Assembly: GCA_011109175.1 (NCBI GenBank)
Contig: RDEW01000069.1
Coordinates: forward strand, 102,184-166,183
Length of the DNA: 64,000 nucleotides
Direction of reading: 5' to 3'
Source of the DNA: Dicyema japonicum
Taxonomy: Eukaryota; Animalia; Dicyemida
Part shown: positions 1-64,000 of the stretch, piece after piece
How the letters are laid out: every line of letters begins with the position of its first letter
How positions within the stretch are numbered: the stretch's first letter is position 1
Program-made: the position numbers and the translations under genes
Notes under the pieces: model-generated
Seen by the model: only the letters and a program-made list of their open reading frames with translations
What the model was told of the DNA's origin: nothing
The model's database searches: none

Positions 1-17
1 CAAACTGTCCTCAAGAG

Positions 18-908
18 TTGCTGAGTTCTTTGTTGGCAAGTGAATGCTTCCAGGAAAGTGTAATTCAGTTTAGTCAGCAGTTGTGGATTGTCTTGGATGA
101 TGCAAAGAGCTCATTTCACGTTCAATCTGCTTTAAATATTGTCGGGAAATGCTTCAGTGTGGTTGAGTCATACATTCCCGTTCAGTACCTCATCATAAAA
201 ATGATAAAAATTGCTGACTGTGCTGAATTTGAAGATTTTCCACATGTCGGGGACCAAAACCCGTCTGACCGTGAACGGTTCTACGCCATGTCATCTCTCA
301 TGAAGATCATTTCTAACCACCCTTTCATGTTTGTGACCACTATCACTCGGGAAATCAAGAAAGGAGATTATGTGGTGGAGAAATTTTTTCCAGTCATCAG
401 ACTTTTGGTGAACTCCTCACCCTTCTCTTTAATATGGGGGAAAAAAGAGATTATCAATGATTTCATAAACATTGTGAGTGTTGTGTCTGTTCATTACAAA
501 GACTACCATTTTTATGACTTGTTCCCAAACTTTCGCGACTTTTCTCAAATTGCATGGAATGAAAAATTCAAAATCGTGGCAGTTGCCTTGGTCACTGGTA
601 AGATTATATTTTTTGATTTGAAAAAGAATAAAATATATTCAATAAAATATCACCAAAAGTGTTGTGATTTTGTTAAATTTTCTCCAAGTTGTGTATTATT
701 TGCTTCTGTTTCAAAAGAAGAGGGAAAACTCGGAATATGGCGGTTGGAGAATTTTTATACAATCTTGTCTTCTCCCGTCTTACGTCTGGTGATGGGCTCC
801 AAACTTGAAAAAATTAATGTCGTTGGCCTTGAGTGGAGGAGTAATACTTGTGTTTCTGTTAGTTTTTTAAATGACGATGATGTGTGTTTTGATACTGCAA
901 ATAAATGA
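18..908 (+). CDS. WDR7: WD repeat protein 7 (rabconnectin-3 beta)-like, C-terminal part
   Basis: LFPNFRDFSQIAWNEKFKIVAVALVTGKIIFFDLKK...HQKCCDFVKFSP aligns without gaps to the WDR7 C-terminal pattern as I recall it (CFPAICRFYMVSY...IAVG..G.VALYDIR...GH...AVAFAP); AMSSLMKIISNHPFMFVTTITREI matches the HALSLIA..P..FITTIAKEV segment. The start lies upstream of the window. Confidence 0.75.
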   Translation: MLSSLLASECFQESVIQFSQQLWIVLDDAKSSFHVQSALNIVGKCFSVVESYIPVQYLIIKMIKIADCAEFEDFPHVGDQNPSDRERFYAMSSLMKIISNHPFMFVTTITREIKKGDYVVEKFFPVIRLLVNSSPFSLIWGKKEIINDFINIVSVVSVHYKDYHFYDLFPNFRDFSQIAWNEKFKIVAVALVTGKIIFFDLKKNKIYSIKYHQKCCDFVKFSPSCVLFASVSKEEGKLGIWRLENFYTILSSPVLRLVMGSKLEKINVVGLEWRSNTCVSVSFLNDDDVCFDTANK

Positions 909-1129
909 TTTTTATTGAATGTCCTCCTAACTCGGTGCCGTTTTTGTCTTTCGTCGACGCAAAAGACCAATGTTGATTCTTGCATGTAGATTAATTAGTT
1001 GGCATTATTTTGAATAATGTAACAAATGTTTTGAAATACAGTCTGGTCTAATTACACTATTTCAGTCTAGTAAAAATTAATCACTTAATATTGATTATTA
1101 CTCCACCTCCATTACTGATGCAGCCCTCA

Positions 1130-2030
1130 ATATATAACGGAGATCAACTAGAGAAGCCACCCGGTCTCATGTGCGTCTCGGCTTTTTAGTGTAGCTTGGC
1201 GTCTAAGTTTCTTTAGGAAACGAAACGATTTTCCACTTATTCTTCCAGTTGTCTCGATCACAATGGGATAGAAAGTGAACCGATCGTGCAATGCTTCATA
1301 TTTTTTCTCTTTTGCTTTCATTGTTTTTTTCATCATATAGTGAGTCTACCGCGCTCCCACAATGTTGGATTGGCAAAGTTGGTCGACACAGGTAGCATCC
1401 CAGACCGAAGGTTTCCCCTCTTCGAATGGGAAAATTGTGATCCCGTCAGGACGTTTACCGTCTTTTCTGTCCAAGCCAACAGGTTCAAGTATGTCGGGGT
1501 ATCTCGCTTGACAATTCCGTTGATCGCCTTATGTCTTGAGAATCGTATTGCACTTCTTAGACAAGAAAGGGCATGGTGTCCATAACAGTCGACGGTAGCG
1601 CCTACATTTGTGAGTCCGGCAAATCTCCAGTCTAAGTCTGTTGGAGGTTCCGATTTCACATCTTCCAGTGACTGGACAGGCACGTCTGTGTTGATTTGAT
1701 TGGTTCAGAAGTTTCTCATATTTATCTCCGCAGATGGTCCTGTAACGTTTTTTCTGCTCAGGCATCATACCTTTCAAATGCTCCATATCTGTGATTTCAA
1801 ATGATTATGTTTGGAGTTGAAGAATCATCCTGATCAACAGTCGGCTGGAGCCCAAAGAGGACAGATACGGGGGCAAGCCAGATCTTTCGGTAAAGAGATT
1901 CCCAATCAGCCCAGGGTAACGGGAAAGGTCGCTTGGTCCCACCCTCGGTAGTCAAATTTCACATTGGTGATGTTAATAGTGGTCCGGACGAGGGAATCGA
2001 TAGCATCGAGATGTTGCATTTTCAGGTAGT
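1130..2030 (-). mobile_element. Degenerate CRE-clade (RLE) non-LTR retrotransposon, 3' part
   Basis: Frameshifted fragments CYGHHALSC..RFSRHKAIN (zinc motif), an RPD endonuclease motif and KYEALHDRFTFYPIVIETTG..GWLL. Confidence 0.75.
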
Positions 2031-2899
2031 AGAAAAAAATTAATTATTTTTAAATAAAAAAAAACTCCACACTAAATCATTATGAATCTTAGTTACGACA
2101 AAAAAGTTGAAATTGCTCGACTAGTCCTGAAAAATCATTCACACAGAGTACTTGCTCGAAATTATGAAACGATCATTATCACAATAGCTCGAATAAAAAA
2201 CGATTATGCCGTACATAACACGTGGGAACATTATTTCAAATTTTCGAACTCAAACAAAAACTTACGATATTTTTAAAACTTTGGATAGTAAAGTTATCGA
2301 CTCTCTTCAACAAATACGACTCCAAAACATTCCAGTTTTTGACCTCTTATTAAAAAAATTGGTTTTTGCTTTTCTTACATCTTAAGGTACGAAAATTGCA
2401 ACTAAATTGAACTTTACAAGCTTTAAAGCATCGAATGGATAGCTAGTGAATTAAAAAAAGACTTGAATTCAAATTCAAAATCCTTACGGGCGAAAAAAAC
2501 TCATGCAGTCGTGATGGAATTCAATTTTTTTGAAAGTTTTTTTAATGAAAAAATTGATGAATATGTAAAAAAATAATATTTTCCATCATGATGAAACTTT
2601 CTTTTTATAAAAAAAGACCCCAAAAAATCATTTGTACAAAAAATAAAAATTCGTCAGGGTCTAAAATAATTAAGGAAAAAATTTCTTTGCTCTTCTATTG
2701 TAGTTATTCTGACAAAAAAGTTTGATTTTTTATTAATTGGGAAATTCAAAAATCCCAGATGTTTCAGAAATTTAAACCCAGAGGATTATGGTGTTCTGTA
2801 CTCGCCATGACTGGATGACAAGAGATAATTTAATAAATGGTTATTTTTAATAAATGAACGAATGAAAATTTTGTTAATATTATTAATTAAAACGAGGCT

Positions 2900-3960
2900 T
2901 CAAAAATTAAAATAAGGCATCTGAATGGCAATGCTATTTCCCCTAACAATAACCAACGAGATGGCCAGGTTTGAGACCGTCAACTCCTCCACTGCTACTT
3001 CTTCGGAAAGAACAAAGAGAATTGTAAATGGCTGAAGTGGAAATATCATGCATAGATTGTTCTGGACGAACAGGTTTACAAAAGTCTTCTGGTTCTAGAA
3101 AATGTTTCTGTCCCAATATACATAGTGTCTCCTGAGTGGCTTTCACCGGGTCAGAATCCGTACAAACAGTTCGAACTGCAGCAGTAAGATCGCCCTCCAT
3201 CAATTTCCTCCTGACACGAGAGCGATGCCTCTCAGGAGCCATACTGGATTGTGTGGAATTGGACTTTGGGAAGTAATCAACTGGGGAAACAAATAATCTT
3301 TCAGCCAGGGACTCCCATGAATCCATAAAGGCACTCACGCGCTTCTTTAGGACATGGGATAGAAAGGGTTTCCGAGAAGATGGGGCAGGCTTACGTTCTA
3401 ACCCAATAGCCAGGACAGGGAAAGAGAAAAGAACCATCCAATTCTTTTTCGAGTCATTGGACACAGCTTTCTCAATGCAGGAAGAAAGGGCAGAAGCAAT
3501 TGAGATCCGGGAAGCCTTGGGGATCCTGACAGGGATAATCTTTCTTTGTCGCGTGTTTGATAATAAAACCAGAAAATCCTCCGGAGACATAGCTTCCAGG
3601 AGATCTGATACAGATGATGACACAAAATGCTCATGAGGTTCAATTTTAGTGAGTTCCAGTCGGCACGACCGGCACGACTACGAGGGAAGTGATTTTCTTG
3701 GATAGTTTTTCACAACCTATGTGGTAGTAACCAACACATACAGAACATCGAATCCCGCACTTGCGAGAATTGGATACTCTGCACCCTTTGCATGAGGTGT
3801 CTTCGTGTAGTACTTCATAAAAAACAGACATGAATAGATAATAGGAGAGAGAACTGTATATATTAACGACGACAACAACAACAACGACAATGAAAATTGA
3901 ACAGAGAAAAATTTTAATCCTTCTTGACAATGCTCTGTGTCATGAAGATAAATGCTACTC
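2900..3960 (-). mobile_element. Internally deleted CRE-clade non-LTR element
   Basis: ORF 2943-3623 (RRKLMEGDLTAAVRTV...SSGGVDGLKPGHL) is joined directly to the C-terminal IVRGNSIAIQMP end; a Cys/His-rich N-terminus (CSVCVGYYHIGC) lies at 3646-3930. Confidence 0.75.
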
Positions 3961-4059
3961 AAATATCAAATTGCTTTTTTTACCAAAAAATACAACACCA
4001 ATTCTTCAACCATTGGACAATGGGATAATCAAAGCTTTTAAGTTAATTTTTTTTAATGT

Positions 4060-4790
4060 GTGAAAAATTTATTAACTATGGGGGAGAGCGGCTGCTGACA
4101 TTACGGAGTAAGCGTTTCCGCGGACAACTGCGATACCAATTCGTTGCCTCAGCCAGACCGCTTGCTGCAAGTCAGACTTTAGCAAGTCGAAGATATTCTT
4201 GGAGTAGATATCATCCCAGTCACGTTTCCTCGAAGGATCGTTCGGCATATTCAAACCAGTTTCACACCATTCGCGACGAGCTTCGTCGATGACTTTTTCA
4301 CAAAAAAATCCGGTTGGAAATCGTAGGATATCTTGGACCTAAAAGCTGCCACTTGATAGCGATGACACATTTGCTGGAAAGGCGATCTCCATCGCCGACC
4401 TGAGACCCGTACCTCCGAGGCGTTTAGGAACCTTGTATTGGTTCCAACTCGGCATATCAAAGTGGATGTTTAGAAGCAATTCAGCTGATTTTTTCAATGT
4501 TTTATCCAGTGACAGGAGGATGTCACGATATTTGAAGCAGGGAGAACATCGGAGAGCATATAAGAGTTTGGGCAGGCCGATGCTGTTCTTCAAAAGGATG
4601 AACGCTGTATGAGCATCGAGTAAGGAGAGTTTCTCCGTGACTCTAGAGAGTTCATCCTCTTTTGTTAGTAGATGGCTCCGCAGTTCTCGTTCGTCAAGTG
4701 GGCACCCGAGAAATTATATCTGCTCCTTGAATACGACAGTAATTCCAGGAAGTAGCGAGTTGAAAGACTCGACCATAATTTAATTTTTTC
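4060..4790 (-). mobile_element. CRE-clade non-LTR fragments (RT and C-terminus)
   Basis: GLPKLLYALRCSPC, LGGTGLRSAMEIAFPA and WLRQRIGIAVVRGNA motifs. Confidence 0.75.
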
Positions 4791-4970
4791 TATATATTCA
4801 CCATCGAGTTGAAAGACTTCTTACCTAGCAAGCGCAGAACCATTCTCAAGAAATGAGGCGATTAACTGAATTGGAAACGATCCCTGGAGTCTATCAGATA
4901 CTCCTCCATACTGAAACCGATTGGCAGCGCAAAAGAGATCGAAAAAGGCCGGACGAAATTAAAATTAAGT

Positions 4971-5029
4971 NNNNNNNNNNNNNNNNNNNNNNNNNNNNNN
5001 NNNNNNNNNNNNNNNNNNNNNNNNNNNNT
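4971..5029. other. Assembly gap (N run)
   Basis: Run of N. Confidence 1.
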
Positions 5030-5039
5030 AAATAAAATT

Positions 5040-5982
5040 TATTGCAGAACACTACACTCAATTATGTTCAAATGTATTGATGAAACAAATGTCGACCTAT
5101 ATACTTCCTCAAAATGGTTATCCAAAGGAAATAACGGCCCACGGAGCGAAGCATTGTACTGTCTTTTGCAAGATAGGAATTTGTTTTTTGCACACACGGG
5201 GTCATTGTGCAACCATTGTAAAAAAGCAAGAAAACTGTTAATCATTTGGCCACTCAGTGTAGTAAAATGCTAATAGTGATTATCTTTGAAGACATAATGA
5301 AGTGGTAAAGTGCATCCATCTTCATCTTTGTCGAATTTATGGAATCAAAAGAAGCAGGAAATTGAAAGGAAATTCGGTTCAGTCAATATTGAAGAATCAA
5401 AATGTCGAAAATAGTGTTGACACGTCGATTTTGACAGAAACGAAAGTCCAATACAATAAACCTGATATTTTTGTGTATGACAAAACAAAGAAGGAAGTAA
5501 CTTTAATTGAAGTGGGGATTACCTCACAAGACCGAGTGAAGCAAGTTGAAGTTGAGAAACTTCCCAAATATGACGTGCTTGAAAATGAACTTTCGCTGCT
5601 CTATGAATGCCAAGTGATGATTATTCCAGTGGTTTTGACATGGGATGGAGTTGTCTCAAGATGCTTCAAGAATCATATGGATAAATTATGTATTGAAGAA
5701 TCAACGAGGACTTACATCCAATCGGTTGTGCTGAAGAGAACGCTCGAAAGTATGCTCATTGAACATAAGCATGGGATGAAGGTATACGAAGAAGAGTACG
5801 CCTCTGCTACTTCCCAACTTGTGGAACTGGCATGCCGTGAAGACAGCCCACTGGACTCTAACGGAGATATTTTGACTGAATCTGATGCGGAGATGCGGAG
5901 TAACAAGGAGGTTATGGCACACTCTTCTTCTAAGAGAATAAGAGAAATTACCAACAATCTGAATCAAAATACGCTTAATTAG
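5040..5982 (+). mobile_element. R2/R4-type RLE non-LTR retrotransposon, 3' end
   Basis: CCHC-like C..C...TVNHLATQC, RHNEVVKCIH, YNKPDIFVYD...LIEVGIT...KYD..L endonuclease motifs; interrupted by stops and frameshifts. Confidence 0.8.
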
Positions 5983-6354
5983 TTAATTTACTCGTTACTA
6001 TTATTTTATTCCATGAGTTATATTATTAAAAACTAAGTATTTTGATACTGCATCCATTCTTCAATTTTACTTTTTTTCAAAAAATAAATAAAAGTGATTA
6101 TTTTAAAATAAAAAATATATATTTGTAATCCTTTTTCATTAACGAACAAAAATATATAATTATTTATTTAAATGATTAAAATCATTGACCATGTGAGGCC
6201 ACGTACGGGCCATATTATTTAAATAATTATTAAGGCCAGATTATTTTACAAAAGTAATGTTAATAATTTAGTTGAAATTATATCCTTTTTTATTAACAAC
6301 AACACCTTTTCCACGAGCAATTTAGTGTTTGAAGTTCTCCAACACACTCTAGAT

Positions 6355-6990
6355 CAGGGATTCTCAACGGCGGCCCCCCAGGATTTTGGTGCGGCCCGCT
6401 TAAAATTATAAAAAAAATATTACATATTTTACATAATGCAGCCAGATTTTAACTGTGGTTTTTCTTTCTGTTTGTTTCGTACAATAAACTTTTTATGGTT
6501 AAAATTTTTTTACATATTTTAACTATTGTTTTTAAATTAAATATTTTTTGTATTAAATTTTAATTAATATTGTTTCGTACAATAAACTTTTTATGGTTAA
6601 AAATTTTTTACATATTTTAACTATTGTTTTTAAATTAAATATTTTTTGTATTAAATTTTAATTAATATTGCTTGTAATGTCTGGAAAACGTGTTAAAAGT
6701 AGAAAAATTATTCAAGAAAATCGTGCATTTAACCCCGAATGGGAGGAACAATTTTTCGTTATTGAAGAAAATGGCAAAGCACATTGCCTGATTTGTCATT
6801 TTGTTATACGATGTCTTAAGTTATAAAATGTCGAGAGGCATTATATGAAACATTCTTCAGAATATGATTCATTTCAATGTGAATCAAGAAAAATCAAATT
6901 TCTATCTATGAAATCAAATCGCAAACTACAAACCACTTTGTTTAAACAGCCCATGTCATCAAGATCCGCCAAAATAACTTCTTTCAAAAT
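6355..6990 (+). mobile_element. hAT (Buster/SPIN-like) DNA transposon left end with transposase N-terminus
   Basis: End motif CAGGGATTCTCAAC preceded by ctcTAgat; ATG at 6677 gives MSGKRVKSRKIIQENRAFNPEWEEQFF...HCLIC...NVERHY (BED-type zinc finger) with an internal stop. Confidence 0.7.
6472..6670. repeat. Two-copy tandem duplication, ~98 bp period
   Basis: Near-identical direct repeat starting TTGTTTCGTACAATAAAC. Confidence 0.9.
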
Positions 6991-7289
6991 TGTTGGAACC
7001 AGATATTATCCTCAATGATAATAAAAAAAGTACTATTAGTCAAAAACCATCCAGTGTAGTTCCCACTAAATGGCACTTTCATAATTTCTAAGCATTGATG
7101 AATGCTAGCAATGCTGGGATTATCTGAATTTATTCATTATGTATATTTCTATGTTTTTCTGGTTAAATTGCACTATGTTTTATATATATTCCTTACCGAT
7201 TTCTTTGTTCATTGTGGAAACTTTTAATCGCAGAGGATATAAAAAACCTTACAAAAAACACAACTGGCATGTGAATACAAAATCCCTGT

Positions 7290-7883
7290 ATGCTGTCTAC
7301 AATAGACAAAAAAGACCTTACAATTTACGAAACAGTTTGGGAATTCCACATTGTTTCCCTCTCATTTGCCTGCCGACATTATTGTCTAGGAAATGTTGTC
7401 CAAAAGAATCCAAATGAATTGAAATATTTGAATTCATGTCCTGAGAACGATAAGTTATTTCAAGATTCAAGTTTACATCGTATTTCGGAAGTAGTACAGA
7501 AGGACATTTTTTACATCGAATTAACGCGTGAAGATGTTGAAATAAAGGACGTTGTTAATATGATTCGAGTTTATCCAAATTTATCAAATATTACAATAAG
7601 AAGAATTTTTCATACAAAAAGAATCCTTTACTTTCTATTTCCCCGATTGCGTTATGATGACCCAGATTTGCTACATTATCTATTTATGACTGGATTTAGA
7701 AAACTAAGTCGTCTCAAACTCCTTGCACAAAATAAGTCTATGACTATTTATAAAAGTACATTAAAAATAATTGAAAAACTGGAACGCATAGATTTTCACA
7801 ACGTCTTAGTTACCAATTTTTCTGAATTTACTGAAGGCATTAATAATCCAGAGTCTTTAAGGTGGATTTTGTATCAAATCTAG
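7290..7883 (+). CDS. Hypothetical protein
   Basis: 197-codon open frame in AT-rich DNA; no recognised motif. Confidence 0.25.
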   Translation: MLSTIDKKDLTIYETVWEFHIVSLSFACRHYCLGNVVQKNPNELKYLNSCPENDKLFQDSSLHRISEVVQKDIFYIELTREDVEIKDVVNMIRVYPNLSNITIRRIFHTKRILYFLFPRLRYDDPDLLHYLFMTGFRKLSRLKLLAQNKSMTIYKSTLKIIEKLERIDFHNVLVTNFSEFTEGINNPESLRWILYQI

Positions 7884-8407
7884 ATATTTTATACATACAA
7901 GTGATGGAAAACTAAAAAAATACGACTGTAATTTTTTTTCACTTTTTAAAAAAGCCAAAAATCTTACTTGCGCGAATTTTTCTGGATATTTTATTAAAAG
8001 AAAAATACTAAAAAACTTAACCAAGTAATTTACTTTAATAATTTTAGACTAGTCATAAAAATTGGATTTAAAAAATTTCACCATAATGAAATTTTACATT
8101 TCAGTAAAAATATAAGTGATTCTGTATATTTTATAAAAGAATGTAGAATGATCCGCAATCAATTATAAATAACCTTGTCTCGTTTATACAACATTTCGAT
8201 AATAAAATAAAACTATTTACCTATGTTATGCGAAAGATTAATTATGTTCATTTTAAAATTAAAAATAAATTATTAAACCCATTTTTTAAAGTATTCTAAA
8301 ATATAAATTTAGTTTATACGTCGGTACATGCATTTTAATATAGATTTCAGTACAACTCTATACAACAAAATAAAAACCAAGCGATTCCACACTCTACCAT
8401 TTGGTAT

Positions 8408-8685
8408 CATATATCTCATCCATAGCTTTATTTTTGAAATTTTTCTTGAGATGATCAGTTATGACTATAACACTCCGTATCACACTATAATATCTTATTT
8501 TTAGACTTTAATTCGGTTTTTAGTCTATTTTAAACCGTGGAATATCCATATATCTCATCCATAGCTTTATTTTTGAAATTTTTCTTGAGATGATCAGTTA
8601 TGACTATAACACTCCGTATCACACTATAATATCTTATTTTTAGACTTTAATTCGGTTTTTAGTCTATTTTAAACCGTGGAATATC
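8408..8685. repeat. Two-copy tandem duplication, 139 bp period
   Basis: Direct repeat starting CATATATCTCATCC at 8408 and 8547. Confidence 0.9.
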
Positions 8686-8845
8686 TCAATTTTTGTTTGT
8701 TAATTCTTATTTTAGCTTCTTGCACTGTCAGTTATGTTAATAAAACTTCATTACGCATATAAATTTGTTCAGCCTGATTGTAACTTAATAATGAAAAATA
8801 TGAGTATCAATCTTATAGCTTATGTTGGCTATTCTGAAGGACTTG

Positions 8846-9229
8846 TCAAAGTTCATATTCACTCGAATTTGAAAAGAGCAAGCTCTTGAAATTGGTAACG
8901 GATTTCGATGTCCCGAATCTTTGGTTAAAAGCATTCGTAATCAGAGGCCAACCACCACGGGGCATTCTCTTAAATCTGGATTTTGTAGCTTCAACTACTT
9001 CCACAGCCCATTGTCTCTTGTCCACAGTGTGAACTTTGTCGACTACGCATTGCAGTGAGAGAAGATGTTCTTTAAGATCAGTATTGACAACTTTTTGGGT
9101 CTTGGACAAGTCATCGACCACATTCTCTACGTTTCTTTTGTTTTTTCTTTTAGTAACTTTCGTAGATAGGTCGATTGAAACATCTTTTCTTCTTTTCTTA
9201 CAAGAAACAGCCATGCCCACAACAACCAA
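8846..9229 (-). mobile_element. Fragment of an unclassified repeat family (probable retroelement ORF N-terminus)
   Basis: DLSTKVTKRKNKRNVENVVDD..GGWPLITNAFNQRF recurs, diverged, at ~10950-11640 (+) and ~10490-10590 (+). Confidence 0.45.
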
Positions 9230-9716
9230 AAAATTAATTCAAAGTTCATATTACAATATAATTTTATATATTTTGTTAGACGAAAATGAAGATTTTTTTA
9301 GATTATAATGGAATTTATTATATTTATTATTTTTTCGAAAGATATTGCATATCTCGACCTGATCTAGAATTTATATTAATTCCAATCATTTACATCGTAG
9401 AAATTATAGCTAAATGTTCAAACTCCAGACATTTAATATGGACGGTCTAATAAATTTAATATTGTAAAAATTTTTTTATTTAAAAGAGACATGGAATTAC
9501 CTGAATATTATCATCATATAACCTTTTTCGTTTTTAGATGTATCTGCCATATATTAAGAGACCCAAATGATATTTCCCTTATATTTATGAATTCTACTCA
9601 TAGCGATTTGAATCCACGTGAGCTTATACTAAATAAAATTGTTCAGTTTATAAAAAATCATTCTACTGATGTCGAAGATTATTTCAATAGGTTGATATTT
9701 CATAAGTTCTATCTTA

Positions 9717-10023
9717 AGGTCAATGAAATCCACAGTAAATTTATTGGATGCAAACACAGATGAACGAATTTGGCTTTGGGCTGTGTGGGAATGTGCTAAT
9801 TTATTTAGGAGATATGGTTATTCCTTATTTTTATAATAGCACGTAGACATGTGGGCATGCTTATTTCTCAGGTCAATGAAATCCACGGTAAGTTTATTGG
9901 ATGCAAACACAGATGAACGAATTTGGCTTTGGGCTGTGTGGGAATGTGCTAATTTAATTAGGAGATATGGTTATTCCTTATTTTTATAATAGCACGTAGA
10001 CATGTGAGCATGCTTATTTCTCA
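9717..10023. repeat. Two-copy tandem duplication, 153 bp period
   Basis: AGGTCAATGAAATCCAC at 9717 and 9870. Confidence 0.9.
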
Positions 10024-10643
10024 ACATTCTTATGAAAATTGAAAATATCTGTTTACTATCCAACATGAAAGAGATTCATTATTATGCAGAAATTTTTAGG
10101 ACAAATTATAATGTTGTTATTTTTTTAAATTTAGTATTATATTAATCGACAGTAAAGTTAATTAATATTAATTACTTTATTAATAATATTACTAATAAAT
10201 TAAATATTTGATTTTTGTGACGTGTGTCTGTGTTTCTACTAGCACAAACATTTCCAATGGACCAATCTTCGAAGTACCCAACAGAGAAATCAGTAAAAAC
10301 GTAGATTTTGTGGTTCCTGGTTTGTTCGGAACACAAAATCTGATGTACAACTTCTCAATCTTGTGCCGCTACAAATTTCCATTCCAATCTTCTCTCTTTA
10401 CAGGCAATCAGTTATACACTCAAGTATGTTGACAAACTCAATTGGGTCGTTGATGTAGCCATGGCTGCTCAAAGAAGATTCAACATAATTCCTCATGGAG
10501 GATGGCCGATGATTACACGTGCATATAACAAAAAGATTCCCACTAGTGGTGGATTTGAAGACACTCAAGAAGTTCAATGATTGACTAATATCCTCAATAA
10601 ATAAGAGCAATTGGAAATATGGAATAGAGACAAAACCGAATAA

Positions 10644-10831
10644 GCAACTTACATCATATTGGCCAATTTATGGCTAAAAGTTCACGTCATGGGTTAAAAA
10701 AATCCAATTTTGCTAAGAAATTGGCTAATTCTCAAATGCAACTTATATCATATTGGCCAATTTATGGCTTAAAGTTCACGTCATGGGTTAAAAAAATCCA
10801 ATTTTGCCGAAAAATTGGCTAATTCTCAAAT
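10644..10831. repeat. Two-copy tandem duplication, 94 bp period
   Basis: GCAACTTA.ATCATATTGGCC at 10644 and 10738. Confidence 0.9.
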
Positions 10832-10949
10832 TGGGCCAAGATGAGGTCCTGATAGAGCGTGCTGGGATCTCGTGATTAGATAGTTTCTGTAACCGTGGTC
10901 TCTGGTGTTATATTAATAATATTTTTTTTAAATTTTAATATCTTGTTGT

Positions 10950-11640
10950 TGTGGACATGGTGGTTTCTTGTAAGAAAAGAAAAAAATGTTTCATTCGACC
11001 TATCTACGAAAATTACTAAAAGAAAAAACAATAGGACCGTAGAGAATGTAGTCGATGACTTTACCAAAACGCAAAAAGTTGTCAATATTGACCTTAAAGA
11101 ACATATCCCTCTACAATGTCTATTTACAAAGTTCACACTGTGGACCTGATACAATAGGCTGTGGAGATCGTTGAGTCTGCAACATCAAAATTCAAGAAGA
11201 TTTCCCGTGGTGGATGGCCTCTGATAACGATAGCTTTTAACTTGAGATTTTGGAAATCCAAGTCCATTGCCGATTTCAAGTGCTTGCTTTCCTCCAAATC
11301 CTTTGTGCTCTGTCAGTGGAAGAAAAACAGTTGGTAAAAGTTTCAAACTTTGGAAAACGTTTTGGTGAGTTTTGTTGCCAATTTGCAAAATTACTCACCT
11401 CAGGAAGGAACTTTTGTGTACTTGCAACGAAGATTCCCAGACAAATTTTAGAAAGGAGATTCTGTGTGGAATTAAAGCATCAATTAAAGAATATAATGAT
11501 TCCTTGCCAAGCTTGGATATCAGCGATATCACCGATATCATATATTCTGGGCACTGTATTTATGAGGCTCTTACCAAGAAAAACACTAAAGAAGTTGGGA
11601 ATAATCAATGAAAAACAAACTCACTAAACTTAAGCAACAA
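10950..11640 (+). mobile_element. Second, frameshifted copy of the 8846-9229 repeat family
   Basis: Shared peptide motifs with 8846-9229 in the opposite orientation. Confidence 0.45.
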
Positions 11641-12380
11641 CTTGAGCAAATTCAAATGGCTAGTGAAATGAACCAAAAGAATCAATTTGAAAAAGAAATT
11701 TCCCTCATTGCTGATTATTCAGGGAGTACCATTTGACAGAAAAAACAAAAAGGACCATAACACGATTAGCGCTAGGCAATTAGTCATAAGAGATGTATCG
11801 TGCGCTTAGCTTCCTCCTCCGACCAATTATTACTGATTATTTTCACGGTGGTACCTAGTATCGTCATCTCGCCATTTTGCTAGGTGATAGCCCGAAAACG
11901 GTAGGGATCTCAGAAGCGACCATATTCCTCAAAAACTAGTTATTAACATTAAGCAGGATATCAAGGAAGATGTTTTCCTGAGGTTAAGCATTTCTCGTGT
12001 GGATTGGCCCATGATTTTCATGTCGAATAATTTGTGATTTACCTAAAGAATTTTCAAGAAAATAAACGGGGGCCAGCTGTTTGAGGAAAGATCTCTAATT
12101 TTCAGGTCACCAACGAATGAACATAGTGGATTCCCTTATTCTTGTCCGAACCTGTGGAATTTATAGCCATTCATTCCTATTGACTTCTTTGATAATGGAG
12201 TGACGAGTGTAGGATATGTTCTACTTTGTAAAGAGCCATGTCTCTATAAACATCAGGCCAACTAACTACTTAAAAGCCATAATATCAGATAACTGTAAAT
12301 CATTATTGTAATATTAATAATTGAATACTCAAATCTGTAATTGATAATAACGTTTTCCGTTGTATTTTATTATGTAAACC

Positions 12381-12622
12381 ATAGCAAATATTACAGCAAT
12401 TCCATCAATCACACAAACAGCTATTATAAATTCGTTTTCTAAATTTTACTCAATATTACTGAATGCCTGAGAGTTCGTTGTACTTCGAGTACCATGGCTT
12501 GATAGCAAATATTACAGCAATTCCATCAATCACACAAACAGCTATTATAAATTCGTTTTCTAAATTTTACTCAATATTACTGAATGCCTGAGAGTTCGTT
12601 GTACTTCGAGTACCATGGCTTG
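12381..12622. repeat. Two-copy tandem duplication, 121 bp period
   Basis: ATAGCAAATATTACAGC at 12381 and 12502. Confidence 0.9.
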
Positions 12623-13786
12623 TCATTTAATTCCAAGTTGTGGAGGTCTTTAATTTTGTATTCAAGTGTGTTGACTTGTATTTTAGATTTTCATATTTTT
12701 CAAAATCACATCCGAGTCCTAATGTTGGTTATTATAAGTTACCGTTTCCAGTGAATAATGTATTATTATCTTTTTTTGATATTTGCATTTTCATGTCTTT
12801 TATATTTATACTTCCATATTTAGGAATAGTTACAACTGTTTCACTGCTGTTATAATAACCATTAGTCGAAATTTCCCACTTTTCACTAAACTGATCTGTA
12901 TGATTGGAAATCAACGTTAATTCCCAAGAAAAGTAAGATATATTGTTTGCTCCAAAGAAGACTGACATTGTTAATTCTATATCATTTTTCTTCCATATAA
13001 GCTCACACAGGAAATTTTCAGAAAAACTAAATTCAAAAAATGCGTCATTTAAATTTTCATATTTCATCTTCGTAAATATAATGTGATTACAGTATTATTG
13101 ATTATATATTCAACGTCAATTATTCCACTGAATAACATTACGACCCGTTCGTCCACCAATGCACCCCACAAGGGAACATTATTGTACAACATTTTAAAAG
13201 TCTTTATATTATTCATCACTGATTTATTGATTATTAAACACGTGTATATTCCTATTATTGATAAATTTTGTACACCTAGCAATTGGAGCATTCTCACAAC
13301 AATTGTTCTAATTATGAATTATTTTTTTCAAATAACGTGGAAATTAAAGTTTTAAAAAACAAATTAAATTTTATAGATTTTTTATAAAGCGTTTCGACAT
13401 TTCACTTAAAACTTATAAGTCTGATAAATCAAGTTTATCACTAATGTTAGCTATATCTACATTAACTGGATGTACCCCCGTATATCGCTCTTATGGATTC
13501 TGAGTTTGCCATCGAATTTGGCTTCTAAAATAAATGAAAGACTATTTTAATTTTTTATATTTAATTTTATTGCAAAATCTTTAAATAATTAATCAAATTG
13601 GGAGAATTTAATGTCCTTGCAACGTCTCACCATGGAATTATTCCAAAGACCAAGGGTAAACACCAACTAACTAATCCCGTGTTCCCGATACATTCAAGTA
13701 GAGCCCGTATCCAAGCAAAATGATCAAGAGTAGTTTGTCCTGGAAGTGAAGTCGAAGTCAGAACTCGTTGCCCATGAGCGGAATAG

Positions 13787-14389
13787 TATGCTCACTTATG
13801 GTGCGCACTCCTGGTATTGCAGTGAGGAACGCGAAAAGTGCCTCACCAACTTGAGGAAGGTTCGGCGGCGGGCAATACGGTATTCTATAGGATTGTCTTA
13901 TAGAGCGCCGCTGCCTGAAAGAGGATATCCGGATTTTAAGGACCCGGAGGAAGTAATTAAAAAGATCTTAAAACTAAATTAAAGAAGGAGGTACGGGGAA
14001 GACGAAAGTGATGCCACGAAAACGCTGCCGCAAGGCGGTGAAAGGGTACTTAGTTTGGTTGTAGGAAAAAAAGTCAAGTGGAAAAAAGGTCAAGCGGAAA
14101 AAAAAGTCAAGTCCGTAAGCGGAAAAAAGGTCAAGCGGAAAAAAAAGTCAAGTTGTCTTTTTTTAATTTATATCGCATTTTTGTGATACTACTAGCATCT
14201 TTTAATTTTTAAAAATTTTTTCAATACTTGACTTTTTTTCCGCTTGACTTTTTTTCCCCTTACGGACTTGACTTTTTTTCCGCTTGACCTTTTTTCCGCT
14301 TGACTTTTTTTCCGCACTCCACTTAGTTTAGTTCTTCCCTAATTTCTAACTATTTGTTTTTGCCTAATAAAAATTTTTCCTTCCATTCC
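13787..14389 (+). mobile_element. LINE family A, 5'-truncated 3' fragment ending at an H3 5' UTR (interrupted by a MITE)
   Basis: Matches the ORF2 end (MLTYGAHSWYCSEERE...) and 3' UTR of 40371-44648; tail TTCCTTCCATTCC abuts ATCGATAATTTTCATT upstream of the H3 ATG. Confidence 0.92.
14057..14320. mobile_element. Foldback/Mutator-like MITE, 264 bp, 9-bp TSD ACTTAGTTT
   Basis: Ends GGTTGTAGGAAAAAAAGTCAAG / CTTGACTTTTTTTCCGCACTCC; TSD at 14048-14056 and 14321-14329; TIRs built of (GGAAAAAAAGTCAAG) repeats. Confidence 0.88.
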
Positions 14390-14421
14390 ATCGATAATTT
14401 TCATTCATTCATCGATAAATA

Positions 14422-14547
14422 ATGGCACGAACAAAACAAACTGCTAGAAAATCAACTGGAGCAAAAGTTCCAAGGACGAAAATGGTTCAAAAAGTGAGTA
14501 CCAAAGGATCTAAACGGGCGGCAGTTAAAGTTAGTAGCACAACACGT
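14422..14547 (+). CDS. Chimeric histone head: H3 codons 1-18 + TK + H2B codons 1-22, in frame with family-A ORF1
   Basis: [52 protein letters not shown], read directly from ORF 14422-14961. Confidence 0.93.
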
Positions 14548-15320
14548 TCCATAAGAAGTCTCGACGATTATCAGGACATCTCACGTGTGGTCTGTGACAC
14601 AGCGGCCCACGTGGTGGAAGGACTCTTCATAAATAAGCCCACTATTGGACTATATTTTAGAGGAGTCCGAGGTATCGAGAAGCTCAGGAGAGTCGTTCGC
14701 GACTCGATCCTTCTGTCCTTCAGAGTAAACATGGGGATCGATGGCAGGGCTGCTTTCCACACTGTAGCGGACATCCCCACACAGCTAGCGGTTGATCAAG
14801 CTGTGCCTGCACCGAGGAGGATGGAGGTTGAGAGCAAGACTCAGCCTCCTGTAATGGATCCAAGGACCGAGGAAAACATCCCAGCACAGCTAGCGTTGAA
14901 CAAGCTGTGCCTGGGACGAAAAGGATGGAGGTTGAGAGCAAGACTCAGCCTCTTGAAATGAATCAAGGACCGAGAACCGAGGGCAGGGCTGAATCCGTCA
15001 CACAGCCAGCGGTCCAACAGGCTGTGCCTGCCCTCGACGAAGGAAGACAAGAAGACCGTCTCCCGATGACTGTAGGCTGGACTACAGTAGGGAGAAAGAG
15101 GAAGTCTGCGGTTTCTGCCAAACCGCAGAACGTGCGTGATTCGGGTCCAGAAACCGCAAAGTGCCCTAAAAAGCATTTTGCAGGCTCGAATCAATCCAGA
15201 GCGCACGTGCCTAAAGAGAAGAACAAACAACAGGTATTCGGGGGACTAACTACACTAGTTCGGCTAGAGGTGCCGAAGATAGGAGTGGTTAAACTCCTAT
15301 GTGGCATAGGTACTCTGGCT

Positions 15321-16791
15321 GGTTGTAGGAAAAAAAGTCAAGTGGAAAAAAGGTCAAGCGGAAAAAAAAGTCAAGTCCGTAAGCGAAAAAAAGTCAAGCG
15401 GAAAAAAAGTCAAGTTGTCTTTTTTTAGTTTATATCGCATTTTTGTGATACTACTAGCATCTTTTAATTTTTAAAAATTTTTTCAATACTTGACTTTTTT
15501 TCCGCTTGACTTTTTTTCCATTTTTGAAAATTTTTCCTTATAAATTTTCGAAATTTAGCGCAAAATGGAAAAAAAGTCAAGTCCGCTAACGAAATTACGG
15601 ACTTGACTTTTTTCCGCTTTGGTATAATCGCTTTGACTAAATCAATTTAAGAACTTCAAGGTAATAATAAAAAAAATATTTTTTATTATAAAATGAATAA
15701 AAATTAAATTAGGGCATCTGAATGGCCATGCTATTTCCCCTAACAATAGCCAACGAGATACGTTCTCGGAACCAACTAGTCTCTCGCAGATCCTTGGTCA
15801 CAGCTTGAATCATGGAGCCGATCTTACGAACCAACTCATCTGCTTGGGGGCCAAGGATTCATAATATAATAAAATTGACTTAACTTTTTTCGCTTTGGTT
15901 TAATCTTTTTGACCTTGACTTTTTTCGCTTTGGTTTAATCTTTTTGACTTAATCAATATACGGATTTTAATTCCTTTGGAAAAAGAATTTCAACAAGAAC
16001 AAATAAAAAACGATTGATACAAAAAAAAAACTTTTAAATATATTTCTGGATCGCCAGGACGGAAAAAAACAGTAGGAGAGGCCCTAAAACCAATTGCATG
16101 GAATATTAAATATTCTTTTGATTCACATTAAATAATCCCTTGATTCACGTTAAATAAAAATCATATGTTTATTTTTTTTAAAGCCTTTTCATGAGAGCCA
16201 TAGTATTTTATAGCTCCGCATAGGCAGGACACACACTTTATTTAAGTAAAGAACAGTTAATTTTAACTAATCGTAGAACCAAGGAATTATCTTCACTTCT
16301 TTTTTTCTTTTTCTTGTGTGAGTGTCCTTTCTAGACAATTTAGTTAAAAGTAGAAAAAATCATTTTTAGAATTTATTTCCACCACGTGTAGTTTTAGTTG
16401 TGGCGAGACATTGTAATTCATTAACATTAGCCAAAATTAACTATTTAAATAATTTGTTATTCTAAACTCGCTTACTTTAAAATGAAACGATCATGAATAA
16501 AAATCTTAATTTATAAACGGAAAAAAAGTCAAGTCCGTAATTTCGTTAACGGACTTAACTTTTTTTCCGTTTTGCGCTAAATTTCGAAAATTTATAAGGG
16601 AAAAATTTTCAAAAATGGAAAAAAAGTCAAGCGGAAAAAAAGTAAAGTATTGAAAAAATTTTTAAAAATTAAAAGATGCTAGTAGTATCACAAAAATGCG
16701 ATATAAACTAAAAAAAGACAACTTGACTTTTTTTCCGCTTGACTTTTTTTCCGCTTGACCTTTTTTCCCCTTGACTTTTTTTCCGCACTCC
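15321..16791. mobile_element. Foldback/Mutator-like non-autonomous DNA transposon, 1471 bp, 9-bp TSD ACTCTGGCT
   Basis: Same termini as 14057-14320; long imperfect repetitive TIRs; TSD at 15312-15320 and 16792-16800. Confidence 0.9.
15680..15861 (-). mobile_element. 5'-truncated CRE-clade element nested in the MULE
   Basis: Reverse strand reads GILGPQADELVRKIGSMIQAVTKDLRETSWFRERISLAIVRGNSMAIQMP*; matches 2915-2960. Confidence 0.8.
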
Positions 16792-19316
16792 ACTCTGGCT
16801 ACCTATGCGAAAGGAAGGATCGTCAGACGAGGAGAATCCCACTTGTTGGTGGGATTCAGAAATGACGTGGACGCCTCAGCTTTTGAAGCTGAGGTGAATA
16901 AGAAGGTTCCTTTTGGGCCCGGGGCACATAACATGTCTCGGGTCATCCCCAAGGTACACGACTCGATTGTACTAGTCTTCGGAGTCCCTCTGGACTTTGT
17001 TGATGAGGATGTACTCGAGTACATCAAAAAGGACTACCCCACGGCGCACAAGATCGAGCGCTTCAAGAGTGGGAGTCAGAGACTAAGGACTCTCAAGGTC
17101 TGGATCAGGTCCGGAGCAGAAGCTGAGAGGATCTGCCTTGAGAAGTTAAAGATAGGTTACTTTAGATTTGGTGTGGCCCGAGAGCGACCGGTAGCAATCC
17201 AGTGCTACAGATGCCAGGGATTCGGCCACACCAGCTCCCGCTGCACTTATAAAGAGAAGTGCCTAAATTGCGGGGGTCCACATTCACGGAAGGCCTGTCA
17301 ATCCAGAGTCAGGTCTCTCAAGTGCGTGAACTGTGGCTTGGAGGGACACAGGGCGAGCCATACCAAGTGCCCCCTGTATCAGGAGGCGACGGAGAAGGTA
17401 CCACAGGGGAGAAGGCAGGCGCCCTCCTCTGGAGTGGTCAGTGATGTAAGCGCTGTCCACCGCGTGGTAAGTCGATACTGTAGCAGCACAGGTTCAACGT
17501 TCCCTAATGCGCTTAGGGACATTGCGCTCTGCGATAGGAAGGTAAGTGCGGCGAAGTGATGTTACGCATCATTTCAGTTAATGTTAGGTCCCTCCGGAGA
17601 AGAAGGAAGGCCATCGAGGATCTTCTGGACTCTTTGGAGGTGGACATCTTGGTCCTTAACGAGACCAAGAGTAAGGATACGGCTGCTGCAGGCTTTAAAG
17701 GCTATACTAGTTGTCATCTCTTGTGGAATGACACACATAGAGGTTCGGGCACTAGTATCTATTGGAGGACGAGTCTAGCAGCAGTCGTCCAAGGTATTTC
17801 AAATTGTCCTCATTGCGAGTTAATATTATTACGAATCAGATTATCTAGCTTTAGCGTTGTTATAGGGGCAATGTATGCCAAGCAGTTGTGGTTGTGTAAG
17901 GACCACATTAAAACTGTATTTGACATTCATCCCCATTGCGTTATTTTTGGTGATCTGAATGCTAAGCATTCAGATTTTGGCTGTTTTGTTAATAATAGGG
18001 CTGGATCAGCACTCCGGGAATTAGCTTGGAATCTTGGGCTCTCAGTCACTACATCGACGGACCCCAATCACAAAGATACACGAGGAGGAGAGGACTTCTT
18101 GGGTATGGCCGTAGCCTCCCCTTCATTAATTGGTATGCTCTCTGTACCTCGTGTTCTTAGGGACATCGGAAGCGATCACCGTCCCCTACTCACCGAGCTT
18201 CACGAACCTGTTCGACCTCAGGCCCCAATTGGCTATGACTTGGGCTCTGGCACTTGGGATAACCTGGAGTCGTTCATGGATAGAAAACTCCCTTCTCTCA
18301 AAGGGCAAGTTTGTAGTGAAGCGGACGTGGAGGAATTGGATGCCACCCTGGGTGGTATCCTCGAGGAATACATGCGGACTAACTTCCGGTTACGTCCGCA
18401 AGGTGGAGGCTCCGCACGAATTCCAGGCCTGATTTTAAGTAAGATAACACTTAGAAAGAGGTACCTGCGGTTCAAAGCGAGGAGCACGTATGAAGAGAAC
18501 CGGATCTTCTACCAGAAGAAGGTAACACCTTACGAAGGGAAATCCGGAAGGCGCTCGTCGACTATCAGAGCAACAAATGGAGGAGGGCCTGCGAGAGGGT
18601 GAACCCCGCATGGCCGGACTTCTAAGATAATCCAATCCTTTTCGCCTAATTGAAAATGTTTTTCGAGACGCAATGTCGTTTTAAATTGTTAATTCACGGG
18701 AATTTCTAATCATATGCAGTTTCTATCAACTAGCTAAAAATACCTTTAGCCCATAAAACCCAACTTTAATGTAACAAACTAACCAAATAAATCTCAAGTA
18801 CAAAAATAAGACAAATTTTTAATTTTGACACTGTTTAAAAAACAAAAAAACTATATCATTTTCTTTTAATGTAACAAATTTTTAATTTTTGACACTGTTT
18901 AAAAAACAAAAAAACTATTTCAATTTGATTTTAATATAAAAAATTAAATAAATCGCTGTCGAAAAAATTGGGGTCAAAAATCCAGGTTTTTGCGGCTGAT
19001 TGAACTCAAACCAAGTTCATTCAACGCGTCTTGCTTTTGCGCGTTAAAATATGAAATCAGATTGAAAATTGGACGCACGTGGGCGGAGATTTGATAATTG
19101 ATTATTTTTTAGTTTTTAGAAATTAAATTTGTCTATTATTCTTGTTTATGTAAGCCTTGTTAACCTTTAACTAAATTATTTATTTTTTTGATTACCTAAA
19201 TGCTACATTCTAAGATAGTTCTAGATATTGACTTAGTCAGCTAGGCTTACAGTTGGTTAGTAATAATGTAACTTTTTTTTCAAAATAACTCTTGTAAGTG
19301 ACTGATTATTGTATTT

Positions 19317-19458
19317 AAGAGACTGAATCGGTATATAGAGGGGAGCAACTTTCTACGACCTAATCAATTTGGATTCCGTCCGGGAAGATCATGTGGAGAT
19401 TGTATCCACTCACTAAACTACGAAATTATAAATACATTGGAGAAGAAATTGATTTGTC
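19317..19458 (+). pseudogene. Fossil LINE RT fragment in the histone spacer (also ~25540, ~30772, ~36162, ~45877, ~51337)
   Basis: RLNRYIEGSNFLRPNQFGFRPGRSCGDCIHSLNYEIINTLEKK; flanked by ~185-bp imperfect direct repeats. Confidence 0.85.
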
Positions 19459-19807
19459 TAATTAAATTTGTCTACTATTCTTGTTTATGTAAGTCTTGTT
19501 ATCCTTTAACTAAATTAATTTAGTTTTTTGATTATCCAATTGCAAATCCATTCCAAGATAGTTCTTGACTTGTCAGCTAGGGTTACAATAGGTTAGTAAT
19601 AACCTAACTTTTTTCATGATAACTTTTGTAAGTAATTAAGATTTAATTATATCAATAGGGTTTTACTCCTTTGGAGTAATTTTCCGATAGATATCTTGAC
19701 AAAATAAAGGCAGATGTCTTAATACTAAGGGATCAAATGGATTTTCTGGTTAGCAAGTACTATAGTTATAAAAGTCAATTAAAGTAAAGGTTTATTTAAT
19801 AAAATTG

Positions 19808-20170
19808 TTAAGTGGATGCAGGTTTTGCGGGTTCAGCACTTTTGCGACAGATGTATCTTCCACAAGAGATTATTGCATTTTGTGTAAGTTCTTTTAATTC
19901 GTCATCGGCATTGATTGCGACAGACAGGTGACAAGGTTTGATCCTTCGCTTTGCAGCCTTGAGTGCAGTATTACCACAAAGTTCCAGCACTTCAGCACAT
20001 AGATACTCCATTACAGCTCCAACATAGATAGCAGCACCAACTGCAACTCGCATTCTGGTCTCACTTCTCAAGCATCTATGAATTCGACCAACTGGAAATT
20101 GCAAGCCTGCTCTAACTGATTTGCTTTTCGCTTTTGTACGTACTTTTCCACCTTTACCGCGAGTAGACAT
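19808..20170 (-). CDS. H2A: Histone H2A (divergent, short C-terminus)
   Basis: RAGLQFPVGRIHR, EYLCAEVLELCGN, NADDEL histone-fold motifs. Confidence 0.97.
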   Translation of the reverse strand: MSTRGKGGKVRTKAKSKSVRAGLQFPVGRIHRCLRSETRMRVAVGAAIYVGAVMEYLCAEVLELCGNTALKAAKRRIKPCHLSVAINADDELKELTQNAIISCGRYICRKSAEPAKPAST

Positions 20171-20184
20171 TTTATTGAAAATTC

Positions 20185-22956
20185 AAATCAAATCAAATCA
20201 AATTTATTCCAAAGTAAGTAAGGAGTCAATTAAAGGGATTTTAACGTGTCCGCCTTTGCGGCCTGGACACTTCACACGTATCCCATCTCCATTGTAGTCG
20301 TCCATTTAGTACGTATTGAGAAGCTGGTTTCCCAACCTTACTTCGATATCTATTTTACCGGCCTGACAAGGCTATTCTCTTCCTCGGAGAGGCTTTCATG
20401 TAATTTCCTCCCCAGAGATATTTTTATCGCCGCTCGCCTTGTTTTCTCCAGGCGAGCGAGAATCCTTTCTCTCGAGGGAGTATAATACCATCCCTCGCAT
20501 CCATATATCAGTCTTGGGAGAATCACAGTTTGGAAGATATAGAGCATTGTATCGGCGTCCAGCATAAGTTTTCTGGAGCAGAACATCGCTTGAACGGCCT
20601 TCTTTCTCCGCTCCTCGATGTCCTTCCGGTACGATCCTCTTCCATCCACTGCAATCCCCAGGTATTTCAGGCTAGAGACTCTCGGTATCCGTAGCGTATA
20701 CATCTCTCTCTGGTGTCGATCCAGCCTGCATATTCGCAAGTAACTGGATTTTTCTGTGGATAGTTTCATCCCTCTCCTATCGCACCATGTCCGAACTCTG
20801 TCGACAAAAGCCCCGATTCGTCGCTCAGAGATGTAGGCCTTCAGAGATGAGTCTAGGATTAAGATGTCATCCGCATAAATCATCAGCTTGGTCCTAACGT
20901 TTTGTGGAGAAGGAAAATCTTCCATAAATACGTTGAATAATAGAGGGCTTAGAATAGACCCTGCGGCACTCCCTTTTAAACAATATATCTTCGGAATATC
21001 TTCCACCAACCACCACGTTTGATATTCCTCCCAGTCAACAGGTTCTTCAGCCATAGGAACATTTGTCTTGAATTTTTGATCGAACCAGTTGACAGAATAG
21101 GCCTCGTGCCATACACTGTCGAAAGCCTTAGATGTCAAGGCAGACAAGGCTCAACTGGCTCCTCTTCTCAAAAGCATTTGCAATCTCATAGTTTAGAGAG
21201 TAATGCAATTACCACACGATCTCCCTGGCCGAAAACCCCATTGGTAACACTGTAGAAAATTAATATTTTCTATGTACTGGTTCAATTTCTTGAAAATAAT
21301 CCGTTCCATAATCTTCGATGTAGAACAGATAAGGCTTATAGGCCTATAACTAAGAGGATCTTTCCTCGACTTTCCAGGTTTAGGAATCATCTTTACAATT
21401 GAGTGCTTCCATAGTGAAGGGGAATGTCCGAGCTTGAAACTTGCGTTATACATCTTTTGTAGAACAGACAGAAATTCATCGGATCCTTCTTTAAACATAG
21501 TCATCGGAATGCTATCAAAACCAGGAGCCTTGTTTTTGCACTCCCGTATAGCAGTCTTGACTTCTGCCAATGTGATTTCCTCTACCATACTATTCAGATC
21601 GTCTATGGAGTAATCCATAGAGCTAGATATATCTTCTGAGAATTTTTCGGATATAATACTGACTGGGTCTACTCCCTGTATGTTTTCTAATTGTTTCCTG
21701 AATACTGACGGTACTCTGTCCAGGGGAATTGTTCTTCCATCTTGATCCGCCAGTACAATGTTCTTTGCTCTCATGTTTTTGTTAGTCAGTCTGGAGTACA
21801 ATTTCCACAAGCAAGGATTCTTAAGTGCACTTTCAAGGCTGCTTTCCTAACTTGGTTTTCTGAATACTACTTCCAAGCTCTCTGTAGAACTTTTTGGATA
21901 GCATCAATATTATTTTTCAAAGTTATACTGTCCCACATGTCCACACATCGTCTGTGCTTCGCCTTCAGAGTATTCCTCTCGCGAATAAGTCCCGAATAGA
22001 AGGAGGGCAGGACTGATTCGTTTTCGGAAGGATTTTTGAGTAAATCTTCTTTGCATATAATCGCAGATACATCGTAATAGTATTGGATAAATCTTGGTTG
22101 AAAGAATCCAACTCATTATGTGTAGAAAAGGAATAATTAATCTTCATTAACATACTCTTCGATAAATAATGACGATAATGTTCCCAGTCTACCGACGAGG
22201 TATCATAATACAGAAAAATGTCTTCAATAATATCCGGTTCAAGATTTATAGTCATCTCCATAGGGATATGGTCACTCCCTATATCCCAGAGTAACCTTGG
22301 CCTGTTTACATGGTCTAGTAGTTGTGGAGATACTAAGGCCAATCCCAGCATATCACCCCCGTAGTATGAGAAATGGTTAGGTTCTTCGGTCGTTAAGACT
22401 TCGACTCCAATTTCCCCGACCAAATCTGCTAGTAGTTGACCGTCCCTGTTGTTTCCATAACATCCATAGGTCCTGTTCTTGGCGTTCAAATATCCCACCA
22501 GGATCGACATTGGGTTTCTTTCGAAGAACTCGACAATTTTCACAGAGGACCAGGCCAAGTCCTTAGAATATAGCCCTCCCACGGTTATCCACGTTCCACC
22601 ACATTGCACGTCGACAGACACGAATTCCGAATCGTCGGCCGATATAATGCAGTCGTTTCGAGTTTGCAATAGTTTATGAAAGAAGATTGAGGTTCCTGTT
22701 CCAGCAACTGCTCCATCTTTCCATGGAATGTCCACTGAGTCATATCCTTCCAGAATATAATGCCTTCCTTCTCGAATCTTCGTCTCGTTGACTACCAAGA
22801 CATCTGCCTTGGCAGTCCTCATAAGTAGTGCTAGTTCATCATGCCTTTTCACCAAGGAGCGAGCATTCACCAGCACTAACTTTAGGATTCTTTTCAGATT
22901 TCTTTTTGGTGGCCCGGGCTCTCCATGGCCAGGTCCACCATTTCCCGTAAATCCAC
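20185..22956 (-). mobile_element. LINE family B (APE-RT), 5'-truncated and degenerate, inserted ~15 nt upstream of the H2A ATG
   Basis: APE (LVNARSL, VVNETK, IGSDHIP), RT (YRPISL, QWGFRPGRSC, KAFDSVWH, ILSPLLFN, YADD); 3' end AATAAA + (TTTGA)4; same orientation as H2A; ~36 bp of target deleted. Confidence 0.9.
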
Positions 22957-23072
22957 TCCGGAAAAAAACTTTTAGAATTAGCATAAGAAAATCAATACTT
23001 TCTAAAGTTTATTCTGGAAGCACAATTTGAAAACATAAGTACGAAAAAATTCAAAATTTTCGATTTCAGAAA

Positions 23073-23440
23073 ATGGTTCAAAAAGTGAGTACTAAAGGAT
23101 CTAAACGGGCGGCAGTTAAAGTTAGCAGCACCACACGTGCCTTACGAAAAAAGAAAAAGCGATCCCAAACTATCATTTGTACATTCTGAGGATTTTGAAA
23201 TCTGTCCACACTGATTTGGGGATGTCAAAGAAAGCTATGATGGCTATGGACAGCTTTACTTTTGACATTTACGAAAAAATCAAGAACGAAGCTTGCATCT
23301 AGTCCAGCATAATAGCAAAGCTACTATCACATCGAGAGAAATTCAAACAGCAGTACGCTTGATTTTGCCTGGAGGAATTAGCAAAGCATGCTATTACCGA
23401 AGGGGCAAAGGCGGTCACCAAATATACCAATACTAAGTGA
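23073..23440 (+). CDS. H2B: Histone H2B (three 1-bp indels, probable sequencing errors)
   Basis: Near-identical to intact copies at 26555 and 31780. Confidence 0.9.
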
Positions 23441-23738
23441 TTTTTTACTTGATATAATAAAGAAAACTTGTTTTCTAACTATTTTTTTCCTTACATAAAA
23501 ATAGCCCACGTGTCATAATCTTAACAAAAGAATGTTTTTTATTAATTTTAACGCAATAAGAACGTTTTTTATTAATTTTAACGCTATTTAAAAAGTCCGT
23601 TTTAGTGTGGTTTTCCAATTTTCACTTTAATTATCGATTTGTGCTTCCGTGAAAAACTTTTAATATTATCGATTTGTGCTTCGGCGAAAAAGTTTTTGCG
23701 TCGTCAATTTATAAACGCCAAATTTGGAGCGCAAAGCA

Positions 23739-24047
23739 ATGTCTGGACGTGGGAAAGGTGGAAAAGGAGGAAAGTCAGGTGCAAAGCGATTCAAAAAGAT
23801 CCTGATCGATAACATTCAGGGGATCACAAAGCCTGCAATTAGGAGACTGTGTCGTAGAGGAGGTGTGAGAAGGATCTCAGGAAAAATTTATGAGGAGACA
23901 AGATGTGTCCTCAGGATCTTTATTGAGAGAACTATAAGAGATTGCATTTCCTATTGTGAACACGCTAAAAGAAAAACTGTGATTGCTATGGATGTGGTCT
24001 ATGCCTTGAAGAGACAAGGGAGAACAATATATGGATTTGGTGGATGA
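23739..24047 (+). CDS. H4: Histone H4 (divergent)
   Basis: [24 protein letters not shown]...[15 protein letters not shown]. Confidence 0.98.
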
Positions 24048-24279
24048 CATATCTTTTTAATAAAAAAATAAATTTTTATCTATATTAAATTCTGAGATAT
24101 AAATTAAGTCGTTTTAGGTTTACAAGAAGCATTTCTGTAAATAGTGTTTTTTATGAATTCTAATCACACAGTGGTAATTTTAAAATTTTGTAAAATAGCT
24201 TTTTTCACTTTGATGTGGTAAAATTTTGCTTAAAATAATGCTTTGATAATTTAAAAAAAATTGTGTTTTGATAATTTTC

Positions 24280-24426
24280 CAAATTGTGCTTCCGGAAAAA
24301 AATTAGTTGCTCTCTCGTATTGTTGCAAAATTGCGTGTGCTTCCGCGAAAAATTTAAGCGTACGTTAGTATTAATACATCGCAAAAAAATCGATAATTTT
24401 CATTATCATTCATTCATCGATAAATA
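24280..24426 (+). promoter_or_regulatory. H3 promoter with two GTGCTTCCG(G/C)GAAAAA-type motifs, TATTAATA box and TCATT initiator-like repeats
   Basis: Motif recurs upstream of all four histone genes in every unit; function inferred. Confidence 0.55.
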
Positions 24427-24837
24427 ATGGCACGAACAAAACAAACTGCTAGAAAATCAACTGGAGCAAAAGTTCCAAGGAAACAGCTTTCTGCTAAATC
24501 TGCACGCAAGTCAGTTTCTCAATTGGGTGGTGTAAAGAAGCCACATCGCTTTCGTCCTGGTGTCGTGGCAATGAGGGAGATCAGAAGATATCAAAAGAGT
24601 ACTGACCTTCTATTGCGAAAGACACCGTTCCAAAGGGTTGTTAGAGAAGCAGCACAATTTATGAAGACAGATTTACGTTTCCAATCATCGGCCATTGTTG
24701 CTCTTCAGGAGGCTGCAGAGACTTATTTGGTCGGGATTTTTGAGGATAGTAATTTGTGTGCAATACATGGAAAACGAGTAACAATAATGCCACAGGATAT
24801 GCACCTAGCAAGGAGAATTCGTGGTGAAAAAACATAA
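24427..24837 (+). CDS. H3: Histone H3 (divergent)
   Basis: [13 protein letters not shown]...KKPHRFRPG...LARRIRGE. Confidence 0.98.
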
Positions 24838-26025
24838 CTTTTCGATAAATCAAATAAATATAATTTGTCTCTTTTTTTTAAATTAACCTAATCCCGACAA
24901 AATTTAGGAAAAAGTAAGATAATCCAATCCTTTCGCCTAATTGATAATGTTTTTCGAGACGCAATGTCGTTTTAAATTGTTAATTCACGGGAATTTCTAA
25001 TCATACGCAGTTTCTATCAACTAGCTAAAAATAGCCTATATAAAACCCAATGTAACAAACTAACCATATCAAATCTCCCTTTAATTACATAAATAAGACA
25101 AATTTTTAATTTTGACACTGTTAAAAAAACAAAAAACTATTTCAATTTGATTTTAATATAAAAAATTAAATTAATCGCTGTCGAAAAATTGGGGTCAAAA
25201 ATCCAGGGTTTTGCGGCTGTTTGATCTCAAACCAAGTTCTTTCCACGCGTCTTGCTTTTACGCGTTAAAATATGAAATCAGATTGAAAATTGGACGCACG
25301 TGTGCGGAGATTTGATAATTGATTATTTTTTAGTTTTTAGAAATTAAATTTGTCTATTATTCTTGTTTATGTAAGCCTTGTTAACCTTTAACTAAATTAA
25401 TTTATTTTTTTGATTATCCAATTGCTACATTCTAAGATAGTTCTAGATATTGACTTAGTCAGCTAGGCTTACAGTTGGTTAGTAATAATGTAACTTTTTT
25501 CAAAATAACTTTTGTAAGTGACTGATTATTGTATTTAGGAGACTGAATCGGTATATAGATTGGAGCAACTTTCTACGACCTAATCAATTTGGATTCCGTC
25601 CGGGAAGATCATGTGGAGATTGTATCCAATCACTAAACTACGAAATTATAAATACATTGGAGAAGAAATTGATTTGTCTAATTAAATTTGTCTACTATTC
25701 TTGTTTATGTAAGTCTTGTTATTCTTTAACTAAATTAATTTATTTTTTTTCATTATCCAATTGCTACAAGATAGTTCTAGATATTGACTTGTCAGCTAGG
25801 GTTACAGTTGGTTAGTAATAATGTAACTTTTTGCAAGATAACTTTTGTAAGTAATTAAGTTTCAATTTTATCAATAGGGTTTTACTCCTTTGGAGTAATT
25901 TTCCGATAGATATCTTGACAAAATGAAGGCAGATGTCTTATTACTTAGGGATCAAATAGATTTCTGGCTAGCAAGTACTATAGTGATAAGAGTCAATTAA
26001 AGTAAAGGTTTATTTAATAAAATTG

Positions 26026-26388
26026 TTAAGTGGATGCAGGTTTTGCGGGTTCAGCACTTTTGCGACAGATGTATCTTCCGCAAGAGATTATTGCATTTTG
26101 GGTAAGTTCTTTTAATTCGTCATCGGCATTGATTGCGACAGACAGGTGACAAGGTTTGATCCTTCGCTTTGCAGCCTTGAGTGCAGTATTACCACAAAGT
26201 TCCAGCACTTCAGCACATAGATACTCCATTACAGCTCCAACGTAGATGGCAGCACCAACTGCAACTCGCATTCTGGTCTCACTTCTCAAGCATCTATGAA
26301 TTCGACCAACTGGAAATTGCAAGCCTGCTCTAACTGATTTGCTTTTCGCTTTTGTACGTACTTTTCCACCTTTACCGCGAGTAGACAT
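26026..26388 (-). CDS. H2A: Histone H2A
   Basis: Protein identical to 19808-20170. Confidence 0.97.
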   Translation of the reverse strand: MSTRGKGGKVRTKAKSKSVRAGLQFPVGRIHRCLRSETRMRVAVGAAIYVGAVMEYLCAEVLELCGNTALKAAKRRIKPCHLSVAINADDELKELTQNAIISCGRYICRKSAEPAKPAST

Positions 26389-26391
26389 TTT

Positions 26392-26545
26392 ATTGAAAAT
26401 TTTCAATTTTTTCGTACTTATGTTTTTAAATTGTGCTTCCGGAAAAAACTTTTAGAATTAGCATAAGAAAATCAATACTTTCTAAAGTTTATTCTGGAAG
26501 CACAATTTGAAAACATAAGTACGAAAAAATTCAAAAATTTCGATT
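26392..26545. promoter_or_regulatory. Palindromic bidirectional H2A/H2B promoter
   Basis: ~60-bp inverted arms (TTTTTTCGTACTTATGTTTT.AAATTGTGCTTCC.GAA / TTC.GGAAGCACAATTT.AAAACATAAGTACGAAAAAA) around a ~25-bp core. Confidence 0.8.
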
Positions 26546-26554
26546 CTCGGCTAA

Positions 26555-26923
26555 ATGGTTCAAAAAGTGAGTACTAAAGGATCTAAACGGGCGGCGGTTA
26601 AAGTTAGTACCACAACACGTGCCTTACGAAAAAAGAAAAAGCGATCCCAAAACTATCATTTGTACATTCTCAGGATTTTGAAATCTGTCCACACTGATTT
26701 GGGGATGTCAAAGAAAGCTATGATGGCTATGGACAGCTTTACTTTTGACATTTACGAAAAAATCAAGAACGAAGCTTGCAATTTAGTTCAGCATAATAGC
26801 AAAGCTACTATCACATCGAGAGAAATTCAAACAGCAGTACGCTTGATTTTGCCTGGAGAATTGGCAAAGCATGCTATTACCGAAGGGGCAAAGGCGGTCA
26901 CCAAGTATACCAATACTAAGTGA
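26555..26923 (+). CDS. H2B: Histone H2B
   Basis: [32 protein letters not shown] motif. Confidence 0.97.
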
Positions 26924-27074
26924 TTTTTACTTGATATAATAAAGAAAACTTGTTTTCTAACCATTTTTTTCTTACATAAAAATAGCCCACGTGTCATAAT
27001 CTTAACAAAAGAACGTTTTTTATTAATTTTAACGCTATTTAAAAAGTCCGTTTTAGTGTGTTTTCCAATTTTCA

Positions 27075-27187
27075 CTTTAATATCGATTTGTGCTTCCGTG
27101 AAAAACTTTTAATATTATCGATTTGTGCTTCGGCGAAAAAGTTTTTGCGTCGTCAATTTATAAACGCCAAATTTGGAGCGCAAAGCA
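27075..27187 (+). promoter_or_regulatory. H4 promoter: tandem ATCGATTTGTGCTTC(C/G)G.GAAAAA repeat plus TTTATAAA box
   Basis: Two ~35-bp repeats, present in all units. Confidence 0.55.
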
Positions 27188-27261
27188 ATGTCAGGACGTG
27201 GTAAAGGTGGAAAAGGAGGAAAGTCAGTGCAAAGCGATTTAAAAAGATCCTGATCGATAAC
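27188..27261 (+). CDS. H4 head (codons 1-25) fused to family-A ORF1
   Basis: ...GATAAC|GTAAGAAGTTTGGAC; in frame once the single G missing in TCAG(G)TGCA is restored. Confidence 0.85.
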
Positions 27262-28878
27262 GTAAGAAGTTTGGACGATTATGAGGACATCTCACGTGTG
27301 GTCTGCGACACAGCGGCCCACGTGGTACAAGGACTCTTCGAAAATAAGCCCTCTATTGGATTATATTTTAGAGGAGTCCGAGGAGTCGAGAAGCTCAGAA
27401 GGGTCGTTCGCGACTCGATCCTTCTGTCGTTCAGAGTCAATATGGGGATCGATGGCAGGGCTGCTTTCCACACTGCAGCGGACATCCCCACACAGCAAGC
27501 GGTTGATCAAGCTGTGCCTGCACCGAGGAGGATGGAGGTTGAGAGCAAGACTCAGCCTCTTGAAATGAATCAAGGACCGAGAACCGAGGGCAGGGCTGAA
27601 TCCGTCACACAGCCGCGGTCCAACAGGCTGTGCCTGCCCTCGACGAAGGAAGACAAGAGGACCGTCTCCCAATGACTGTAGGCTGGACTACAGTAGGGAG
27701 AAAGAGGAAGTCTGCGGTTTCTGCCAAACCGCAGAACGTGCGTGATTCGGGTCCAGAAACCGCAAAGTGCCCTAAAAAGCATTTTGCAGGCTCGAATCAA
27801 TCCAGAGCGCACGTGCCGAAAGAAAAGAAGAAAGAACAGGTATTCGGAGGACTAACTACACTAGTTCGGCTAGAGGTGCCGAAGATGGGAGTGGTTAAAC
27901 TCCTAAGTGGCATAGGTACTCTGGCTACCTATGCGAAAGGAAGGATCGTCAGACGAGGAGAATCCCACTTGTTGGTGGGATTCAGAAATGACGTGGACGC
28001 CTCAGCTTTTGAAGCTGAGGTGAATAAGAAGGTTCCTTTTGGGCCCGGGGCACATAACATGTCTCGGGTCATCCCCAAGGTACACGACTCGATTGTACTA
28101 GTCTTCGGAGTCCTCTGGACTTTGTTGATGAGGATGTACTCGAGTACATCAAAAAGGACTACCCCACGGCGCACAAGATCGAGCGCTTCAAGAGTGGGAG
28201 TCAGAGATTAAGGACTCTCAAGGTCTGGATCAGGTCCGGAGCAGAAGCTGAAAGGATCTGCCTTGAGAAGTTAAAGATAGGTTACTTTAGATTTGGTGTG
28301 GCCCGAGAGCGACCGGTAGCAATCCAGTGCTACAGATGCCAGGGATTCGGCCACACCAGCTCCCGCTGCACTTAATAAAGAGAAGTGCCTAAATTGCGGG
28401 GGTCCACATTCGCGGAAGGCTTGCCAAACAAGTGGCAAGTCTCTCAAGTGCGTGAACTGTGGCGCAAAAGGACACAGGGCGAGCCATACCAAGTGCCCCC
28501 TGTATCAGGAGGCGACGGAGAAGGTACCACAGGGGAGAAGGCAGGCGCCCTCCTCTGGAATGGTCAGTGATGTAGGCACTATCCATCGGATGGTGAGTAA
28601 CTATTGCAATGCCACTGGGGCTTCGCTCCAAACGGCACTTAGGGATATCGCGTTATCTCATAGGTTAAATAATGCGTCGAAGGGATGCTCAACATCGTCT
28701 TCGAAACAGGAGGACTTTAGAATATGACGAAGACTTTTATAAAACGAAGGAGGCACGGGGAAGACGAATGTGATGGCACGAAAACGCTGCCGCAAGGCGG
28801 TGAAAGGGCCTTTAGTTAGTTCTTCCCTAACTTAACATTTGTTTTTTTGCCTAATAAAGATTTTTCCGTTTTTCTTCC
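27262..28878 (+). mobile_element. LINE family A, ORF1-only short form, in H4
   Basis: ORF1 ends ..SKQEDFRI*, then the shared 3' UTR, AATAAA and TTCC tail; H4 restarts at 28879. Confidence 0.92.
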
Positions 28879-28886
28879 GCAAATCA

Positions 28887-29194
28887 ATGTCTGGACGTGG
28901 AAAGGTGGAAAAGGAGGAAAGTCAGGTGCAAAGCGATTTAAAAAGATCCTGATCGATAACATTCAGGGGATCACAAAGCCTGCAATTAGGAGACTGTGTC
29001 GTAGAGGAGGTGTGAGAAGGATCTCAGGCAAAATTTATGAGGAGACAAGATGTGTCCTCAGGATCTTTATTGAGAGAACTATAAGAGATTGCATTTCCTA
29101 TTGTGAACACGCTAAAAGAAAAACTGTGATTGCTATGGATGTGGTCTATGCCTTGAAGAGACAAGGGAGAACAATATATGGATTTGGTGGATGA
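28887..29194 (+). CDS. H4: Histone H4 (restarts after the element; 1-bp indel near the start)
   Basis: Full H4 sequence from ATG to TGA. Confidence 0.9.
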
Positions 29195-29571
29195 CATATC
29201 TTTTTAATAAAAAAATAAATTTTTATCTATATTAAATTCTGAGATATAATTTAAGTCGTTTAGGGTTACAAGAAGCATTTCTATAAATAGTGTTTTTTAT
29301 GAATTCTAATTACACAGTGATAATTTTAAAATTTTGTAAAATAGCTTTTTCTACTTTAATGTGGTAAAATTTTGCTTAAAATAATGCTTTGATAATTTTA
29401 AAAAAAATTGTGTTTTGATAATTTTCCAAATTGTGCTTCCGGAAAAAAATTACTTGCTCTCTCGTATTGTTGCAAAATTGCGTGTGCTTCGCGAAAAATT
29501 TAAGCGTACGTTAGTATTAGTACATCGAAAAAAAATCGATAATTTTAATTTCATTCATTCGTCGATAAATA

Positions 29572-29979
29572 ATGGCACGAACAAAACAAACTGCTAGAAA
29601 ATCAACTGGAGCAAAAGTTCCAAGGAAACAGCTTTCTGCTAAATCTGCACGCAAGTCAGTTTCTCAATTGGGTGGTGTAAAGAAACCACATCGCTTTCGT
29701 CCTGGTGTCGTGGCAATGAGGGAGATCAGAAGATATCAAAAGAGTACTGACCTTCTATTGCGAAAGACACCGTTCCAAAGGGTTGTTAGAGAAGCAGCAC
29801 AATTTATGAAGACAGATTTACGTTTCCAATCATCGGCCATTGTTGCTCTTCAGGAGGCTGCAGAGACTTATTTGGTCGGGATTTTGAGATAGTATTTGTG
29901 TGCAATACATGGAAAACGAGTAACAATAATGCCACAGGATATGCACCTAGCAAGGAGAATTCGTGGTGAAAAAACATAA
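29572..29979 (+). CDS. H3: Histone H3 (small indels, probable errors)
   Basis: Matches other copies except short deletions near 29880-29895. Confidence 0.9.
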
Positions 29980-31245
29980 CTTTTCGATAAATCAAATAAA
30001 TATAATTTGTCTCTTTTTTTTAAATTAACCTAATCCCGACAAAATTTAGGAAAAAGTAAATAATCCTATCCTTATAGCCTAATTGATAATGTTTTTCGAG
30101 ATGCAATGTCGTTTTAAATTGTTAATTCACGGGAATTTCTAGTCATACGCAGTTTCTATCAACTAGCTAAAAATACCTATATAAAACCCAACTTCAATGT
30201 AACAAACTAAACAAATAAATCTCAAGTACAAAAATAAGACAAATTTTTAATTTTGACACAGTTTAAAAAACAAAAAAACTATATCATTTTTTTTAATGTA
30301 ACAAACTAACCATATAAAATCTGCCTTTAATTACATAAATAAGACAAATTTTTAATTTTAACGCTGTTAAATAACAATTTGACTATTATATAAAAATTAA
30401 ATTAATCGCTGTCGAAAAATTGGGGTCAAAAATCCAGGTTTTTGCGGCTGATTGATCTCAAACCAAGTTCATTCAACGCGTCTTGCTTTTGCGCGTTAAA
30501 ATGTGAAATCAGATTGAAAATTGGACGCACGTGGGCGGAGATTTGATAATTGATTATTTTTTAGTTTTTAGAAATTAAATTTGTCTATTATTCTTGTTTA
30601 TATAAGCCTTGTTAACCTTTAACTAAATTAATTTATTTTTTTGATTACCTAAATGCTACATTCTAAGATAGTTCTAGATATTGACTTAGTCAGCTAGGCT
30701 TACAGTTGGGTAGTAATAATGTAACTTTTTTCTAAATAACTCTTGTAAGTGACTGATTATTCTATTTAAGAGACTGAAACGGTATATAGAGGGGAGCAAC
30801 TTTCTACGACCTAATCAATTTGGATTCCGTCTGGGAAGATCATGTGGAGATTTTATCCACTCACTAAACTACGAAATTATAAATACATTGGAGAAGAAAT
30901 TGATTTGTCTAATTAAATTTGTCTATTATTCTTGTTTATGTAAGACTTGTTTTCCTTTTAAACTAATTTTTTTTGATTATCCAATTGCTACATTCCAAGA
31001 TAGTTCTTGACTTGTCAGCTAGGGTTACAGTTGGTTAGTAATAATGTAACTTTTTGCAATATAACTTTTGTAAGTAATTAAGTTTCAATTTTATTTATAG
31101 GGTTTTACTCCTTTGGAGTAATTTTCCGATAGATATCTTGACAAAATAAAGGCACATGTCTTATTACTAAGGGATCAAATGGATTTCTGGCTAGCAAGTA
31201 CTATTGATAAAGTCAATTAAAGTAAAGGTTTATTTAATAAAATTG

Positions 31246-31608
31246 TTAAGTGGATGCTGGTTTTGCGGGCTCAGCACTTTTGCGACAGATGTATCTTCCG
31301 CAAGAGATTATTGCATTTTGGGTAAGTTCTTTTAATTCGTCATCGGCATTGATTGCGACAGACAGGTGACAAGGTTTGATCCTTCGCTTTGCAGCCTTGA
31401 GTGCAGTATTACCACAAAGTTCCAGCACTTCAGCACATAGATACTCCATTACAGCTCCAACGTAGATGGCAGCACCAACTGCAACTCGCATTCTGGTCTC
31501 ACTTCTCAAGCATCTATGAATTCGACCAACTGGAAATTGCAAGCCTGCTCTAACTGATTTGCTTTTCGCTTTTGTACGTACTTTTCCACCTTTGCCGCGA
31601 GTAGACAT
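31246..31608 (-). CDS. H2A: Histone H2A
   Basis: Identical protein. Confidence 0.97.
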   Translation of the reverse strand: MSTRGKGGKVRTKAKSKSVRAGLQFPVGRIHRCLRSETRMRVAVGAAIYVGAVMEYLCAEVLELCGNTALKAAKRRIKPCHLSVAINADDELKELTQNAIISCGRYICRKSAEPAKPAST

Positions 31609-31779
31609 TTTATTGAAAATTTTGAATTTTTTCGTACTTATGTTTTTAAATTGTGCTTCCGGAAAAAACTTTTAAATTAGCATAAGAAAATCAATACTTT
31701 CTAAAGTTTATTCTGGAAGCACAATTTGAAAACATAAGTACGAAAAAATTCAAAATTTTTCAAAATTTAGATTTAGACT

Positions 31780-32148
31780 ATGGTTCAAAAAGTTAGCACA
31801 AAAGGATCTAAACGGGCTGCAGTTAAAGTTAGTAGCACAACACGTGCCTTACGAAAAAAGAAAAAGCGATCCCAAAACTATCATTTGTACATTCTGAGGA
31901 TTTTGAAATCTGTCCACACTGATTTGGGGATGTCAAAGAAAGCTATGATGGCTATGGACAGCTTTACTTTTGACATTTACGAAAAAATCAAGAACGAAGC
32001 TTGCAATTTAGTTCAGCATAATAGCAAAGCTACTATCACATCAAGAGAAATTCAAACAGCAGTACGCTTGATTTTGCCTGGAGAATTGGCAAAGCATGCT
32101 ATTACCGAAGGGGCAAAGGCGGTCACCAAGTATACCAATACTAAGTGA
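31780..32148 (+). CDS. H2B: Histone H2B
   Basis: Intact 122-aa ORF. Confidence 0.97.
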
Positions 32149-32442
32149 TTTTTACTTGATATAATAAAGAAAACTTGTTTTCTAACATTTTTTTCCTTAC
32201 ATAAAAATAGCCCACGTGTCATAATCTTAACAAAAGAACGTTTTTTATTAAATTTAACGTAATAAGAACGTTTTTTATTATTTTTAACGCTATTTAAAAA
32301 GTCCGTTTTAGTGTGTTTTCCAATTTTCACTTTAATATCGATTTGTGCTTCCGTGAAAAACTTTTAATATTATCGATTTGTGCTTCGGCGAAAAACTTTT
32401 TGCGTCGTCAATTTATAAACGCCAAATTTGGAGCGCAAAGCA

Positions 32443-32532
32443 ATGTCTGGACGTGGTAAAGGTGGAAAAGGAGGAAAGTCAGGTGCAAAGCGATTCAAAA
32501 AGATCCTGATCGATAACATTCAGGGATCACAA
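32443..32532 (+). CDS. H4 head (~30 codons) fused to family-A ORF1
   Basis: Junction ATCACAA|CACATTCCGTACGA as at 47666; in frame after restoring one G in CAGG(G)GATC. Confidence 0.85.
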
Positions 32533-34267
32533 CACATTCCGTACGAAATCTTGAGGATTATCAGGACATCTCACGTGTGGTCTGTGATACAGCGGCCCAC
32601 GTGGTACAAGGACTCTTCGAAAAATAAGCCCTCTATTGGATTATATTTTAGAGGAGTCCGAGGAGTAGAGAAGCTCAGAAGGGTCGTTCGCGACTCGATC
32701 CTTCTGTCGTTCAGAGTCAATATGGGGATCGATGGCAGGGCTGCTTTCCACACTGCAGCGGACATCCCACACAGCAAGCGGTTGATCAAGCTGTGCCTGC
32801 ACCAAGGAGGATGGAGGTTGAGAGCAAGACTCAGCCTCCTGTAATGGATCAAAGGACCGAGGAAAAACATCCCAGCAAAGCTAGCGGTGAACAAGCTGTG
32901 CCTGGGACAAGGAGGATGGAGGTTGAGGGCAAGACTCAGCCTCTTGAAATGAATCAAGGACGAGAACCGAGGGCAAGGGCTGAATCCGTCACACAGCCAA
33001 GCGGTCCAAACAGGCTGTGCCTGCCCTCGACGAAGTGCGACAAGAGGACCATCTCCCAATGACTGTAGGCTGGACTACAGTAGGGAGAAAGAGGAAGTCT
33101 GCGGTTTCTGCCAAACCGCAGAACGTGCGTGATTCGGGTCCAGAAAACCGCAAAGTGCCCTAAAAGCATTTTTGCAGGCTCGAATCAATCCAGAGCGCAC
33201 GTGCCGAAAGAAAAGAAGAAAGAACAGGTATTCGGAGGACTAACTACACTAGTTCGGCTAGAGGTGCCGAAGATGGGAGTGGTTAAACTCCTAAGTGGCA
33301 TAGGTACTCTGGCTACCTATGCGAAAGAAGGATCGTCAGACGAGGAGAATCCCACTTGTTGGTGGGATTCAGAAATGACGTGGACGCCTCAGCTTTTGAA
33401 GCTGAGGTGAATAAGAAGGTTCCTTTTGGGCCCGGGGCACATAACATGTCTCGGGTCATCCCCAAGGTACACGACTCGATTGTACTAGTCTTCCGGAGTC
33501 CCTCTGGACTTTGTTGATGAGGATGTACTCGGAGTACATCAAAAGGACTACCCCACGGCGCACAAGATCGAGCGCTTCAAGAGTGGAGTCAGAGACTAAG
33601 GACTCTCAAGGTCTGGATCAGGTCCGGAGCGGAAGCTGAGAGGATCTGCCTTGAGAAGTTTAAGATAGGTTACTTTAGATTTGGTGTGGCCCGAGAGCGA
33701 CCGGTAGCAATCCAGTGCTACAGATGCCAGGGATTCGGCCACACCAGCTCCCGCTGCACTTATAAAGAGAAGTGCCTAAATTGCGGGGTCCACATTCGCG
33801 AAGGCTTGCCAAACAAGTGGCAAGTCTCTTCAAGTGCGTGAACTGTGGCGCAGAAGGACACAGGGCGAGCCATACCAAGTGCCCCCCTGTATCAGGAGGC
33901 GACGGAGAAGGTACCACAGGGGAGAAGGCAGGCGCCCTCCTCTGGAATGGCCAGTGATGTAGGCACTATCCATCGGATGGTGAGTAACTATTGCAATGCC
34001 ACTGGGGCTTCGCTCCAAACGGCACTTAGGGATATCGCGTTTATCTCATAGGTTAAATAATGCGTCGAAGGGATGCTCAACAATCGTCTTCGAAACAGGA
34101 GGACTTTAGAATATGACGAAGACTTTTATAAAACGAAGGAGGCACGGGGAAGACGAATGTGATGGCACGAAACGCTGCCGCAAGGCGGTGAAAGGGCCTT
34201 TAGTTAGTTCTTCCCTGATTACTTAACATTTGTTTTTTGCCTAATAAAGATTTTTCCGTTCCGATCC
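32533..34267 (+). mobile_element. LINE family A, ORF1-only short form, in H4
   Basis: Same structure as 27262-28878; tail TTCCGTTCCGATCC. Confidence 0.92.
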
Positions 34268-34276
34268 CGCAAAGCA

Positions 34277-34585
34277 ATGTCAGGACGTGGGAAAGGTGGA
34301 AAAGGAGGAAAGTCAGGTGCAAAGCGATTCAAAAAGATCCTGATCGATAACATTCAGGGGATCACAAAGCCTGCAATTAGGAGACTGTGTCGTAGAGGAG
34401 GTGTGAGAAGGATCTCAGGCAAAATTTATGAGGAGACAAGATGTGTCCTCAGGATCTTTATTGAGAGAACTATAAGAGATTGCATTTCCTATTGTGAACA
34501 CGCTAAAAGAAAAACTGTGATTGCTATGGATGTGGTCTATGCCTTGAAGAGACAAGGGAGAACAATATATGGATTTGGTGGATGA
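34277..34585 (+). CDS. H4: Histone H4 (intact, downstream of element)
   Basis: 102-aa ORF. Confidence 0.97.
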
Positions 34586-34959
34586 CTTTTTTTTAAATAA
34601 AAAAAATAAATTTTTATCTATATTAAATTCTGAGATATAAATTAAGTCGTTTTAGGGTTACAAGAAGCTTTCTATAAATAGTGTTTTTTATGAATTCTAA
34701 TTACACAGTGATAATTTTAAAATTTTGTAAAATAGCTTTTTTCTACTTTAATGTGGTAAAATTTTGCGTAAATAATGCATTTGATAATTTTAAAAAAAAT
34801 TGTGTTTTGATAATTTTCCAAATTGTGCTTCCGGAAAAAAATTACTTGCTCTCTCGTATTGTTGCAAAATTGCGTGTGCTTCCGCGAAAAATTTAAGCGT
34901 ACGTTAGTATTAATACATCGCAGAAAAAAATCGATAATTTTCATTTTCATCGATAAATA

Positions 34960-35370
34960 ATGGCACGAACAAAACAAACTGCTAGAAAATCAACTGGAGC
35001 AAAAGTTCCAAGGAAACAGCTTTCTGCTAAATCTGCACGCAAGTCAGTTTCTCAATTGGGTGGTGTAAAGAAACCACATCGCTTTCGTCCTGGTGTCGTG
35101 GCAATGAGGGAGATCAGAAGATATCAAAAGAGTACTGACCTTCTATTGCGAAAGACACCGTTCCAAAGGGTTGTTAGAGAAGCAGCACAATTTATGAAGA
35201 CAGATTTACGTTTCCAATCATCGGCCATTGTTGCTCTTCAGGAGGCTGCAGAGACTTATTTGGTCGGGATTTTTGAGGATAGTAATTTGTGTGCAATACA
35301 TGGAAAACGAGTAACAATAATGCCACAGGATATGCACCTAGCAAGGAGAATTCGTGGTGAAAAAACATAA
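34960..35370 (+). CDS. H3: Histone H3
   Basis: Intact 136-aa ORF. Confidence 0.98.
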
Positions 35371-36636
35371 CTTTTCGATAAATCAAATAAATATAATTTG
35401 TCTCTTTTTTTTAAATTAACCTAATCCCGACAAAATTTAAGAAAAATTAAAAGTCCAATCCTTTCGCCTAATTGATAATGTTTTTCGAGACGCAATGTCG
35501 TTTTAAATTGTTAATTCACGGAATTTCTAATCATACGCAGTTTCTATCAACTAGCTAAAAATAGCCTATATAAAACCCAACTTCAATGTAACAAACTAAC
35601 CAAATAAATCTCAAGTACAAAAATAAGACAAATTTTTAATTTTGAGACTGTTTAAAAAACAAAAAAACTATATCATTTTGGTTTAATGTAACAAACTAAC
35701 CATATAAAATCTCCCTTTAATTACATAAATAAGACAAATTTTTAATTTTAACGCTGTTAAATAACAATTTGATTATAATATAAAAATTAAATAAATCGCT
35801 GTCGAAAAATTGGGGTCAAAAATCCAGGTTTTTGCGGCTGATTGATCTCAAACCAAGTTCATTCAACGCGTCTTGCTTTTGCGCGTTAAAATGTGAAATC
35901 AGATTGATAATTGGACGCACGTGGGCGGAGATTTGATAATTGATTAATTTTAGTTTTTAGAAATTAAATTTGTCTATTATTCTTGTTTATGTAAGCCTTG
36001 TTAACCTTTAACTAAATTAATTTATTTTTTTGATTACCTAAATGCTCATTCTAAGATAGTTCTAGATATTGACTTAGTCAGCTAGGCTTACAGTTGGGTA
36101 GTATTAATGTAACTTTTTTCTAAATAACTTTTGTAAGTGACTGATTATTCTATTTAAGAGACTGAAACGGTATATAGAGGGGAGCAACTTTCTACGACCT
36201 AATCAATTTGGATTCCGTCTGGGAAGATCATGTGGAGATTGTATCCACTCACTAAACTACGAAATTATAAATACATTGGAGAAGAAATTGATTTGTCTAA
36301 TTAAATTTGTCTACTATTCTTGTTTATGTAAGTCTTGTTATCCTTTAACTAAATTAATTTAGTTTTTTGATTATCCAATTGCTACAAGATAGTTCTTGAC
36401 TTGTCAGCTAGGGTTACAGTTGGTTAGTAATAATGTAACTTTTTGCAATATAACTTTTGTAAGTAATTAAGTTTCAATTTTATTTATAGGGTTTTACTCC
36501 TTTGGATAATTTTCCGATAGATATCTTGACAAAATAAAGGCAGATGTCTTATTACTTAGGGATCAAATAGATTTCTGGCTAGCAAGTACTATATTGATAA
36601 GAGTCAATTAAAGTAAAGGTTTATTTAATAAAATTG

Positions 36637-36999
36637 TTAAGTGGATGCTGGTTTTGCGGGCTCAGCACTTTTGCGACAGATGTATCTTCCGCAAGAGATT
36701 ATTGCATTTTGGGTAAGTTCTTTTAATTCGTCATCGGCATTGATTGCGACAGACAGGTGACAAGGTTTGATCCTTCGCTTTGCAGCCTTGAGTGCAGTAT
36801 TACCACAAAGTTCCAGCACTTCAGCACATAGATACTCCATTACAGCTCCAACGTAGATGGCAGCACCAACTGCAACTCGCATTCTGGTCTCACTTCTCAA
36901 GCATCTATGAATTCGACCAACTGGAAATTGCAAGCCTGCTCTAACTGATTTGCTTTTCGCTTTTGTACGTACTTTTCCACCTTTGCCGCGAGTAGACAT
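36637..36999 (-). CDS. H2A: Histone H2A
   Basis: Identical protein. Confidence 0.97.
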   Translation of the reverse strand: MSTRGKGGKVRTKAKSKSVRAGLQFPVGRIHRCLRSETRMRVAVGAAIYVGAVMEYLCAEVLELCGNTALKAAKRRIKPCHLSVAINADDELKELTQNAIISCGRYICRKSAEPAKPAST

Positions 37000-37161
37000 T
37001 TTATTGAAAATTTTGAATTTTTTCGTACTTATGTTTTTAAATTGTGCTTCCGGAAAAAACTTTTAAATTAGCATAAGAAAATCAATACTTTCTAAAGTTT
37101 ATTCTGGAAGCACAATTTGAAAACATAAGTACGAAAAAATTCAAAATTTTTGATTTAGACT

Positions 37162-37529
37162 ATGGTTCAAAAAGTTAGCACAAAAGGATCTAAAAGGCTG
37201 CAGTTAAAGTTAGTAGCACAACACGTGCCTTACGAAAAAAGAAAAAGCGATCCCAAAACTATCATTTGTACATTCTGAGGATTTTGAAATCTGTCCACAC
37301 TGATTTGGGGATGTCAAAGAAAGCTATGATGGCTATGGACAGCTTTACTTTTGACATTTACGAAAAAATCAAGAACGAAGCTTGCAATCTAGTTCAGCAT
37401 AATAGCAAAGCTACTATCACATCAAGAGAAATTCAAACAGCAGTACGCTTGATTTTGCCTGGAGAATTGGCAAAGCATGCTATTACCGAAGGGGCAAAGG
37501 CGGTCACCAAGTATACCAATACTAAGTGA
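37162..37529 (+). CDS. H2B: Histone H2B (1-bp indel near codon 12)
   Basis: Matches intact copies. Confidence 0.92.
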
Positions 37530-37822
37530 TTTTTACTTGATATAATAAAGAAAACTTGTTTTCTAACCATTTTTTTCCTTACATAAAAATAGCCCACGTG
37601 TCATAATCTTAACAAAAGAATGTTTTTTATTAATTTTAACGCAATAAGAACGTTTTTTATTATTTTAACGCTATTTAAAAAGTCCGTTTTAGTGTGTTTT
37701 CCAATTTTCACTTTAATATCGATTTGTGCTTCCGTGAAAAACTTTTAATATTATCGATTTGTGCTTCGGCGAAAAATTTTTGCGTCGTCAATTTATAAAC
37801 GCCAAATTTGGAGCGCAAAGCA

Positions 37823-38131
37823 ATGTCTGGACGTGGTAAAGGTGGAAAAGGAGGAAAGTCAGGTGCAAAGCGATTCAAAAAGATCCTGATCGATAACATT
37901 CAGGGGATCACAAAGCCTGCAATTAGGAGACTGTGTCGTAGAGGAGGTGTGAGAAGGATCTCAGGCAAAATTTATGAGGAGACAAGATGTGTCCTCAGGA
38001 TCTTTATTGAGAGAACTATAAGAGATTGCATTTCCTATTGTGAACACGCTAAAAGAAAAACTGTGATTGCTATGGATGTGGTCTATGCCTTGAAGAGACA
38101 AGGGAGAACAATATATGGATTTGGTGGATGA
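37823..38131 (+). CDS. H4: Histone H4
   Basis: Intact ORF. Confidence 0.98.
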
Positions 38132-38460
38132 CTTTTTTTAATAAAAAAATAAATTTTTATCTATATTAAATTCTGAGATATAAATTAAGTCGTTTTAGGG
38201 TTACAAGAAGCTTTCTATAAATAGTGTTTTTTATGAATTCTAAATACACAGTGATAATTTTAAAATTTTGTAAAATAGCTTTTTTCTACTTTAATGTGGT
38301 AAAATTTTGCTTAAAATAATGCTTTGATAATTTTAAAAAAAATTGTGTTTTGATAATTTTCCAAATTGTGCTTCCGGAAAAAAATTACTTGCTCTCTCGT
38401 ATTGTTGCAAAATTGCGTGTGCTTCCGCGAAAAATTTAAGCGTACGTTAGTATTAATACA

Positions 38461-38541
38461 AAATTTTTGATTTAGACTATGGTTCAAAAAGTTAGCACTA
38501 AAGGATCTAAACGGGCTGCAGTTAAAGTTAGTAGCACAACA
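38461..38541 (+). other. Ectopic H2B 5' UTR plus first 21 codons placed just after the H3 TATA-like box
   Basis: ...TATTAATACA|AAATTTTTGATTTAGACTATGGTTCAAAAAG matches H2B at 37143-37220. Confidence 0.92.
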
Positions 38542-40302
38542 AGTTCCGTAAGAAGTTTGGACGATTACCAGGACATCTCACGTGTGGTCTGTGATACAGC
38601 GGCCCACGTGGTAAATGGACTCTTCGAAAATAAGCCCTCTATTGGATTATATTTTAGAGGAGTCCGAGGAGTCGAGAAGCTCAGAAGGGTCGTTCGCGAC
38701 TCGATCCTTCTGTCGTTCAGAGTCAATATGGGGATCGATGGCAGGGCTGCTTTCCACGCTGCAGCGGACATCCCCACACAGCAAGCGGTTGATCAAGCTG
38801 TGCCTGCACCGAGGAGGATGGAGGTTGAGAGCAAGACTCAGCCTCCTATAATGGATCAAGGGACATGGAAAAAGACCAGGCCTACTTCATACACATCAGA
38901 GGACATCCCCACACAGCAAGCGGTTGAACAAGCTGTGCCTGCACCGAGGAGGATGGAGGTTGAGAGCAAGACTCAGCCTCTTGAAATGAATCAAGGACCG
39001 AGAACCGAGGGCAGGGCTGAATCCGTCACACAGCCAGCGGTCCAACAGGCTGTGCCTGCCCTCGACGAAGTGCGACAAGAGGACCATCTCCCAATGACTG
39101 TAGGCTGGACTACAGTAGGGAGAAAGAGGAAGTCTGCGGTTTCTGCCAAACCGCAGAACGTGCGTGATTCGGGTCCAGAAACCGCAAAGTGCCCTAAAAA
39201 GCATTTTGCAGGCTCGAATCAATCCAGAGCGCACGTGCCGAAAGAAAAGAAGAAAGAACAGGTATTCGGAGGACTAACTACACTAGTTCGGCTAGAGGTG
39301 CCGAAGATGGGAGTGGTTAAACTCCTAAGTGGCATAGGTACACTGGCTACCTATGCGAAAGGAAGGATCGTCAGACGAGGAGAATCCCACTTGTTGGTGG
39401 GATTCAGAAATGACGTGGACGCCTCAGCTTTTGAAGCTGAGGTGAATAAGAAGGTTCCTTTTGGGCCCGGGGCACATAACATGTCTCGGGTCATCCCCAA
39501 GGTACACGACTCGATTGTACTAGTCTTCGGAGTCCCTCTGGACTTTGTTGATGAGGATGTACTCGAGTACATCAAAAAGGACTACCCACGGCGCACAAGA
39601 TCGAGCGCTTCAAGAGTGGGAGTCAGAGACTAAGGACTCTCAAGGTCTGGATCAGGTCCGGAGCAGAAGCTGAAAGGATCTGCCTTGAGAAGTTAAAGAT
39701 AGGTTACTTTAGATTTGGTGTGGCCCGAGAGCGACCGGTAGCAATCCAGTGCTACAGATGCCAGGGATTCGGCCACACCAGCTCCCGCTGCACTTATAAA
39801 GAGAAGTGCCTAAATTGCGGGGGTCCACATTCGCGGAAGACTTGCCAAACAAGTGGCAAGTCTCTCAAGTGCGTGAACTGTGGCGCGGAGGGACACAGGG
39901 CGAGCCATACCAAGTGCCCCCTGTATCAGGAGGCGACGGAGAAGGTACCACAGGGGAGAAGGCAGGCGCCCTCCTCTGGAGTGGTCAGTGATGTAGGCAC
40001 TATCCATCGGATGGTGAGTAACTATTGCAATGCCACTGGGGCTTCGCTCCAAACGGCACTTAGGGATATAGCGTTATCTCATAGGTTAAATAATGCGTCG
40101 AAGGGATGCTCAACATCGTCTTCGGAACAGGAGGACTTTAGAATATGACGAAGACTTTTATAAAACGAAGGAGGCACGGGGAAGACGAATGTGATGGCAC
40201 GAAAACGCTGCCGCAAGGCGGTGAAAGGGCCTTTAGTTAGTTCTTCCCTGATTACTTAACATTTGTTTTTTTGCCTAATAAAGATTTTTCCGTTCCGTTC
40301 CG
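38542..40302 (+). mobile_element. LINE family A, ORF1-only short form, H2B-headed
   Basis: ORF 38479-39633 fused in frame; tail TTCCGTTCCGTTCCG. Confidence 0.92.
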
Positions 40303-40309
40303 TTAGACT

Positions 40310-41938
40310 ATGGTTCAAAAAGTTAGCACAAAAGGATCTAAACGGGCTGCAGTTAAAGTTAGTAGCACAAAAAGTTCCGTAAGAAGTTTGGACGATTACC
40401 AGGACATCTCACGTGTGGTCTGTGATACAGCGGCCCACGTGGTAAATGGACTCTTCGAAAATAAGCCCTCTATTGGATTATATTTTAGAGGAGTCCGAGG
40501 AGTCGAGAAGCTCAGAAGGGTCGTTCGCGACTCGATCCTTCTGTCCTTCCGAATAAACATGGGGATCGATGGCAGGGCTGCTTTCCACGCTGCAGCGGAC
40601 ATCCCCACACAGCAAGCGGTTGATCAAGCTGTGCCTGCACCGAGGAGGATGGAGGTTGAGAGCAAGACTCAGCCTCCTATAATGGATCAAGGGAAATGGA
40701 AAAAGACCAGGCCTACTTCATACACATCAGAGGACATCCCCGCACAGCTAGCGGTTGAACAAGCTGTGCCTGGGACGAGGAGGATGGAGGTTGAGAGCAA
40801 GACTCAGCCTCTTGAAATGAATCAAGGACCGAGAACAGAGGGCAGGGTTGAATCCGTCACACAGCCAGCGGTCCAACAGGCTGTGCCTGCCCTCGACGAA
40901 GGAAAACAAGAGGACCGTCTCCCGATGACTGTAGGCTGGACTACAGTAGGGAGAAAGAGGAAGTCTGCGGTTTCTGCCAAACCGCAGAACGTGCGTGATT
41001 CGGGTCCAGAAACCGCAAAGTGCCCTAAAAAGCATTTTGCAGGCTCGAATCAATCCAGAGCGCACGTGCCGAAAGAAAAGAAGAAAGAACAGGTATTCGG
41101 AGGGCTAACTACACTAGTTCGGCTAGAGGTGCCGAAGATGGGAGTGGTTAAACTCCTAAGTGGCATAAGTAGTCTGGCTACCTATGCGAAAGGAAGGGTC
41201 GTCAGACGAGGAGAATCCCACTTGTTGGTGGGATTCAGAAATGACGTGGACGCCTCAGCTTTTGAAGCTGAGGTGAATAAGAAGGTTCCTTTGGGCCCGG
41301 GGCACATAACATGTCTCGGGGTCATCCCCAAGGTACACGACTCGATTGTACTAGTCTTCGGAGTCCCTCTGGACTTTGTTGATGAGGATGTACTCGAGTA
41401 CATCAAAAAGGACTACCCCACGGCGCACAAGATCGAGCGCTTCAAGAGTGGGAGTCAGAGACTAAGGACTCTCAAGGTCTGGATCAGGTCCGGAGCAGAA
41501 GCTGAGAGGATCTGCCTTGAGAAGTTAAAGATAGGTTACTTTAGATTTGGTGTGGCCCGAGAGCGACCGGTAGCAATCCAGTGCTACAGATGCCAGGGAT
41601 TCGGCCACACCAGCTCCCGCTGCACTTATAAAGAGAAGTGCCTAAATTGCGGGGGTCCACATTCACGGAAGGCCTGTCAATCCAGAGTCAGGTCTCTCAA
41701 GTGCGTGAACTGTGGCTTGGAGGGACACAGGGCGAGCCATACCAAGTGCCCCCTGTATCAGGAGGCGACGGAGAAGGTACCACAGGGGAGAAGGCAGGCG
41801 CCCTCCTCTGGAGTGGTCAGTGATGTAAGCGCTGTCCACCGCGTGGTAAGTCGATACTGTAGCAGCACAGGTTCAACGTTCCCTAATGCGCTTAGGGACA
41901 TTGCGCTCTGCGATAGGAAGGTAAGTGCGGCGAAGTGA
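40310..41938 (+). CDS. H2B-head::ORF1 fusion protein (542 aa, gag-like, three CCHC zinc knuckles)
   Basis: [32 protein letters not shown]...CYRCQGFGHTSSRC, CLNCGGPHSRKAC, CVNCGLEGHRASHTKC. Confidence 0.93.
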   Translation: MVQKVSTKGSKRAAVKVSSTKSSVRSLDDYQDISRVVCDTAAHVVNGLFENKPSIGLYFRGVRGVEKLRRVVRDSILLSFRINMGIDGRAAFHAAADIPTQQAVDQAVPAPRRMEVESKTQPPIMDQGKWKKTRPTSYTSEDIPAQLAVEQAVPGTRRMEVESKTQPLEMNQGPRTEGRVESVTQPAVQQAVPALDEGKQEDRLPMTVGWTTVGRKRKSAVSAKPQNVRDSGPETAKCPKKHFAGSNQSRAHVPKEKKKEQVFGGLTTLVRLEVPKMGVVKLLSGISSLATYAKGRVVRRGESHLLVGFRNDVDASAFEAEVNKKVPLGPGHITCLGVIPKVHDSIVLVFGVPLDFVDEDVLEYIKKDYPTAHKIERFKSGSQRLRTLKVWIRSGAEAERICLEKLKIGYFRFGVARERPVAIQCYRCQGFGHTSSRCTYKEKCLNCGGPHSRKACQSRVRSLKCVNCGLEGHRASHTKCPLYQEATEKVPQGRRQAPSSGVVSDVSAVHRVVSRYCSSTGSTFPNALRDIALCDRKVSAAK

Positions 41939-44519
41939 TGTTACGCATCATTTCAGTTAATGTTAGGTCCCTCCGGAGAAGAAGGAAGGCCATCGAGGAT
42001 CTTCTGGACTCTTTGGAGGTGGACATCTTGGTCCTTAACGAGACCAAGAGTAAGGATACGGCTGCTGCAGGCTTTAAAGGCTATACTAGTTGTCATCTCT
42101 TGTGGAATGACACACATAGAGGTTCGGGCACTAGTATCTATTGGAGGACGAGTCTAGCAGCAGTCGTCCAAGGTATTGCAAATTGTCCTCATTGCGAGCT
42201 AATATTATTACGAATCAGGTTATCTGGCTTTAGCGTTGTTATAGGGGCAATGTATGCCAAGCAGTTGTGGTTGTGTAAGGACCACATTAAAACTGTATTT
42301 GACATTCATCCCCATTGCGTTATTTTTGGTGATCTGAATGCTAAGCATTCAGATTTTGGCTGTTTTGTTAATAATAGGGCTGGATCAGCACTCCGGGAAT
42401 TAGCTTGGAATCTTGGGCTCTCAGTCACTACATCGACGGACCCCAATCACAAAGATACACGAGGAGGAGAGGACTTCTTGGGTATGGCCGTAGCCTCCCC
42501 TTCATTAATTGGTATGCTCTCTGTACCTCGTGTTCTTAGGGACATCGGAAGCGATCACCGTCCCCTACTCACTGAGCTTCACGAACCTGTTCGACCTCAG
42601 GCCCCAATTGGCTATGACTTGGGCTCTGGCACTTGGGATAACCTGGAGTCGTTCATGGATAGAAAACTCCCTTCTCTCAAAGGGCAAGTTTGTAGTGAAG
42701 CGGACGTGGAGGAATTGGATGCCACCCTGGGTGGTATCCTCGAGGAATACATGCGGACTAACTTCCGGTTACGTCCGCAAGGTGGAGGCTCCGCACGAAT
42801 TCCAGGCCTGATTTTAAGTAAGATAACACTTAGAAAGAGGTACCTGCGGTTCAAAGCGAGGAGCACGTATGAAGAGAACCGGATCTTCTACCAGAAGAAG
42901 GTAAACACCTTACGAAGGGAAATCCGGAAGGCGCTTGTTGACTATCAGAGCAACAAATGGAGGAGGGCCTGCGAGAGGGTGAACCCCGCATGGCCGGACT
43001 TCTGGAGTCAGCTGAAGCGCCTGTCGGGCAGAGGGGAAGAGTCATCTGCGCGTACCCTGTGTCGTGCGGACGGTTCTAAAACCTCTGACCCGACTGAAAT
43101 AGCGAGCATCTTTGCAGGTAGCTTTAGGGCAGTTACTGCAGTTCGACCAGAGAACTTTGTCGAGTTAACAGCTCGACAAAGTATAGAGGACGTCATCTCT
43201 GCGGAGAGACGGAAGTTGAGCCACTCTCGGGAGATCCCGAAGGTGGCATGCATCACCGAGGAGGAGGTCCGGGCCGCGATAAGTAAATCGAAGAACAACG
43301 CACCGGGCCAAGACAAGATCCCCATGGCCCTTTTCAAGAAAGGACCTGGAAGTCTCGTGAACACCTTGGTAAGATTGTACAACGGTAGTACAGGTTGGGT
43401 TACGTTCCTAGGCGTTGGAAGGAAGCGGAACTGGTTTTTGTAAGGAAACCAGGAAAACCTCCTGAAGACCCTAGTAGCTACCGCCCTATAAGCTTGTTAC
43501 CTGCCGTTGCTAAAATCTTAGAGAGAGTGATACACCAGAGGTTAACCCAGGAATGCATAATAAAAGACACCCTCTCGGACCTTCAGATGGGATTCCGTGA
43601 GGGGCGTTCCTGTGGGGACTGCCTCTGGAGGTTGAGCTCTCAGATTCGTGAAAGGAGCAAGAAGCAATGCACAGCCGCGTTGTTCCTGGATGTGGAGAGG
43701 GCGTTCGACTCGGTCTGGCATGACGGCCTCCGTTGCGCCCTCGCAGAAGGAGGAATATCTCTGGAGCTAAGGAGCTGGTTATCAAGCTTCTTAGAGGATC
43801 GGATGAACTATGTAAGGCATAAAGGTTGCCGATCTAGTTTGTTTAGATCTAACCGGGGAGTTCCACAAGGGTCGGTTTTGAGCCCCACCCTTTTCAACGT
43901 TTACATGTCTACACTTCCCCACCCAGCCAATGTGAGGACGGAGATGGCTATCTATGCGGACGACATAGTACTCTGGGATCACTCGTGGAAACCAGATGTA
44001 GCGTGTCGGAGGATTCAAGTAGCTGTCAATGAAATCATACGCTGGTGTGGGAGCAGAGGACTTAGGCTGAGACCTGAGAAATGTAAGTTATTAGTTTTTG
44101 GCCGCCCTAAGCGGTCTAATAATTTAATACCTAGAGTAACCATCTATGGGGTACCTATAGAGGTTACTGGGCGGACGAGCTACCTTGGAGTGACATTCAA
44201 CTCCAAGTGTAGTTTCCAGGAGCACACCGCCCTCGTTAAGAGGCGGGCTGTGCAAAGATTAGGAGCGTTGAGGGCTTTTCAGCTGAGTCGCGATGCCTGG
44301 GCCAAAGTGTTCAACGCCATGGTGCTGCCTATGCTCACCTATGGTGCGCACTCCTGGTATTGTAGTGAGGAACGCGAAAAGTGCCTCACCAACTTGAGGA
44401 AGGTTCGGCGGCGGGCAATACGGTATTCTATAGGATTGTCTTATAGAGCGCCGCTGCCCGAAAGAGGATATCCGATTTCAGGACCCGAGGAAGTGATTAA
44501 AAAGATCTTAAAAAATTAA
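41938..44519 (+). CDS. ORF2: AP endonuclease + reverse transcriptase (Jockey/I-group-like; no RNase H seen); 1-bp indels near 43390 and 44475
   Basis: ISVNVRSL, LVLNETK, GDLNAKH, IGSDHRP; YRPISLL, QMGFREGRSC, DVERAFDSVWH, GVPQGSVLSPTLFN, YADD, YLGVTF. Starts by a TGATG overlap with the ORF1 stop. Confidence 0.95.
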
Positions 44520-44557
44520 AGAAGGAGGCACGGGGAAGACGAATGGATGCACGAAAA

Positions 44558-44575
44558 CGCTGCCGCAAGGCGGTG
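44558..44575 (+). other. 3' UTR hairpin of family A (CGCTGCC-GCAA-GGCGGTG, GNRA loop)
   Basis: 7-bp stem with two G-U pairs; conserved in nearly all family-A 3' ends. Confidence 0.6.
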
Positions 44576-44675
44576 AAAGGGCCTTAGTTAGTTCTTCCCT
44601 ATTACTTAACATTTGTTTTTTGCCTAATAAAGATTTTTCCTTCCTTTCAATCGATAATTTTCATTTTCATTAATA

Positions 44676-45086
44676 ATGGCACGAACAAAACAAACTGCTA
44701 GAAAATCAACTGGAGCAAAAGTTCCAAGGAAACAGCTTTCTGCTAAATCTGCACGCAAGTCAGTTTCTCAATTGGGTGGTGTAAAGAAACCACATCGCTT
44801 TCGTCCTGGTGTCGTGGCAATGAGGGAGATCAGAAGATATCAAAAGAGTACTGACCTTCTATTGCGAAAGACACCGTTCCAAAGGGTTGTTAGAGAAGCA
44901 GCACAATTTATGAAGACAGATTTACGTTTCCAATCATCGGCCATTGTTGCTCTTCAGGAGGCTGCAGAGACTTATTTGGTCGGGATTTTTGAGGATAGTA
45001 ATTTGTGTGCAATACATGGAAAACGAGTAACAATAATGCCACAGGATATGCACCTAGCAAGGAGAATTCGTGGTGAAAAAACATAA
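44676..45086 (+). CDS. H3: Histone H3 (intact, downstream of element)
   Basis: 136-aa ORF. Confidence 0.97.
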
Positions 45087-46358
45087 CTTTTCGATAAATC
45101 AAATAAATATAATTTGTCTCTTTTTTTTAAATTAACCTAATCCCGACAAAATTTAGGAAAAATAAAAATCCAATCCTTATAGCCTAATTGATAATGTTTT
45201 TCGAGACGCAATGTCGTTTTAAATTGTTAATTCACGGGAATTTCTAATCATACGCAGTTTCTATCAACTAGCTAAAAATAGCCTATATAAACCCAACTTC
45301 AATGTAACAAACTAACCAAATAAATCTCAAGTACAAAAATAAGACAAATTTTTAATTTTGACACTGTTTAAAAAACAAAAAAACTATATCATTTTCTTTT
45401 AATGTAACAAACTAACCATATAAAATCTCCCTTTAATTACAAAAATAAGACAAATTTTTAATTTTGACACTGTTAAATAACAATTTGAATATTATATATA
45501 AAATTAAATTAATCGCTGTCGAAAAATTGGGGTCAAAAATCCAGGTTTTTGCGGCTGATTGATCTCAAACCAAGTTCATTCCACGCGTCTTGCTTTTAGG
45601 CGTTAAAATATGAAATCAGATTAAAAATTGGACGCACGTTTGCGGAGATTTGATAATTGATTATTTTTTAGTTTTTATAAATTAAATTTGTCTATTATTC
45701 TTGTTTATGTAAGCCTTGTTAACCTTTAACTAAATTAATTTATTTTTTTGATTACCTAAATGCTACATTCTAAGATAGTTCTAGATATTGACTTAGTCGG
45801 CTAGGCTTACAGTTGGTTAGTAATAATGTAACTTTTTTCAAAATAACTTTTGTAAGTGACTGATTATTGTATTTAAGAGACTGAATCGGTATATAGAGGG
45901 GAGCAACTTTCTACGACCTAATCAATTTGGATTCCGTCCGGGAAGATCATGTGGAGATTGTATCCACTCACTAAACTACGAAATTATAAATACATTGGAG
46001 AAGAAATTAATTTGTCTAATTAAATTTGTCTACTATTCTTGTTTATGTAAGTCTTGTTATCCTTTAACTAAATTAATTTTTTTTTGATTATCCAATTGCT
46101 ACATTCCAGATAGTTCTTGACTTGTCAGCTAGGGTTACAGTTGGTTAGTAATAATGTAACTTTTTGCAAGATAACTTTTGTAAGTAATTAAGTTTCAATT
46201 TTATTAATAGGGTTTTACTCCTTTGGAGTAATTTTCCGATAGATATCTTGACAAAATAAAGGCAGATGTCTTATTACTTAGGGATCAAATGATTTCTGGC
46301 TAGCAAGTACTATAGTTGATAAAAGTCAATTAAAGTAAAGGTTTATTTAATAAAATTG

Positions 46359-46721
46359 TTAAGTGGATGCTGGTTTTGCGGGCTCAGCACTTTTGCGACA
46401 GATGTATCTTCCGCAAGAGATTATTGCATTTTGGGTAAGTTCTTTTAATTCGTCATCGGCATTGATTGCGACAGACAGGTGACAAGGTTTGATCCTTCGC
46501 TTTGCAGCCTTGAGTGCAGTATTACCACAAAGTTCCAGCACTTCAGCACATAGATACTCCATTACAGCTCCAACGTAGATGGCAGCACCAACTGCAACTC
46601 GCATTCTGGTCTCACTTCTCAAGCATCTATGAATTCGACCAACTGGAAATTGCAAGCCTGCTCTAACTGATTTGCTTTTCGCTTTTGTACGTACTTTTCC
46701 ACCTTTGCCGCGAGTAGACAT
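46359..46721 (-). CDS. H2A: Histone H2A
   Basis: Identical protein. Confidence 0.97.
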   Translation of the reverse strand: MSTRGKGGKVRTKAKSKSVRAGLQFPVGRIHRCLRSETRMRVAVGAAIYVGAVMEYLCAEVLELCGNTALKAAKRRIKPCHLSVAINADDELKELTQNAIISCGRYICRKSAEPAKPAST

Positions 46722-46916
46722 TTTATTGAAAATTTTGAATTTTTTCGTACTTATGTTTTTAAATTGTGCTTCCGGAAAAAACTTTTAGAATTAGCATAAG
46801 AAAATCAATACTTTCTAAAGTTTATTCTGGAAGCACAATTTGAAAACATATAAGTACGAAAAAATTCAAAATTTTCGATTTCAGACTATTTTGATTTGAT
46901 TGAATTTTCGAAGACT

Positions 46917-47285
46917 ATGGTTCAAAAAGTGAGTACTAAAGGATCTAAAAGAGCTGCAGTTAAAGTTAGTAGCACAACACGTGCCTTACGAAAAAAGAAA
47001 AAGCGATCCCAAAACTATCATTTGTACATTCTGAGGATTTTGAAATCTGTCCACACTGATTTGGGGATGTCAAAGAAAGCTATGATGGCTATGGACAGCT
47101 TTACTTTTGACATTTACGAAAAAATCAAGAACGAAGCTTGCAATCTAGTTCAGCATAATAGCAAAGCTACTATCACATCAAGAGAAATTCAAACAGCTGT
47201 ACGTTTGATTTTGCCTGGAGAATTGGCAAAGCATGCAATTACCGAAGGGGCAAAGGCGGTCACCAAGTATACCAATACTAAGTGA
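46917..47285 (+). CDS. H2B: Histone H2B
   Basis: Intact from ATG 46917. Confidence 0.97.
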
Positions 47286-47575
47286 TTTTTACTTGATATA
47301 ATAAAGAAAACTTGTTTTCTAACATTTTTCTTACATAAAAATAGCTCACGTGTCATAGTCTTAACAAAAGAATGTTTTTTTATTATTTTAGCGCAATAAG
47401 AACGTTTTTTATTATTTTTAACGCTATTTAAAAAGTCCGTTTTAGTGTGTTTTCCAATTTTCACTTTAATATCGATTTGTGCTTCCGTGAAAAACTTTTA
47501 ATATTATCGATTTGTGCTTCGGCGAAAAATTTTTGCGTCGTCAATTTATAAACGCCAAATTTGGAGCGCAAAGCA

Positions 47576-47666
47576 ATGTCAGGACGTGGTAAAGGTGGAA
47601 AAGGAGGAAAGTCAGGTGCAAAGCGATTCAAAAAGATCCTGATCGATAACATTCAGGGGATCACAA
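47576..47666 (+). CDS. H4 head (30 codons) fused in frame to family-A ORF1
   Basis: ...[24 protein letters not shown] in ORF 47561-47854. Confidence 0.92.
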
Positions 47667-49404
47667 CACATTCCGTACGAAATCTTGAGGATTATGAGGA
47701 CATCTCACGTGTGGTCTGCGACACAGCGGCCCACGTGGTACAAGGACTCTTCGAAAATAAGCCCTCTATTGGATTATATTTTAGAGGAGTCCGAGGAGTA
47801 GAGAAGCTCAGAAGGGTCGTTTCGCGACTCGATCCTTCTGTCATTCAGAGTTAATATGGGGATCGATGGCAGGGCTGCTTTCCACACTGCAGCGGACATC
47901 CCCACACAGCAAGCGGTTGATCAAGCTGTGCCTGCACCGAGGAGGAGGATGGAGGTTGAGAGCAAGACTCAGCCTCCTGTAATGGATCCAAGGACCGAGG
48001 AAAACATCCCAGCACAGCTAGCGGTTGAACAAGCTGTGCCTGGGACGAGGAGGATGGATGTTGAGAGCAAGACTCAGCCTCTTGAAAAGAATCAAGGACC
48101 GAGAACCGAGGGCAGGGCTGAATCCGTCACACAACCAGCGGTCCAACAGGCTGTGCCTGCCCTCGACGAAGTGCGACAAGAGGACCATCTCCCGATGACT
48201 GTAGGCTGGACTACAGTAGGGAGAAAGAGGAAGTCTGCGGTTTCTGCCAAACCGCAGAACGTGCGTGATTCGGGTCCAGAAACCGCAAAGTGCCCTAAAA
48301 GCATTTTTGCAGGCTCGAATCAATCCAGAGCGCACGTGCCGAAAGAAAAGAAGAAAGAACAGGTATTCGGAGGACTAACTACACTAGTTCGGCTAGAGGT
48401 GCCGAAGATGGGAGTGGTTAAACTCCTAAGTGGCATAGGTACACTGGCTACCTATGCGAAAGAAGGATCGTCAGACGAGGAGAATCCCACTTGTTGGTGG
48501 GATTCAGAAATGACGTGGACGCCTCAGCTTTTGAAGCTGAGGTGAATAAGAAGGTTCCTTTTGGGCCCGGGGCACATAACATGTCTCGGGTCATCCCCAA
48601 GGTACACGACTCGATTGTACTAGTCTTCGGAGTCCCTCTGGACTTTGTTGATGAGGATGTACTCGAGTACATCAAAAAGGACTACCCCACGGCGCACAAG
48701 ATCGAGCGCTTCAAGAGTGGGAGTCAGAGACTAAGGACTCTCAAGGTCTGGATCAGGTCCGGAGCGGAAGCTGAGAGGATCTGCCTTGAGAAGTTAAAGA
48801 TAGGTTACTTTAGATTTGGTGTGGCCCGAGAGCGACCGGTAGCAATCCAGTGCTACAGATGCCAGGGATTCGGCCACACCAGCTCCCGCTGCACTTATAA
48901 AGAGAAGTGCCTAAATTGCGGGGGTCCACATTCGCGGAAGGCTTGCCAAACAAGTGGCAAGTCTCTCAAATGCGTGAACTGTGGCGCAGAAGGACACAGG
49001 GCGAGCCATACCAAGTGCCCCCTGTATCAGGAGGCGACGGAGAAGGTACCACAGGGGAGAAGGCAGGCGCCCTCCTCTGGAATGGTCAGTGATGTAGGCA
49101 CTATCCATCGGATGGTGAGTAACTATTGCAATGCCACTGGGGCTTCGCTCCAAACGGCACTTAGGGATATCGCGTTATCTCATAGGTTAAATAATGCGTC
49201 GAAGGGATGCTCAACATCGTCTTCGAAACAGGAGGACTTTAGAATATGACGAAGACTTTTATAAAACGAAGGAGGCACGGGGAAGACGAATGTGATGGCA
49301 CGAAAAACGCTGCGCAAGGCGGTGAAAGGGCCTTTAGTTAGTTCTTCCCTGATTACTTAACATTTGTTTTTTGCCTAATAAAGATTTTTCCATTCCATTT
49401 TTCC
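47667..49404 (+). mobile_element. LINE family A, ORF1-only short form, in H4
   Basis: Tail TTCCATTCCATTTTTCC joins GCGAAAAA, 55 nt upstream of the H4 ATG. Confidence 0.92.
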
Positions 49405-49459
49405 GCGAAAAACCTTTTGCGTCGTCAATTTATAAACGCCAAATTTGGAGCGCAAAGCA

Positions 49460-49767
49460 ATGTCTGGACGTGGTAAAGGTGGAAAAGGAGGAAAGTCAGG
49501 TGCAAAGCGATTCAAAAAGATCCTGATCGATAACATTCAGGGGATCACAAAGCCTGCAATTAGGAGACTGTGTCGTAGAGGAGGTGTGAGAAGGATCTCA
49601 GGAAAATTTATGAGGAGACAAGATGTGTCCTCAGGATCTTTATTGAGAGAACTATAAGAGATTGCATTTCCTATTGTGAACACGCTAAAAGAAAAACTGT
49701 GATTGCTATGGATGTGGTCTATGCCTTGAAGAGACAAGGGAGAACAATATATGGATTTGGTGGATGA
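49460..49767 (+). CDS. H4: Histone H4 (1-bp indel)
   Basis: Full H4 sequence downstream of the element. Confidence 0.9.
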
Positions 49768-50137
49768 CTTTTTTTTAATAAAAAAAATAAATTTTTATCT
49801 ATATTAAATTCTGAGATATAAATTAAGTCGTTTTAGGGTTACAAGAAGCTTTCTGTAAATAGTGTTTTTTATGAATTCTAATTACACAGTGATAATTTTA
49901 AAATTTTGTAAAATAGCTTTTTTCTACTTTAATGTGGTAAAATTTTGCTTTAAATAATTGATAATTTAAAAAAAAATTGTGTTTTGATAATTTTCCAAAT
50001 TGTGCTTCCGGAAAAAAATTACTTGCTCTCTCGTATTGTTGCAAAATTGCGTGTGCTTCAGCGAAAAATTTAAGCGTACGTTAGTATTAATACATCGCAG
50101 AAAAAAATCGATAATTTTCATTTTTCATTGATAAATA

Positions 50138-50548
50138 ATGGCACGAACAAAACAAACTGCTAGAAAATCAACTGGAGCAAAAGTTCCAAGGAAACAGCTT
50201 TCTGCTAAATCTGCACGCAAGTCAGTTTCTCAATTGGGTGGTGTAAAGAAACCACATCGATTTCGTCCTGGTGTCGTGGCAATGAGGGAGATCAGAAGAT
50301 ATCAAAAGAGTACTGACCTTCTATTGCGAAAGACACCGTTCCAAAGGGTTGTTAGAGAAGCAGCACAATTTATGAAGACAGATTTACGTTTCCAATCATC
50401 GGCCATTGTTGCTCTTCAGGAGGCTGCAGAGACTTATTTGGTCGGGATTTTTGAGGATAGTAATTTGTGTGCAATACATGGAAAACGAGTAACAATAATG
50501 CCACAGGATATGCACCTAGCAAGGAGAATTCGTGGTGAAAAAACATAA
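50138..50548 (+). CDS. H3: Histone H3
   Basis: Intact ORF. Confidence 0.98.
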
Positions 50549-51818
50549 CTTTTCGATAAATCAAATAAATATAATTTGTCTCTTTTTTTTAAATTAACCT
50601 AATCCCGACAAAATTTAAGAAAAATTAAAAGTCCAATCTTTATAGCCTAATTGAAAATGTTTTTCTAGACGCAATGTCGTTTTAAATTGTTAATTCACGG
50701 GAATTTCTAATCATACGCAGTTTCTATCAACTAGCTAAAAATAGCCTATAAAACCCAACTTCAATGTAACAAACTAACCAAATAAATCTCAAGTACAAAA
50801 ATAAGACAAATTTTTAATTTTGACACTGTTTAAAAAACAAAAAAACTATATCATTTTTTTTAATGTAACAAACTAACCATATAAAATCTCCCTTTAATTA
50901 CATAAATAAGACAAATTTATAATTTTAACGCTGTTAAATAACAATTTGAATTTAATATAAAAATTAAATAAATCGCTGTAGAAAAATTGGGGTCAAAAAT
51001 CCAGGTTTTTGCGGCTGATTGACCTCAAACCAAGTTCATTCCACGCGTTTTGCTTTTGCGCGTTAAAATATGAAATCAGATTGAAAATTGGACGCACGTG
51101 GGCGGAGATTTGATAATTGATTATTTTTTAGTTTTTAGAAATTAAATTTGTCTACTGTTCTTGTTTATGTAAGCCTTGTTAACCTTTAACTAAATTAATT
51201 TATTTTTTTGATTACCTAAATGCTACATTCTAAGATAGTTCTAGATATTGACTTAGTCGGCTATGCTTACAGTTGGTTAGTAATAATGTAACTTTTTTCA
51301 AAATAACTTTTGTAAGTGACTGATTATTGTATTTAAGAGACTGAATCGGTATATAGAGGGGAGCAACTTTCTACGACCTAATCAATTTGGATTCCGTCCG
51401 GGAAGATCATGTGGAGATTGTATCCACTCACTAAACTACGAAATTATAAATACATTGGAGAAGAAATTGATTTGTCTAATTAAATTTGTCTACTATTCTT
51501 GTTTATGTAAGTCTTGTTATCCTTTAACTAAATTAATTTTTTTTTGATTATCCAATTGCTACATTCCAAGATAGTTCTTGACTTGTCAGCTAGGGTTACA
51601 GTTGGTTAGTAATAATGTAACTTTTTGCAAGATAACTTTTGTAAGTAATTAAGTTTCAATTTTATCAATAGGGTTTTACTCCTTTGGAGTAATTTTCCGA
51701 TAGATATCTTGACAAAATAAAGGCAGATGTCTTATTACTAGGGATCAAATGATTTCTGGCTAGCAAGTACTATAGTTGATAAAAGTCAATTAAAGTAAAG
51801 GTTTATTTAATAAAATTG

Positions 51819-52181
51819 TTAAGTGGATGCTGGTTTTGCGGGCTCAGCACTTTTGCGACAGATGTATCTTCCGCAAGAGATTATTGCATTTTGGGTAAGT
51901 TCTTTTAATTCGTCATCGGCATTGATTGCGACAGACAGGTGACAAGGTTTGATCCTTCGCTTTGCAGCCTTGAGTGCAGTATTACCACAAAGTTCCAGCA
52001 CTTCAGCACATAGATACTCCATTACAGCTCCAACGTAGATGGCAGCACCAACTGCAACTCGCATTCTGGTCTCACTTCTCAAGCATCTATGAATTCGACC
52101 AACTGGAAATTGCAAGCCTGCTCTAACTGATTTGCTTTTCGCTTTTGTACGTACTTTTCCACCTTTGCCGCGAGTAGACAT
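51819..52181 (-). CDS. H2A: Histone H2A
   Basis: Identical protein. Confidence 0.97.
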   Translation of the reverse strand: MSTRGKGGKVRTKAKSKSVRAGLQFPVGRIHRCLRSETRMRVAVGAAIYVGAVMEYLCAEVLELCGNTALKAAKRRIKPCHLSVAINADDELKELTQNAIISCGRYICRKSAEPAKPAST

Positions 52182-52361
52182 TTTATTGAAAATTTTGAAT
52201 TTTTTCGTACTTATGTTTTTAAATTGTGCTTCCGGAAAAAACTTTTAGAATTAGCATAAGAAAATCAATACTTTCTAAAGTTTTTTCTGGAAGCACAATT
52301 TGAAAACATAAAGTACGAAAAAATTCAAAATTTCGATTTCAGAATTTAGATTGACAAGACT

Positions 52362-52728
52362 ATGGTTCAAAAAGTGAGTACTAAAGGATCTAAACGGCGG
52401 CAGTTAAAGTTAGCAGCACCACACGTGCCTTACGAAAAAAGAAAAAGCGATCCCAAAACTATCATTTGTACATTCTGAGGATTTTGAAATCTGTCCACAC
52501 TGATTTGGGGATGTCAAAGAAAGCTATGATGGCTATGGACAGCTTTACTTTTGACATTTACGAAAAAATCAAGAACGAAGCTTGCAATCTAGTCCAGCAT
52601 AATAGCAAAGCTACTATCACATCAGAGAAATTCAAACAGCAGTACGCTTGATTTTGCCTGGAGAATTAGCAAAGCATGCTATTACCGAAGGGGCAAAGGC
52701 GGTCACCAAGTATACCAATACTAAGTGA
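52362..52728 (+). CDS. H2B: Histone H2B (two 1-bp indels)
   Basis: Matches intact copies. Confidence 0.9.
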
Positions 52729-53019
52729 TTTTTACTTGATATAATAAAGAAAACTTGTTTTCTAACATTTTTTTTTACATAAAAATAGCCCACGTGTCAT
52801 AATCTTAACAAAAGAATGTTTTTTATTAATTTTAACGCAATAAGAACGTTTTTTATTAATTTTAACGCTATTTAAAAAGTTCGTTTTAGTGTGTTTTCCA
52901 ATTTTCACTTTAATATCGATTTGTGCTTCCGTGAAAAACTTTTAATATTATCGATTTGTGCTTCGGCGAAAAATTTTTGCGTCGTCAATTTATAAACGCC
53001 AAATTTGGAGCGCAAAGCA

Positions 53020-53383
53020 ATGTCTGGACGTGGTAAAGGTGGAAAAGGAGGAAAGTCAGGTGCAAAGCGATTCAAAAAGATCCTGATCGATAACATTCAG
53101 GGGATCACAAGTAACGAAGTTTGGAGATTATCAGGACATCTCACGTGTGGTCTGTGATACAGCGGCCACGTGGTAAAGGACTCTTCGAAAATAAGCCTCT
53201 ATTGGATTATATTTTAGAGGAGTCCGAGGAGTAGAGAAGCTCAGAAGGGTCGTTCGCGACTCGATCCTTCTGTCGTTCAGAGTCAATATGGGGATCGATG
53301 GCAGGGCTGCTTTCCACACTGCAGCGGACATCCCCACACAGCAAGCGGTTGATCAAGCTGTGCCTGCACAGGAGGATGGAGGT
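53020..53383 (+). mobile_element. H4 head (53020-53110) plus 5' end of a family-A copy running into a gap
   Basis: ATCACAA|GTAACGAAGTTTGGAGATTATCAGGAC; low-quality sequence. Confidence 0.85.
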
Positions 53384-53899
53384 NNNNNNNNNNNNNNNNN
53401 NNNNNNNNNNNNNNNNNNNNNNNNNNNNNNNNNNNNNNNNNNNNNNNNNNNNNNNNNNNNNNNNNNNNNNNNNNNNNNNNNNNNNNNNNNNNNNNNNNNN
53501 NNNNNNNNNNNNNNNNNNNNNNNNNNNNNNNNNNNNNNNNNNNNNNNNNNNNNNNNNNNNNNNNNNNNNNNNNNNNNNNNNNNNNNNNNNNNNNNNNNNN
53601 NNNNNNNNNNNNNNNNNNNNNNNNNNNNNNNNNNNNNNNNNNNNNNNNNNNNNNNNNNNNNNNNNNNNNNNNNNNNNNNNNNNNNNNNNNNNNNNNNNNN
53701 NNNNNNNNNNNNNNNNNNNNNNNNNNNNNNNNNNNNNNNNNNNNNNNNNNNNNNNNNNNNNNNNNNNNNNNNNNNNNNNNNNNNNNNNNNNNNNNNNNNN
53801 NNNNNNNNNNNNNNNNNNNNNNNNNNNNNNNNNNNNNNNNNNNNNNNNNNNNNNNNNNNNNNNNNNNNNNNNNNNNNNNNNNNNNNNNNNNNNNNNNNN
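53384..53899. other. Assembly gap (N run)
   Basis: Run of N. Confidence 1.
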
Positions 53900-54173
53900 T
53901 CGTGGCAATGAGGGAGATCAGAAGATATCAAAAGAGTACTGACCTTCTATTGCGAAAGACACCGTTCCAAAGGGTTGTTAGAGAAGCAGCACAATTTATG
54001 AAGACAGATTTACGTTTCCAATCATCGGCCATTGTTGCTCTTCAGGAGCTGCAGAGACTTATTTGGTCGGGATTTTTGAGGATAGTAATTTGTGTGCAAT
54101 ACATGGAAAACGAGTAACAATAATGCCACAGGATATGCACCTAGCAAGGAGAATTCGTGGTGAAAAAACATAG
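53900..54173 (+). CDS. H3: Histone H3, 3' part; its stop codon is the array boundary
   Basis: Ends GAAAAAACATAG, then non-histone sequence instead of the usual 3' flank. Confidence 0.9.
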
Positions 54174-54970
54174 CTGATACTGTGTCGGATAGAAATATAG
54201 ACTGACTGAAACGGCCCACCTTCGTTCGAAGTCCTCGTCTGTTAGAAGGGGAGAGTTGTAGTGAATCGAGTTATTCTCAAGTACATAAGAGAATAATACC
54301 ATTACAGTGTAAAAAACTACTCTGCTCTCTCCGTTTGAGACCAAATAAATTTCGCTCGTCGAACAAAAACAAAGGTATGTCTATGTTACATTATATGTGG
54401 AACTTGTTTGGATATGTCGTCAGAAAGTTCCGCATAAAAATTGGGAGAATCTTGGTTCAACGTCCACTCCCAATAGCGATTTTCTGATTTACTAGTCGTG
54501 TTAAAATAACCTGTGGAGTCGAAGCACTGATAGCCGATATAAACTTTGAATTTCTACTAAGGGCACGCTTTGAACTCCTCCTCGGAAATGTGGTTTATAA
54601 GTCTAACGGGCTCACTTAAATTGCTGAGTACATACAGAATACCATGTTGTAGTATCCCACACTATGAGGGAAATTCCTTCTTCGGAGCTATCCCGCTAAC
54701 CATCCATTTCCGATCATAACTCACAGCAATGCAGTCACTTCTTCAGCTGAAGGATAATATTTTTTTCTGTACATGGCCTCGAAGAATTTGTTGTGTTTGC
54801 TTATTGTAATCATAGAGAAGACAAATGTTTGACGACGAATATGCCACCAGGCTTCGGCATTTGTCGCTCAGATCGAAATTCCTGTAGTATGATTTATCCC
54901 GTAGGCCATTTAACGTCCTTTGAATAACAAACACTACTGACCAATGCTCCATTCCTCCAGAAATACTCAT
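54174..54970 (-). CDS. CFAP251: CFAP251/WDR66-like WD40 protein, N-terminal part with tiny introns and indels, truncated at the array edge
   Basis: YDYNKQTQQILRGH, CIAVSYDRKW, LIVWDTT, SPLLTDEDF..VGRFSQSIF parallel WDR66 motifs as I recall them ([41 protein letters not shown]). Confidence 0.75.
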
Positions 54971-55248
54971 TTGTGCTGTTTCTATGAAACATTAAATATA
55001 TTCTTATTTATATTACAACAATGTTTAAATAAAATCAAATTAAATAAAAACGATTTGAAAATTTTCAAGTTTTTCTATCCAAAAAAACAGAATATCGGGA
55101 CTCTTCGATCAATATTTTTTATTCTTCCGACTTTTGCTAGCTTTATATTAATAATGTATAATTGTTAACTTAAGACGTTAATTAATAAATTGTGATACGT
55201 TTGAATGGTTGCTGTGGTATACTTGGATTTTTTTAGCCGACGTCTTTA

Positions 55249-55875
55249 ATGGATGCTCCTTTAGAATTTAGCATGGAATCTAGCCCACCGCGTGGAAAGT
55301 AAGATTTATAAACTAAATTAAAGTTCATTTGTAATACCGTTTTTCCACTTCTTCTTTCGAAGTGCAGCTTTTGTGCTGTATATTATTTTGGATTTTAGAT
55401 ATAATTATACTACTGAATTAGTAATTATCCTGATTCTGCTTGCCATTGATTTTTGGATAGTGAAAAACGTAACAGGTCGGTTATTGGTCGGTCTACGCTG
55501 GTGGAATTTTGTTGATGAAAGTGGAGAGAGCAAATGGTACTATGAGTCGTCTAAGCAATTTCAAGTTACTACTCTCTGTTGACTTTAGGTCAAAAATGGC
55601 AGAGATAAAACAGTTTTTTGGACAGGTCTTTTTCTGTTTCCGTTTTGCTGGTGTTTTTTTGCGTTCTTCCACCTTATTTCTTTCAGTATTCGTTGGCTGG
55701 TTTGTTGTTCTCGTTTAGCAATTTATAGTTCCTTGACGTGGTCGCACTTATCATGTTTGGCTCTAATTTATACGGCTATTTGCGTTGTTGGTTGGGTGCC
55801 AAAGGTGGGTCATTGGCAGAGGCGACCAAAGGATACTTTTCTGCCAAGGTATTTGACTCCGTCTTAAGAGAATGA
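55249..55875 (+). CDS. TVP23: Golgi membrane protein TVP23/FAM18 with three 24-29 nt introns
   Basis: FFHFFFR, DFWIVKNVTGRLLVGLRWWN, SNLYGYLRC; removing GT..AG introns gives a continuous frame. Confidence 0.92.
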
Positions 55876-56011
55876 CGCCAACCCAGACTGTCGACATTTA
55901 GAACATTTTAATAAATTAATGAATTGTTTGATTAATGTTACGGCTGTCTAGTTGCCATTTAATGTAATTTCAAAAATGGGATTCAGATTAAGAATTGAAA
56001 TAAAGAATGGT

Positions 56012-56655
56012 TTAGTTAGAGTAGTATACTCGGTTGAATGAATCCAAATAAAGTTTAATCACCTGCTGACGTTTAATTTTCATTGTGGGTGTCAACAGTT
56101 CGTTAGCAGTTGTGAACTCGTTGTAGTCCAATACGAGACCTCTTATTTGTTCAAAACCAAACAACTCTGCATCCTTCCCCAATGCATGTAATTCTTTGAT
56201 AAATTTCTTTATTAGTTCCTTCGTATAAACACAAGTCAGAAACTTGATTGTTTAATAAATCTGAACTCTCAGAAGCAATAGACATATTTTTGGCAAATTC
56301 CAAGAGGTTTTCTTCGATGACAATGACAAGAGCGATAGGATAATCTTCCGACTGTCTCCATAAACCACGATCTGATGGACCAGCGGGTGCCTTGCGTAAA
56401 TTGTTTCTATTTTGTCAGGAATGATATACTCCCTTCAATGTTAAAGTATATCTACCTGACTGAGCTTGAATATGTTTTTGCTCCTATCGATGATAGAATA
56501 GGTCCCATTCTGTTCATGATCATGCTAAGTTACCTTGTTCAGTCTTGCAATATCTCCAGACCTAAAAAACCCGTCTTCATCGAAAGCTTCCCGGTCGATG
56601 TCAGGGCGCTTGTAATATCCAGGGGTTACATTTGGTCCTCTAATGCAAAGCTAAT
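56012..56655 (-). CDS. Long-chain fatty-acyl-CoA ligase (ACSL-like), 3' part
   Basis: [56 protein letters not shown]; cut by an N at 56662. Confidence 0.85.
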
Positions 56656-57639
56656 CAAATGNAATCGACGAATCAAATGTAAATTCTTATATCTTATCCA
56701 AAGGATAGCCCATCGACATAACTCTTAAAGAATTTATAGACGATACATCCCAGGTCACAACTAACCGAATAATTTTAATTGACAGCGTATACAACCGAGA
56801 GTTCTCCTGCAAGAGGTTTGGAACCGTACGAGATATAAAGAATCGAAATACATTTAATATTCTTGAGCATTTAAATGACTTTTTAAAAAATGCTAAACGT
56901 GCACAGATGTCGTCTATCTTGTCAATTGGCGTGAGATTCAATGCTAATTTCATAACTTTCAACTTTAATCTTTCTAGTACTAATACGAGATGTTAGAGAT
57001 CCAGAGATTGGGGACAATGAAAATTGAGTTAAATAAGTAAAAGTCTGGTTGTGGAGGTCCCAGAAGACTCAGCGCCGCTTGTCAAATAATCGACCTCGAG
57101 ACAGGCCTTCCGCAGCTGCTAACTTACTTAGGTATTCCAAAAACTAAATATAAATTGACACGATTAAATATGAATTTGAATTTATGTCCATAATGACAAG
57201 GCCATTTCAACCTAGCAAGAAGATGAAACTAAAATCAATGGCGCATAGCTTACATTAAAGGAACTCAAAGTTCGAATATGATATTAGCCGAGTCCTCGGA
57301 CACGTATATGTCGAAATGCTACCAGTTATATGAATTGAATTAAGATGATAGATATTGCTGAAGCTTGTTCAAACTGAAAAGTATGGCAGAATCTATATTC
57401 CTGTCTAATATAGAAGACGACCATCGAAGGGGAGTTCTCTCTACTATAATAATAAATAATAATTTTAGCACTACCGCGTTGCCATAAGCACGTATGATGC
57501 CTAGGGTTTCGCTCGTGCAGACACACACTTTATTTAAATAAAAAACAGTTATAACTAATCGTACAGGGAGAAATCAAGGAATGCTCTTTACTTCTTTGTT
57601 TTTTTCTTTTTCTTGTGTGATATGTCTTTTGACTATCCA

Positions 57640-60514
57640 GTGGCTTGAGGGACACAGGGCGAGCCATACCAAGTGCCCCCTGTATCAGGAGGCGACGGAG
57701 AAGGTACCACAGGGGAGAAGGCAGGCGCCCTCCTCTGGAGTGGTCAGTGATGTAAGCGCTGTCCACCGCGTGGTAAGTCGATACTGTAGCAGCACAGGTT
57801 CAACGTTCCCTAATGCGCTTAGGGACATTGCGCTCTGCGATAGGAAGGTAAGTGCGGCGAAGTGATGTTACGCATCATTTCAGTTAATGTTAGGTCCCTC
57901 CGGAGAAGAAGGAAGGCCATCGAGGATCTTCTGGACTCTTTGGAGGTGGACATCTTGGTCCTTAACGAGACCAAGAGTAAGGATACGGCTGCTGCAGGCT
58001 TTAAAGGCTATACTAGTTGTCATCTCTTGTGGAATGACACACATAGAGGTTCGGGCACTAGTATCTATTGGAGGACGAGTCTAGCAGCAGTCGTCCAAGG
58101 TATTTCAAATTGTCCTCATTGCGAGTTAATATTATTACGAATCAGATTATCTAGCTTTAGCGTTGTTATAGGGGCAATGTATGCCAAGCAGTTGTGGTTG
58201 TGTAAGGACCACATTAAAACTGTATTTGACATTCATCCCCATTGCGTTATTTTTGGTGATCTGAATGCTAAGCATTCAGATTTTGGCTGTTTTGTTAATA
58301 ATAGGGCTGGATCAGCACTCCGGGAATTAGCTTGGAATCTTGGGCTCTCAGTCACTACATCGACGGACCCCAATCACAAAGATACACGAGGAGGAGAGGA
58401 CTTCTTGGGTATGGCCGTAGCCTCCCCTTCATTAATTGGTATGCTCTCTGTACCTCGTGTTCTTAGGGACATCGGAAGCGATCACCGTCCCCTACTCACC
58501 GAGCTTCACGAACCTGTTCGACCTCAGGCCCCAATTGGCTATGACTTGGGCTCTGGCACTTGGGATAACCTGGAGTCGTTCATGGATAGAAAACTCCCTT
58601 CTCTCAAAGGGCAAGTTTGTAGTGAAGCGGACGTGGAGGAATTGGATGCCACCCTGGGTGGTATCCTCGAGGAATACATGCGGACTAACTTCCGGTTACG
58701 TCCGCAGGTGGAGGCTCCGCACGAATTCCAGGCCTGATTTTAAGTAAGATAACACTTAGAAAGAGGTACCTGCGGTTCAAAGCGAGGAGCACGTATGAAG
58801 AGAACCGGATCTTCTACCAGAAGAAGGTAAACACCTTACGAAGGGAAATCCGGAAGGCGCTCGTCGACTATCAGAGCAACAAATGGAGGAGGGCCTGCGA
58901 GAGGGTGAACCCCGCATGGCCGGACTTCTGGAGTCAGCTGAAGCGCCTGTCGGGCAGAGGGGAAGAGTCATCTGCGCGTACCCTGTGTCGTGCGGACGGT
59001 TCTAAAACCTCTGACCCGACTGAAATAGCGAGCATCTTTGCAGGTAGCTTTAGGGCAGTTACTGCAGTTCGACCAGAGAACTTTGTCGAGTTAACAGCTC
59101 GACAAAGTATAGAGGACGTCATCTCTACGGAGAGACGGAAGTTGAGCCACTCTCGGGGATCCCGAAGGTGGCATGCATCACCGAGGAGGAGGTCCGGGCC
59201 GCGATAAGTAAATCGAAGAACAACGCACCGGGCCAAGACAAGATCCCCATGGCCCTTTTCAAGAAAGGACCTGGAAGTCTCGTGAACACCTTGGTAAGAT
59301 TGTACAACGGTAGCTACAGGTTGGGTTACGTTCCTAGGCGTTGGAAGGAAGCGGAACTGGTTTTTGTAAGGAAACCAGGAAAACCTCCTGAAGACCCTAG
59401 TAGCTACCGCCCTATAAGCTTGTTACCTGCCGTTGCTAAAATCTTAGAGAGAGTGATACACCAGAGGTTAACCCAGGAATGCATAATAAAAGACACCCTC
59501 TCGGACCTTCAGATGGGATTCCGTGAGGGGCGTTCCTGTGGGGACTGCCTTGGAGGTTGAGCTCTCAGATTCGTGAAAGGAGTAAAAAGCAATGCACAGC
59601 CGCGTTGTTCCTGGATGTGGAGAGGGCGTTCGACTCGGTCTGGCATGACGGCCTCCGTTGCGCCCTCGCAGAAGGAGGAATATCTCTGGAACTAAGGAGC
59701 TGGTTATCAAGCTTCTTAGAGGATCGGATGAACTACGTAAGGCATAAAGGTTGCCGATCTAGTTTGTTTAGATCTAACCGGGGAGTTCCACAAGGGTCGG
59801 TTCTGAGCCCCACCCTTTTTAACATATACATGTCTACACTCCCCCACCCGGCCAATGTGAGGACGGAGATGGCTGTCTATGCGGACGACATAGTACTCTG
59901 GGATCACTCGTGGAAACCAGATGTAGCGTGTCGGAGGATTCAAGTAGCTGTCAATGAAATCATACGCTGGTGTGGGAGCAGAGGACTCAGGCTGAGACCT
60001 GAGAAATGCAAGTTGTTAGTTTTTGGCCGCCCTAAGCGGTCTAATAATTTAATACCTAGAGTAACCATCTATGGGGTACCTATAGAGGTTACTGGGCGGA
60101 CGAGCTACCTTGGAGTGACATTCAACTCCAAGTGTAGTTTCCAGGAGCACACCGCCCTCGTTAAGAGGCGGGCTGTGCAAAGATTAGGAGCGTTGAGGGC
60201 TTTTCAGCTGAGTCGCGATGCCTGGGCCAAAGTGTTCAACGCCATGGTGCTGCCTATGCTCACTTATGGTGCGCACTCCTGGTATTGCAGTGAGGAACGC
60301 GAAAAGTGCCTCACCAACTTGAGGAAGTTTCGGCGGCGGGCAATACGGAATTCCCTAGGATTGTGTTATAGAGCGCCGCTGCCCGAAAGAGGATATCCGG
60401 ATTTTAAGGACCCGGAGGAAGTTATTAAAAAGATCTTGAAAATAAATTAAAGAAGGAGGCACGGGGAAGACGAAAGTGATGGCACGAAAACGCTGCCGCA
60501 AGGCGGTGAAAGGG
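57640..60514 (+). mobile_element. LINE family A copy outside the array (5'-truncated, lacks the last ~70 nt and tail)
   Basis: Near-identical to 41710-44580; ORF2 57865-60450 with 1-bp indels. Confidence 0.93.
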
Positions 60515-60840
60515 TTTCTACAACTTTAACCTATATACCTACCACATGGTCCAGTTTATAACTTTGAAAAAATGAACTTTTTGATTATTTTTAGCCGTAC
60601 TGATGAAATGGATCCTTAGAGAAAGATCCTTCTACATTATAATATGAGAAGCTTCAAGATATCCACATAAAGAGAAAATATCGAGACTACATCTTTTTGG
60701 TTGAACTAGCTGATGTGGTTCTTTCACACATATCGATAAGGATTAAAATAATATCTTTATGGAGACAATGATTTGAGTTCATTATGTTATAAATGATTTT
60801 ATCCATAAGAATTATTATTCGTCCTGAGAGAAATAAATAT

Positions 60841-61092
60841 AAGCATTAAAGGAATTGACGAATATGAGGATGTCTCACGCGTGGTTCAGTGACTCTTCTC
60901 AAATAAACCTTCTATTGGAATTTATTTTAGAGATGTCAAAGGCTTGGAAAAACTCAGGCTGGTCGTTCGCGACTCGGTCCTCCTGGCTTTCCGAGTGAAT
61001 ATGGGGATCGATGGCAGGGCTGCTTTTCACACGGGAGCGGACATTTCCCCACAGTCAGCGGTTGAACATGCTGTGCCTGCTACGAGGAGGAA
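60841..61092 (+). mobile_element. Diverged relative of the family-A ORF1 5' region
   Basis: SIKGIDEYEDVSRVV and [22 protein letters not shown] homology with many substitutions. Confidence 0.75.
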
Positions 61093-62559
61093 GACATTTG
61101 AGACATAAGTTTTCAATGGGATAACAGACCGAATTCAAGAATATTCATATTTCAGAATTGTTAAGAATTTATAATTAATTTAATGATACAATCAAACTGT
61201 CTAAAAAAATTCAAAGAAAAAGAACATCCAGGAACCAGTAGCCATAACTCCATAGAATAATTTTATGGCCATCAATATCTTGGATGTCAAAAATGTAATC
61301 ATCATATACAAAAAAGGCTAACGTTATGAAATATGGAATTCAATATTAACTGAAAGTGTTAAAAAACCGATGTCTAGAGTATTATTAAGAACTTCAAAAA
61401 AAACACACATATCTGAAGAAAATTTATTCAATTATTTTTCTATTTCAGGTAAAAATTTAGTTGATGAGAATCAGTAAGTAAATATTATAATTGATGAAAT
61501 CCTCAGACACAGAAAAAAAATTTTCAGGAATTTATGTAACCAAAAGGATGATTTTTCAAATGCAAGTTAATGAATCTAAATACGCGTTTTAAATGATTAT
61601 GGGACGAATCCATGGCTAAAGTTGAACAGATTTGAATCTCCATATGAAGAGATAAGTAAAACTACTCAATTTTTGTCAAACATCCAATCGAGGTTTATTT
61701 AATTTTTTATAACAGATTAAGGCACGTTCAGGTTAGGTTAAAATAGTCAACATGAGTCGAGTCAATTAAATATAGCTTTAAAAAAATAAATTCTTTGATT
61801 CAAAATCAATTAATATTGATTGAATAACAGGAGGTGACATGTCTTTTGAAAGGTGAAATGTTACCAGCACTAGATGGGTAACCCGGGCAAGACGCGGCAG
61901 ACTTTGTAGCTGATTACAATCAAAGGTTATCTCCTTTATAAAAAGTATTTATTATATATATTTTTAGTACAGAAAAATCGTCGATAATAATTTGTATAAA
62001 ATCAAAAAGGTAGCCAGGATAAAGATGAAATAGGTTATGCAACGAAACCAATGCTCAAACAATAAAAATCGATAGTGAAGATTCAATATAGTTCGAATAA
62101 AATGAAGTAAATGTTATTTTTCTCTTCGAATTATATATTTTATTGGATTATTGATATAAACCAGGTGAAAAAAAGCTCAAAACTGCGGACAAGCAGACAA
62201 TTTGAGATCGATTGCATTCGACAGAGGAGATTAACTCTAAATATTGTTTTGAGTGTTCCCCATGCGGTGCTATAAACATGTTGGCTTTCGTGAAAGTACC
62301 TTAATAATAATAATAAATTGAATTACTGAAAATATTCTTGACATGATGCAGATCATAACAATTCGAACAAACAGACTAAAAAGAAATATTAACAAAAGAA
62401 TATTAATAGGGGGAAATCAAATAGTAAAAAATAATCCATATTCATAGGTTAACAAAATATAAAATATATATTAGACATTTTGATAACAACCTTCAACACT
62501 ATTTGATGAATCCAATTATATAATGTTTGACAATACAACAGACGAATATTGTAAAATGG

Positions 62560-62920
62560 AAAAAGACCTGACAGGATTACCCTTTTCCCCTTCACGTCTG
62601 GAAGATCTTTGGTCTGGGAAGCAACTTGTGTAGACACGTTCTCAAGCAAGAATATTTTCAAATCGGTTCAGACACCTGGAACGGCTGCTTCGACTGCGGA
62701 GAACCTACAAAATCAAAAATATTCTTGCCTCGGGGATCGCTACCGATTTACTCCTGTTGCGACCGAATCATCGGGAGCCGTCGGTCCAATGACGGCCGAG
62801 TTCTTGCGAGAACTCGGAGGATTGTTTGCCGGAAAGAAAAGGATATACGAGAGTGCTTATGGCTAAGACAAAAGATTGGAATAGCCATACTCCGAGGGAA
62901 CTCGTATACAATAAAATAAA
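62560..62920 (+). mobile_element. CRE-clade RLE 3' fragment
   Basis: KRPD, VWEATCVDTF, RYRFTPVATESSG, LRQKIGIAILRGN. Confidence 0.8.
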
Positions 62921-63369
62921 AACAAGCAGTACACCACAAGAACGAGGTAAGTGCATGCTGATTAATATATAAGTGTATTCATAGGTTCGCCATATTATAA
63001 AACAATTTTTAAATTATATATGTATTAAATTAATTTAAAATAGTCACAATTTGACTTTAATTAATAATCCTACTATAATTTTTGTCGGTTAAGTGGATGA
63101 TACTCCTAATAGTTTCTAAGTTCAAACATTTTTCTTTTGTGAAAAATTTTGCCTTATTTAAAGTTAAAGCATCTTAGTTGTTAGATTAATAGTTAGGTTT
63201 AGATTCCAGTAAATTACAATAGAACGAACATAATAGTAACCCTGCTAAGTGACTACAAGCTATTAATATTTCTATATATAAAATGAGATTTTCTGTGTTC
63301 GTGGCCTCTGTATATCACGTTATGTCAACTTATAAACCAGATGATTATTTCATAAGTATTACAGACTCT

Positions 63370-63720
63370 TCCTTTTACACAGATCGTATTATGTTTCGGG
63401 AATCGTCCAGCAATTCTTCGGAAAGATAGGGCGTGATGTCCATAACAGTACTACCGCTCCGCATTTGAGTCAGCAAATCTTCAGTCCAGGCCTGCTGGAG
63501 ATACTGACGCAGAATCTATCGTCGTCAATGTGATTCCCGACACGGGAGGGCATTGATCAAGCACCACTTCATTCGCAACTTCCAGTGACTAACAGGAATG
63601 TCGGTGTTGGTTTATTGGTTCAGAAGCCTCTCATATTTATTTTACATACGACTCTCTGCTCAGCAGCTTGACTTTCAAATGCTCATATCTCTGATCTCTG
63701 ACGACTCTGTTGGGAGTTGG
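63370..63720 (-). mobile_element. Degenerate CRE-like fragment
   Basis: Resembles 1560-1800 at nucleotide level (CATAACAGT..., CTTCCAGTGACT, CTGTTGG.AGTTG). Confidence 0.45.
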
Positions 63721-64000
63721 AAAATTCCTAAACACACAACATTATTAGCTAACCATCAAAATTGGTGGCAATCACTCTCTTCCTTTTACAGGAATGTACC
63801 ACAGACTGATAATTATCCCTTTGTCTATAGTCAGCCACACATCATTTCCGTAAGTTGATTAGAGATAGAGATTAGATCTTTATCGGAAACCTTAATCTCA
63901 TGCATGTTTTTGATAATTATAGTTTCTAAAGTATTTTTAAATCGACGAATCAAATGTAAATTCTTATATCTTCCAAAGGATAGCCCATCGACATAACTAT

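Follow-up and report, generated by a model that had tools for sequence, protein, structure and literature searches.

A LINE family of Dicyema japonicum with a strong preference for histone gene starts and a probable capacity to capture their promoters and start codons

Dicyema japonicum is a tiny octopus parasite in which LINEs appear to take over the promoter, the start codon and the first codons of histone genes. We consider it probable that one of them, family A, is a promoter- and ATG-capturing LINE that integrates close to the transcription start site, rather than a specialist of safe havens. We found no description of histone-start-capturing LINEs in the literature.

The window analyzed here, 64,000 nucleotides of contig RDEW01000069.1 (assembly GCA_011109175.1; positions 102,184 to 166,183), contains a tandem histone array in which H2A lies on the minus strand and H2B, H4 and H3 on the plus strand. 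The full-length family-A copy at 40303-44648 and the four histone coding sequences were used as BLAST queries against the window, and the junctions were then read out (Table 1). In agreement with the initial annotation, eight family-A copies were found in the array, all on the plus strand and thus sense to H2B, H4 and H3. Short reads, scaffolded with long reads, underlie the assembly, in which there are gaps, several histone genes with 1-nt indels, and a collapsed array.

Table 1. LINE copies and associated histone sequences in the window
Feature	Position	Strand	Remarks
Family-A 3' fragment	13787-14389	+	Interrupted by a foldback element at ~14056-14321
3' tail of fragment 13787-14389	32 nt upstream of H3 ATG	+	Site ATCGATAATTTT
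H3 head	14390-14476	+	32-nt H3 leader plus first 55 nt of H3 coding sequence; remains upstream of next LINE copy
Family-A copy, composite head, 3'-truncated	14477-18623	+	Matches 14477-15320 plus 16794-18623; CGAAA then H2B head (14482-14557), in frame with H3 ATG at 14422; ORF1 up to 15320; 1.47-kb foldback insertion 15321-16793; end of ORF1 and endonuclease part at 16794-18623
Family-B LINE, 5'-truncated (endonuclease and reverse transcriptase)	20183-22956	-	Sense to H2A; (TTTGA)n tail 12 nt upstream of H2A ATG 20170; ~37 nt of H2A promoter missing
H4 head (coding nt 1-75) and short-form family-A copy	27188-28878	+	Family-A match 27262-28878; ORF1 and 3'UTR without ORF2; H4 head promoter-proximal; tail 8 nt upstream of H4 ATG 28887, that H4 frameshifted
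H4 head (nt 1-91), H2B remnant, short-form family-A copy	32443-34267	+	Family-A match 32533-34267; tail 9 nt upstream of intact H4 gene at 34277
Short-form family-A copy	38461-40302	+	18 nt of H2B leader plus 76-nt H2B head, ATG 38479; joined directly behind H3 TATA-like box TATTAATA at ~38451; tail adjoins following copy at TAGACT, 6-7 nt upstream of that copy's H2B-head ATG
Full-length family-A copy	40303-44648	+	6-nt H2B leader, H2B head 40310-40385; ORF1 40310-41938, with CCHC knuckles; stop of ORF1 overlaps start of ORF2 (TGATG, 41936-41940); ORF2 ends 44519, split over two frames near 43390-43443; AATAAA and TTCC-type tail in 3'UTR
Intact H3 gene	44649-45086	+	Leader only 26-27 nt (junction 44648/9 to H3 ATG); own promoter now upstream of two LINE copies
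H4 head (nt 1-91), H2B remnant, short-form family-A copy	47576-49404	+	Family-A match 47667-49404; in frame from H4 ATG; tail 55 nt upstream of H4 ATG 49460, that H4 frameshifted, TATA box kept
H4 head (nt 1-92) and 5' part of family-A copy	53020-53383	+	Family-A match 53112-53383; third junction type, out of frame as it stands; enters N gap 53384-53899
Family-A fragment, truncated at both ends, outside histone array	57640-60514	+	Part of ~7.2-kb tandem repeat extending past window

Judged by its coding sequence, family A can be classed as an APE-type LINE, with a gag-like ORF1 bearing CCHC knuckles and an ORF2 that specifies an endonuclease and a reverse transcriptase. Pfam gave matches to Exo_endo_phos (1.4e-13), Exo_endo_phos_2 (9e-10) and RVT_1 (1.4e-40), and to zf-CCHC_6 and zf-CCHC in ORF1, with no match to RNase H or to a C-terminal knuckle. 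The reverse transcriptase can be aligned to the R2 and L1 ORF2p structures, and the best named matches of the family are insect proteins automatically labelled "jockey," at ~36% identity. Element ends, read base by base, carry no terminal repeats; the tails of the LINEs are short tandem repeats of the TTCC, GTTCC, ATTC or TTTGA type, and an Rfam scan of 13000-61000 (E ≤ 1) found no ribozyme of a known Rfam family. The copies at 13787 and 57640 and those on C13 and C113 are 5'-truncated. A short form of family A consists of ORF1 and the 3'UTR without ORF2 and appears to be a mobile, nonautonomous derivative.

Histone heads were found on all ~20 copies that extend as far as the beginning of ORF1, about a dozen of which were read base by base and the rest by match coordinates only. 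ORF1 lacks its own start codon, and in 5'-complete copies, whether at a histone or a nonhistone site, an H2B, H4, H3 plus H2B, or H2A head is fused to it. In the histone coding sequence, the 5' junctions fall between +36 and +92, 12 to 30 N-terminal codons having been taken. Dispersed copies carry 0 to 18 nt of histone leader and begin at the ATG or a few nucleotides before it, whereas those in the array have a complete H4 or H3 promoter upstream. Potentially active copies thus seem to lie behind a host promoter, and their transcripts are predicted to start with host sequence. The same ORF1 codon (N-x-D/E-D/K-Y-E-D) is joined by H2B, H2A and a 72-73%-diverged H4 head, and there are composite heads (H3+55 plus H2B; H2B+36 plus H2B; H4+63, +75 or +91 plus an H2B remnant) in which new heads are stacked upon older ones. 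The reading frame is kept at eight of the nine types of head junction (P = 0.001). From the head to the first internal Met, a stretch of 58 codons has stayed open in subfamilies that share 72-84% DNA identity, and synonymous changes make up 36-57% of its codon differences. Behind the element, a second copy of the segment and the rest of the gene are left promoterless.

The six intact 3' ends in the array lie 6 to 55 nt upstream of an H3, H4 or H2B-head ATG, much as initially described. Their tails are runs of TTCC, GTTCC or ATTCC of unequal length, the copies also differ in 3'UTR subfamily sequence, and the 5' junctions in the array fall at H4+75, H4+91, H4+92, H3+55 and upstream of H3. Because tails, 3'UTR subfamilies and 5' junctions all differ, at least six insertions were independent, consistent with the earlier view that these copies were not amplified with the repeat unit. 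One and the same H3 nucleotide was used by three subfamilies with different tails (14389, 44648 and C246), and H4 was used twice at -8/-9 and once at -55, upstream of the TATA box. Counted from where the TATA-like box begins, the 3' junction is 22 nt away at H3, 23 nt at H4 and 21 nt at H2A (family B), and in the composite promoter at 38451 there are 22 nt from the H3 TATA to TAGACT; the longest LINE-borne H2B leader begins 19 nt after its own TATA-like box. With transcription starts placed from TATA spacing and LINE-borne leaders, the 3' junctions would sit at about the transcription start. A fixed distance from a landmark and a constant orientation (10 of 10 sense) therefore recur in four promoter contexts, the junction at -55 being the one exception. 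Inspection revealed no obvious sequence common to the four histone target sites and no evident endonuclease target motif.

In the 67.5-Mb assembly, family A has ~23 independent intact 3' ends. Seven of these are junctions at histone 5' ends. The Poisson P of this very large enrichment ranges from 1e-27 to 1e-14 with the histone copy number assumed and is still ~1e-14 when the whole array is counted as one region. The other ~16 have nonhistone flanks, so that most intact 3' junctions in the assembly lie outside histone genes, and the initial annotation's proposal of a histone-specific family, which it had made dependent on the opposite outcome, cannot be upheld. Since most copies in the assembly lie elsewhere, histone starts are a strong preference of family A and not a strict target. 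The concentration of nearly all copies in one target, as in elements of the R1, R2, Tx1 and SLACS type, is not seen in family A, and family B is also mostly dispersed. Only 1 of 13 dispersed family-A flanks opens an open reading frame, so nothing points to a targeting of start sites in general, and these flanks show no excess at other gene starts. If family B, which ends just upstream of H2A, is counted, no histone unit of the window is free of an insertion, but this is a property of the assembled stretch only: an array of three ~3.2-kb units on C20 gave no family-A match when searched with the element's two ends and the head junctions, and H3 read depth is ~16 times that of the LINE body, which suggests that most H3 genes are without an insertion.

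These data bear on the proposal that the endonuclease recognizes histone starts in a strictly sequence-specific manner, as a multicopy safe haven comparable to 28S rDNA for R1 and R2. The threefold use of one H3 nucleotide by different subfamilies, the twofold use of H4 at -8/-9 and the sense orientation of every insertion would all fit. However, unrelated sequences lie at most intact 3' ends, the H3, H4, H2A and H2B-leader sites share a distance from a TATA-like box and no motif, one H4 site is at -55, and the C20 array is uninterrupted. Nor is the site harmless, because insertion separates the gene from its promoter. We therefore regard such recognition as very unlikely, and the idea of a safe haven misses the main point, which is that the gene loses its promoter to the element, together with the transcription start, the ATG and the N-terminal codons.

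At the other extreme, integration might not be targeted at all: a single chance insertion beside a histone gene, or a handful of them, might have been multiplied by unequal crossing-over, gene conversion or misassembly through shared heads, the heads being 5' transductions from one lucky master copy. An identical H4+91 junction in at least two units, the segmental copy of window unit 0 on C61, the tandem duplicate on C35 and an assembly that is collapsed and gapped would be in line with such a history. It accounts poorly for the at least six combinations of 3' junction and tail and at least five 5' junctions in the array, for heads derived from four histone types among subfamilies whose DNA identity goes down to ~66-84%, and for the independent arrival of family B and a third family. 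Moreover, unassembled reads contain the H3+55/CGAAA/H2B and H4+75 junctions, the latter also in a run from another study, and the enrichment persists with the array taken as one region. Chance followed by multiplication is thus highly improbable.

Family B has endonuclease and reverse transcriptase domains by Pfam, as does family A, and the endonucleases of the two are 30% identical. On C223, family B ends, by coordinates, ~20 nt upstream of the inferred H2B ATG, and it probably also inserts at the H2B start. The third family comes from an octopus assembly, in which it lies on a dicyemid-like contig; its ORF2 is 42-55% identical, and its first 28 codons, in frame, are those of a dicyemid-type H3. 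Both families appear to behave similarly to family A. The arrival of families A and B, with such different endonucleases, at the same places, the lack of a common sequence motif and the mostly dispersed distribution of these two could mean that histone starts are a general hot spot, where the open, nicked or replication-stressed DNA of very active S-phase promoters is used opportunistically by any LINE without tethering or recognition and to which family A adapted afterwards. In four contexts, however, the junctions keep a precise 21 to 23 nt from the TATA-like box and are without exception sense, and the 13 dispersed flanks show no excess at other gene starts; a general hot spot is therefore extremely improbable.

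How the heads reach new sites is a separate matter. The identical H4+91/H2B-remnant junction in two units with unlike 3' junctions (-9 and -55) fits RNA-carried heads at least as well as fresh duplications. Head and downstream gene within one unit differ by SNPs, and no long or clear duplication was found at the three dispersed copies for which both ends were available (C35, C2 and C46). Along with the dispersed copies that show heads carried in the RNA, these observations favor homology-guided integration, whereby a nick at the start site is followed by pairing of the RNA-borne head cDNA with the head of the target, with no long staggered break. The first captures and the heterologous stacking, however, are left unexplained, namely the joining of an H2B-headed element at H3+55, H4+63/+75/+91/+92 and H2B+36, the H2A head, and the H4 head on C312 joined at the first codon of the core. 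These joins need a top-strand break 36 to 92 nt into a nonhomologous target. Since the 3' junction positions are also unaccounted for, we hold homology guidance to be possible, if unlikely.

Under the reading that we prefer, capture of promoter and ATG by integration at the start site, family A would have no promoter of its own and would live off histone genes. A nick in the template strand, at the transcription start or immediately beside it, would prime reverse transcription; the top strand would break ~55-100 bp farther along, which would make the target duplication unusually long. As the 3' and 5' junctions lie, the promoter, leader, ATG and 12 to 30 codons are fused to ORF1. ORF1 protein would be made from the histone ATG only in in-frame fusions, and so only these would leave descendants. 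Translation of ORF2 would rely on stop-start coupling where the two frames overlap in TGATG, and the element's own AATAAA would end its transcripts. Copies landing away from histone promoters would be dead on arrival, which would explain how many dispersed copies are compatible with dependence on histone genes, and the redundancy of the histone array would buffer the cost to the host.

A function of the histone tail on the ORF1 protein, beyond the borrowed start codon, seems to us decidedly unlikely. If there were one, histone importins and chaperones might take charge, in S phase, of a gag-like protein with a genuine N-terminal tail of H2B, H4, H3 or H2A, or the histone locus or the machinery that transcribes it might attract this protein. 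The RNA-protein particle would then be returned to histone promoters in a self-reinforcing loop of targeting and expression, and the use of the same strategy by at least three LINE families with ORF2s 30-55% identical would be an adaptation, not an accident.

R1 and R2 are promoterless LINEs in tandem rDNA that depend on the host promoter through cotranscription, and array redundancy makes their insertions tolerable. Family A resembles them in occupying a tandem multicopy host gene, in its predicted dependence on a host promoter and in the redundancy of the array. It differs in that its targets are protein-coding genes transcribed by Pol II, whereas R1 and R2 lie in Pol I rRNA genes, in its loose specificity, in its predicted translation from a host ATG as an in-frame fusion, and in displacing the host gene from its promoter, whereas R1 and R2 split theirs. 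R2 and L1Tc have a self-cleaving ribozyme at the 5' junction; family A gave no 5' ribozyme match in the Rfam scan. SLACS, CZAR and CRE enter trypanosomatid spliced-leader genes, which are tandem and transcribed by Pol II, a few nucleotides past the transcription start; their transcripts begin with the host leader under the host promoter, and their target duplication is 49 bp. Insertion near a Pol II start, the host leader predicted at the transcript start and a putatively long duplication are shared with family A, but these elements have a restriction-like endonuclease, are strictly site-specific at one nucleotide and enter a small RNA gene without a coding fusion. An exceptionally long target duplication is also known from R9 of bdelloid rotifers, an R2-type element in 28S rDNA with a 126-bp target-site duplication; that of family A, about 55-146 bp, would arise from either a staggered break or RNA-borne heads.

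Integration defined by position has precedents in Dictyostelium TRE5-A, an APE-type LINE whose insertions keep a set distance to a landmark of transcription independently of the surrounding sequence (PMC5391098), and in yeast Ty3, whose insertions do the same (PMC6673722, PMC5911963); both use Pol III genes, through TFIIIB/TFIIIC (PMC5391098, PMC6673722, PMC5911963). A fixed distance regardless of sequence suggests that family A, which shares position-defined integration with both and APE-type LINE structure with TRE5-A, may be tethered to the transcription complex in a similar way. Its landmark, in contrast, is the Pol II TATA-like box or start site of histone genes, and its tethering is something that we only infer.

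The ORF arrangement of family A also has counterparts in other lineages. HAL1 is an ORF1-only half-L1, and SART1 shows stop-start coupling at UAAUG. The TGATG overlap of ORF1 and ORF2 in family A resembles such coupled translation, as a prediction, and the short form of family A resembles HAL1 in being ORF1-only and apparently mobile; unlike HAL1, it swaps histone heads (H2B, H4 and H2A).

Every family-A copy that reaches the start of ORF1, at whatever locus, opens with histone coding sequence, as established by reading the 5' ends of these copies and counting the junction types genome-wide. Eight of the nine types of head junction keep the reading frame set by the histone ATG (P = 0.001), and the H2B and H2A heads and the H4 head on contig C312 all meet ORF1 at one common codon. 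ORF1 proper contains no ATG before about codon 84, and the 58 codons between the head and the first internal methionine are open across subfamilies of 72 to 84% DNA identity, with 36 to 57% of the codon differences synonymous. Because these codons have been kept open and many differences in them are synonymous, we infer that translation of ORF1 starts in the head. Dispersed copies carry a histone leader of 0 to 18 nt at most and no promoter, as expected if the RNA initiates where histone transcription does and the head is carried into the copy. The head-ORF1 fusions are presumably transcribed and translated.

Positions of the histone array, the LINE families and the histone heads (bare coordinates refer to the window; C-numbers are contigs of the D. 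japonicum assembly)
Feature	Position	Remarks
Tandem histone array	~14,400-54,200	unit H2A(-), H2B(+), H4(+), H3(+); from an ORF listing and BLAST with the coding sequences of the four histones
TGTGCTTCCG(C/G)GAAAAA motif, examples	34880-34900, 37765-37790, 26440-26470	
Family-A fragment outside the array	57640-60514	truncated at both ends; part of a ~7.2-kb tandem repeat adjoining the array
Family B	20183-22956, minus strand	(TTTGA)n end 12 nt upstream of the H2A ATG; same orientation as H2A
GC hairpin, family A	44540-44600	
GC hairpin, family B	20230-20290, minus strand	
Third-family LINE	~6227-10700 in VCDQ01012037.1:170454-191230 (GCA_006345805.1)	H3-headed
Head, H2B nt 1-76	window 38479, 40310; C223; C2; C68, C373, C190	C68, C373 and C190 are older copies
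Head, H3 nt 1-55 + CGAAA + H2B	window 14422; C61	
Head, H2B nt 1-36 + 9 nt + H2B	C223	
Head, H4 nt 1-91, 1-75, 1-92 or 1-63 + 7-20-nt H2B remnant	array units; C35; C224	
Head, H2A	C46	84% subfamily
Head, degenerate H4	C312	subfamily ~72% identical in ORF1, 66% over the junction query

The initial annotation had described at least eight sense-oriented family-A copies in the array with six 3' ends near histone ATGs, and a BLAST search of the window with the full copy 40303-44648, together with junction reading, confirmed this: eight copies were found, all of which lie on the plus strand, and the six intact 3' ends fall 32, 8, 9, 6-7, 26-27 and 55 nt before the ATGs of H3, H4, H4, an H2B head, H3 and H4, respectively. 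That these are independent insertions, as was also proposed, is mostly borne out, since the copies have different tails, 3'UTR subfamily sequences and 5' junctions. Pfam searches identified CCHC knuckles in ORF1 and endonuclease and reverse transcriptase domains in ORF2; the ORF1 stop overlaps the ORF2 start as TGATG, and AATAAA lies 10 nt before the tail. Five copies share a short form, with common breakpoints, that consists of ORF1 plus the last ~130 nt and lacks ORF2. Because the identical form recurs on contigs C2 and C46 with different heads, it represents a mobile nonautonomous derivative. The ~7.2-kb tandem repeat adjoining the array, which continues past the window (C343:166184-176183), also contains an 80%-identical ORF1 fragment (60880-61091).

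Counted from the first base of a TATA-like box, the site of the 3' junction in uninterrupted promoters lies 22 nt (H3), 23 nt (H4) or 21 nt (H2A, family B) downstream, and the longest LINE-borne H2B leader starts 19 nt after the H2B box; these distances put the 3' junctions at the inferred transcription starts. At 38451, an H2B-leadered copy sits directly behind the H3 box and the 5' end of the next copy (TAGACT) lies 22 nt past that box, consistent with a later element having inserted at the start site of an earlier one. The exception is an H4 insertion at -55, inside the conserved promoter motif TGTGCTTCCG(C/G)GAAAAA. This motif is found 5' of the ATGs of all the histone genes, H2A, H2B, H3 and H4 (twice before H4), and may act as a promoter element specific to histone genes.

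The 5' junctions fall between +36 and +92 of the histone coding sequence, implying a duplicated segment of 83 to 146 bp in the array. H2B-headed elements are joined at H3+55 or at H4+63 to +92, so that heads and targets are heterologous; this rules out homology between the RNA-borne head and the target as the source of the stacking and argues for a real top-strand break 55 to 100 bp downstream of the first nick. The H4+91 junction is identical in two units whose 3' junctions differ, and no target duplications were found at the dispersed copies on C35, C2 and C46, where the longest shared words are 7 to 8 nt and lie away from the junctions. These two observations allow that, in some events, the head was carried in the RNA and healed through homology.

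Strict histone specificity, as put forward in the initial annotation, does not hold. When the assembly was searched with the last 391 nt of family A and the flanks were read, most intact 3' ends, on C35 (a duplicated pair), C310, C365, C13 (two), C2, C179, C223, C290, C351, C318, C355, C316 and C46, proved to have unrelated, non-histone flanks, the outcome that it had itself named as refuting the idea. Outside the window, a 3' end is followed by H3 sequence only on C246; this insertion is at the identical nucleotide, and its tail is of a third type. The excess at histone starts is nevertheless extreme: 7 of ~23 independent 3' junctions lie within 60 nt upstream of a histone ATG, all in sense, giving a Poisson P of 2e-27 if 50 histone genes are assumed and 3e-14 even if 4,000 are. 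General targeting of gene starts was rejected: an ORF opens in only 1 of the 13 flanks 3' of dispersed copies, and the background rate is 13%.

The assembly searched comprises 67,542,437 bases in 377 pieces; the publication describing the D. japonicum assembly (67.5 Mb, 377 scaffolds) nowhere mentions histones and notes LINEs merely as "multiple copies of LINE ORF2" (PMC6736024). Without insertions, the array unit in the window would measure ~3.65 kb, judging from the ORF listing and BLAST. Protein searches with H4 and H3 identified a second array on C20, with three units ~3.2 kb apart, and one more unit on C223. The earlier view that every histone unit is interrupted holds in this assembled stretch but not elsewhere: DNA searches with either element end or with the head junctions gave no family-A match in the C20 array, and contig depths from the largest run sum to ~740,000 at the H3 start, versus 20,000 to 60,000 across the LINE body. 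Taken only as a rough ratio, this means that a family-A copy cannot be present in most H3 genes and that the assembly collapses the real array. The H3+55/CGAAA/H2B junction (depth ~1,200) and the H4+75/LINE junction are both present in contigs of unassembled runs, as are uninterrupted H3 and H2B flanks, and the H4+75/LINE junction also occurs in a 2015 run from another study and under another organism label, with LINE pieces 97 to 100% identical.

The assembled stretch resembles a portion of the histone array that is riddled with transposons and has partly decayed. Single-nucleotide indels affect H4 at 28887 and 49460, H3 at 29572 and H2B at 23073, 37162 and 52362; of the three H4 copies that a LINE has left without a promoter, two are affected. 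The indels represent either decay of displaced genes or errors of long-read gap filling. The histone 3' stem-loop is absent after every array gene (window 13000-61000; e.g., 34586-34620, 35371-35400, 32149-32175 and 31210-31245), and AATAAA lies within ~10 to 17 nt past each coding sequence, so the array mRNAs probably carry poly(A) tails, an uncommon trait for replication-type histone genes in metazoans. The H2A-H2B spacer, 166 nt long, forms an inverted repeat that is nearly perfect.

Family B, whose endonuclease is 30% identical to that of family A, is high copy and dispersed (179 candidates); on C223, the alignable 3' end of one copy, at 725357, lies ~20 nt before the H2B ATG expected from H4 and H3 coordinates, not from sequence. 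Families A and B have in common a short GC hairpin (CCGC-AAG/AAAG-GCGG) ~70 to 90 nt before the tail and followed by AATAAA, and the reverse transcriptase may recognize this hairpin in the 3'UTR. In database searches, the family-A reverse transcriptase is closest to an "uncharacterized protein" from an Octopus sinensis assembly (54% identity). The contig encoding that protein carries a LINE of a third family, which has an ORF2 42 to 55% identical to that of family A and an ORF1 that opens in frame with 28 H3 codons bearing dicyemid-specific substitutions. This head matches the C20 H3 genes at 91%, whereas the element body matches the D. japonicum assembly at only 75 to 77%, and the flank holds a repeat present at high copy in that assembly (~75% identity). 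On these sequence grounds, the contig most likely comes from a related dicyemid, a group that lives in octopus kidneys, the alternative being horizontal transfer; under either origin, the histone-head habit is common to anciently diverged LINE families. In searches for ORF1 homologues, matches were confined to the CCHC region. In structure comparisons, the endonuclease was weakly similar to generic AP endonucleases only, and the reverse transcriptase matched R2 and L1 about equally, neither domain pointing to a LINE clade. Rfam searches gave no 5' ribozyme, the only matches being spurious miRNAs at the palindromic H2A-H2B spacer.

The LINEs known to prefer particular targets insert in rRNA, snRNA, spliced-leader, tRNA, telomeric or microsatellite sequences. 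To our knowledge, none targets protein-coding histone genes or obtains its start codon and N-terminal peptide from a host gene by in-frame fusion. The full-text literature that we searched describes no such element, although its coverage excludes Repbase and most subscription journals and hence is not proof. Family A resembles R1 and R2 in its presumed host-promoter dependence within a tandem array, SLACS, CZAR and CRE in insertion just past a Pol II start site, a predicted host leader on the transcript and a long duplication, and R9 in its very long duplication; position-defined integration recalls TRE5-A and Ty3 (PMC5391098, PMC6673722). It differs from all of these in its protein-coding histone target class, its loose specificity and its in-frame use of a host start codon and N-terminal tail. 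The histone array appears to be to these LINEs what rDNA is to R elements.

In the mechanism we propose, the template strand would be nicked at the histone start site, the top strand would be broken at a distance, and the element would be expressed from the captured promoter and ATG. In-frame fusions would be selected, copies landing elsewhere would be dead on arrival, and histone gene redundancy would buffer the insertions. If correct, this would constitute a new expression route for a promoterless retrotransposon, by capture of a Pol II promoter, start site and ATG, and a likely case of Pol II start-site-guided integration, in an APE-type element making 55- to 146-bp duplications, and it would provide a natural series of histone-tail-Gag fusion proteins. 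For annotation, "divergent histones" or "histone-tail mimics" called in the D. japonicum genome are the front ends of these LINEs.

At C35:872271-886395, a FLYWCH-type ORF lies 20 nt downstream of a family-A copy whose H4 head lacks its ATG, and the 6.9-kb C35 unit is wholly duplicated in tandem. Foldback or MITE-like elements are inserted within family-A copies at 14056-14321 and 15321-16793, and also on C61; their ends are inverted arrays of the 16-mer GGAAAAAAAGTCAAGY / CTTGACTTTTTTTCCG.

Follow-up and report, generated by a model that had tools for sequence, protein, structure and literature searches.

In the window analysed here (the whole 64-kb stretch of Dicyema japonicum DNA), one LINE copy, copy Y, opens with the 5' end of an H3 gene, continues with the 5' end of an H2B gene and only then reaches its own ORF1. 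On balance, the element found in this histone array is best explained, judging from its sequence, as an APE-type LINE without a start codon of its own, living in the 5' ends of tandem histone genes. The stack in Y was most probably produced when an H2B-headed LINE RNA was inserted into the 5' region of an H3 gene, placing a second histone head before the first.

The tandem histone array is complete, extends over ~13.8-54.2 kb of the window with unique genes flanking both sides, and repeats a unit of ~5.4 kb comprising H4(+), H3(+), H2A(-) and H2B(+). Its histones are unusually divergent. The H4 of the array matched no Pfam core histone model, only CENP-T_C, and neither the histone 3' stem-loop nor any other Rfam family was found at gathering score across 13800-54200. 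The H2A-H2B intergenic segments at 36999-37161 and 22957-23072 form a near-palindromic divergent promoter in which the block GGAAGCACAATTTGAAAACATAAGTACGAAAAAATTCAAAATTTT faces each gene. A second, different LINE with APE and RT ORFs lies in an H2A leader at 20185-22956 on the minus strand, in H2A orientation, and its ORF carries no histone head.

One LINE family has invaded this array, and self-BLAST placed all of its copies there (8/8) in the orientation of H3, H4 and H2B. ORF1 of copy B encodes three CCHC knuckles, and its ORF2 contains an APE domain (PF03372, E 1e-13; PF14529, E 9e-10) and an RT domain (PF00078, E 1.4e-40). The tail ends in AATAAAGATTTTTCC followed by NTTCC repeats. The family has no terminal repeats and includes 5'-truncated copies (X begins at nt 2392 of ORF2, c57 at nt 1337 of ORF1), as well as a short ORF1-only derivative represented by copies A, c27, c32 and c47. 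Across all copies (e.g. 40310-41940), ORF1 diverges by 5-10% over the first 880 nt and is nearly identical over the next ~400 nt. A young 5'-truncated copy at 57640-60514, 98% identical to B and with a tail that breaks off at 62/129, lies outside the histone array; insertion is thus not confined to histone genes and targeting is not strict. Also outside the array, an old fragment at 60800-61100, 80% identical, begins at the ORF1-body boundary TCCATAAGAA with an in-frame ATGATTTTA just upstream and no histone sequence there, and may be a headless or differently headed ancestor.

Copy Y and the copy preceding it are composed of the following parts:

13787-14389, plus strand: copy X, 5'-truncated, with the end of ORF2 and the 3' tail (NTTCC repeats), adjoining the H3 leader.
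14390-14421, plus strand: H3 leader of 32 nt, matching the 32-38 nt before every H3 ATG of the array apart from a small length variant.
14422-14475, plus strand: H3 codons 1-18, the outer head (14422-14476 being identical to H3 at 55/55 positions).
14476-14481, plus strand: linker ACGAAA, two codons (TK), between the H3 and H2B parts.
14482-14547, plus strand: H2B codons 1-22, the inner head, of the G/T/G allele class, with 3/66 mismatches to the nearest resident allele.
14548-18623, plus strand: body of Y, with ORF1 and the first 1065 nt of ORF2, its end joined to position 84 of the H3-H2A spacer.

Translation runs from the H3 ATG through the H2B ATG into ORF1 in one frame of 179 codons, and the stack described in an earlier note, H3 leader, 18 codons, ACGAAA, 22 H2B codons and ORF1 without a change of frame, was confirmed in both coordinates and content. 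The first nucleotide of the H3 leader of Y, before ATCGATAATTTTC, is also the one at which an intact H3 gene takes over from the tail of copy B at 44649. The GAAA of the linker equals the leader of the H2B allele at 23073; the first A of the linker may derive from H3 (AAGGA), and its C or AC may be filler. Y occupies the slot of the array where an H3 gene is expected and is followed by the H3-H2A spacer; having lost its 3' half together with the 3' junction, Y no longer shows where it was inserted. Neither a protein word search with the stacked ORF nor an alignment search with ORF1 found relatives, and exact-protein look-ups of the stacked ORF, ORF1 of B and H3 returned no record.

A 1.47-kb hAT-like TIR element interrupts Y at 15321-16792 with an 8-bp duplication (CTCTGGCT), and a short TIR/foldback element splits X at 14056-14321, where public-run contigs skip 14046-14328. 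Both belong to a TIR/foldback family of GGAAAAAAAGTCAAG-type repeats, with its long copy in Y and its short copy in the tail of X; the long copy has the highest summed public-run contig depth of the stretch compared. The divergence of Y from B, 6-10% over the first 880 nt followed by ~99.5% identity, had raised the suspicion of a chimeric assembly, an idea that was dropped because all copies show the same contrast and the duplication at the TIR insertion is clean.

The H2B leader and first 22 codons head three copies: A, behind the TATA-like box of H3; B, behind the tail of A; and Y, inside H3. A and B carry their H2B heads into an H3 promoter with no H2B gene around, thus H2B heads travel with the element. 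The length of the H2B leader varies (-18/-20 in A, -7 in B, -4/-6 in Y), a pattern that a single RNA with variable 5' ends would be expected to leave. At head positions 15/18/39, Y has G, T and G with the leader gaaaATG, like the H2B genes at 23073 and 26555; A and B have T, C and T with the leader agactATG, like the H2B genes at 31780 and 37162. These two head classes match two resident H2B allele classes, indicating that H2B sequence was acquired or exchanged more than once. The element would formerly have resided in an H2B gene; none of the 6 H2B genes of this array carries it.

The other headed copies were catalogued within the 64-kb window and are as follows:

27188-28867, plus strand: copy c27, the element joined at GTAAGAAG behind H4 nt 1-75, with 1 nt of overlap.
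32443-34262, plus strand: copy c32, H4 nt 1-91, CACAT remnant at 32533-32537 and short-form element, CACAA overlap at 32528-32532.
38461-40300, plus strand: copy A, short ORF1-only form whose H2B head (leader -18/-20 to +66) follows the H3 TATA-like box directly.
40303-44648, plus strand: copy B, full-length with H2B head (leader -7), the head following the tail of A and its own tail meeting H3 at -27.
47576-49399, plus strand: copy c47, with the same H4(+91)::CACAT junction as c32, in frame, overlap at 47662-47666.
53020-53383, plus strand: copy c53, H4 nt 1-91 joined to GTAACGAAG, out of frame, decayed and running into an N gap.

Their 5' junctions, together with those of Y, fall into five types:

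H2B(+66)::TCC, in A, B and inner Y: in frame, overlap not applicable.
H3(+55)::ACGAAA::H2B, in Y: in frame, 0-1 nt overlap with 1-2 filler letters.
H4(+91)::CACAT::TCC, in c32 and c47: in frame, 5 nt overlap.
H4(+75)::GTAAGAAG, in c27: in frame until a 1-nt deletion arose in the head, 1 nt overlap.
H4(+91)::GTAACGAAG, in c53: out of frame, 0 nt overlap.

The full-length copies B and Y share an identical H2B/element boundary, ACACGT|TCC, and the outer junctions of A (H3 promoter/H2B leader) and B (tail of A/H2B leader at -7) overlap by 2 nt each. Entry into histone coding sequence occurs at H3 +55 and at H4 +75 and +91. On the 3' side, H3 -27/-32 represents one site used by both X and B, and H4 was reached at -11, -12 and -59. 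Insertion in this LINE family is thus not at one defined nucleotide of one multicopy target. Every H4 insertion is followed by a complete H4 gene, starting from -11 behind c27, from -12 behind c32 and from -59 behind c47, and H4 segments of 86-150 nt, not short ones, thus stand on both sides of the element; A plus B come with a target deletion of ~12 nt. The duplicated segment of c47 reaches from -59 to +91 and spans the TATA-like box, indicating that at least the c47 head came from target DNA. The head of c27 and its downstream H4 share one private T. With this exception, H4 heads resemble their downstream twins no more than they resemble other alleles. Target duplication is hence not proven, and the allele matching could also have come from gene conversion within the array.

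The H4-type junctions at 32528-32540 and 47662-47674 read ATCACAA-CACAT-TCC where the H2B-headed copies have AGCACAACACGT-TCC, and the alignment of c32 and c47 with the H2B-headed copies begins at CACAACAC[A/G]T. As had been claimed, these junctions contain a 5-nt CACAA overlap in the same codon phase and an H2B-like CACAT remnant, which matches at 4/5 positions, the difference being a CpG to CpA change (P ~0.016). Nesting of an older head inside a newer one is therefore supported in two apparent forms, H2B inside H3 in Y and the 5-nt H2B remnant inside H4 in c32 and c47. As in 5' transduction, host sequence that flanked a source copy on its 5' side was found to head copies at other loci, in the H2B heads of A, B and Y as well as in the composite head of a related element described below.

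The earlier note had further proposed that heads are swapped by microhomology and that this explains why the reading frame is kept. For its one junction the CACAA overlap exceeds chance: over all possible joints of H4 nt 10-150 with an H2B-headed 5' end, P(overlap >=5 nt) = 0.0098. As a general joining rule microhomology fails, since among six or seven junctions no overlap other than CACAA is long, the rest having 0-2 nt. Nor did the clustering of in-frame microhomologies between H4 and the head appear: the two share 22 words of at least 5 nt, 10 of which are in frame (binomial P ~0.16), and the longest, of 9 and 8 nt, are out of frame and unused. Microhomology thus does not account for the kept frame. 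Of the five distinct junction types in the window, four keep the frame (binomial P ~0.045), a small sample which suggests that only translatable fusions spread; selection for translatable fusions, or chance, would explain the kept frame better than microhomology does.

The best RT relatives of the LINE are 30-37% identical and carry the source-given label 'mobile element jockey'. The closest RT relative in the protein database, at 54% identity, and the sole close relative in the RT search, lies on a contig filed under Octopus sinensis (GCA_006345805.1, contig VCDQ01012037.1), where positions 6227-10800 hold a LINE related to the window family (locus L001). Its ORF1 is 31% identical to that of the window over a 229-residue BLASTP alignment, its ORF2, in two pieces, is 42% and 55% identical, and its 3' tail is similar. 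ORF1 of this element starts with H3 residues 1-28 in the dicyemid-specific form (74/84 nt match the H3 of the window) and continues in frame with ALRRLCRSGGV, which corresponds to residues 33-43 of the window H4 at 9/11 positions, including the unusual Cys (E 3e-4; 0/300 shuffles reached 9/11). There is no other histone gene within 10 kb of the element, so the composite head travelled with it. By its sequence, then, a two-histone head exists in a second LINE family, as an H4 remnant inside an H3 head, and multi-head junctions other than that of Y therefore occur. The element has no flanking duplication of at least 8 nt; its flanks are without the CACGTG excess reported for dicyemid DNA, and a FAM200/ZBED5-type hAT-like ORF is found there. 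The locus is either a parasite-to-host transfer or a dicyemid contaminant contig. A broader scheme, in which dicyemid LINEs of this group, lacking both promoter and start codon themselves, are obligate users of histone 5' ends, pass in turn through H2B, H3 and H4 genes, have the head rebuilt or replaced at each insertion and so keep a nested record of hosts, and in which one of them with dicyemid-type H3/H4 now sits in octopus-assembled DNA, its stamps marking a parasite-to-host transfer, is offered as a speculation that we consider improbable as a whole.

For Y itself, we propose that the full-length element RNA would start with the H2B leader and first 22 codons and would have been reverse-transcribed into the H3 5' region, where the bottom strand was probably nicked in the leader at the recurrent site, directly ahead of ATCGATAA. 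End-joining would then have linked the end of the cDNA to the top strand of H3 at nt 55 of the coding sequence, with an overlap of 0-1 nt and 1-2 letters added, to give H3(18 codons)::TK::H2B(22 codons)::ORF1, the older head within the newer. H4 insertions would likewise start by reverse transcription from a nick at a recurrent site in the H4 leader, the cDNA being joined some tens of nt downstream. A head that matches the target might pair with it, rebuild the old junction and take the allele of the target, as the 28S tags of R1/R2 do; a head that does not match would have to form a new junction by end-joining, and heads would then stack or get trimmed. H4(+91) joined at CACAA would fit trimming that left two H2B codons. 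The single 5' junction of c32 and c47, combined with two 3' junctions (-12 and -59), fits a head carried on the RNA and re-annealed, while array rearrangement could also give both. We infer the order of events at Y, the homology-guided rebuilding and the selection for in-frame fusions from these patterns.

The proposal that the lineage hops between histone types thus stands in part: the 5' ends of several histone types are occupied, heads nest and H2B heads move. The stack may record two successive hosts, but Y has lost its 3' junction, and an RT that jumped onto H3 mRNA would leave an identical sequence. Such a template switch is the best of the alternatives, though we consider it unlikely. 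The RT would leave the end of the H2B-headed RNA, add one or two letters, jump to nt 55 of an H3 mRNA and copy it to its 5' end, and the chimera would integrate behind the tail of X, H3 being an RNA partner and not a host locus. The H3 piece indeed starts ~20 nt after the TATA-like TATTAATA box, near the expected (inferred) transcription start, and directly abuts an element tail like the head of B; extra letters at the joint are typical of template jumps, non-templated additions are on record (PMC2718515), and LINE-1 forms same-orientation chimeras with other RNAs (bioRxiv 10.1101/2025.02.02.635956). However, the start of the H3 piece is also the recurrent 3' junction site, where a nick explains it equally well, and the duplicated H4 of c47 extends to -59 and takes in the TATA-like box, which an mRNA is not expected to carry. 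The 5' partner in c47 is therefore not transcribed sequence only, and at least H4 heads would be DNA-derived.

Rather less probable is a rearrangement of array DNA without any retrotransposition from host to host, in which H3 nt 55 came to adjoin the leader of an element-bearing H2B gene (+66) lying downstream, through a deletion or an unequal exchange. Rearrangements are frequent in tandem arrays, Y already has a large deletion (from 18623 to spacer position 84), and its inner head matches the nearest H2B allele, that at 23073. But this course requires two large deletions plus an element-bearing H2B gene, of which the array has none among six, the linker ACGAAA is not an exact counterpart of the H2B leader CAGAAA, and H2B heads move without H2B genes in A and B, as does the composite head of the octopus-filed element far from histone genes. 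Slightly weaker again is a single ancient capture, in which the H2B head is a fixed part of the element, the stack records the H3 host alone and later gene conversion produced the allele matches. The boundary ACACGT|TCC common to B and Y agrees with it, and so does the resemblance of each head to its nearest H2B allele, as local conversion predicts; against it, leaders vary in length and with the alleles (gaaaATG versus agactATG), and the old 80% fragment at 60800-61100 has no H2B sequence before the TCC boundary at which it, too, begins.

Public-run contigs at 14476-14480 show ordinary H3 and H2B continuations with loose ends at 14478 and 14480, those on 14478 onward run upstream into an ordinary 23073-type H2B leader, and no short public-run contig among the pieces listed bridges the H3/H2B joint at 14476-14482, which leaves the assembly as its sole witness; among the public runs no RNA run containing the stretch turned up. 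A false join between repeats in this highly repetitive region, which has an N gap elsewhere, is nevertheless very improbable, as Y has its own substitutions (6-10% over the first 880 nt), runs cleanly across the TIR insertion with its 8-bp duplication, and such a join would have needed to fall, by coincidence, immediately ahead of the H2B ATG without breaking the frame.

The proposed insertion of an H2B-headed RNA into H3 has its nearest parallels in R1 and R2, whose RNAs can retain 28S sequence from upstream; this pairs with the target to prime the second strand, and the resulting 5' junctions are uniform; untagged RNAs produce variable junctions with chance microhomology or added letters, and D. 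melanogaster-type R1 has junctions with a TSD and a duplicated upstream tag (PMC3774820, PMC2718515). Like R1/R2, the Dicyema LINE appears to make its home in a tandem multicopy gene family and to rely on host transcription. Unlike theirs, its tag codes for protein and opens ORF1 in frame, three or more types of Pol II histone gene serve as its targets instead of one rRNA site, its 3' junctions lie at several positions, tags from different genes pile up, and no ribozyme is known. 5' transduction by L1 moves host 5'-end sequence in sense and can give a promoter to a 5'-damaged element (bioRxiv 10.1101/2025.02.02.635956). These transductions and first-exon chimeras resemble the Dicyema LINE in carrying upstream host sequence to new loci in sense orientation, but they are sporadic and L1 has its own 5' UTR and start codon, whereas every full-length Dicyema LINE copy seen appears to use a histone start codon, with in-frame fusions and serially nested heads. 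In U6/LINE-1 template-switch chimeras the partners are usually non-coding RNAs without frame relation, whereas the c47 segment has promoter DNA. With Jockey/CR1-like APE-type LINEs the element has in common the three CCHC knuckles of ORF1 and the APE and RT domains of ORF2, but its tail is a short NTTCC repeat and not poly(A), and it is without its own start codon or 5' UTR; the name jockey comes from the labels of its database hits. The Dicyema genome paper mentions LINE content by abundance only, and no report of a LINE living in histone genes or using histone start codons was found in the literature searched, which does not prove novelty.

Histone genes are the most strongly S-phase-expressed genes of the cell. 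If the proposed reading is true, a retrotransposon has handed promoter and start codon over to histone genes, and the 5' end of the LINE would be a layered record of where its lineage has lived. It would then offer a natural system for the formation of LINE 5' junctions by homology, microhomology or filler, for co-transcribed target tags guiding integration outside rDNA, and for the effects that histone tails fused to the gag-like ORF1 protein may have on nuclear import or targeting. Host-specific heads could also mark the origin of elements in other genomes, possibly including the octopus-labelled contig.

Follow-up and report, generated by a model that had tools for sequence, protein, structure and literature searches.

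In a tandem histone array of Dicyema japonicum three H4 genes are split in such a way that a stretch of H4 sequence lies on both sides of an ORF1-only LINE derivative of 1.6-1.7 kb and is followed by a full-length H4 gene. We propose, tentatively and with a little less than even confidence, that the duplication results from a single retrotransposition of a histone-headed LINE RNA, and that it is neither a plain TSD from a staggered cut nor a segment brought in purely by the donor. The array is found at positions 13,000-54,000 of the window (the whole stretch of 64,000 nucleotides which was analysed), has the unit order H4, H3, H2A (minus strand), H2B, and is infested by an APE-type LINE.

The H4 insertions

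The H4 stretch upstream of each element is called the head. The features of the four insertions A to D are the following.

27125-27187, plus strand: H4 promoter before head A, with the proximal copy of a 16-nt motif at 27125-27140 and the TATA box at 27159-27164
27188 (ATG) to codon 25, plus strand: head A, H4 homology ending at 27261; a 1-nt deletion at +39 as assembled
27179-27261 (left) and 28878-28960 (right), plus strand: duplication A, H4 -9 to +75, 84 bp
27262-28877, plus strand: element A, an ORF1-only non-autonomous LINE derivative with an AATAAA signal and a short T/C-rich repeat tail
28887-29194, plus strand: downstream H4 gene A, full length, with a 1-nt deletion after codon 5 which gives a frameshift as assembled
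32434-32532 (left) and 34268-34367 (right), plus strand: duplication B, H4 -9 to +91, 100 bp; head ATG at 32443
32533-34267, plus strand: element B, with a 5' junction identical to that of C and of dispersed copies on scaffolds C35 and C224
34277-34585, plus strand: downstream H4 gene B (with the right copy, 34268-34585), intact, 102 aa, no TATA box
47522-47666 (left) and 49405-49550 (right), plus strand: duplication C, H4 -55 to +91, 146 bp; head ATG at 47576, reading in frame into ORF1
47667-49404, plus strand: element C
49405-49767, plus strand: right copy C and the H4 gene from 49460; TATA box kept at 49431-49436, upstream motifs lost, a 1-nt deletion giving a frameshift as assembled
53011-53383, plus strand: head D (ATG 53020, H4 to +91), then 273 nt from the start of element D, which is cut by a gap of 516 N

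The first-pass annotation had stated that the H4 gene restarts behind the element at 28887, 34277 and 49460, and these restarts are indeed three duplications of 84, 100 and 146 bp. Each duplication ends on the right exactly at the head/element junction and on the left at the tail junction. Element A is in frame with its H4 head except for the 1-nt deletion, and the right copy of duplication A abuts the element tail directly and has no TATA box. The elements had been described as complete copies; they are ORF1-only non-autonomous derivatives, and the full-length element is the one at 40302-44648. The histone ORF behind the element had likewise been called complete. This is correct for H4 at 34277 and for H3 at 44676 and incorrect for H4 at 28887 and 49460, where a 1-nt deletion shifts the frame as assembled. 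The related statement that the resident ORF is left intact can be kept for the gene body and is unproven for the reading frames.

The junctions differ between the insertions. Each of A, B and C has a tail of its own, and their 3' junctions are at two positions. In A and B both 3' junctions are at -9, yet 5 of the 9 tail bases differ, and C retains 46 bp which are absent from B. Starting from the C type, a 46-bp deletion at a 2-nt microhomology would yield the junction at -9 of A and B. At the other end there are three different 5' junctions; those of A and D are each unique in the genome, and deletions of 8-17 nt would turn the B type into either. Among the 3' junctions there are two cases of H4 -9, whose tails differ, and three of H3 -39, in which two types of tail are found; these counts may be inflated by unit duplication. 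H4 -55 is seen as a 3' junction as well. No convincing sequence motif for a nick site is shared across the junctions.

Organization and assembly of the array

The genome searched consists of 67,542,437 bases in 377 pieces. The published assembly has 67.5 Mb in 377 scaffolds and is a hybrid of Illumina and PacBio RS II data in which the products of two assemblers were merged and haplotypes reduced, with a heterozygosity of 1.24% and a gap rate of 4.1% (PMC6736024). The array is incompletely assembled: the 516-N gap at 53384-53899 cuts element D, and the sequence picks up in the middle of an H3 gene. Frameshifts of 1 nt, as assembled, are found in 6 of the 22 histone genes of the array (H2B at 23073, 37162 and 52362, H3 at 29572, H4 at 28887 and 49460), genes with native promoters included; all six H2A genes are open. 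In head A and in the two H4 genes the 1-nt indels are near 27226, 28900 and 49556. The frameshifts may be long-read indel errors or real decay. To read them as pseudogenisation is unsafe, considering how many genes are affected, native-promoter ones among them, and the use of PacBio RS II data.

Such an assembly invites the suspicion that repeat collapse or haplotype merging has falsely joined element-bearing and element-free H4 units, and the merging of two assemblers, the haplotype reduction at this heterozygosity, the gap and the frameshifts all speak in that direction. Every head/element and tail/gene junction is nevertheless continuous, distinct variants recur both in the window and on other scaffolds, and mis-joining does not make junctions this specific. 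We regard an artefact of this kind as highly improbable.

Insertions A, B, C and D sit in colinear higher-order units of about 5.4 kb which are about 97% alike, and in the units with A, B and C colinearity extends over 4-8 kb, with 96-97% identity, the element included. Much of the repetition is thus explained by amplification of units. The divergence between whole array units is 1.7% substitutions plus 0.6-0.7% indel events. Since A to D are found in units as similar as these, there may have been only one or two insertion events, which weakens any argument from recurrence; the array would fit either one insertion followed by array dynamics or two or three insertions.

The colinearity is the starting point for an alternative to a single retrotransposition. 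It postulates that a few simple insertions at different points of H4, one in the coding region, which would have produced the head fusion, and one just before the ATG, were combined by unequal crossing-over or gene conversion between the elements of adjacent units, and that amplification of the unit of about 5.4 kb followed. Recombination would then be the origin of the duplication, and differences between head and gene would be ordinary differences between paralogues. The elements are in fact block-wise mosaics; B, for example, matches the C35 copies at 100% for its first 100 nt or so and A at 99-100% thereafter, which means that recombination is active in the array. The derivation of the -9 junction from the C type also fits this alternative, as does the finding (see below) that head/gene differences are at array background and at shared polymorphic sites. 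The parental forms, however, are absent genome-wide: 0 of 11 H4 bodies is found headless behind a tail, and nowhere in the genome is an H4 promoter joined to an element with a head other than H4. Several coordinated recombinations would be needed to produce three tails, two 3' positions and three 5' junctions, and the H3 locus has the same repeated-head design. We consider this account unlikely, if one to be taken seriously.

As a side observation, short duplications and tail-like repeats (such as the 29 nt or so preceding 46917) make the H2B leaders upstream of the ATGs at 31780, 46917 and 52362 different from unit to unit. These variants look like scars of earlier LINE insertions which have since been lost.

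The element and its short partners

The full-length member of the family in the window is the following.

40302-44648, plus strand: element E2, with ORF1, APE and RT

Pfam domains identify CCHC knuckles of ORF1 on 40310-41938 (PF15288 and PF00098), the APE domain on 41935-43443 (PF03372/PF14529) and the RT domain on 43395-44519 (PF00078). The RT has 1714 relatives at E<=1e-10, with jockey-type annotations among its relatives. About 30 element 3' ends with short tandem-repeat tails are found at unrelated sites, and truncated copies are also present. By every feature tested the element is an APE-type LINE. It is not strictly site-specific, most 3' ends being in non-histone DNA on many scaffolds. 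The closest relative of the RT is a protein annotated as Octopus sinensis with 54% identity, in keeping with an animal that parasitizes the kidneys of octopuses; this match could be dicyemid contamination of the host assembly or the result of horizontal transfer between host and parasite.

The ORF1-only partners A, B, C and E1 are 1.6-1.8 kb long. They have the 5' 1.3 kb and the last 130 nt in common with the full-length element and about 140 nt of their own. This private stretch is found at 28599-28738 in A and at the equivalent place in B, C, E1 and a copy on scaffold C46 (L009/L053). The C46 copy is a short element with an H2A head at a non-histone site, and the short elements are therefore a mobile non-autonomous partner and not plain deletions. 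A tandem repeat of about 105 bp inside ORF1 (32762-32964 and equivalents) varies in copy number, A having one unit fewer than B.

On scaffolds C314 (L071), C257 (L072) and C24 (L078) LINE 3' ends directly abut H4 starts or decayed H4 genes. Some of these ends belong to a family with an RT identity of only 27%. The three cases may go back to earlier insertions of this kind or to 3' transductions.

Histone heads at other loci and in the H3 promoter

In the B/C type of junction H4 +91 is followed by what is left of an H2B head, and the two meet where H4 and the H2B head share a 5-nt microhomology. C35 has two full-length copies with this junction and C224 has one. All of these dispersed copies lie in non-histone DNA, and no histone gene is found in the 14 kb of C35 examined. 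The dispersed H4 heads start at H4 -5 to +2, which is 24-31 nt past the TATA box and about where the 5' ends of an RNA would be expected. Other dispersed heads are from H2B on C2 and from H2A on C46. No flanking duplication above chance was found at the dispersed copies on C35, C46 and C2, where short TSDs are ambiguous because the tails are repeats.

The H3 locus provides a control case for these observations.

38461-44648, plus strand: two H2B-led elements in tandem within the H3 promoter, E1 (38461-40301) being ORF1-only and E2 (40302-44648) full length
44676-45086, plus strand: the H3 gene after this insert, open
14322-14481, plus strand: element tail, H3 -39 to +54 and an H2B-led element, the H3 counterpart of the repeated head segment

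E1 and E2 are tandem insertions at the same nucleotide. The 5' junction of the insert is at H3 -49 and the 3' junction at -39, giving a target deletion of 9 bp. The H3 gene at 44676 had been listed with the H4 genes as a case of duplication, and this has to be withdrawn: there is neither a duplication nor an upstream H3 head at 38461-44648, the insert is led by H2B, and the 9 bp of the target are missing. The dispersed copies and this deletion together mean that long duplications are found only where head and target are the same gene.

As in a transduction, the same upstream host segment is found on copies at unrelated loci, and an H2B leader is found inside the H3 promoter. These sequences support the view that a histone head can arrive with the donor RNA, which was the view of the first-pass annotation. 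The support does not extend to copy A. The junction of A is unique, and the rare variant Phe18 TTT is confined, within the array, to head A and the gene behind it. For A an H4 head brought by the donor is therefore not supported, and the shared TTT points, if anything, to a local origin of the head. Heads B and C, inside the array, have the usual alleles of the resident H4 genes and not those of the dispersed heads, which counts against the reading that we favour.

The observations on copy A would also suit a true long TSD made afresh. This rival hypothesizes a nick near the start site, a break in the top strand 84-146 bp downstream, and joining of the 5' end of the cDNA by microhomology, so that both copies would be derived from the target and the new head would be a by-product. 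Besides the unique junctions of A and D and the distribution of Phe18 TTT, it can point to the head junctions of four histone genes, which all lie 54-91 nt into the coding region with heads often swapped or stacked, and to a precedent: the LINE family R9 of bdelloid rotifers is cited as having, in 28S rDNA, a TSD of exceptional length (Gladyshev and Arkhipova 2009, as cited in PMC13580325). An intrinsic long stagger as a general property of the enzyme was, however, rejected, as the copies on C35, C46 and C2 and the pair in the H3 promoter have no long duplication. The B/C junction is common to the dispersed copies and thus inherited, not new, and the derivation of junctions A and D from the B type by small deletions also goes against fresh origin. 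A long TSD made afresh is in our judgement rather improbable.

Base differences between heads and genes

The donor origin of the heads had been argued from silent differences between head and downstream gene. The alternation of TCA and TCT at Ser2 is exactly as it had been listed, and the question is what it can tell. The stretch from -9 to +74 which is shared by all copies has four variable sites only. A head differs from its own downstream gene by 2 (A), 2 (B) and 1 (C) substitutions, which makes 5 in total against 4.75 expected for random pairs, and most of these differences are at sites that are polymorphic among other H4 copies. A unit divergence of 1.7% plus indels predicts 1.4-2.5 differences in 84-146 bp; the head/gene differences are thus at background. 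Variable sites are so few, and other H4 copies are so much the equals of a head's own gene in nearness to it, that phasing heads and downstream genes by SNPs has no power as a test of origin. Heads with no special nearness to their own gene would also result from concerted evolution, recombination or haplotype merging. A donor-borne head would account for the differences, but so would haplotype merging or an old TSD which concerted evolution has reshuffled. Variants private to the downstream genes are -3 T and Phe18 TTT in gene A and, in gene B, Ser2 TCA together with Gly6 GGG.

A model for the duplication

The reading that we tentatively favour, a single retrotransposition of a histone-headed RNA, would proceed as follows. 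An element inside a histone gene would be transcribed from the histone promoter, giving an RNA in which the leader and the first 18-30 codons are fused in frame to ORF1. The ORF1-only partner would be mobilised in trans by the APE-type LINE. On integration into the cognate histone gene the bottom strand would be nicked just before the ATG (at H4 -9 or -55) and the RNA reverse-transcribed from its tail. The cDNA of the head would then pair with the target's top strand, through microhomology in founder events and along the whole head later. The top strand would be cut at the end of the pairing (+75 or +91) and prime second-strand synthesis, followed by fill-in. In this way the sequence which starts at the first nick and stops where the head ends would come to stand on both sides of the element. 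The upstream copy would be seamlessly joined to the resident promoter, which would drive the element, and the downstream copy would be a full-length gene severed from most or all of its promoter.

The architecture, the inheritance of the head junction and the absence of long duplications where head and target differ are observed; in this scheme we infer the transcription from the histone promoter, the pairing step and the order of the cuts. Insertion C is informative about the pairing. Its upstream copy keeps -55 to -10, which is beyond the starts of the dispersed heads; blunt joining of a head-bearing cDNA therefore cannot explain C, whereas pairing with fill-in can. The founding H4 junction, too, lies at the 5-nt microhomology with the H2B head, as would be expected if the cDNA annealed to the target. 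The same step has been proposed for R2, where the cDNA of co-transcribed upstream target sequence pairs with the top strand, and the proposal has been extended to TSD-making elements (PMC6895275). In the '4-way junction' model of R2 the cleavage of the second strand follows from the pairing, and the 5' junctions come out seamless (PMC6895275).

Should the repeat arise through pairing of head cDNA, the present system would be a natural counterpart of the '4-way junction' model which uses Pol II, a protein-coding target and an APE-type element; direct in vivo evidence for that model is scarce. Pairing of head cDNA would explain why heads of H2A, H2B, H3 and H4, single and stacked, are found in one element family. 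The system is also testable, as synonymous tags in the head would show the strand of origin of each copy.

A bolder version gives the histone head of the RNA the role of a guide. The head would pair with the cognate 5' region at an open promoter or in an R-loop; the upstream edge, close to the transcription start and about 20 nt past the TATA box, would be where the bottom strand is nicked, and the top strand would be nicked at the downstream edge, so that the duplicated interval equals the head. We think this version quite improbable. If it were true, the LINE would colonise a Pol II gene family in an RNA-guided and gene-sparing manner, taking the promoter and start codon and having a full-length gene rebuilt behind it.

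Relation to other elements

By analogy the element would seem to work most like R2 and R1, with their co-transcribed target sequence, and like L1 with its 5' transduction. As with R2 and R1, the element RNA begins, in our proposal, with target-gene sequence as a result of transcription from a host promoter, and tandem insertions at the same nucleotide occur here too (E1/E2). R2 differs in having an RLE endonuclease, a single ORF and strict site specificity, whereas the element described here is of the APE type and has many dispersed copies. The retained rRNA piece of R2 is non-coding and about 27 nt long; the head is protein-coding and in frame with ORF1. Unlike in R2, the retained piece would lie downstream of the first nick, which would give the repeat of 84-146 bp. 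The full-length gene behind the element is a further difference.

R9 resembles the present case in being a LINE in a multicopy host gene which is flanked by a duplication of about a hundred bases, its TSD reportedly being 126 bp long. It belongs to the R2 clade, has an RLE endonuclease and makes a long TSD with every insertion, whereas here an APE is found and long repeats occur only in cognate histone targets. The likeness to L1 5' transduction is that upstream host sequence has been moved to new loci (the C35 and C224 copies), and that to HAL1 is that ORF1-only copies (A, B, C, E1 and the one on C46) would be mobilised in trans. L1 transductions are incidental and non-coding; here the piece gives ORF1 its start codon and N-terminus and recurs for H2A, H2B, H3 and H4.

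In a literature search of incomplete coverage we found no report of LINEs in the starts of histone genes, in dicyemids or elsewhere, and histones are not mentioned in the D. japonicum genome paper (PMC6736024). A LINE that lives in a multicopy gene usually ruins the copy into which it inserts. In the present case the whole gene body is kept downstream, and the element gains a promoter, a start codon and an N-terminal tail.

Promoters of the downstream genes

The 16-nt motif GTGCTTCSGYGAAAAA has 15 matches between 23641 and 52973 against 0 expected. The matches are only upstream of H4, twice per gene, and of H3, once per gene, and the motif is probably a shared histone promoter element. In all three downstream H4 genes it is either missing or reduced to half, so that none of them has a whole promoter. 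Two of the three have also lost the TATA box, which is retained only behind C; that only the copy at 49405 keeps it was correctly seen before. The insertions were at the same time thought to be of low cost. As the downstream genes lose conserved promoter motifs, two of them the TATA box as well, this is doubtful, and the insertions are probably not harmless.

The 3' junction of C lies within the proximal H4 copy of the 16-nt motif, and the element tail has a microhomology of 3-5 nt there. LINE tails abut three histone genes 19-20 nt past a TATA-like box (H4 -9, H3 -39, H2A -13), a spacing rule drawn from three genes, with the boxes of H3 and H2A assigned by eye, and broken by copy C at H4 -55. 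The sites of abutment are 28878 and 34268 (H4), 44649 and 14391 (H3), and on the minus strand upstream of the ATG at 20170 (H2A); at H2A the tail is that of a second LINE family, which has another tail repeat. Insertion at a fixed distance from a core promoter element is also a feature of Ty3 and of the Dictyostelium TRE elements. These target Pol III genes, at or close to their start sites, through contacts with TFIIIB/TFIIIC, whereas Pol II histone promoters are used here.

A second tandem cluster of H4 genes is found on scaffold C20 (L074-L076), with three genes at a period of about 3.2 kb. Its DNA is 82% identical to that of the array genes and its protein nearly identical, with one K/R difference in the 50 N-terminal residues read. 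No element matches were seen in this cluster, and it may buffer the loss of array genes.

What the first reader, a model, noticed from the sequence alone, without database searches (positions are those of the whole stretch)
38461..38541. An H2B 5' end carried into an H3 promoter: direct sign of 5' transduction from a histone promoter
Seen: immediately after the H3 TATTAATA box the sequence switches to CAAAATTTTTGATTTAGACTATGG..., the H2B 5' UTR (cf. 37143) starting at its TCA initiator-like site. It continues through 21 H2B codons and then the element. About 12 bp of H3 target are missing between the two junctions. Inference: the element RNA began at an H2B transcription start and was reverse-transcribed completely, so donor copies are co-transcribed from histone promoters.
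Basis: partly seen in the sequence, partly recalled or inferred. Interest (0 to 1): 0.85.

Follow-up and report, generated by a model that had tools for sequence, protein, structure and literature searches.

The report
Histone H2B leader carried by LINE
A jumping gene (LINE retrotransposon) that lives in a tandem histone-gene array carries the start of an H2B gene as its own front end, and one copy has landed with that H2B front end just behind an H3 gene's TATA box, so the histone leader travels with the element's RNA; whether that RNA began exactly at the H2B transcription start could not be tested.

Summary
Observation confirmed. At 38459/38461 the H3 promoter (TATTAATAC) switches to the H2B 5'UTR, ATG and 21 codons, then LINE ORF1. 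H3 resumes at 44649 with 11-12 bp lost.

The insert is two elements. el1 (38542-40302) is an ORF1-only derivative. el2 (40303-44648) is near full length (CCHC ORF1, APE, RT) and has its own H2B leader starting 12 nt later.

Interpretation partly supported.
- Two coherent junctions 12 bp apart, at a recurrent H3 insertion site, fit retrotransposition better than recombination or misassembly.
- The leader is not a one-off transduction. Every 5'-complete copy has it, and H4-inserted copies keep its last codons.
- The leaders stay within 0-1 mismatch in 63 nt of current H2B alleles, two different alleles on two 5' subfamilies. This implies continuing exchange with H2B genes or mRNA.
- No donor copy inside an H2B gene is in the window.
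- The cap site could not be mapped, and the junction was not confirmed by independent reads.
- Leader starts differ between copies (-19, -7, -5 from the ATG).

3' junctions of two LINE families lie 19-22 bp after the TATA-like box in all four histone promoters.

Closest precedent: Drosophila R1 transcripts carrying upstream 28S sequence to non-28S sites. An earlier scan note reports an H3 plus H2B-like double leader on another piece of this genome.

The parts
38132..38460 (+). H3 promoter of unit 4, intact up to and including the TATA-like box TATTAATA (38451-38458). It holds two copies of the shared histone promoter motif GTGCTTCCGCGAAAAA.
   Evidence: Aligns at 97-98.6% with the H3 promoters of four other units up to 38460. 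Sequence.
38459..38460 (+). 5' junction. The CA dinucleotide is shared by the H3 promoter (TAC A TCG) and the H2B leader (TTC A AAA), giving a 2-nt microhomology.
   Evidence: Direct comparison of the intact H3 promoter, native H2B and the focal sequence.
38461..38541 (+). H2B leader 1: 5'UTR from -19/-18, ATG at 38479 and codons 1-21, fused in frame to ORF1.
   Evidence: 0 mismatches to 37143-37181. 1 of 63 coding mismatches to the unit-3 allele. ORF 38479-39633.
38542..40302 (+). el1, an ORF1-only non-autonomous derivative. It has the ORF1 body, 55 nt, a 137-nt 3'UTR with AATAAA, and a (TTCCG)3 tail. ORF2 is removed right after the ORF1 stop.
   Evidence: 38472-40108 matches 40303-41940, and 40164-40300 matches 44518-44648. 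98.4% identical to the H4-inserted copy at 27262-28877 and 93.4% to el2.
40303..40372 (+). H2B leader 2: starts at TTAGACT (-7), then ATG 40310 and codons 1-21. It directly follows the el1 tail.
   Evidence: 0 of 63 coding mismatches to the unit-3 H2B allele.
40373..44648 (+). el2, a near full-length LINE. ORF1 runs to 41938 (CCHC knuckles). ORF2 starts in a UGAUG overlap at 41938 and holds APE and RT. It carries a one-base indel near 43389 relative to the copy at about 59300. The tail is TTCC-type repeats.
   Evidence: Pfam zf-CCHC_6, Exo_endo_phos and RVT_1 (E=1.4e-40). Indel and ORF junction.
44649..45086 (+). H3 5'UTR (from AATCGATAA, 21 bp after the first T of the H3 TATA box in intact units) and the H3 coding sequence. 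This gene is now 6.2 kb from its promoter.
   Evidence: H3 Pfam Histone E=6e-42.
37142..37223 (+). Native H2B 5'UTR and codons 1-21 of the same unit. This is the allele type matching leader 1. This gene copy has a one-base deletion at 37196.
   Evidence: In one search, table 4, reads show the extra base in about half of the depth.
14388..14544 (+). Second, independent case. The tail of another element is followed by the H3 5'UTR from +22, then 18-19 H3 codons, then an H2B leader from -5 (the other H2B allele type), then ORF1. All parts are in frame.
   Evidence: ORF 14422-14961.
32443..32540 (+). H4-inserted copy (the same junction is at 47576-47674). H4 up to codon 30 is joined through a CACAA microhomology to the last H2B-derived codons of the element. 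A complete H4 follows the tail from 9 nt before the ATG.

Best explanation
The window is a tandem array of divergent core-histone units, ordered H2A(-), H2B, H4, H3, colonised by an APE-type LINE.

**What is shown**
- The family's 5' end is an H2B leader: a 5'UTR of up to 19 nt, the ATG and 21 codons. This leader gives ORF1 its start codon.

**What is inferred**
- An element RNA carrying this leader was inserted by target-primed reverse transcription into the H3 gene of unit 4.
- The bottom strand was nicked 21 bp after the H3 TATA box, which is the recurrent H3 site.
- The cDNA was copied to within the H2B 5'UTR.
- Its end was joined 12 bp upstream through a CA microhomology, just after the TATA box. 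The H2B ATG now sits 28 bp after the H3 TATA, about as far as the H4 ATG (29 bp) and the H2A ATG (32 bp) lie from their own boxes.
- Most likely the full-length el2 arrived first. The ORF1-only el1 then nested 21 bp after the same TATA box, inside the leader, and duplicated about 70 nt of it. The H4 and H3 insertions in the window duplicate 70-150 bp in the same way.
- The leader is kept almost identical to living H2B alleles because elements repeatedly sit in H2B genes or copy from them. The propagating RNA is therefore read from histone promoters and not from a promoter of the element's own.
For: - **Two-junction geometry.** The insert is flanked by the H3 promoter up to 38460 and by H3 from 44649, with 11-12 bp lost.
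- **The same H3 site was used independently.** At 14388 another element's tail joins H3 one nucleotide away.
- **Element identity.** CCHC ORF1, APE and RT. AATAAA plus a TTCCG-type repeat tail.
- **The leader occurs at non-H2B sites more than once.**
  - 38461 and 40303.
  - 14482, behind an H3 head.
  - H4-inserted copies start inside the H2B-derived codons, with CACAACAC.TTCCGTACGAAA against native CACAACACGTGCCTTACGAAA.
- **Leaders track native alleles.**
  - Leader 2 has 0 of 63 and leader 1 has 1 of 63 differences from the GTT-AGC-ACA-GCT allele of units 3 and 4.
  - The 14482 leader has 1 of 63 differences from a GTG-AGT-ACT-GCG allele found on a contig of assembly GCA_000949405.1.
  - The element bodies behind these leaders differ by 7-10%.
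- **3' junction offsets from the first T of the TATA-like box**:
  - H4: +20.
  - H3: +21 and +22.
  - el1 within the leader behind the H3 TATA: +21.
  - Second LINE family in H2A: +19.
- **el1 is a different subfamily from el2.** It is 93.4% identical to el2 and 98.4% to an H4-inserted copy. The pair is therefore not a local tandem duplication.
- **The element is transcribed.** One run shows an RNA-like profile, with coding depth of 1e4-1e5 against 30-230 in spacers. There the element has depth 400-1300, although it is about 10 times rarer than spacers in the DNA-like run.
- **Precedent.** Drosophila melanogaster-type R1 transcripts carry 6-27 nt of upstream 28S sequence, detected at non-28S insertions (PMC2718515).
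Against: - None of the six native H2B genes in the window has an element at codon 21. The only hint is one low-depth read joint, 37237 to 38732.
- The H2B cap site is unknown.
- The three leaders begin at different positions (-19, -7, -5). None is proven to be a complete RNA 5' end.
- The start of leader 1 lies 16-18 bp after the H2B TATA-like box, 1-3 nt from where a second LINE family inserts in H2A and in H2B. It may reflect a nick site and not a start site.
- Allele tracking could also come from gene conversion with neighbouring H2B genes. Each leader matches the allele type of its nearest unit.
- The 38460/38461 joint has no independent read support.
Confidence: 0.6

Rival explanations
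1. The leader is refreshed at the RNA level without any donor in an H2B gene. During reverse transcription the enzyme switches, by homology in the H2B-derived 5' end of the element RNA, onto abundant polyadenylated H2B mRNA. It then copies that mRNA to its cap.
For: - No H2B-resident donor is in the window.
- Leaders match current H2B alleles.
- H2B-like sequence extends past codon 21 and could guide a homologous switch.
- The histone genes here have AATAAA and no stem-loop, so their mRNAs would be polyadenylated and usable templates.
- Non-LTR reverse transcriptases are known to jump between templates (discussed in PMC2718515).
Against: - It does not explain why insertions sit so precisely behind histone TATA boxes.
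- Co-transcription is simpler, given that copies do sit directly behind histone promoters.
- Leader starts differ by 12-14 nt, whereas copying to one cap site should give one start.
Confidence: 0.18
2. The H2B leader is an old, fixed part of the element with no present link to H2B promoters. Its near-identity to local H2B alleles comes from DNA gene conversion within the array. The start of the leader is where 5' truncation or microhomology happened to join it.
For: - Every 5'-complete copy has the leader.
- H2B-like sequence fades gradually after codon 21.
- Each leader matches the allele type of the nearest H2B gene, and leader 1's UTR is identical to the gene 1.3 kb upstream.
- Leader starts vary.
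Against: - Conversion tracts would have to fit within about 80 bp of homology, and do so repeatedly.
- The element has no visible promoter of its own upstream of the leader.
- Copies are found almost only in sense orientation directly behind histone TATA boxes.
Confidence: 0.15
3. DNA rearrangement or assembly chimera: the H3 promoter was joined to an H2B-resident element by a deletion, by unequal crossover, or by a mis-join of long reads in a repetitive array.
For: - The array is highly repetitive, and most units have an intact H3 promoter beyond 38460.
- No bridging read was listed.
Against: - The far end of the insert returns to the same H3 promoter only 12 bp downstream, at a site used by an independent insertion.
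- A deletion or mis-join would leave H2B or H4 sequence after the element, not H3.
- The 5' join has the microhomology typical of LINE 5' junctions.
Confidence: 0.05

Closest known systems
R1 elements of the Drosophila melanogaster group (site-specific APE LINE in 28S rDNA)
   Same: This is a site-specific LINE read through from the host gene. Its transcripts keep 6-27 nt of upstream target sequence. That sequence is recognised because it appears at insertions outside the normal target, and it helps form precise 5' junctions. R1 insertions carry small target deletions (9 bp) or duplications (PMC2718515).
   Different: - The host gene here is a Pol II protein-coding histone gene.
- The carried leader is about 82 nt and supplies the 5'UTR, the start codon and 21 codons, in frame with ORF1.
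- All four histone genes are used as targets.
- Membership of the R1 clade was not tested.
5' transduction by human L1 and SVA, for example the SVA subfamily carrying MAST2 exon 1
   Same: A host 5' sequence transcribed from an upstream host promoter becomes the 5' end of new copies. It can then define a propagating subfamily (PMC6139936).
   Different: - Those cases arise by read-in or splicing at random loci and are non-coding.
- Here the leader is the start of the element's own ORF1.
- Both source and targets are one gene family, hit at a fixed promoter-proximal position.
R2 and the SLACS/CZAR/CRE elements (host-promoter-dependent site-specific LINEs)
   Same: They have no promoter of their own, insert in sense orientation in a multicopy gene, and are expressed as a co-transcript. 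This rests on established knowledge. R2 co-transcription and its 5' ribozyme appear in PMC3414825, listed.
   Different: - Those elements have a restriction-like endonuclease.
- R2 trims the host leader with a ribozyme. No ribozyme or other Rfam family was found here.
- None of them uses the host start codon.
R9 of bdelloid rotifers
   Same: [quoted passage not shown] This is comparable to the 70-150 bp duplications of histone 5' ends seen here in H4, H3 and the leader.
   Different: R9 is an R2-like element in rDNA. The focal insertion itself has a 12-bp deletion, not a duplication.
HAL1-type ORF1-only LINE derivatives
   Same: el1 and the H4-inserted copies keep ORF1 and the 3' end and lack ORF2 exactly. 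They occur with several different junctions, so they form a propagating non-autonomous lineage. The comparison with HAL1 is from general knowledge.
   Different: They are unrelated in sequence and are restricted here to histone promoters.

Membership tests
LINE 5' transduction (read-in from an upstream host promoter) | Non-element host sequence lies between the 5' target junction and the element body, inside the insertion boundaries | tested here: met
   The H2B leader 38461-38541 lies between the H3 promoter junction and ORF1. The insertion is closed at 44648/44649.
LINE 5' transduction (read-in from an upstream host promoter) | The extra sequence matches an identifiable source locus | tested here: met
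   A 39-mer is identical to native H2B 37143-37181, with 0 expected by chance. Coding mismatches to H2B alleles are 0-1 of 63.
LINE 5' transduction (read-in from an upstream host promoter) | A donor element sits directly downstream of that source sequence in its native place | tested here: inconclusive
   None of the six H2B genes in the window carries an element. One low-depth read joint, 37237 to 38732, hints at an H2B-resident copy elsewhere.
LINE 5' transduction (read-in from an upstream host promoter) | The carried segment begins at the host promoter's transcription start | not testable with these tools
   There are no cap-selected data. RNA-like unitigs break at allele differences. Leader starts are at -19, -7 and -5.
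Site-specific non-LTR retrotransposon co-transcribed with its target (R1/R2/SLACS type) | Recurrent sense-strand insertion at the same position of a multicopy gene | tested here: met
   3' junctions lie at +20 (H4, units 2 and 3, plus read joints), at +21 and +22 (H3, two events) and at +21 (nested el1), counted from the TATA-like box.
Site-specific non-LTR retrotransposon co-transcribed with its target (R1/R2/SLACS type) | Endonuclease plus reverse transcriptase ORF2 and a defined 3' tail | tested here: met
   Pfam Exo_endo_phos 1.4e-13 and RVT_1 1.4e-40. TTCCG-type repeat tail after AATAAA.
Site-specific non-LTR retrotransposon co-transcribed with its target (R1/R2/SLACS type) | The element lacks its own promoter and is expressed from the host promoter | not tested
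   This is only inferred. The leader starts after the TATA-like box, and copies sit right behind histone TATA boxes.
R1 clade of APE LINEs | RT/APE phylogenetic placement with R1, TRAS, SART and related elements | not tested
   No reference clade sequences were available. The best database relatives are about 35% identical unnamed animal ORF2 proteins. The UGAUG overlap of ORF1 and ORF2 resembles SART1, from memory only.
5' self-cleaving ribozyme-processed LINE (R2-like) | An HDV-like or other ribozyme at the 5' end | tested here: not met
   No Rfam match at the gathering threshold in the whole window, nor at E<=1 in 38300-41000.

The most novel reading that the evidence does not exclude
This is a LINE family with no promoter and no start codon of its own. 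It is aimed, by distance from the TATA box and not by local sequence, at the start region of all four core-histone genes. A position about 20 bp downstream of TATA would fit recognition of the transcription initiation complex or of its opening DNA.

The element would propagate only as a histone::ORF1 fusion transcript. Its expression would then be tied to histone (S-phase) transcription, and its ORF1 protein would carry a histone H2B tail.
Probability: 0.3. Interest if true: 0.85.

Novelty: new variant of a known kind. Interest (0 to 1): 0.65.

Why it matters
Site-specific LINEs are known in rRNA, snRNA, tRNA, spliced-leader and telomeric repeats. My literature searches found none reported in histone genes.

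- **New target class.** This would be a family specialised on Pol II histone promoters.
- **Borrowed coding start.** The family takes the host's 5'UTR, start codon and N-terminal codons.
- **Key evidence.** The H2B leader at an H3 site shows that the leader belongs to the mobile RNA. The same logic established target-derived leaders in R1 transcripts.
- **Mechanism made testable.** The regular 19-22 bp offset from TATA boxes gives a concrete hypothesis for how a LINE could be aimed at transcription start regions.
- **Effect on the host.** These insertions cut many units of a very high-copy histone array off from their promoters.

Tried and rejected
- **Read support.**
  - They show the majority intact-H3 form at 38460 and several other element junctions. 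No contig bridging 38460/38461 was listed, and none defined an H2B start.
  - A back-calculation of the RNA-like run's depth in 37067-37183 suggested coverage starting near 37155-37162. I reject this as evidence, because unitigs break at the allele differences in the first 60 nt of H2B.
- **Census of leader types through protein databases.**
  - ORF1 searches, whole and for region 245-470, found no close relatives.
  - The APE part found nothing at 1e-10.
  - Exact look-ups of H3 and both ORF1 forms were not on record.
  - H2B, H4 and H2A were found only on one 2.2-kb contig of GCA_000949405.1.
- **Clade assignment.** PDB sequence searches and the atlas search gave only generic RT and APE matches. 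The representative search found about 35% identical unnamed animal ORF2 proteins.
- **Ribozyme at the 5' end.** None was found.
- **Selection for in-frame heads.** Three of four heterologous junctions are in frame: two H4 types and H3::H2B. The unit-6 H4 junction is not. The chance probability is about 0.11, so I do not claim selection.
- **Target-derived or RNA-carried H4 heads.** There are too few variant sites to tell.
- **A single DNA deletion as the origin.** Rejected on geometry.
- **Literature.** Searches for histone-specific LINEs found nothing relevant.

Full report
**Setting**

The window holds at least six tandem units of about 3.5 kb. Each carries H2A on the minus strand, then H2B, H4 and H3 (ORFs, Pfam, self-alignment).
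- The histones are unusually divergent.
- The genes have AATAAA shortly after their stop codons.
- No histone stem-loop, nor any other Rfam family, was detected.
- A near-identical unit lies on contig DF945167.1 of assembly GCA_000949405.1. One paper lists that assembly as Vollenhovia emeryi (PMC10591384).

Almost every unit carries a retrotransposon insertion just upstream of, or early in, a histone gene, in the sense orientation.

**The observation**

- The H3 promoter of unit 4 runs to TATTAATAC (C at 38459).
- From 38460 the sequence is identical over 39 nt to the native H2B 5'UTR and first codons at 37143-37181. No such match is expected by chance.
- It continues through the H2B ATG (38479) and 21 codons to 38541, then runs in frame into a 384-codon ORF.
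- H3 sequence resumes at 44649. Four intact H3 promoters show that ATCGCAGAAAAA (11-12 bp, depending on how the shared A is counted) is missing.
- CA at 38459-38460 is shared by both partners.

**What the insert is**

It is two elements.
- *el2 (40303-44648)* has a 542-codon ORF1 with CCHC knuckles. ORF2 starts in a UGAUG overlap and carries APE and RT domains. ORF2 has a one-base indel near 43389 relative to another copy.
- Its 3' end has AATAAA followed by short TTCC(G/A/T) repeats.
- *el1 (38542-40302)* has the same ORF1 and 3' end but lacks ORF2 exactly. It belongs to a non-autonomous ORF1-only lineage also found inside the H4 genes of units 2, 3 and 5.
- el1 is 98.4% identical to the unit-2 copy but only 93.4% to el2. 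The pair is therefore not a local duplication.
- el2 has its own H2B leader. It starts 12 nt later (TTAGACT, -7 from the ATG), right after the el1 tail.

**Does the leader travel with the element?**

Yes, on present evidence.
1. The insert returns to the same H3 promoter 12 bp downstream of where it left. A deletion, a crossover or a mis-join would not do this.
2. The 3' junction (AATCGATAA) is one nucleotide from the junction of an independent element tail at 14388.
3. The copy at 14388-14544 shows the same thing a second time. An H2B leader (from -5) sits behind 18-19 H3 codons and an H3 5'UTR, all in frame with ORF1.
4. The H4-inserted copies begin inside the last H2B-derived codons and are joined to H4 through a CACAA microhomology.

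**One-off transduction or standing feature?**

It is a standing feature that is kept fresh.
- All 5'-complete copies have the leader.
- H2B-like sequence continues weakly for about six codons past codon 21 in every lineage.
- The first 63 coding bases are almost identical to living H2B alleles.
  - Leader 2 has 0 and leader 1 has 1 difference from the allele of units 3 and 4.
  - The 14482 leader has 1 difference from a different allele (GTG AGT ACT ... GCG), present on the GCA_000949405.1 contig.
- All four differences between the two kinds of leader fall on sites that are polymorphic among native genes. Three of the four show the native states.
- The ORF1 bodies behind the leaders differ by 7-10%. 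The copy at 14482 is a mosaic: its first 870 nt are 90% identical to el2 and the following 1.8 kb are 99.4% identical.

The leaders therefore exchange with H2B genes or H2B mRNA. Three routes remain open:
- passage through H2B genes with co-transcription;
- template switching onto H2B mRNA;
- gene conversion with neighbouring genes.

**Is the leader's first base the H2B start site?**

This could not be tested.
- The run with an RNA-like profile gives no usable 5' boundary.
- The three leaders start at -19, -7 and -5.

A regularity did emerge when counting from the first T of each TATA-like box to the first retained target base after an element tail:

| Site | Offset |
|---|---|
| H4 (units 2 and 3; also in read joints of two runs) | +20 |
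| H3 (two events) | +21 and +22 |
| A second, unrelated LINE family with a (GATTT)n tail, before H2A | +19 |

- A tail-only remnant with a 19-bp duplication in the H2B 5'UTR of unit 5 looks like a further insertion of that second family at the equivalent position.
- The nested el1 sits at +21 from the H3 TATA box although the local sequence there is H2B 5'UTR. This favours a rule based on distance from the promoter, and it favours el2 arriving first with el1 nesting later.
- Leader 1 starts at +16 to +18 in the H2B promoter, 1-3 nt from that site.
- The H4 ATG lies only 29 bp after its TATA box. The H4 start must therefore be closer than the usual 30 bp, which is compatible with a start near +20.
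- The data fit the idea that nick site and start site nearly coincide. They fit equally well the idea that the leader's start marks a nick site.

Other 3' junctions fall on the shared promoter motif GTGCTTCCGCG, which resembles the TTCCG tail repeat. Examples are unit 5 at 49401 and a read joint to 38422.

**Mechanism proposed**

*Shown:*
- the anatomy, junctions and domains;
- allele matching of the leaders;
- the recurrent offsets;
- transcription of the element relative to the spacers.

*Inferred:*
- TPRT at a nick about 20 bp after the histone TATA box;
- the top-strand break either 70-150 bp downstream, which duplicates the histone 5' end and leaves a complete histone gene after the element, or a few bp upstream, as in the focal case;
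- 5' joining by microhomology or by annealing of the leader;
- transcription of the new copy from the captured histone promoter. In the focal copy the H2B ATG lies 28 bp after the H3 TATA box.

**Comparison with known systems**

- The closest parallel is Drosophila R1. Its melanogaster-type transcripts carry 6-27 nt of upstream 28S sequence, recognised at non-28S insertions (PMC2718515).
- L1 and SVA 5' transduction (PMC6139936) and the host-promoter-dependent R2 and SLACS elements share parts of the logic.
- R9 shares the long duplication.

New here are the histone (Pol II, protein-coding) target, the use of all four histone genes, and the borrowed start codon and N-terminal codons.

**Limits**

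- Only one 64-kb window was available.
- There are no bridging reads and no cap data.
- No census or clade phylogeny could be made.

Noticed in passing
window 20184-22956 (minus strand): A second, unrelated LINE (APE and RT, with an AATAAA plus (GATTT)n tail) sits directly before the H2A gene of unit 1. Its 3' junction is 13 nt before the ATG, 19 bp after the TATA-like box. It has no histone leader, and 36 bp of the promoter are deleted.
   Followed up: partly
window 46880-46916: The H2B 5'UTR of unit 5 contains a 14-nt TTTTGATTTGATTG stretch flanked by a 19-bp duplication of the UTR. It looks like a tail-only insertion of the second LINE family, at the position equivalent to its H2A site.
   Followed up: partly
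window 15321-16790 and 14056-14321: A foldback or MITE-like DNA element has ends rich in AAAAAGTCAAGCGG repeats and 7-9 bp target duplications. A 1.47-kb copy is inserted in ORF1 of one LINE copy, and a 266-bp copy is in the 3'UTR of another. A contig of the RNA-like run joins element position 39348 to it.
   Followed up: no
whole window; L001: The core histones are divergent, and each gene has AATAAA soon after its stop. Rfam finds no histone 3' stem-loop anywhere in the window. In the RNA-like run, depth falls to spacer level soon beyond each coding region. A near-identical unit is on a 2.2-kb contig of GCA_000949405.1. The array has very high depth in the reads.
   Followed up: partly
window 37196: The H2B gene of unit 4 has a one-base deletion that breaks the frame after codon 11. 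About half of the read depth at this place carries the extra base.
   Followed up: partly
window 27262-28877, 32541-34267, 47675-49400, 38542-40302: There is an ORF1-only non-autonomous lineage with ORF2 removed right after the ORF1 stop. Its copies show three different H4 junction types. One type (H4 GATCGATAA joined at 38547) is also present in a run labelled as another organism.
   Followed up: partly
window 14482-18623: This is a mosaic copy. The first 870 nt of ORF1 are 90% identical to el2, and the following 1.8 kb are 99.4% identical. This suggests that 5' modules are exchanged between lineages.
   Followed up: no
window 49385-49420; read joint to 38422: Some 3' junctions fall on the shared histone promoter motif GTGCTTCCGCGAAAAA. 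Its TTCCG core equals the element's tail repeat, so tail-to-target pairing may help priming.
   Followed up: no
window 41935-41940: The ORF1 stop and the ORF2 start overlap as UGAUG. This arrangement is associated with termination-reinitiation in some insect LINEs (from memory, SART1).
   Followed up: no
window 38762-38996 and 40593-40827: ORF1 contains an internal repeat of about 100 nt (89-94% identical) with a period of about 135 nt. Read depth from the RNA-like run drops to zero over 38588-38938.
   Followed up: no

Follow-up and report, generated by a model that had tools for sequence, protein, structure and literature searches.

Histone heads on a LINE family in the tandem histone array of Dicyema japonicum

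The histone array and its LINE family

The window analyzed here, a 64,000-nt stretch of Dicyema japonicum contig RDEW01000069.1, is a tandem histone repeat (H3, H2A, H2B, and H4) colonized by an APE-type LINE. The family is a non-LTR retrotransposon with two ORFs. In Pfam, ORF2 matched Exo_endo_phos (1.4e-13), Exo_endo_phos_2 (9e-10), and RVT_1 (1.4e-40). The gag-like ORF1 matched zf-CCHC_6 (1.7e-6, above Pfam's cut-off) and, more weakly and below the cut-off, zf-CCHC; a pattern search detected three C-C-H-C motifs at residues 425 to 480. TPRT footprints were present, comprising variable 5′ ends (H2B −20, −7, and −4/−6; within an H2B remnant; at GTAAGAAGT; and at ORF1 nt 41712), a common 3′ end, and no LTR. 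All copies share a 3′ UTR ending in AATAAA and TTCCN repeats. Full-length copies are mutually 98 to 99% identical, and every ORF1-only copy and every ORF2 of the window contains at least one frameshift as assembled. Instead of the restriction-like endonuclease and single ORF of R2-type elements, we found an APE-type endonuclease and two ORFs. Against PDB, the reverse transcriptase (RT) matched R2 and L1 ORF2 chains at 1e-10 to 1e-13, sequence matches that are uninformative on clade. Named RT matches came mostly from insects and bdelloid rotifers, the best being a Papilio xuthus protein annotated as "mobile element jockey" (36% identity), which gives only a hint of clade.

The copy that was the subject of the original prediction (E2, with an ORF1 start codon at 40310) lies directly behind a shorter element (E1). 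The features of these two elements are as follows.

38459 to 40302, + strand: E1, short ORF1-only element with H2B leader (∼20 nt) and head, ORF1, a few ORF2 codons, and 3′ UTR with tail
40303 to 44648, + strand: E2, near full-length element directly behind the E1 tail, followed by H3 from about −30
40303 to 40375, + strand: leader (7 nt) and 22-codon head of E2, both derived from H2B, with the ATG at 40310
40310 to 41938, + strand: ORF1 of E2, 542 codons, intact
40379 to 40558, + strand: 60 element codons just ahead of the Met at 40559 (first internal Met); purifying selection confined to the ORF1 frame
41582 to 41749, + strand: three CCHC zinc knuckles of ORF1 (Pfam and pattern search)
41936 to 41940, + strand: UGAUG, ORF1 stop overlapping ORF2 start
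41938 to 44519, + strand: ORF2 (APE endonuclease and reverse transcriptase)
44520 to 44648, + strand: 3′ UTR and tail; AATAAA (44626) precedes imperfect TTCCN repeats, and the tail meets H3 at about −30

The E2 head (61 to 66 nt plus the 7-nt leader) is 97 to 100% identical to the H2B genes at 31780 and 37162. Immediately upstream of these 7 nt lies the tail of the preceding element, with no histone promoter; the head of this copy is inherited, not borrowed on the spot. An in-frame TAG at 40304 to 40306, just before the ATG, means that E2 ORF1 is unable to start further upstream. E1 is located at H3 −44, 28 nt behind the H3 TATA-like box. Its ORF1 is frameshifted near 39584, where an ORF1 contig from sequencing run X4 has an extra C and is free of the frameshift. 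Similarly, E2 ORF2 is without one C at 43388 that is present in copy 57640 and in about half of the depth of run X1.

Seven further copies or fragments were identified in the window.

14395 to 14961, + strand: stacked head, H3 (−30 to +54)::H2B (−4/−6 to +66)::ORF1, in frame, with the tail of another element ahead (14322 to 14394)
27188 to 28877, + strand: H4 head ending at +75, then a short element that begins with GTAAGAAGT; one G missing in the head; tail, then H4 from −9
32443 to 34267, + strand: H4 head (to +91), CACAA overlap, H2B-head remnant, and ORF1; one G missing in the head; tail, then H4 from −9
47576 to 49400, + strand: H4+91 junction as in 32443, in frame as written; tail joined to H4 near −58, within the promoter motif TTCCGCGAAAAA
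53020 to 53383, + strand: H4 head ending at +91, then GTAACGAAG; frame not kept as assembled; copy runs into an N gap
57640 to 60514, + strand: 5′- and 3′-truncated copy outside histone units
60846 to 61095, + strand: old, diverged ORF1 5′ fragment (81% nucleotide identity) without a histone head

The assembly of the window has N gaps at 53384 to 53899 and many single-base indels in repeats.

Junctions, reading frame, and the codons before the internal Met

The ORF1 homology common to all copies starts with S(V/I)RSLDDY, directly at the histone::element junction and without an ATG, as originally predicted; the first internal Met, expected ∼55 codons later, is in fact 61 codons past the initial S (codon 84 of E2 ORF1). 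The heads are true histone DNA, 90 to 100% identical to neighboring genes, and the element 5′ end joins the region encoding the N-terminal tail at H3 +54, H2B +66, or H4 +75 or +91. Five distinct 5′ junctions lie in histone tails. Frames as assembled agreed with the prediction for the heads at 14422 (18 aa of H3, then TK, then the H2B head), 38479, 40310, and 47576. The heads at 27188 and 32443 had been expected in frame once a G was restored in their H4 part: both are one G short there relative to every other H4 copy, and the junctions themselves are in phase. The head at 53020 is out of frame as assembled, with an offset of 115 nt. Since 32443 and 47576 share one 5′ junction, the seven copies represent only five junction events in the window. 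Several different junction sequences keep the frame, as proposed, and 6 of 7 independent junctions are in frame versus one-third expected (binomial P = 0.007; scoring the 27188 event as out of frame gives 0.045), in a tally that is small and whose array copies are partly non-independent through gene conversion and unequal crossing-over. An H2B head borne by an element is of the same H2B variant as its neighbors.

The sequencing runs were seen as assembler contigs without direction or molecule ends, and the kinds of run were guessed; X4 and X7 are called "RNA-like" from their gene-versus-spacer depth. The H4+75 junction recurs in the DNA-like run X1 and in run X6, which carries another organism label and comes from another study, and H4+91 recurs in run X4. 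Recurrence in independent runs indicates that the junctions are not assembly artifacts. The N gaps and indels noted above favor the view that the histone::ORF1 chimeras arose by misassembly of a repetitive array, but these runs, together with a related fusion in an unrelated assembly (below), make that explanation scarcely credible.

Next to the junction, the 60 codons before the internal Met carry 18 synonymous and 18 non-synonymous variants across seven copies. Omega is ∼0.32 in the ORF1 frame (P = 0.0007) versus 1.1 and 1.9 in the other two frames, and the encoded peptide is conserved in the 81%-identical old fragment at 60846 to 61095. From this pattern, these codons appear to be translated from an upstream start, and purifying selection ahead of the internal Met places that start in the histone head. 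The context of the internal Met (AACATGG) is as good as that of the H2B ATG, which counts against use of the histone ATG. The earlier claim that the element has no start of its own is supported, though indirectly: the element probably has neither a 5′ UTR nor an ATG of its own.

The same evidence bears on whether the headed copies are passive debris, that is, dead copies amplified by unequal crossing-over, with heads that are duplicated pieces of target, frames that match by chance or shared descent, and active elements that start at the internal Met. The frameshifts in most copies as assembled, the junction common to 32443 and 47576, the good context of the internal Met, and the small junction tally are all consistent with debris. 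However, selection upstream of the internal Met is specific to one frame, and the peptide persists in the old fragment. Moreover, heads occur at sites other than their cognate genes and in a relative that was ascertained independently, on another contig, the near identity of full-length copies implies recent activity, and both junctions and ORF1 are found in RNA-like runs. We therefore consider this account improbable.

Travelling heads, expression, and the proposed mechanism

Three sites that are not H2B genes carry the H2B head, with leaders of ∼20 nt (38459), 7 nt (40303), and 4 to 6 nt (14476), and a single H2B::ORF1 junction is common to all three copies. Both native H2B variants, leader included, are represented among the element-borne heads. 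At the H4+91 junction, the CACAA overlap links the H4 head to what is left of an H2B head. The carriage of leaders and heads to new sites shows, though indirectly, that RNAs starting in the histone leader served as templates for transposition. An HDV-like ribozyme at the junction that would cut the head off was considered and dropped: no Rfam match was detected at the gathering score in the whole window, nor at E ≤ 1 in 37000 to 45600. Heads are still attached in retrotransposed copies.

At least five distinct 3′ junctions were observed, all within ∼80 nt upstream of a histone ATG (H4 −9, H4 −58, H3 −30, H3 −81, and H2B −7). Insertions thus recur at one kind of target, the 5′ ends of histone genes, as in R1-, R2-, and Tx1-like elements. 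Truncated or old copies outside histone genes (57640 to 60514 and 60846 to 61095) make strict target specificity less secure, and the relative described below also lies outside histone genes. The H4+91 5′ junction is paired with two 3′ junctions, at H4 −9 and H4 −58, which fits re-insertion of an already H4-headed RNA; a single long staggered cut, giving an 84- to 150-bp target duplication, is therefore not the whole story. Template switching onto histone mRNA is a possible origin of new heads.

A distant relative, recognized solely by its RT, lies on a dicyemid-like contig (VCDQ01012037.1) that is labeled Octopus sinensis. Its ORF2 is 42 to 55% identical to that of the window family, and its 3′ UTR is homologous. 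A single ORF in this relative encodes, in frame, H3 residues 1 to 28, an H4-like piece (ALRRLCRSGGV), and then ORF1; tblastn detected no further histone match in 20.8 kb of the contig. Word-based protein searches with ORF1 and with the headed ORF of the relative returned no other histone-headed ORF1, nor did phmmer of ORF1 against 1.84 billion representatives followed by a histone-motif scan of the proteins fetched. All of these searches, in libraries without D. japonicum proteins, recovered only distant gag-like proteins matching residues 250 to 500.

In the RNA-like run X4, depth was 4,000 to 9,000 over H4, 0 to 43 over spacer, and 60 to 800 over ORF1, and one contig (depth 133) joined H4 +91 to ORF1. 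This chimeric contig agrees with the original proposal that the element is expressed as a histone-promoter transcript; the proposal needs amending for copy 40310, which has no histone promoter upstream. To judge from sequence, it is plausible that the element has no promoter of its own. The accompanying suggestion of S-phase expression has no basis: the histone genes have AATAAA right after their stops, and Rfam gave no match to the histone 3′ stem-loop at these genes. A role of the tail in nuclear import or chromatin binding, also put forward, is speculation. Three different tails (H2B, H3, and H4) serve equally; this equivalence suggests that what matters is the ATG and promoter, not any particular tail function.

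We consider it probable, and the best explanation of these data, that the family is a histone-hitch-hiking LINE, expressed and propagated by means of borrowed histone heads. Upon insertion, the tail of the element would be joined within ∼80 nt upstream of a histone ATG and its 5′ end would come to lie inside N-terminal-tail codons, so that the histone promoter, leader, ATG, and 18 to 30 tail codons precede ORF1. A second copy of leader and head behind the tail would restore the full histone ORF. Transcription is predicted to use the histone start site (near H4 −9, H3 −30, and H2B −20 to −7) and translation to begin with the histone ATG, yielding a histone-tail::ORF1 protein. The same chimeric RNA may serve as the transposition template, copying the head to new sites. 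The H2B head would then be the standing 5′ end of the family, with H3 and H4 heads stacked on top or replacing it, and lineages that keep the frame would persist. Of this scheme, the data show the anatomy, the travelling heads, the excess of in-frame junctions, and the selection ahead of the internal Met, whereas the site of transcription start, the use of the histone ATG, and a dependence on host promoters are inferred.

Alternatively, the H2B leader and head may stem from a single acquisition, through 5′ transduction or a template switch onto H2B mRNA, and now constitute the element's own 5′ end and ATG, with an internal promoter, leaving the H3 and H4 heads as insertion by-products (target duplication) without a role. 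Several observations favor this reading: the H2B-headed copies share a single junction, the H2B remnant at H4+91 makes the H2B head ancestral in the window family, copy 40310 has no upstream histone promoter, and an internal promoter at the extreme 5′ end is usual in jockey- and I-type LINEs. Nevertheless, the carried leader is variable and only 4 to 20 nt long, which leaves little room for a promoter, and where H4-headed copies have lost the H2B ATG, their ORF1 still follows the H4 ATG in frame. In addition, H3 and H4 pieces replace H2B in the distant relative, which suggests that head exchange recurs, and the element-borne H2B heads include both native variants with their leaders. Taken together, we regard a single capture followed by autonomy as unlikely.

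Extending the hitch-hiking mechanism beyond the window, we lean, on balance, toward the view that this lineage of dicyemid LINEs depends on histone genes as an obligate translational hitch-hiker. Such elements would have no promoter, leader, or start codon of their own and would gain all three by in-phase insertion into the first 20 to 30 codons, with the duplicated leader and head rebuilding the host ORF. Heads from H2B, H3, and H4 would be carried, swapped, and stacked by two or more element lineages whose ORF2s are identical at only 42 to 55% of residues.

Comparison with known systems

To our knowledge, the multicopy targets of site-specific LINEs are non-coding: rDNA; genes for snRNA, spliced-leader RNA, or tRNA; microsatellites; telomeres; and transposons of other kinds. 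Full-text literature searches returned no paper on histone-targeting LINEs or on a LINE ORF1 that starts in a host gene; in the D. japonicum genome paper, the word "histone" is absent and LINEs are mentioned only as multiple ORF2 copies.

The R1 and R2 elements target a non-coding Pol I gene. R2 has a restriction-like endonuclease and one ORF, and an HDV-like ribozyme releases its RNA, whose translation is cap-independent. A co-transcribed upstream target sequence, homologous to the target DNA, can reportedly complete the 5′ junction. R2 has no detectable promoter of its own and is co-transcribed with its host gene (review, PMC12203849). Like these rDNA LINEs of arthropods and other animals, the histone-headed LINE occupies a tandem multicopy host gene of which inserted and intact units coexist. 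Unlike R2, it targets a protein-coding gene transcribed by Pol II, the window yielded no ribozyme match, and the host piece stays on the RNA, where it would supply the start codon and an N-terminal peptide.

SLACS, CZAR, and CRE of trypanosomatids and NeSL-1 of nematodes likewise insert close to the 5′ end of tandem Pol II genes, in their case those for spliced-leader RNA. SLACS is reportedly driven by the host promoter, with host-derived nucleotides at the 5′ end of its RNA. In contrast to the histone-headed LINE, these elements belong to a different clade, encode a restriction-like endonuclease, and reside in a non-coding host gene with no translational fusion. The overlap of ORF1 stop and ORF2 start in five bases resembles that of SART1 (R1 clade), in which UAAUG is said to couple stop and start; the sequence here is UGAUG.

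R9 of bdelloid rotifers reportedly duplicates 126 bp of its target, and the duplicated histone piece here is similar (∼84 to 150 nt). The title of the R9 paper calls its target duplication "exceptionally long" (cited in PMC12203849). Unlike in R9, which belongs to the R2 group and inserts in 28S rDNA, the duplication here would derive from staggered cuts or from re-insertion of head-carrying RNA.

If the proposed mechanism is correct, it would constitute a new mode of retrotransposon expression, with promoter, leader, start codon, and basic N-terminal peptide all obtained from histone genes by in-frame fusion, and a new way of limiting host damage, with the histone ORF rebuilt behind the insertion. 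The family would also illustrate how a LINE can, in nature, repeatedly capture host exon sequence in frame. SINEU heads can likewise be added repeatedly (PMC4494074), and these heads, the 5′ transductions of L1 and SVA, and template-switch chimeras all resemble the histone heads in that host sequence at the 5′ end is carried to new loci. The L1, SVA, and SINEU heads, however, are snRNA or arbitrary flanks with no coding role, whereas those described here are protein-coding, in frame, and would replace a missing start codon.

Histone heads and the reading frame of ORF1

A tandem histone repeat occupies 13.8-54.2 kb of the window, with a unit of ~5.2-5.5 kb and the gene order H3 (+), H2A (-), H2B (+), H4 (+). 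The repeat encodes divergent histones in DNA of ~61% A+T; for D. japonicum, the published genome has 36.7% GC and 49% repeats, and LINEs linked to histones are not discussed in that paper. The APE-type LINE found in this repeat is organized as follows.

40303-44648, near full-length LINE
40310-41938, ORF1 (542 codons, three CCHC knuckles)
41938-44519, ORF2 (APE-type endonuclease and reverse transcriptase [RT])
27262-28877, 32534-34267, 38459-40302 and 47667-49400, ORF1-only subfamily with three heads (H2B, and H4 with either of two distinct junctions)

The ORF1 stop overlaps the ORF2 start as UGAUG, and the 3' UTR ends in AATAAA, ~5 T, and imperfect TTCCG/TTCCA/TTCCT repeats. Full-length copies are 98.4-99.4% identical in pairwise comparisons. 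The copy at 40303-44648 lacks one C at 43388 that is present in copy 57640 and in about half of the depth of sequencing run X1. The best named match of the RT (36% identity) is annotated "jockey," and an Rfam search of the window found no HDV-like ribozyme. Most histone units also hold a 1.8-kb ORF1-only relative that shares ORF1 (last ~100 nt diverged) and 3' UTR with it and retains a few ORF2 codons. Its three different heads suggest a non-autonomous partner mobilized in trans.

The original prediction that ORF1 is fused to a histone head was borne out in every testable particular at 40310: the first 22 codons and the preceding 7 nt are H2B DNA, an in-frame TAG lies two codons upstream of the ATG, and homology common to all element copies starts at S(V/I)RSLDDY, with the first Met inside the element (internal Met) at codon 84. 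The frames predicted for six copies were likewise recovered, and copy 53020, left undecided there, is out of frame as assembled.

Heads, frames and junctions of the element copies (signed numbers, nucleotides from the histone ATG)
14422 (H2B-headed copy, 14482): H3 + H2B; in frame as assembled; H3+54::H2B leader, then H2B+66::ORF1
38479: H2B; in frame as assembled; H2B+66::ORF1
40310: H2B; in frame as assembled; H2B+66::ORF1
47576: H4; in frame as assembled; H4+91, via CACAA overlap, to last H2B-head codons
32443: H4; one G missing inside head, junction in phase; as 47576
27188: H4; one G missing inside head, junction in phase; H4+75::GTAAGAAGT
53020: H4; out of frame as assembled; H4+91::GTAACGAAG

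At the DNA level, these copies represent five independent junctions, four of them in phase. Together with two from a related element (L001, below), six of seven junction events keep the frame, an excess that agrees with the prediction, though on few events (binomial P = 0.007, or 0.045 with the 27188 event scored out of phase). Spread may be limited to frame-keeping lineages, which is itself the claim.

Variants among seven copies were counted over the 60 codons that separate the junction from the internal Met.

Variants in the 60 codons by reading frame
ORF1 frame: 18 synonymous, 18 non-synonymous; omega ~0.32; P (synonymous excess) = 0.0007
Frame +1: 7 synonymous, 26 non-synonymous; omega 1.1; P = 0.65
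Frame +2: 5 synonymous, 28 non-synonymous; omega 1.9; P = 0.95

This is the most constrained stretch of ORF1, and an old fragment (60846-61095, 81% nucleotide identity) has kept the pre-Met peptide with conservative changes. Constraint in the ORF1 frame and retention of the peptide indicate that these codons are translated in active lineages. Since no ATG of the element's own lies ahead of them, the ORF1 start must, on this sequence evidence, lie in what precedes them. Any part played by the histone tail in nuclear import or at chromatin would be speculative; three different tails serve, which suggests that the tail itself counts for less than the ATG and promoter.

Transfer of heads and sites of insertion

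None of the three H2B-headed copies resides in an H2B gene.

38459: ~20 nt of H2B leader first; at H3 -44, which is 28 nt past the TATA-like box of H3
40303: 7 nt of H2B leader first; directly behind the previous element's tail
14476: 4-6 nt of H2B leader first; inside H3 codon 19

A remnant of the H2B head also persists in the H4+91 junction (32443 and 47576), which was therefore made by an H2B-headed template. These placements and the remnant indicate that RNAs starting in the H2B leader have been reverse-transcribed and inserted repeatedly. No histone promoter lies in front of the copy at 40310. The heads carried by elements, together with their leaders, represent both native variants of H2B, which suggests either that elements have resided in H2B genes more than once or that neighboring genes have converted the heads.

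Element tails join histone DNA at several points.

28878 and 34268: H4 -9 (tail repeats differ between the two)
49401: H4 ~-58, inside TTCCGCGAAAAA
14395 and 44649: H3 ~-30
40303: H2B -7

Assembler contigs of run X1 add tail junctions at H3 -81 (in the same promoter motif as the junction at 49401) and, once more, at H4 -9. This shared motif, GTGCTTC(C/G)GCGAAAAA, lies ahead of H3 and H4, and a related GTGCTTCCAGAA occurs between H2A and H2B (38419-38434, 47518-47535 and 24335-24350). The H3 and H4 promoters have GTGCTTCCGCGAAAAA in common. The core of the motif, TTCCG, is identical to the tail repeat of the element, and the shared motif is the exact site of two insertion junctions. The resemblance of core to tail repeat suggests that the 3' end of the element RNA pairs with the target at priming. 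Because element fragments also lie outside histone genes, strict target specificity is unsupported.

Behind every H4-headed element, an entire H4 ORF begins anew from -9 or -58, so the duplication of leader and head spans 84, 100 or ~149 nt; both duplicates of the 27188 unit have a private T variant. The H4+91 5' junction is paired with two different 3' junctions, which rules out a single staggered cut as the source of both. The pairing would be explained if an RNA that already had an H4 head was inserted again and homology to the target completed its 5' end; such completion has reportedly been proposed for R2 co-transcripts. Each junction could first have arisen in either of two ways: the top strand broke 75-100 nt downstream of the first nick, or the reverse transcriptase switched templates onto histone mRNA.

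Other elements also occupy the repeat.

20185-22956 (- strand): unrelated second LINE family at the same kind of site
15320-16794: ~1.47-kb element nested in LINE copy 14482, bounded by terminal inverted repeats of ~280 bp
14056-14321: related 266-bp palindromic piece in the preceding copy's 3' UTR

The tail of the second LINE (AATAAA and TTTGA repeats) adjoins H2A -12 and its 5' end meets H2A ~-56, so ~44 nt of target were lost. It has no histone head, and the ATG of its ORF as listed (22984) lies in the spacer that separates H2A from H2B.

Probable chimeric transcripts and the histone genes

Sequencing runs were examined as assembler contigs, with molecule type read from gene versus spacer depth. 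Run X1 is DNA-like, since its depth is flat across gene and spacer. Runs X4 and X7 were read as RNA-like (X7 as RNA or cDNA): H4 depth was 4,000-50,000 (X7, 10,000-50,000), and spacer depth was 0-43 in X4 and 1,000 then 0 in X7, which is labeled "DNA?" despite this pattern (37701-38500). In X4, depth was 60-800 over ORF1 and 6-70 over ORF2. One X4 contig (depth 133) runs from H4+91 across the junction letters and on into ORF1, which at the contig level supports the predicted chimeric transcripts for H4::ORF1. Another carries ORF1 with the C at 39584 that is missing from copy 38479. A further X4 contig has the H2B leader (-7) after TACGGGGAT, a context absent from the window.

The suggestion of S-phase expression has no basis, because AATAAA follows the stops of all four core histone genes at 10-25 nt (38135-38160, 45087-45115, 32149-32175 and 46330-46358) and no histone 3' stem-loop matched Rfam, either at gathering score across the window or, below Rfam cut-offs, at E <= 1 in 37000-45600 (holding H2B, H4 and H3). 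These features make it probable that the histone mRNAs are polyadenylated. In X1, summed word depth of H4 and spacer was 10-40 times that of the element (37823-38134 versus 38500-43700). The insertion is probably absent from the majority of histone units genome-wide, and the window may represent an edge of the array that is rich in insertions.

A relative in an octopus assembly and known systems

Outside the window, the RT is matched best by an Octopus sinensis gene model (54% identity). Its contig (GCA_006345805.1, VCDQ01012037.1; 201 kb, of which 20.8 kb were fetched as L001:1-20777) carries a full element, with ORF2 42-55% and ORF1 31-53% identical to the window element and a homologous 3' UTR. 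The first ORF (L001:6227-7315, 362 codons without a stop) joins H3 residues 1-28, ALRRLCRSGGV, and ORF1. ALRRLCRSGGV is an H4 piece with a dicyemid-specific Cys; the H3 head has all five dicyemid-specific residues and differs from window H3 genes at synonymous sites. By tblastn, the 20.8 kb held no further histone match. This copy, ascertained by its RT and not by its head, contributes the two additional in-phase junctions.

Tiny introns are a dicyemid hallmark. A DYRK-like kinase gene in the L001 flank has a 24-nt GT..AG intron (L001:19140-19163, between HCDLKP and ENILL), so the contig, although filed under the octopus, is most likely dicyemid parasite DNA in the host's assembly; the dicyemid-specific residues in the H3 and H4 heads point the same way. 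On this reading, gene model LOC115231655 (NCBI) would be a parasite LINE fragment; a transfer of the element into the octopus is less likely.

Text searches of the literature found no description of a histone-headed LINE of this kind. In its tandem multicopy target and probable host promoter, the element resembles R1 and R2 (rDNA) as well as SLACS and NeSL (spliced-leader genes), and its duplicated histone leader and head recall the long duplication of R9. In contrast to all of these, the target here is a protein-coding Pol II gene, the host piece is retained on the RNA, where it would serve as start codon and N-terminal peptide, and heads have been swapped and stacked over time.
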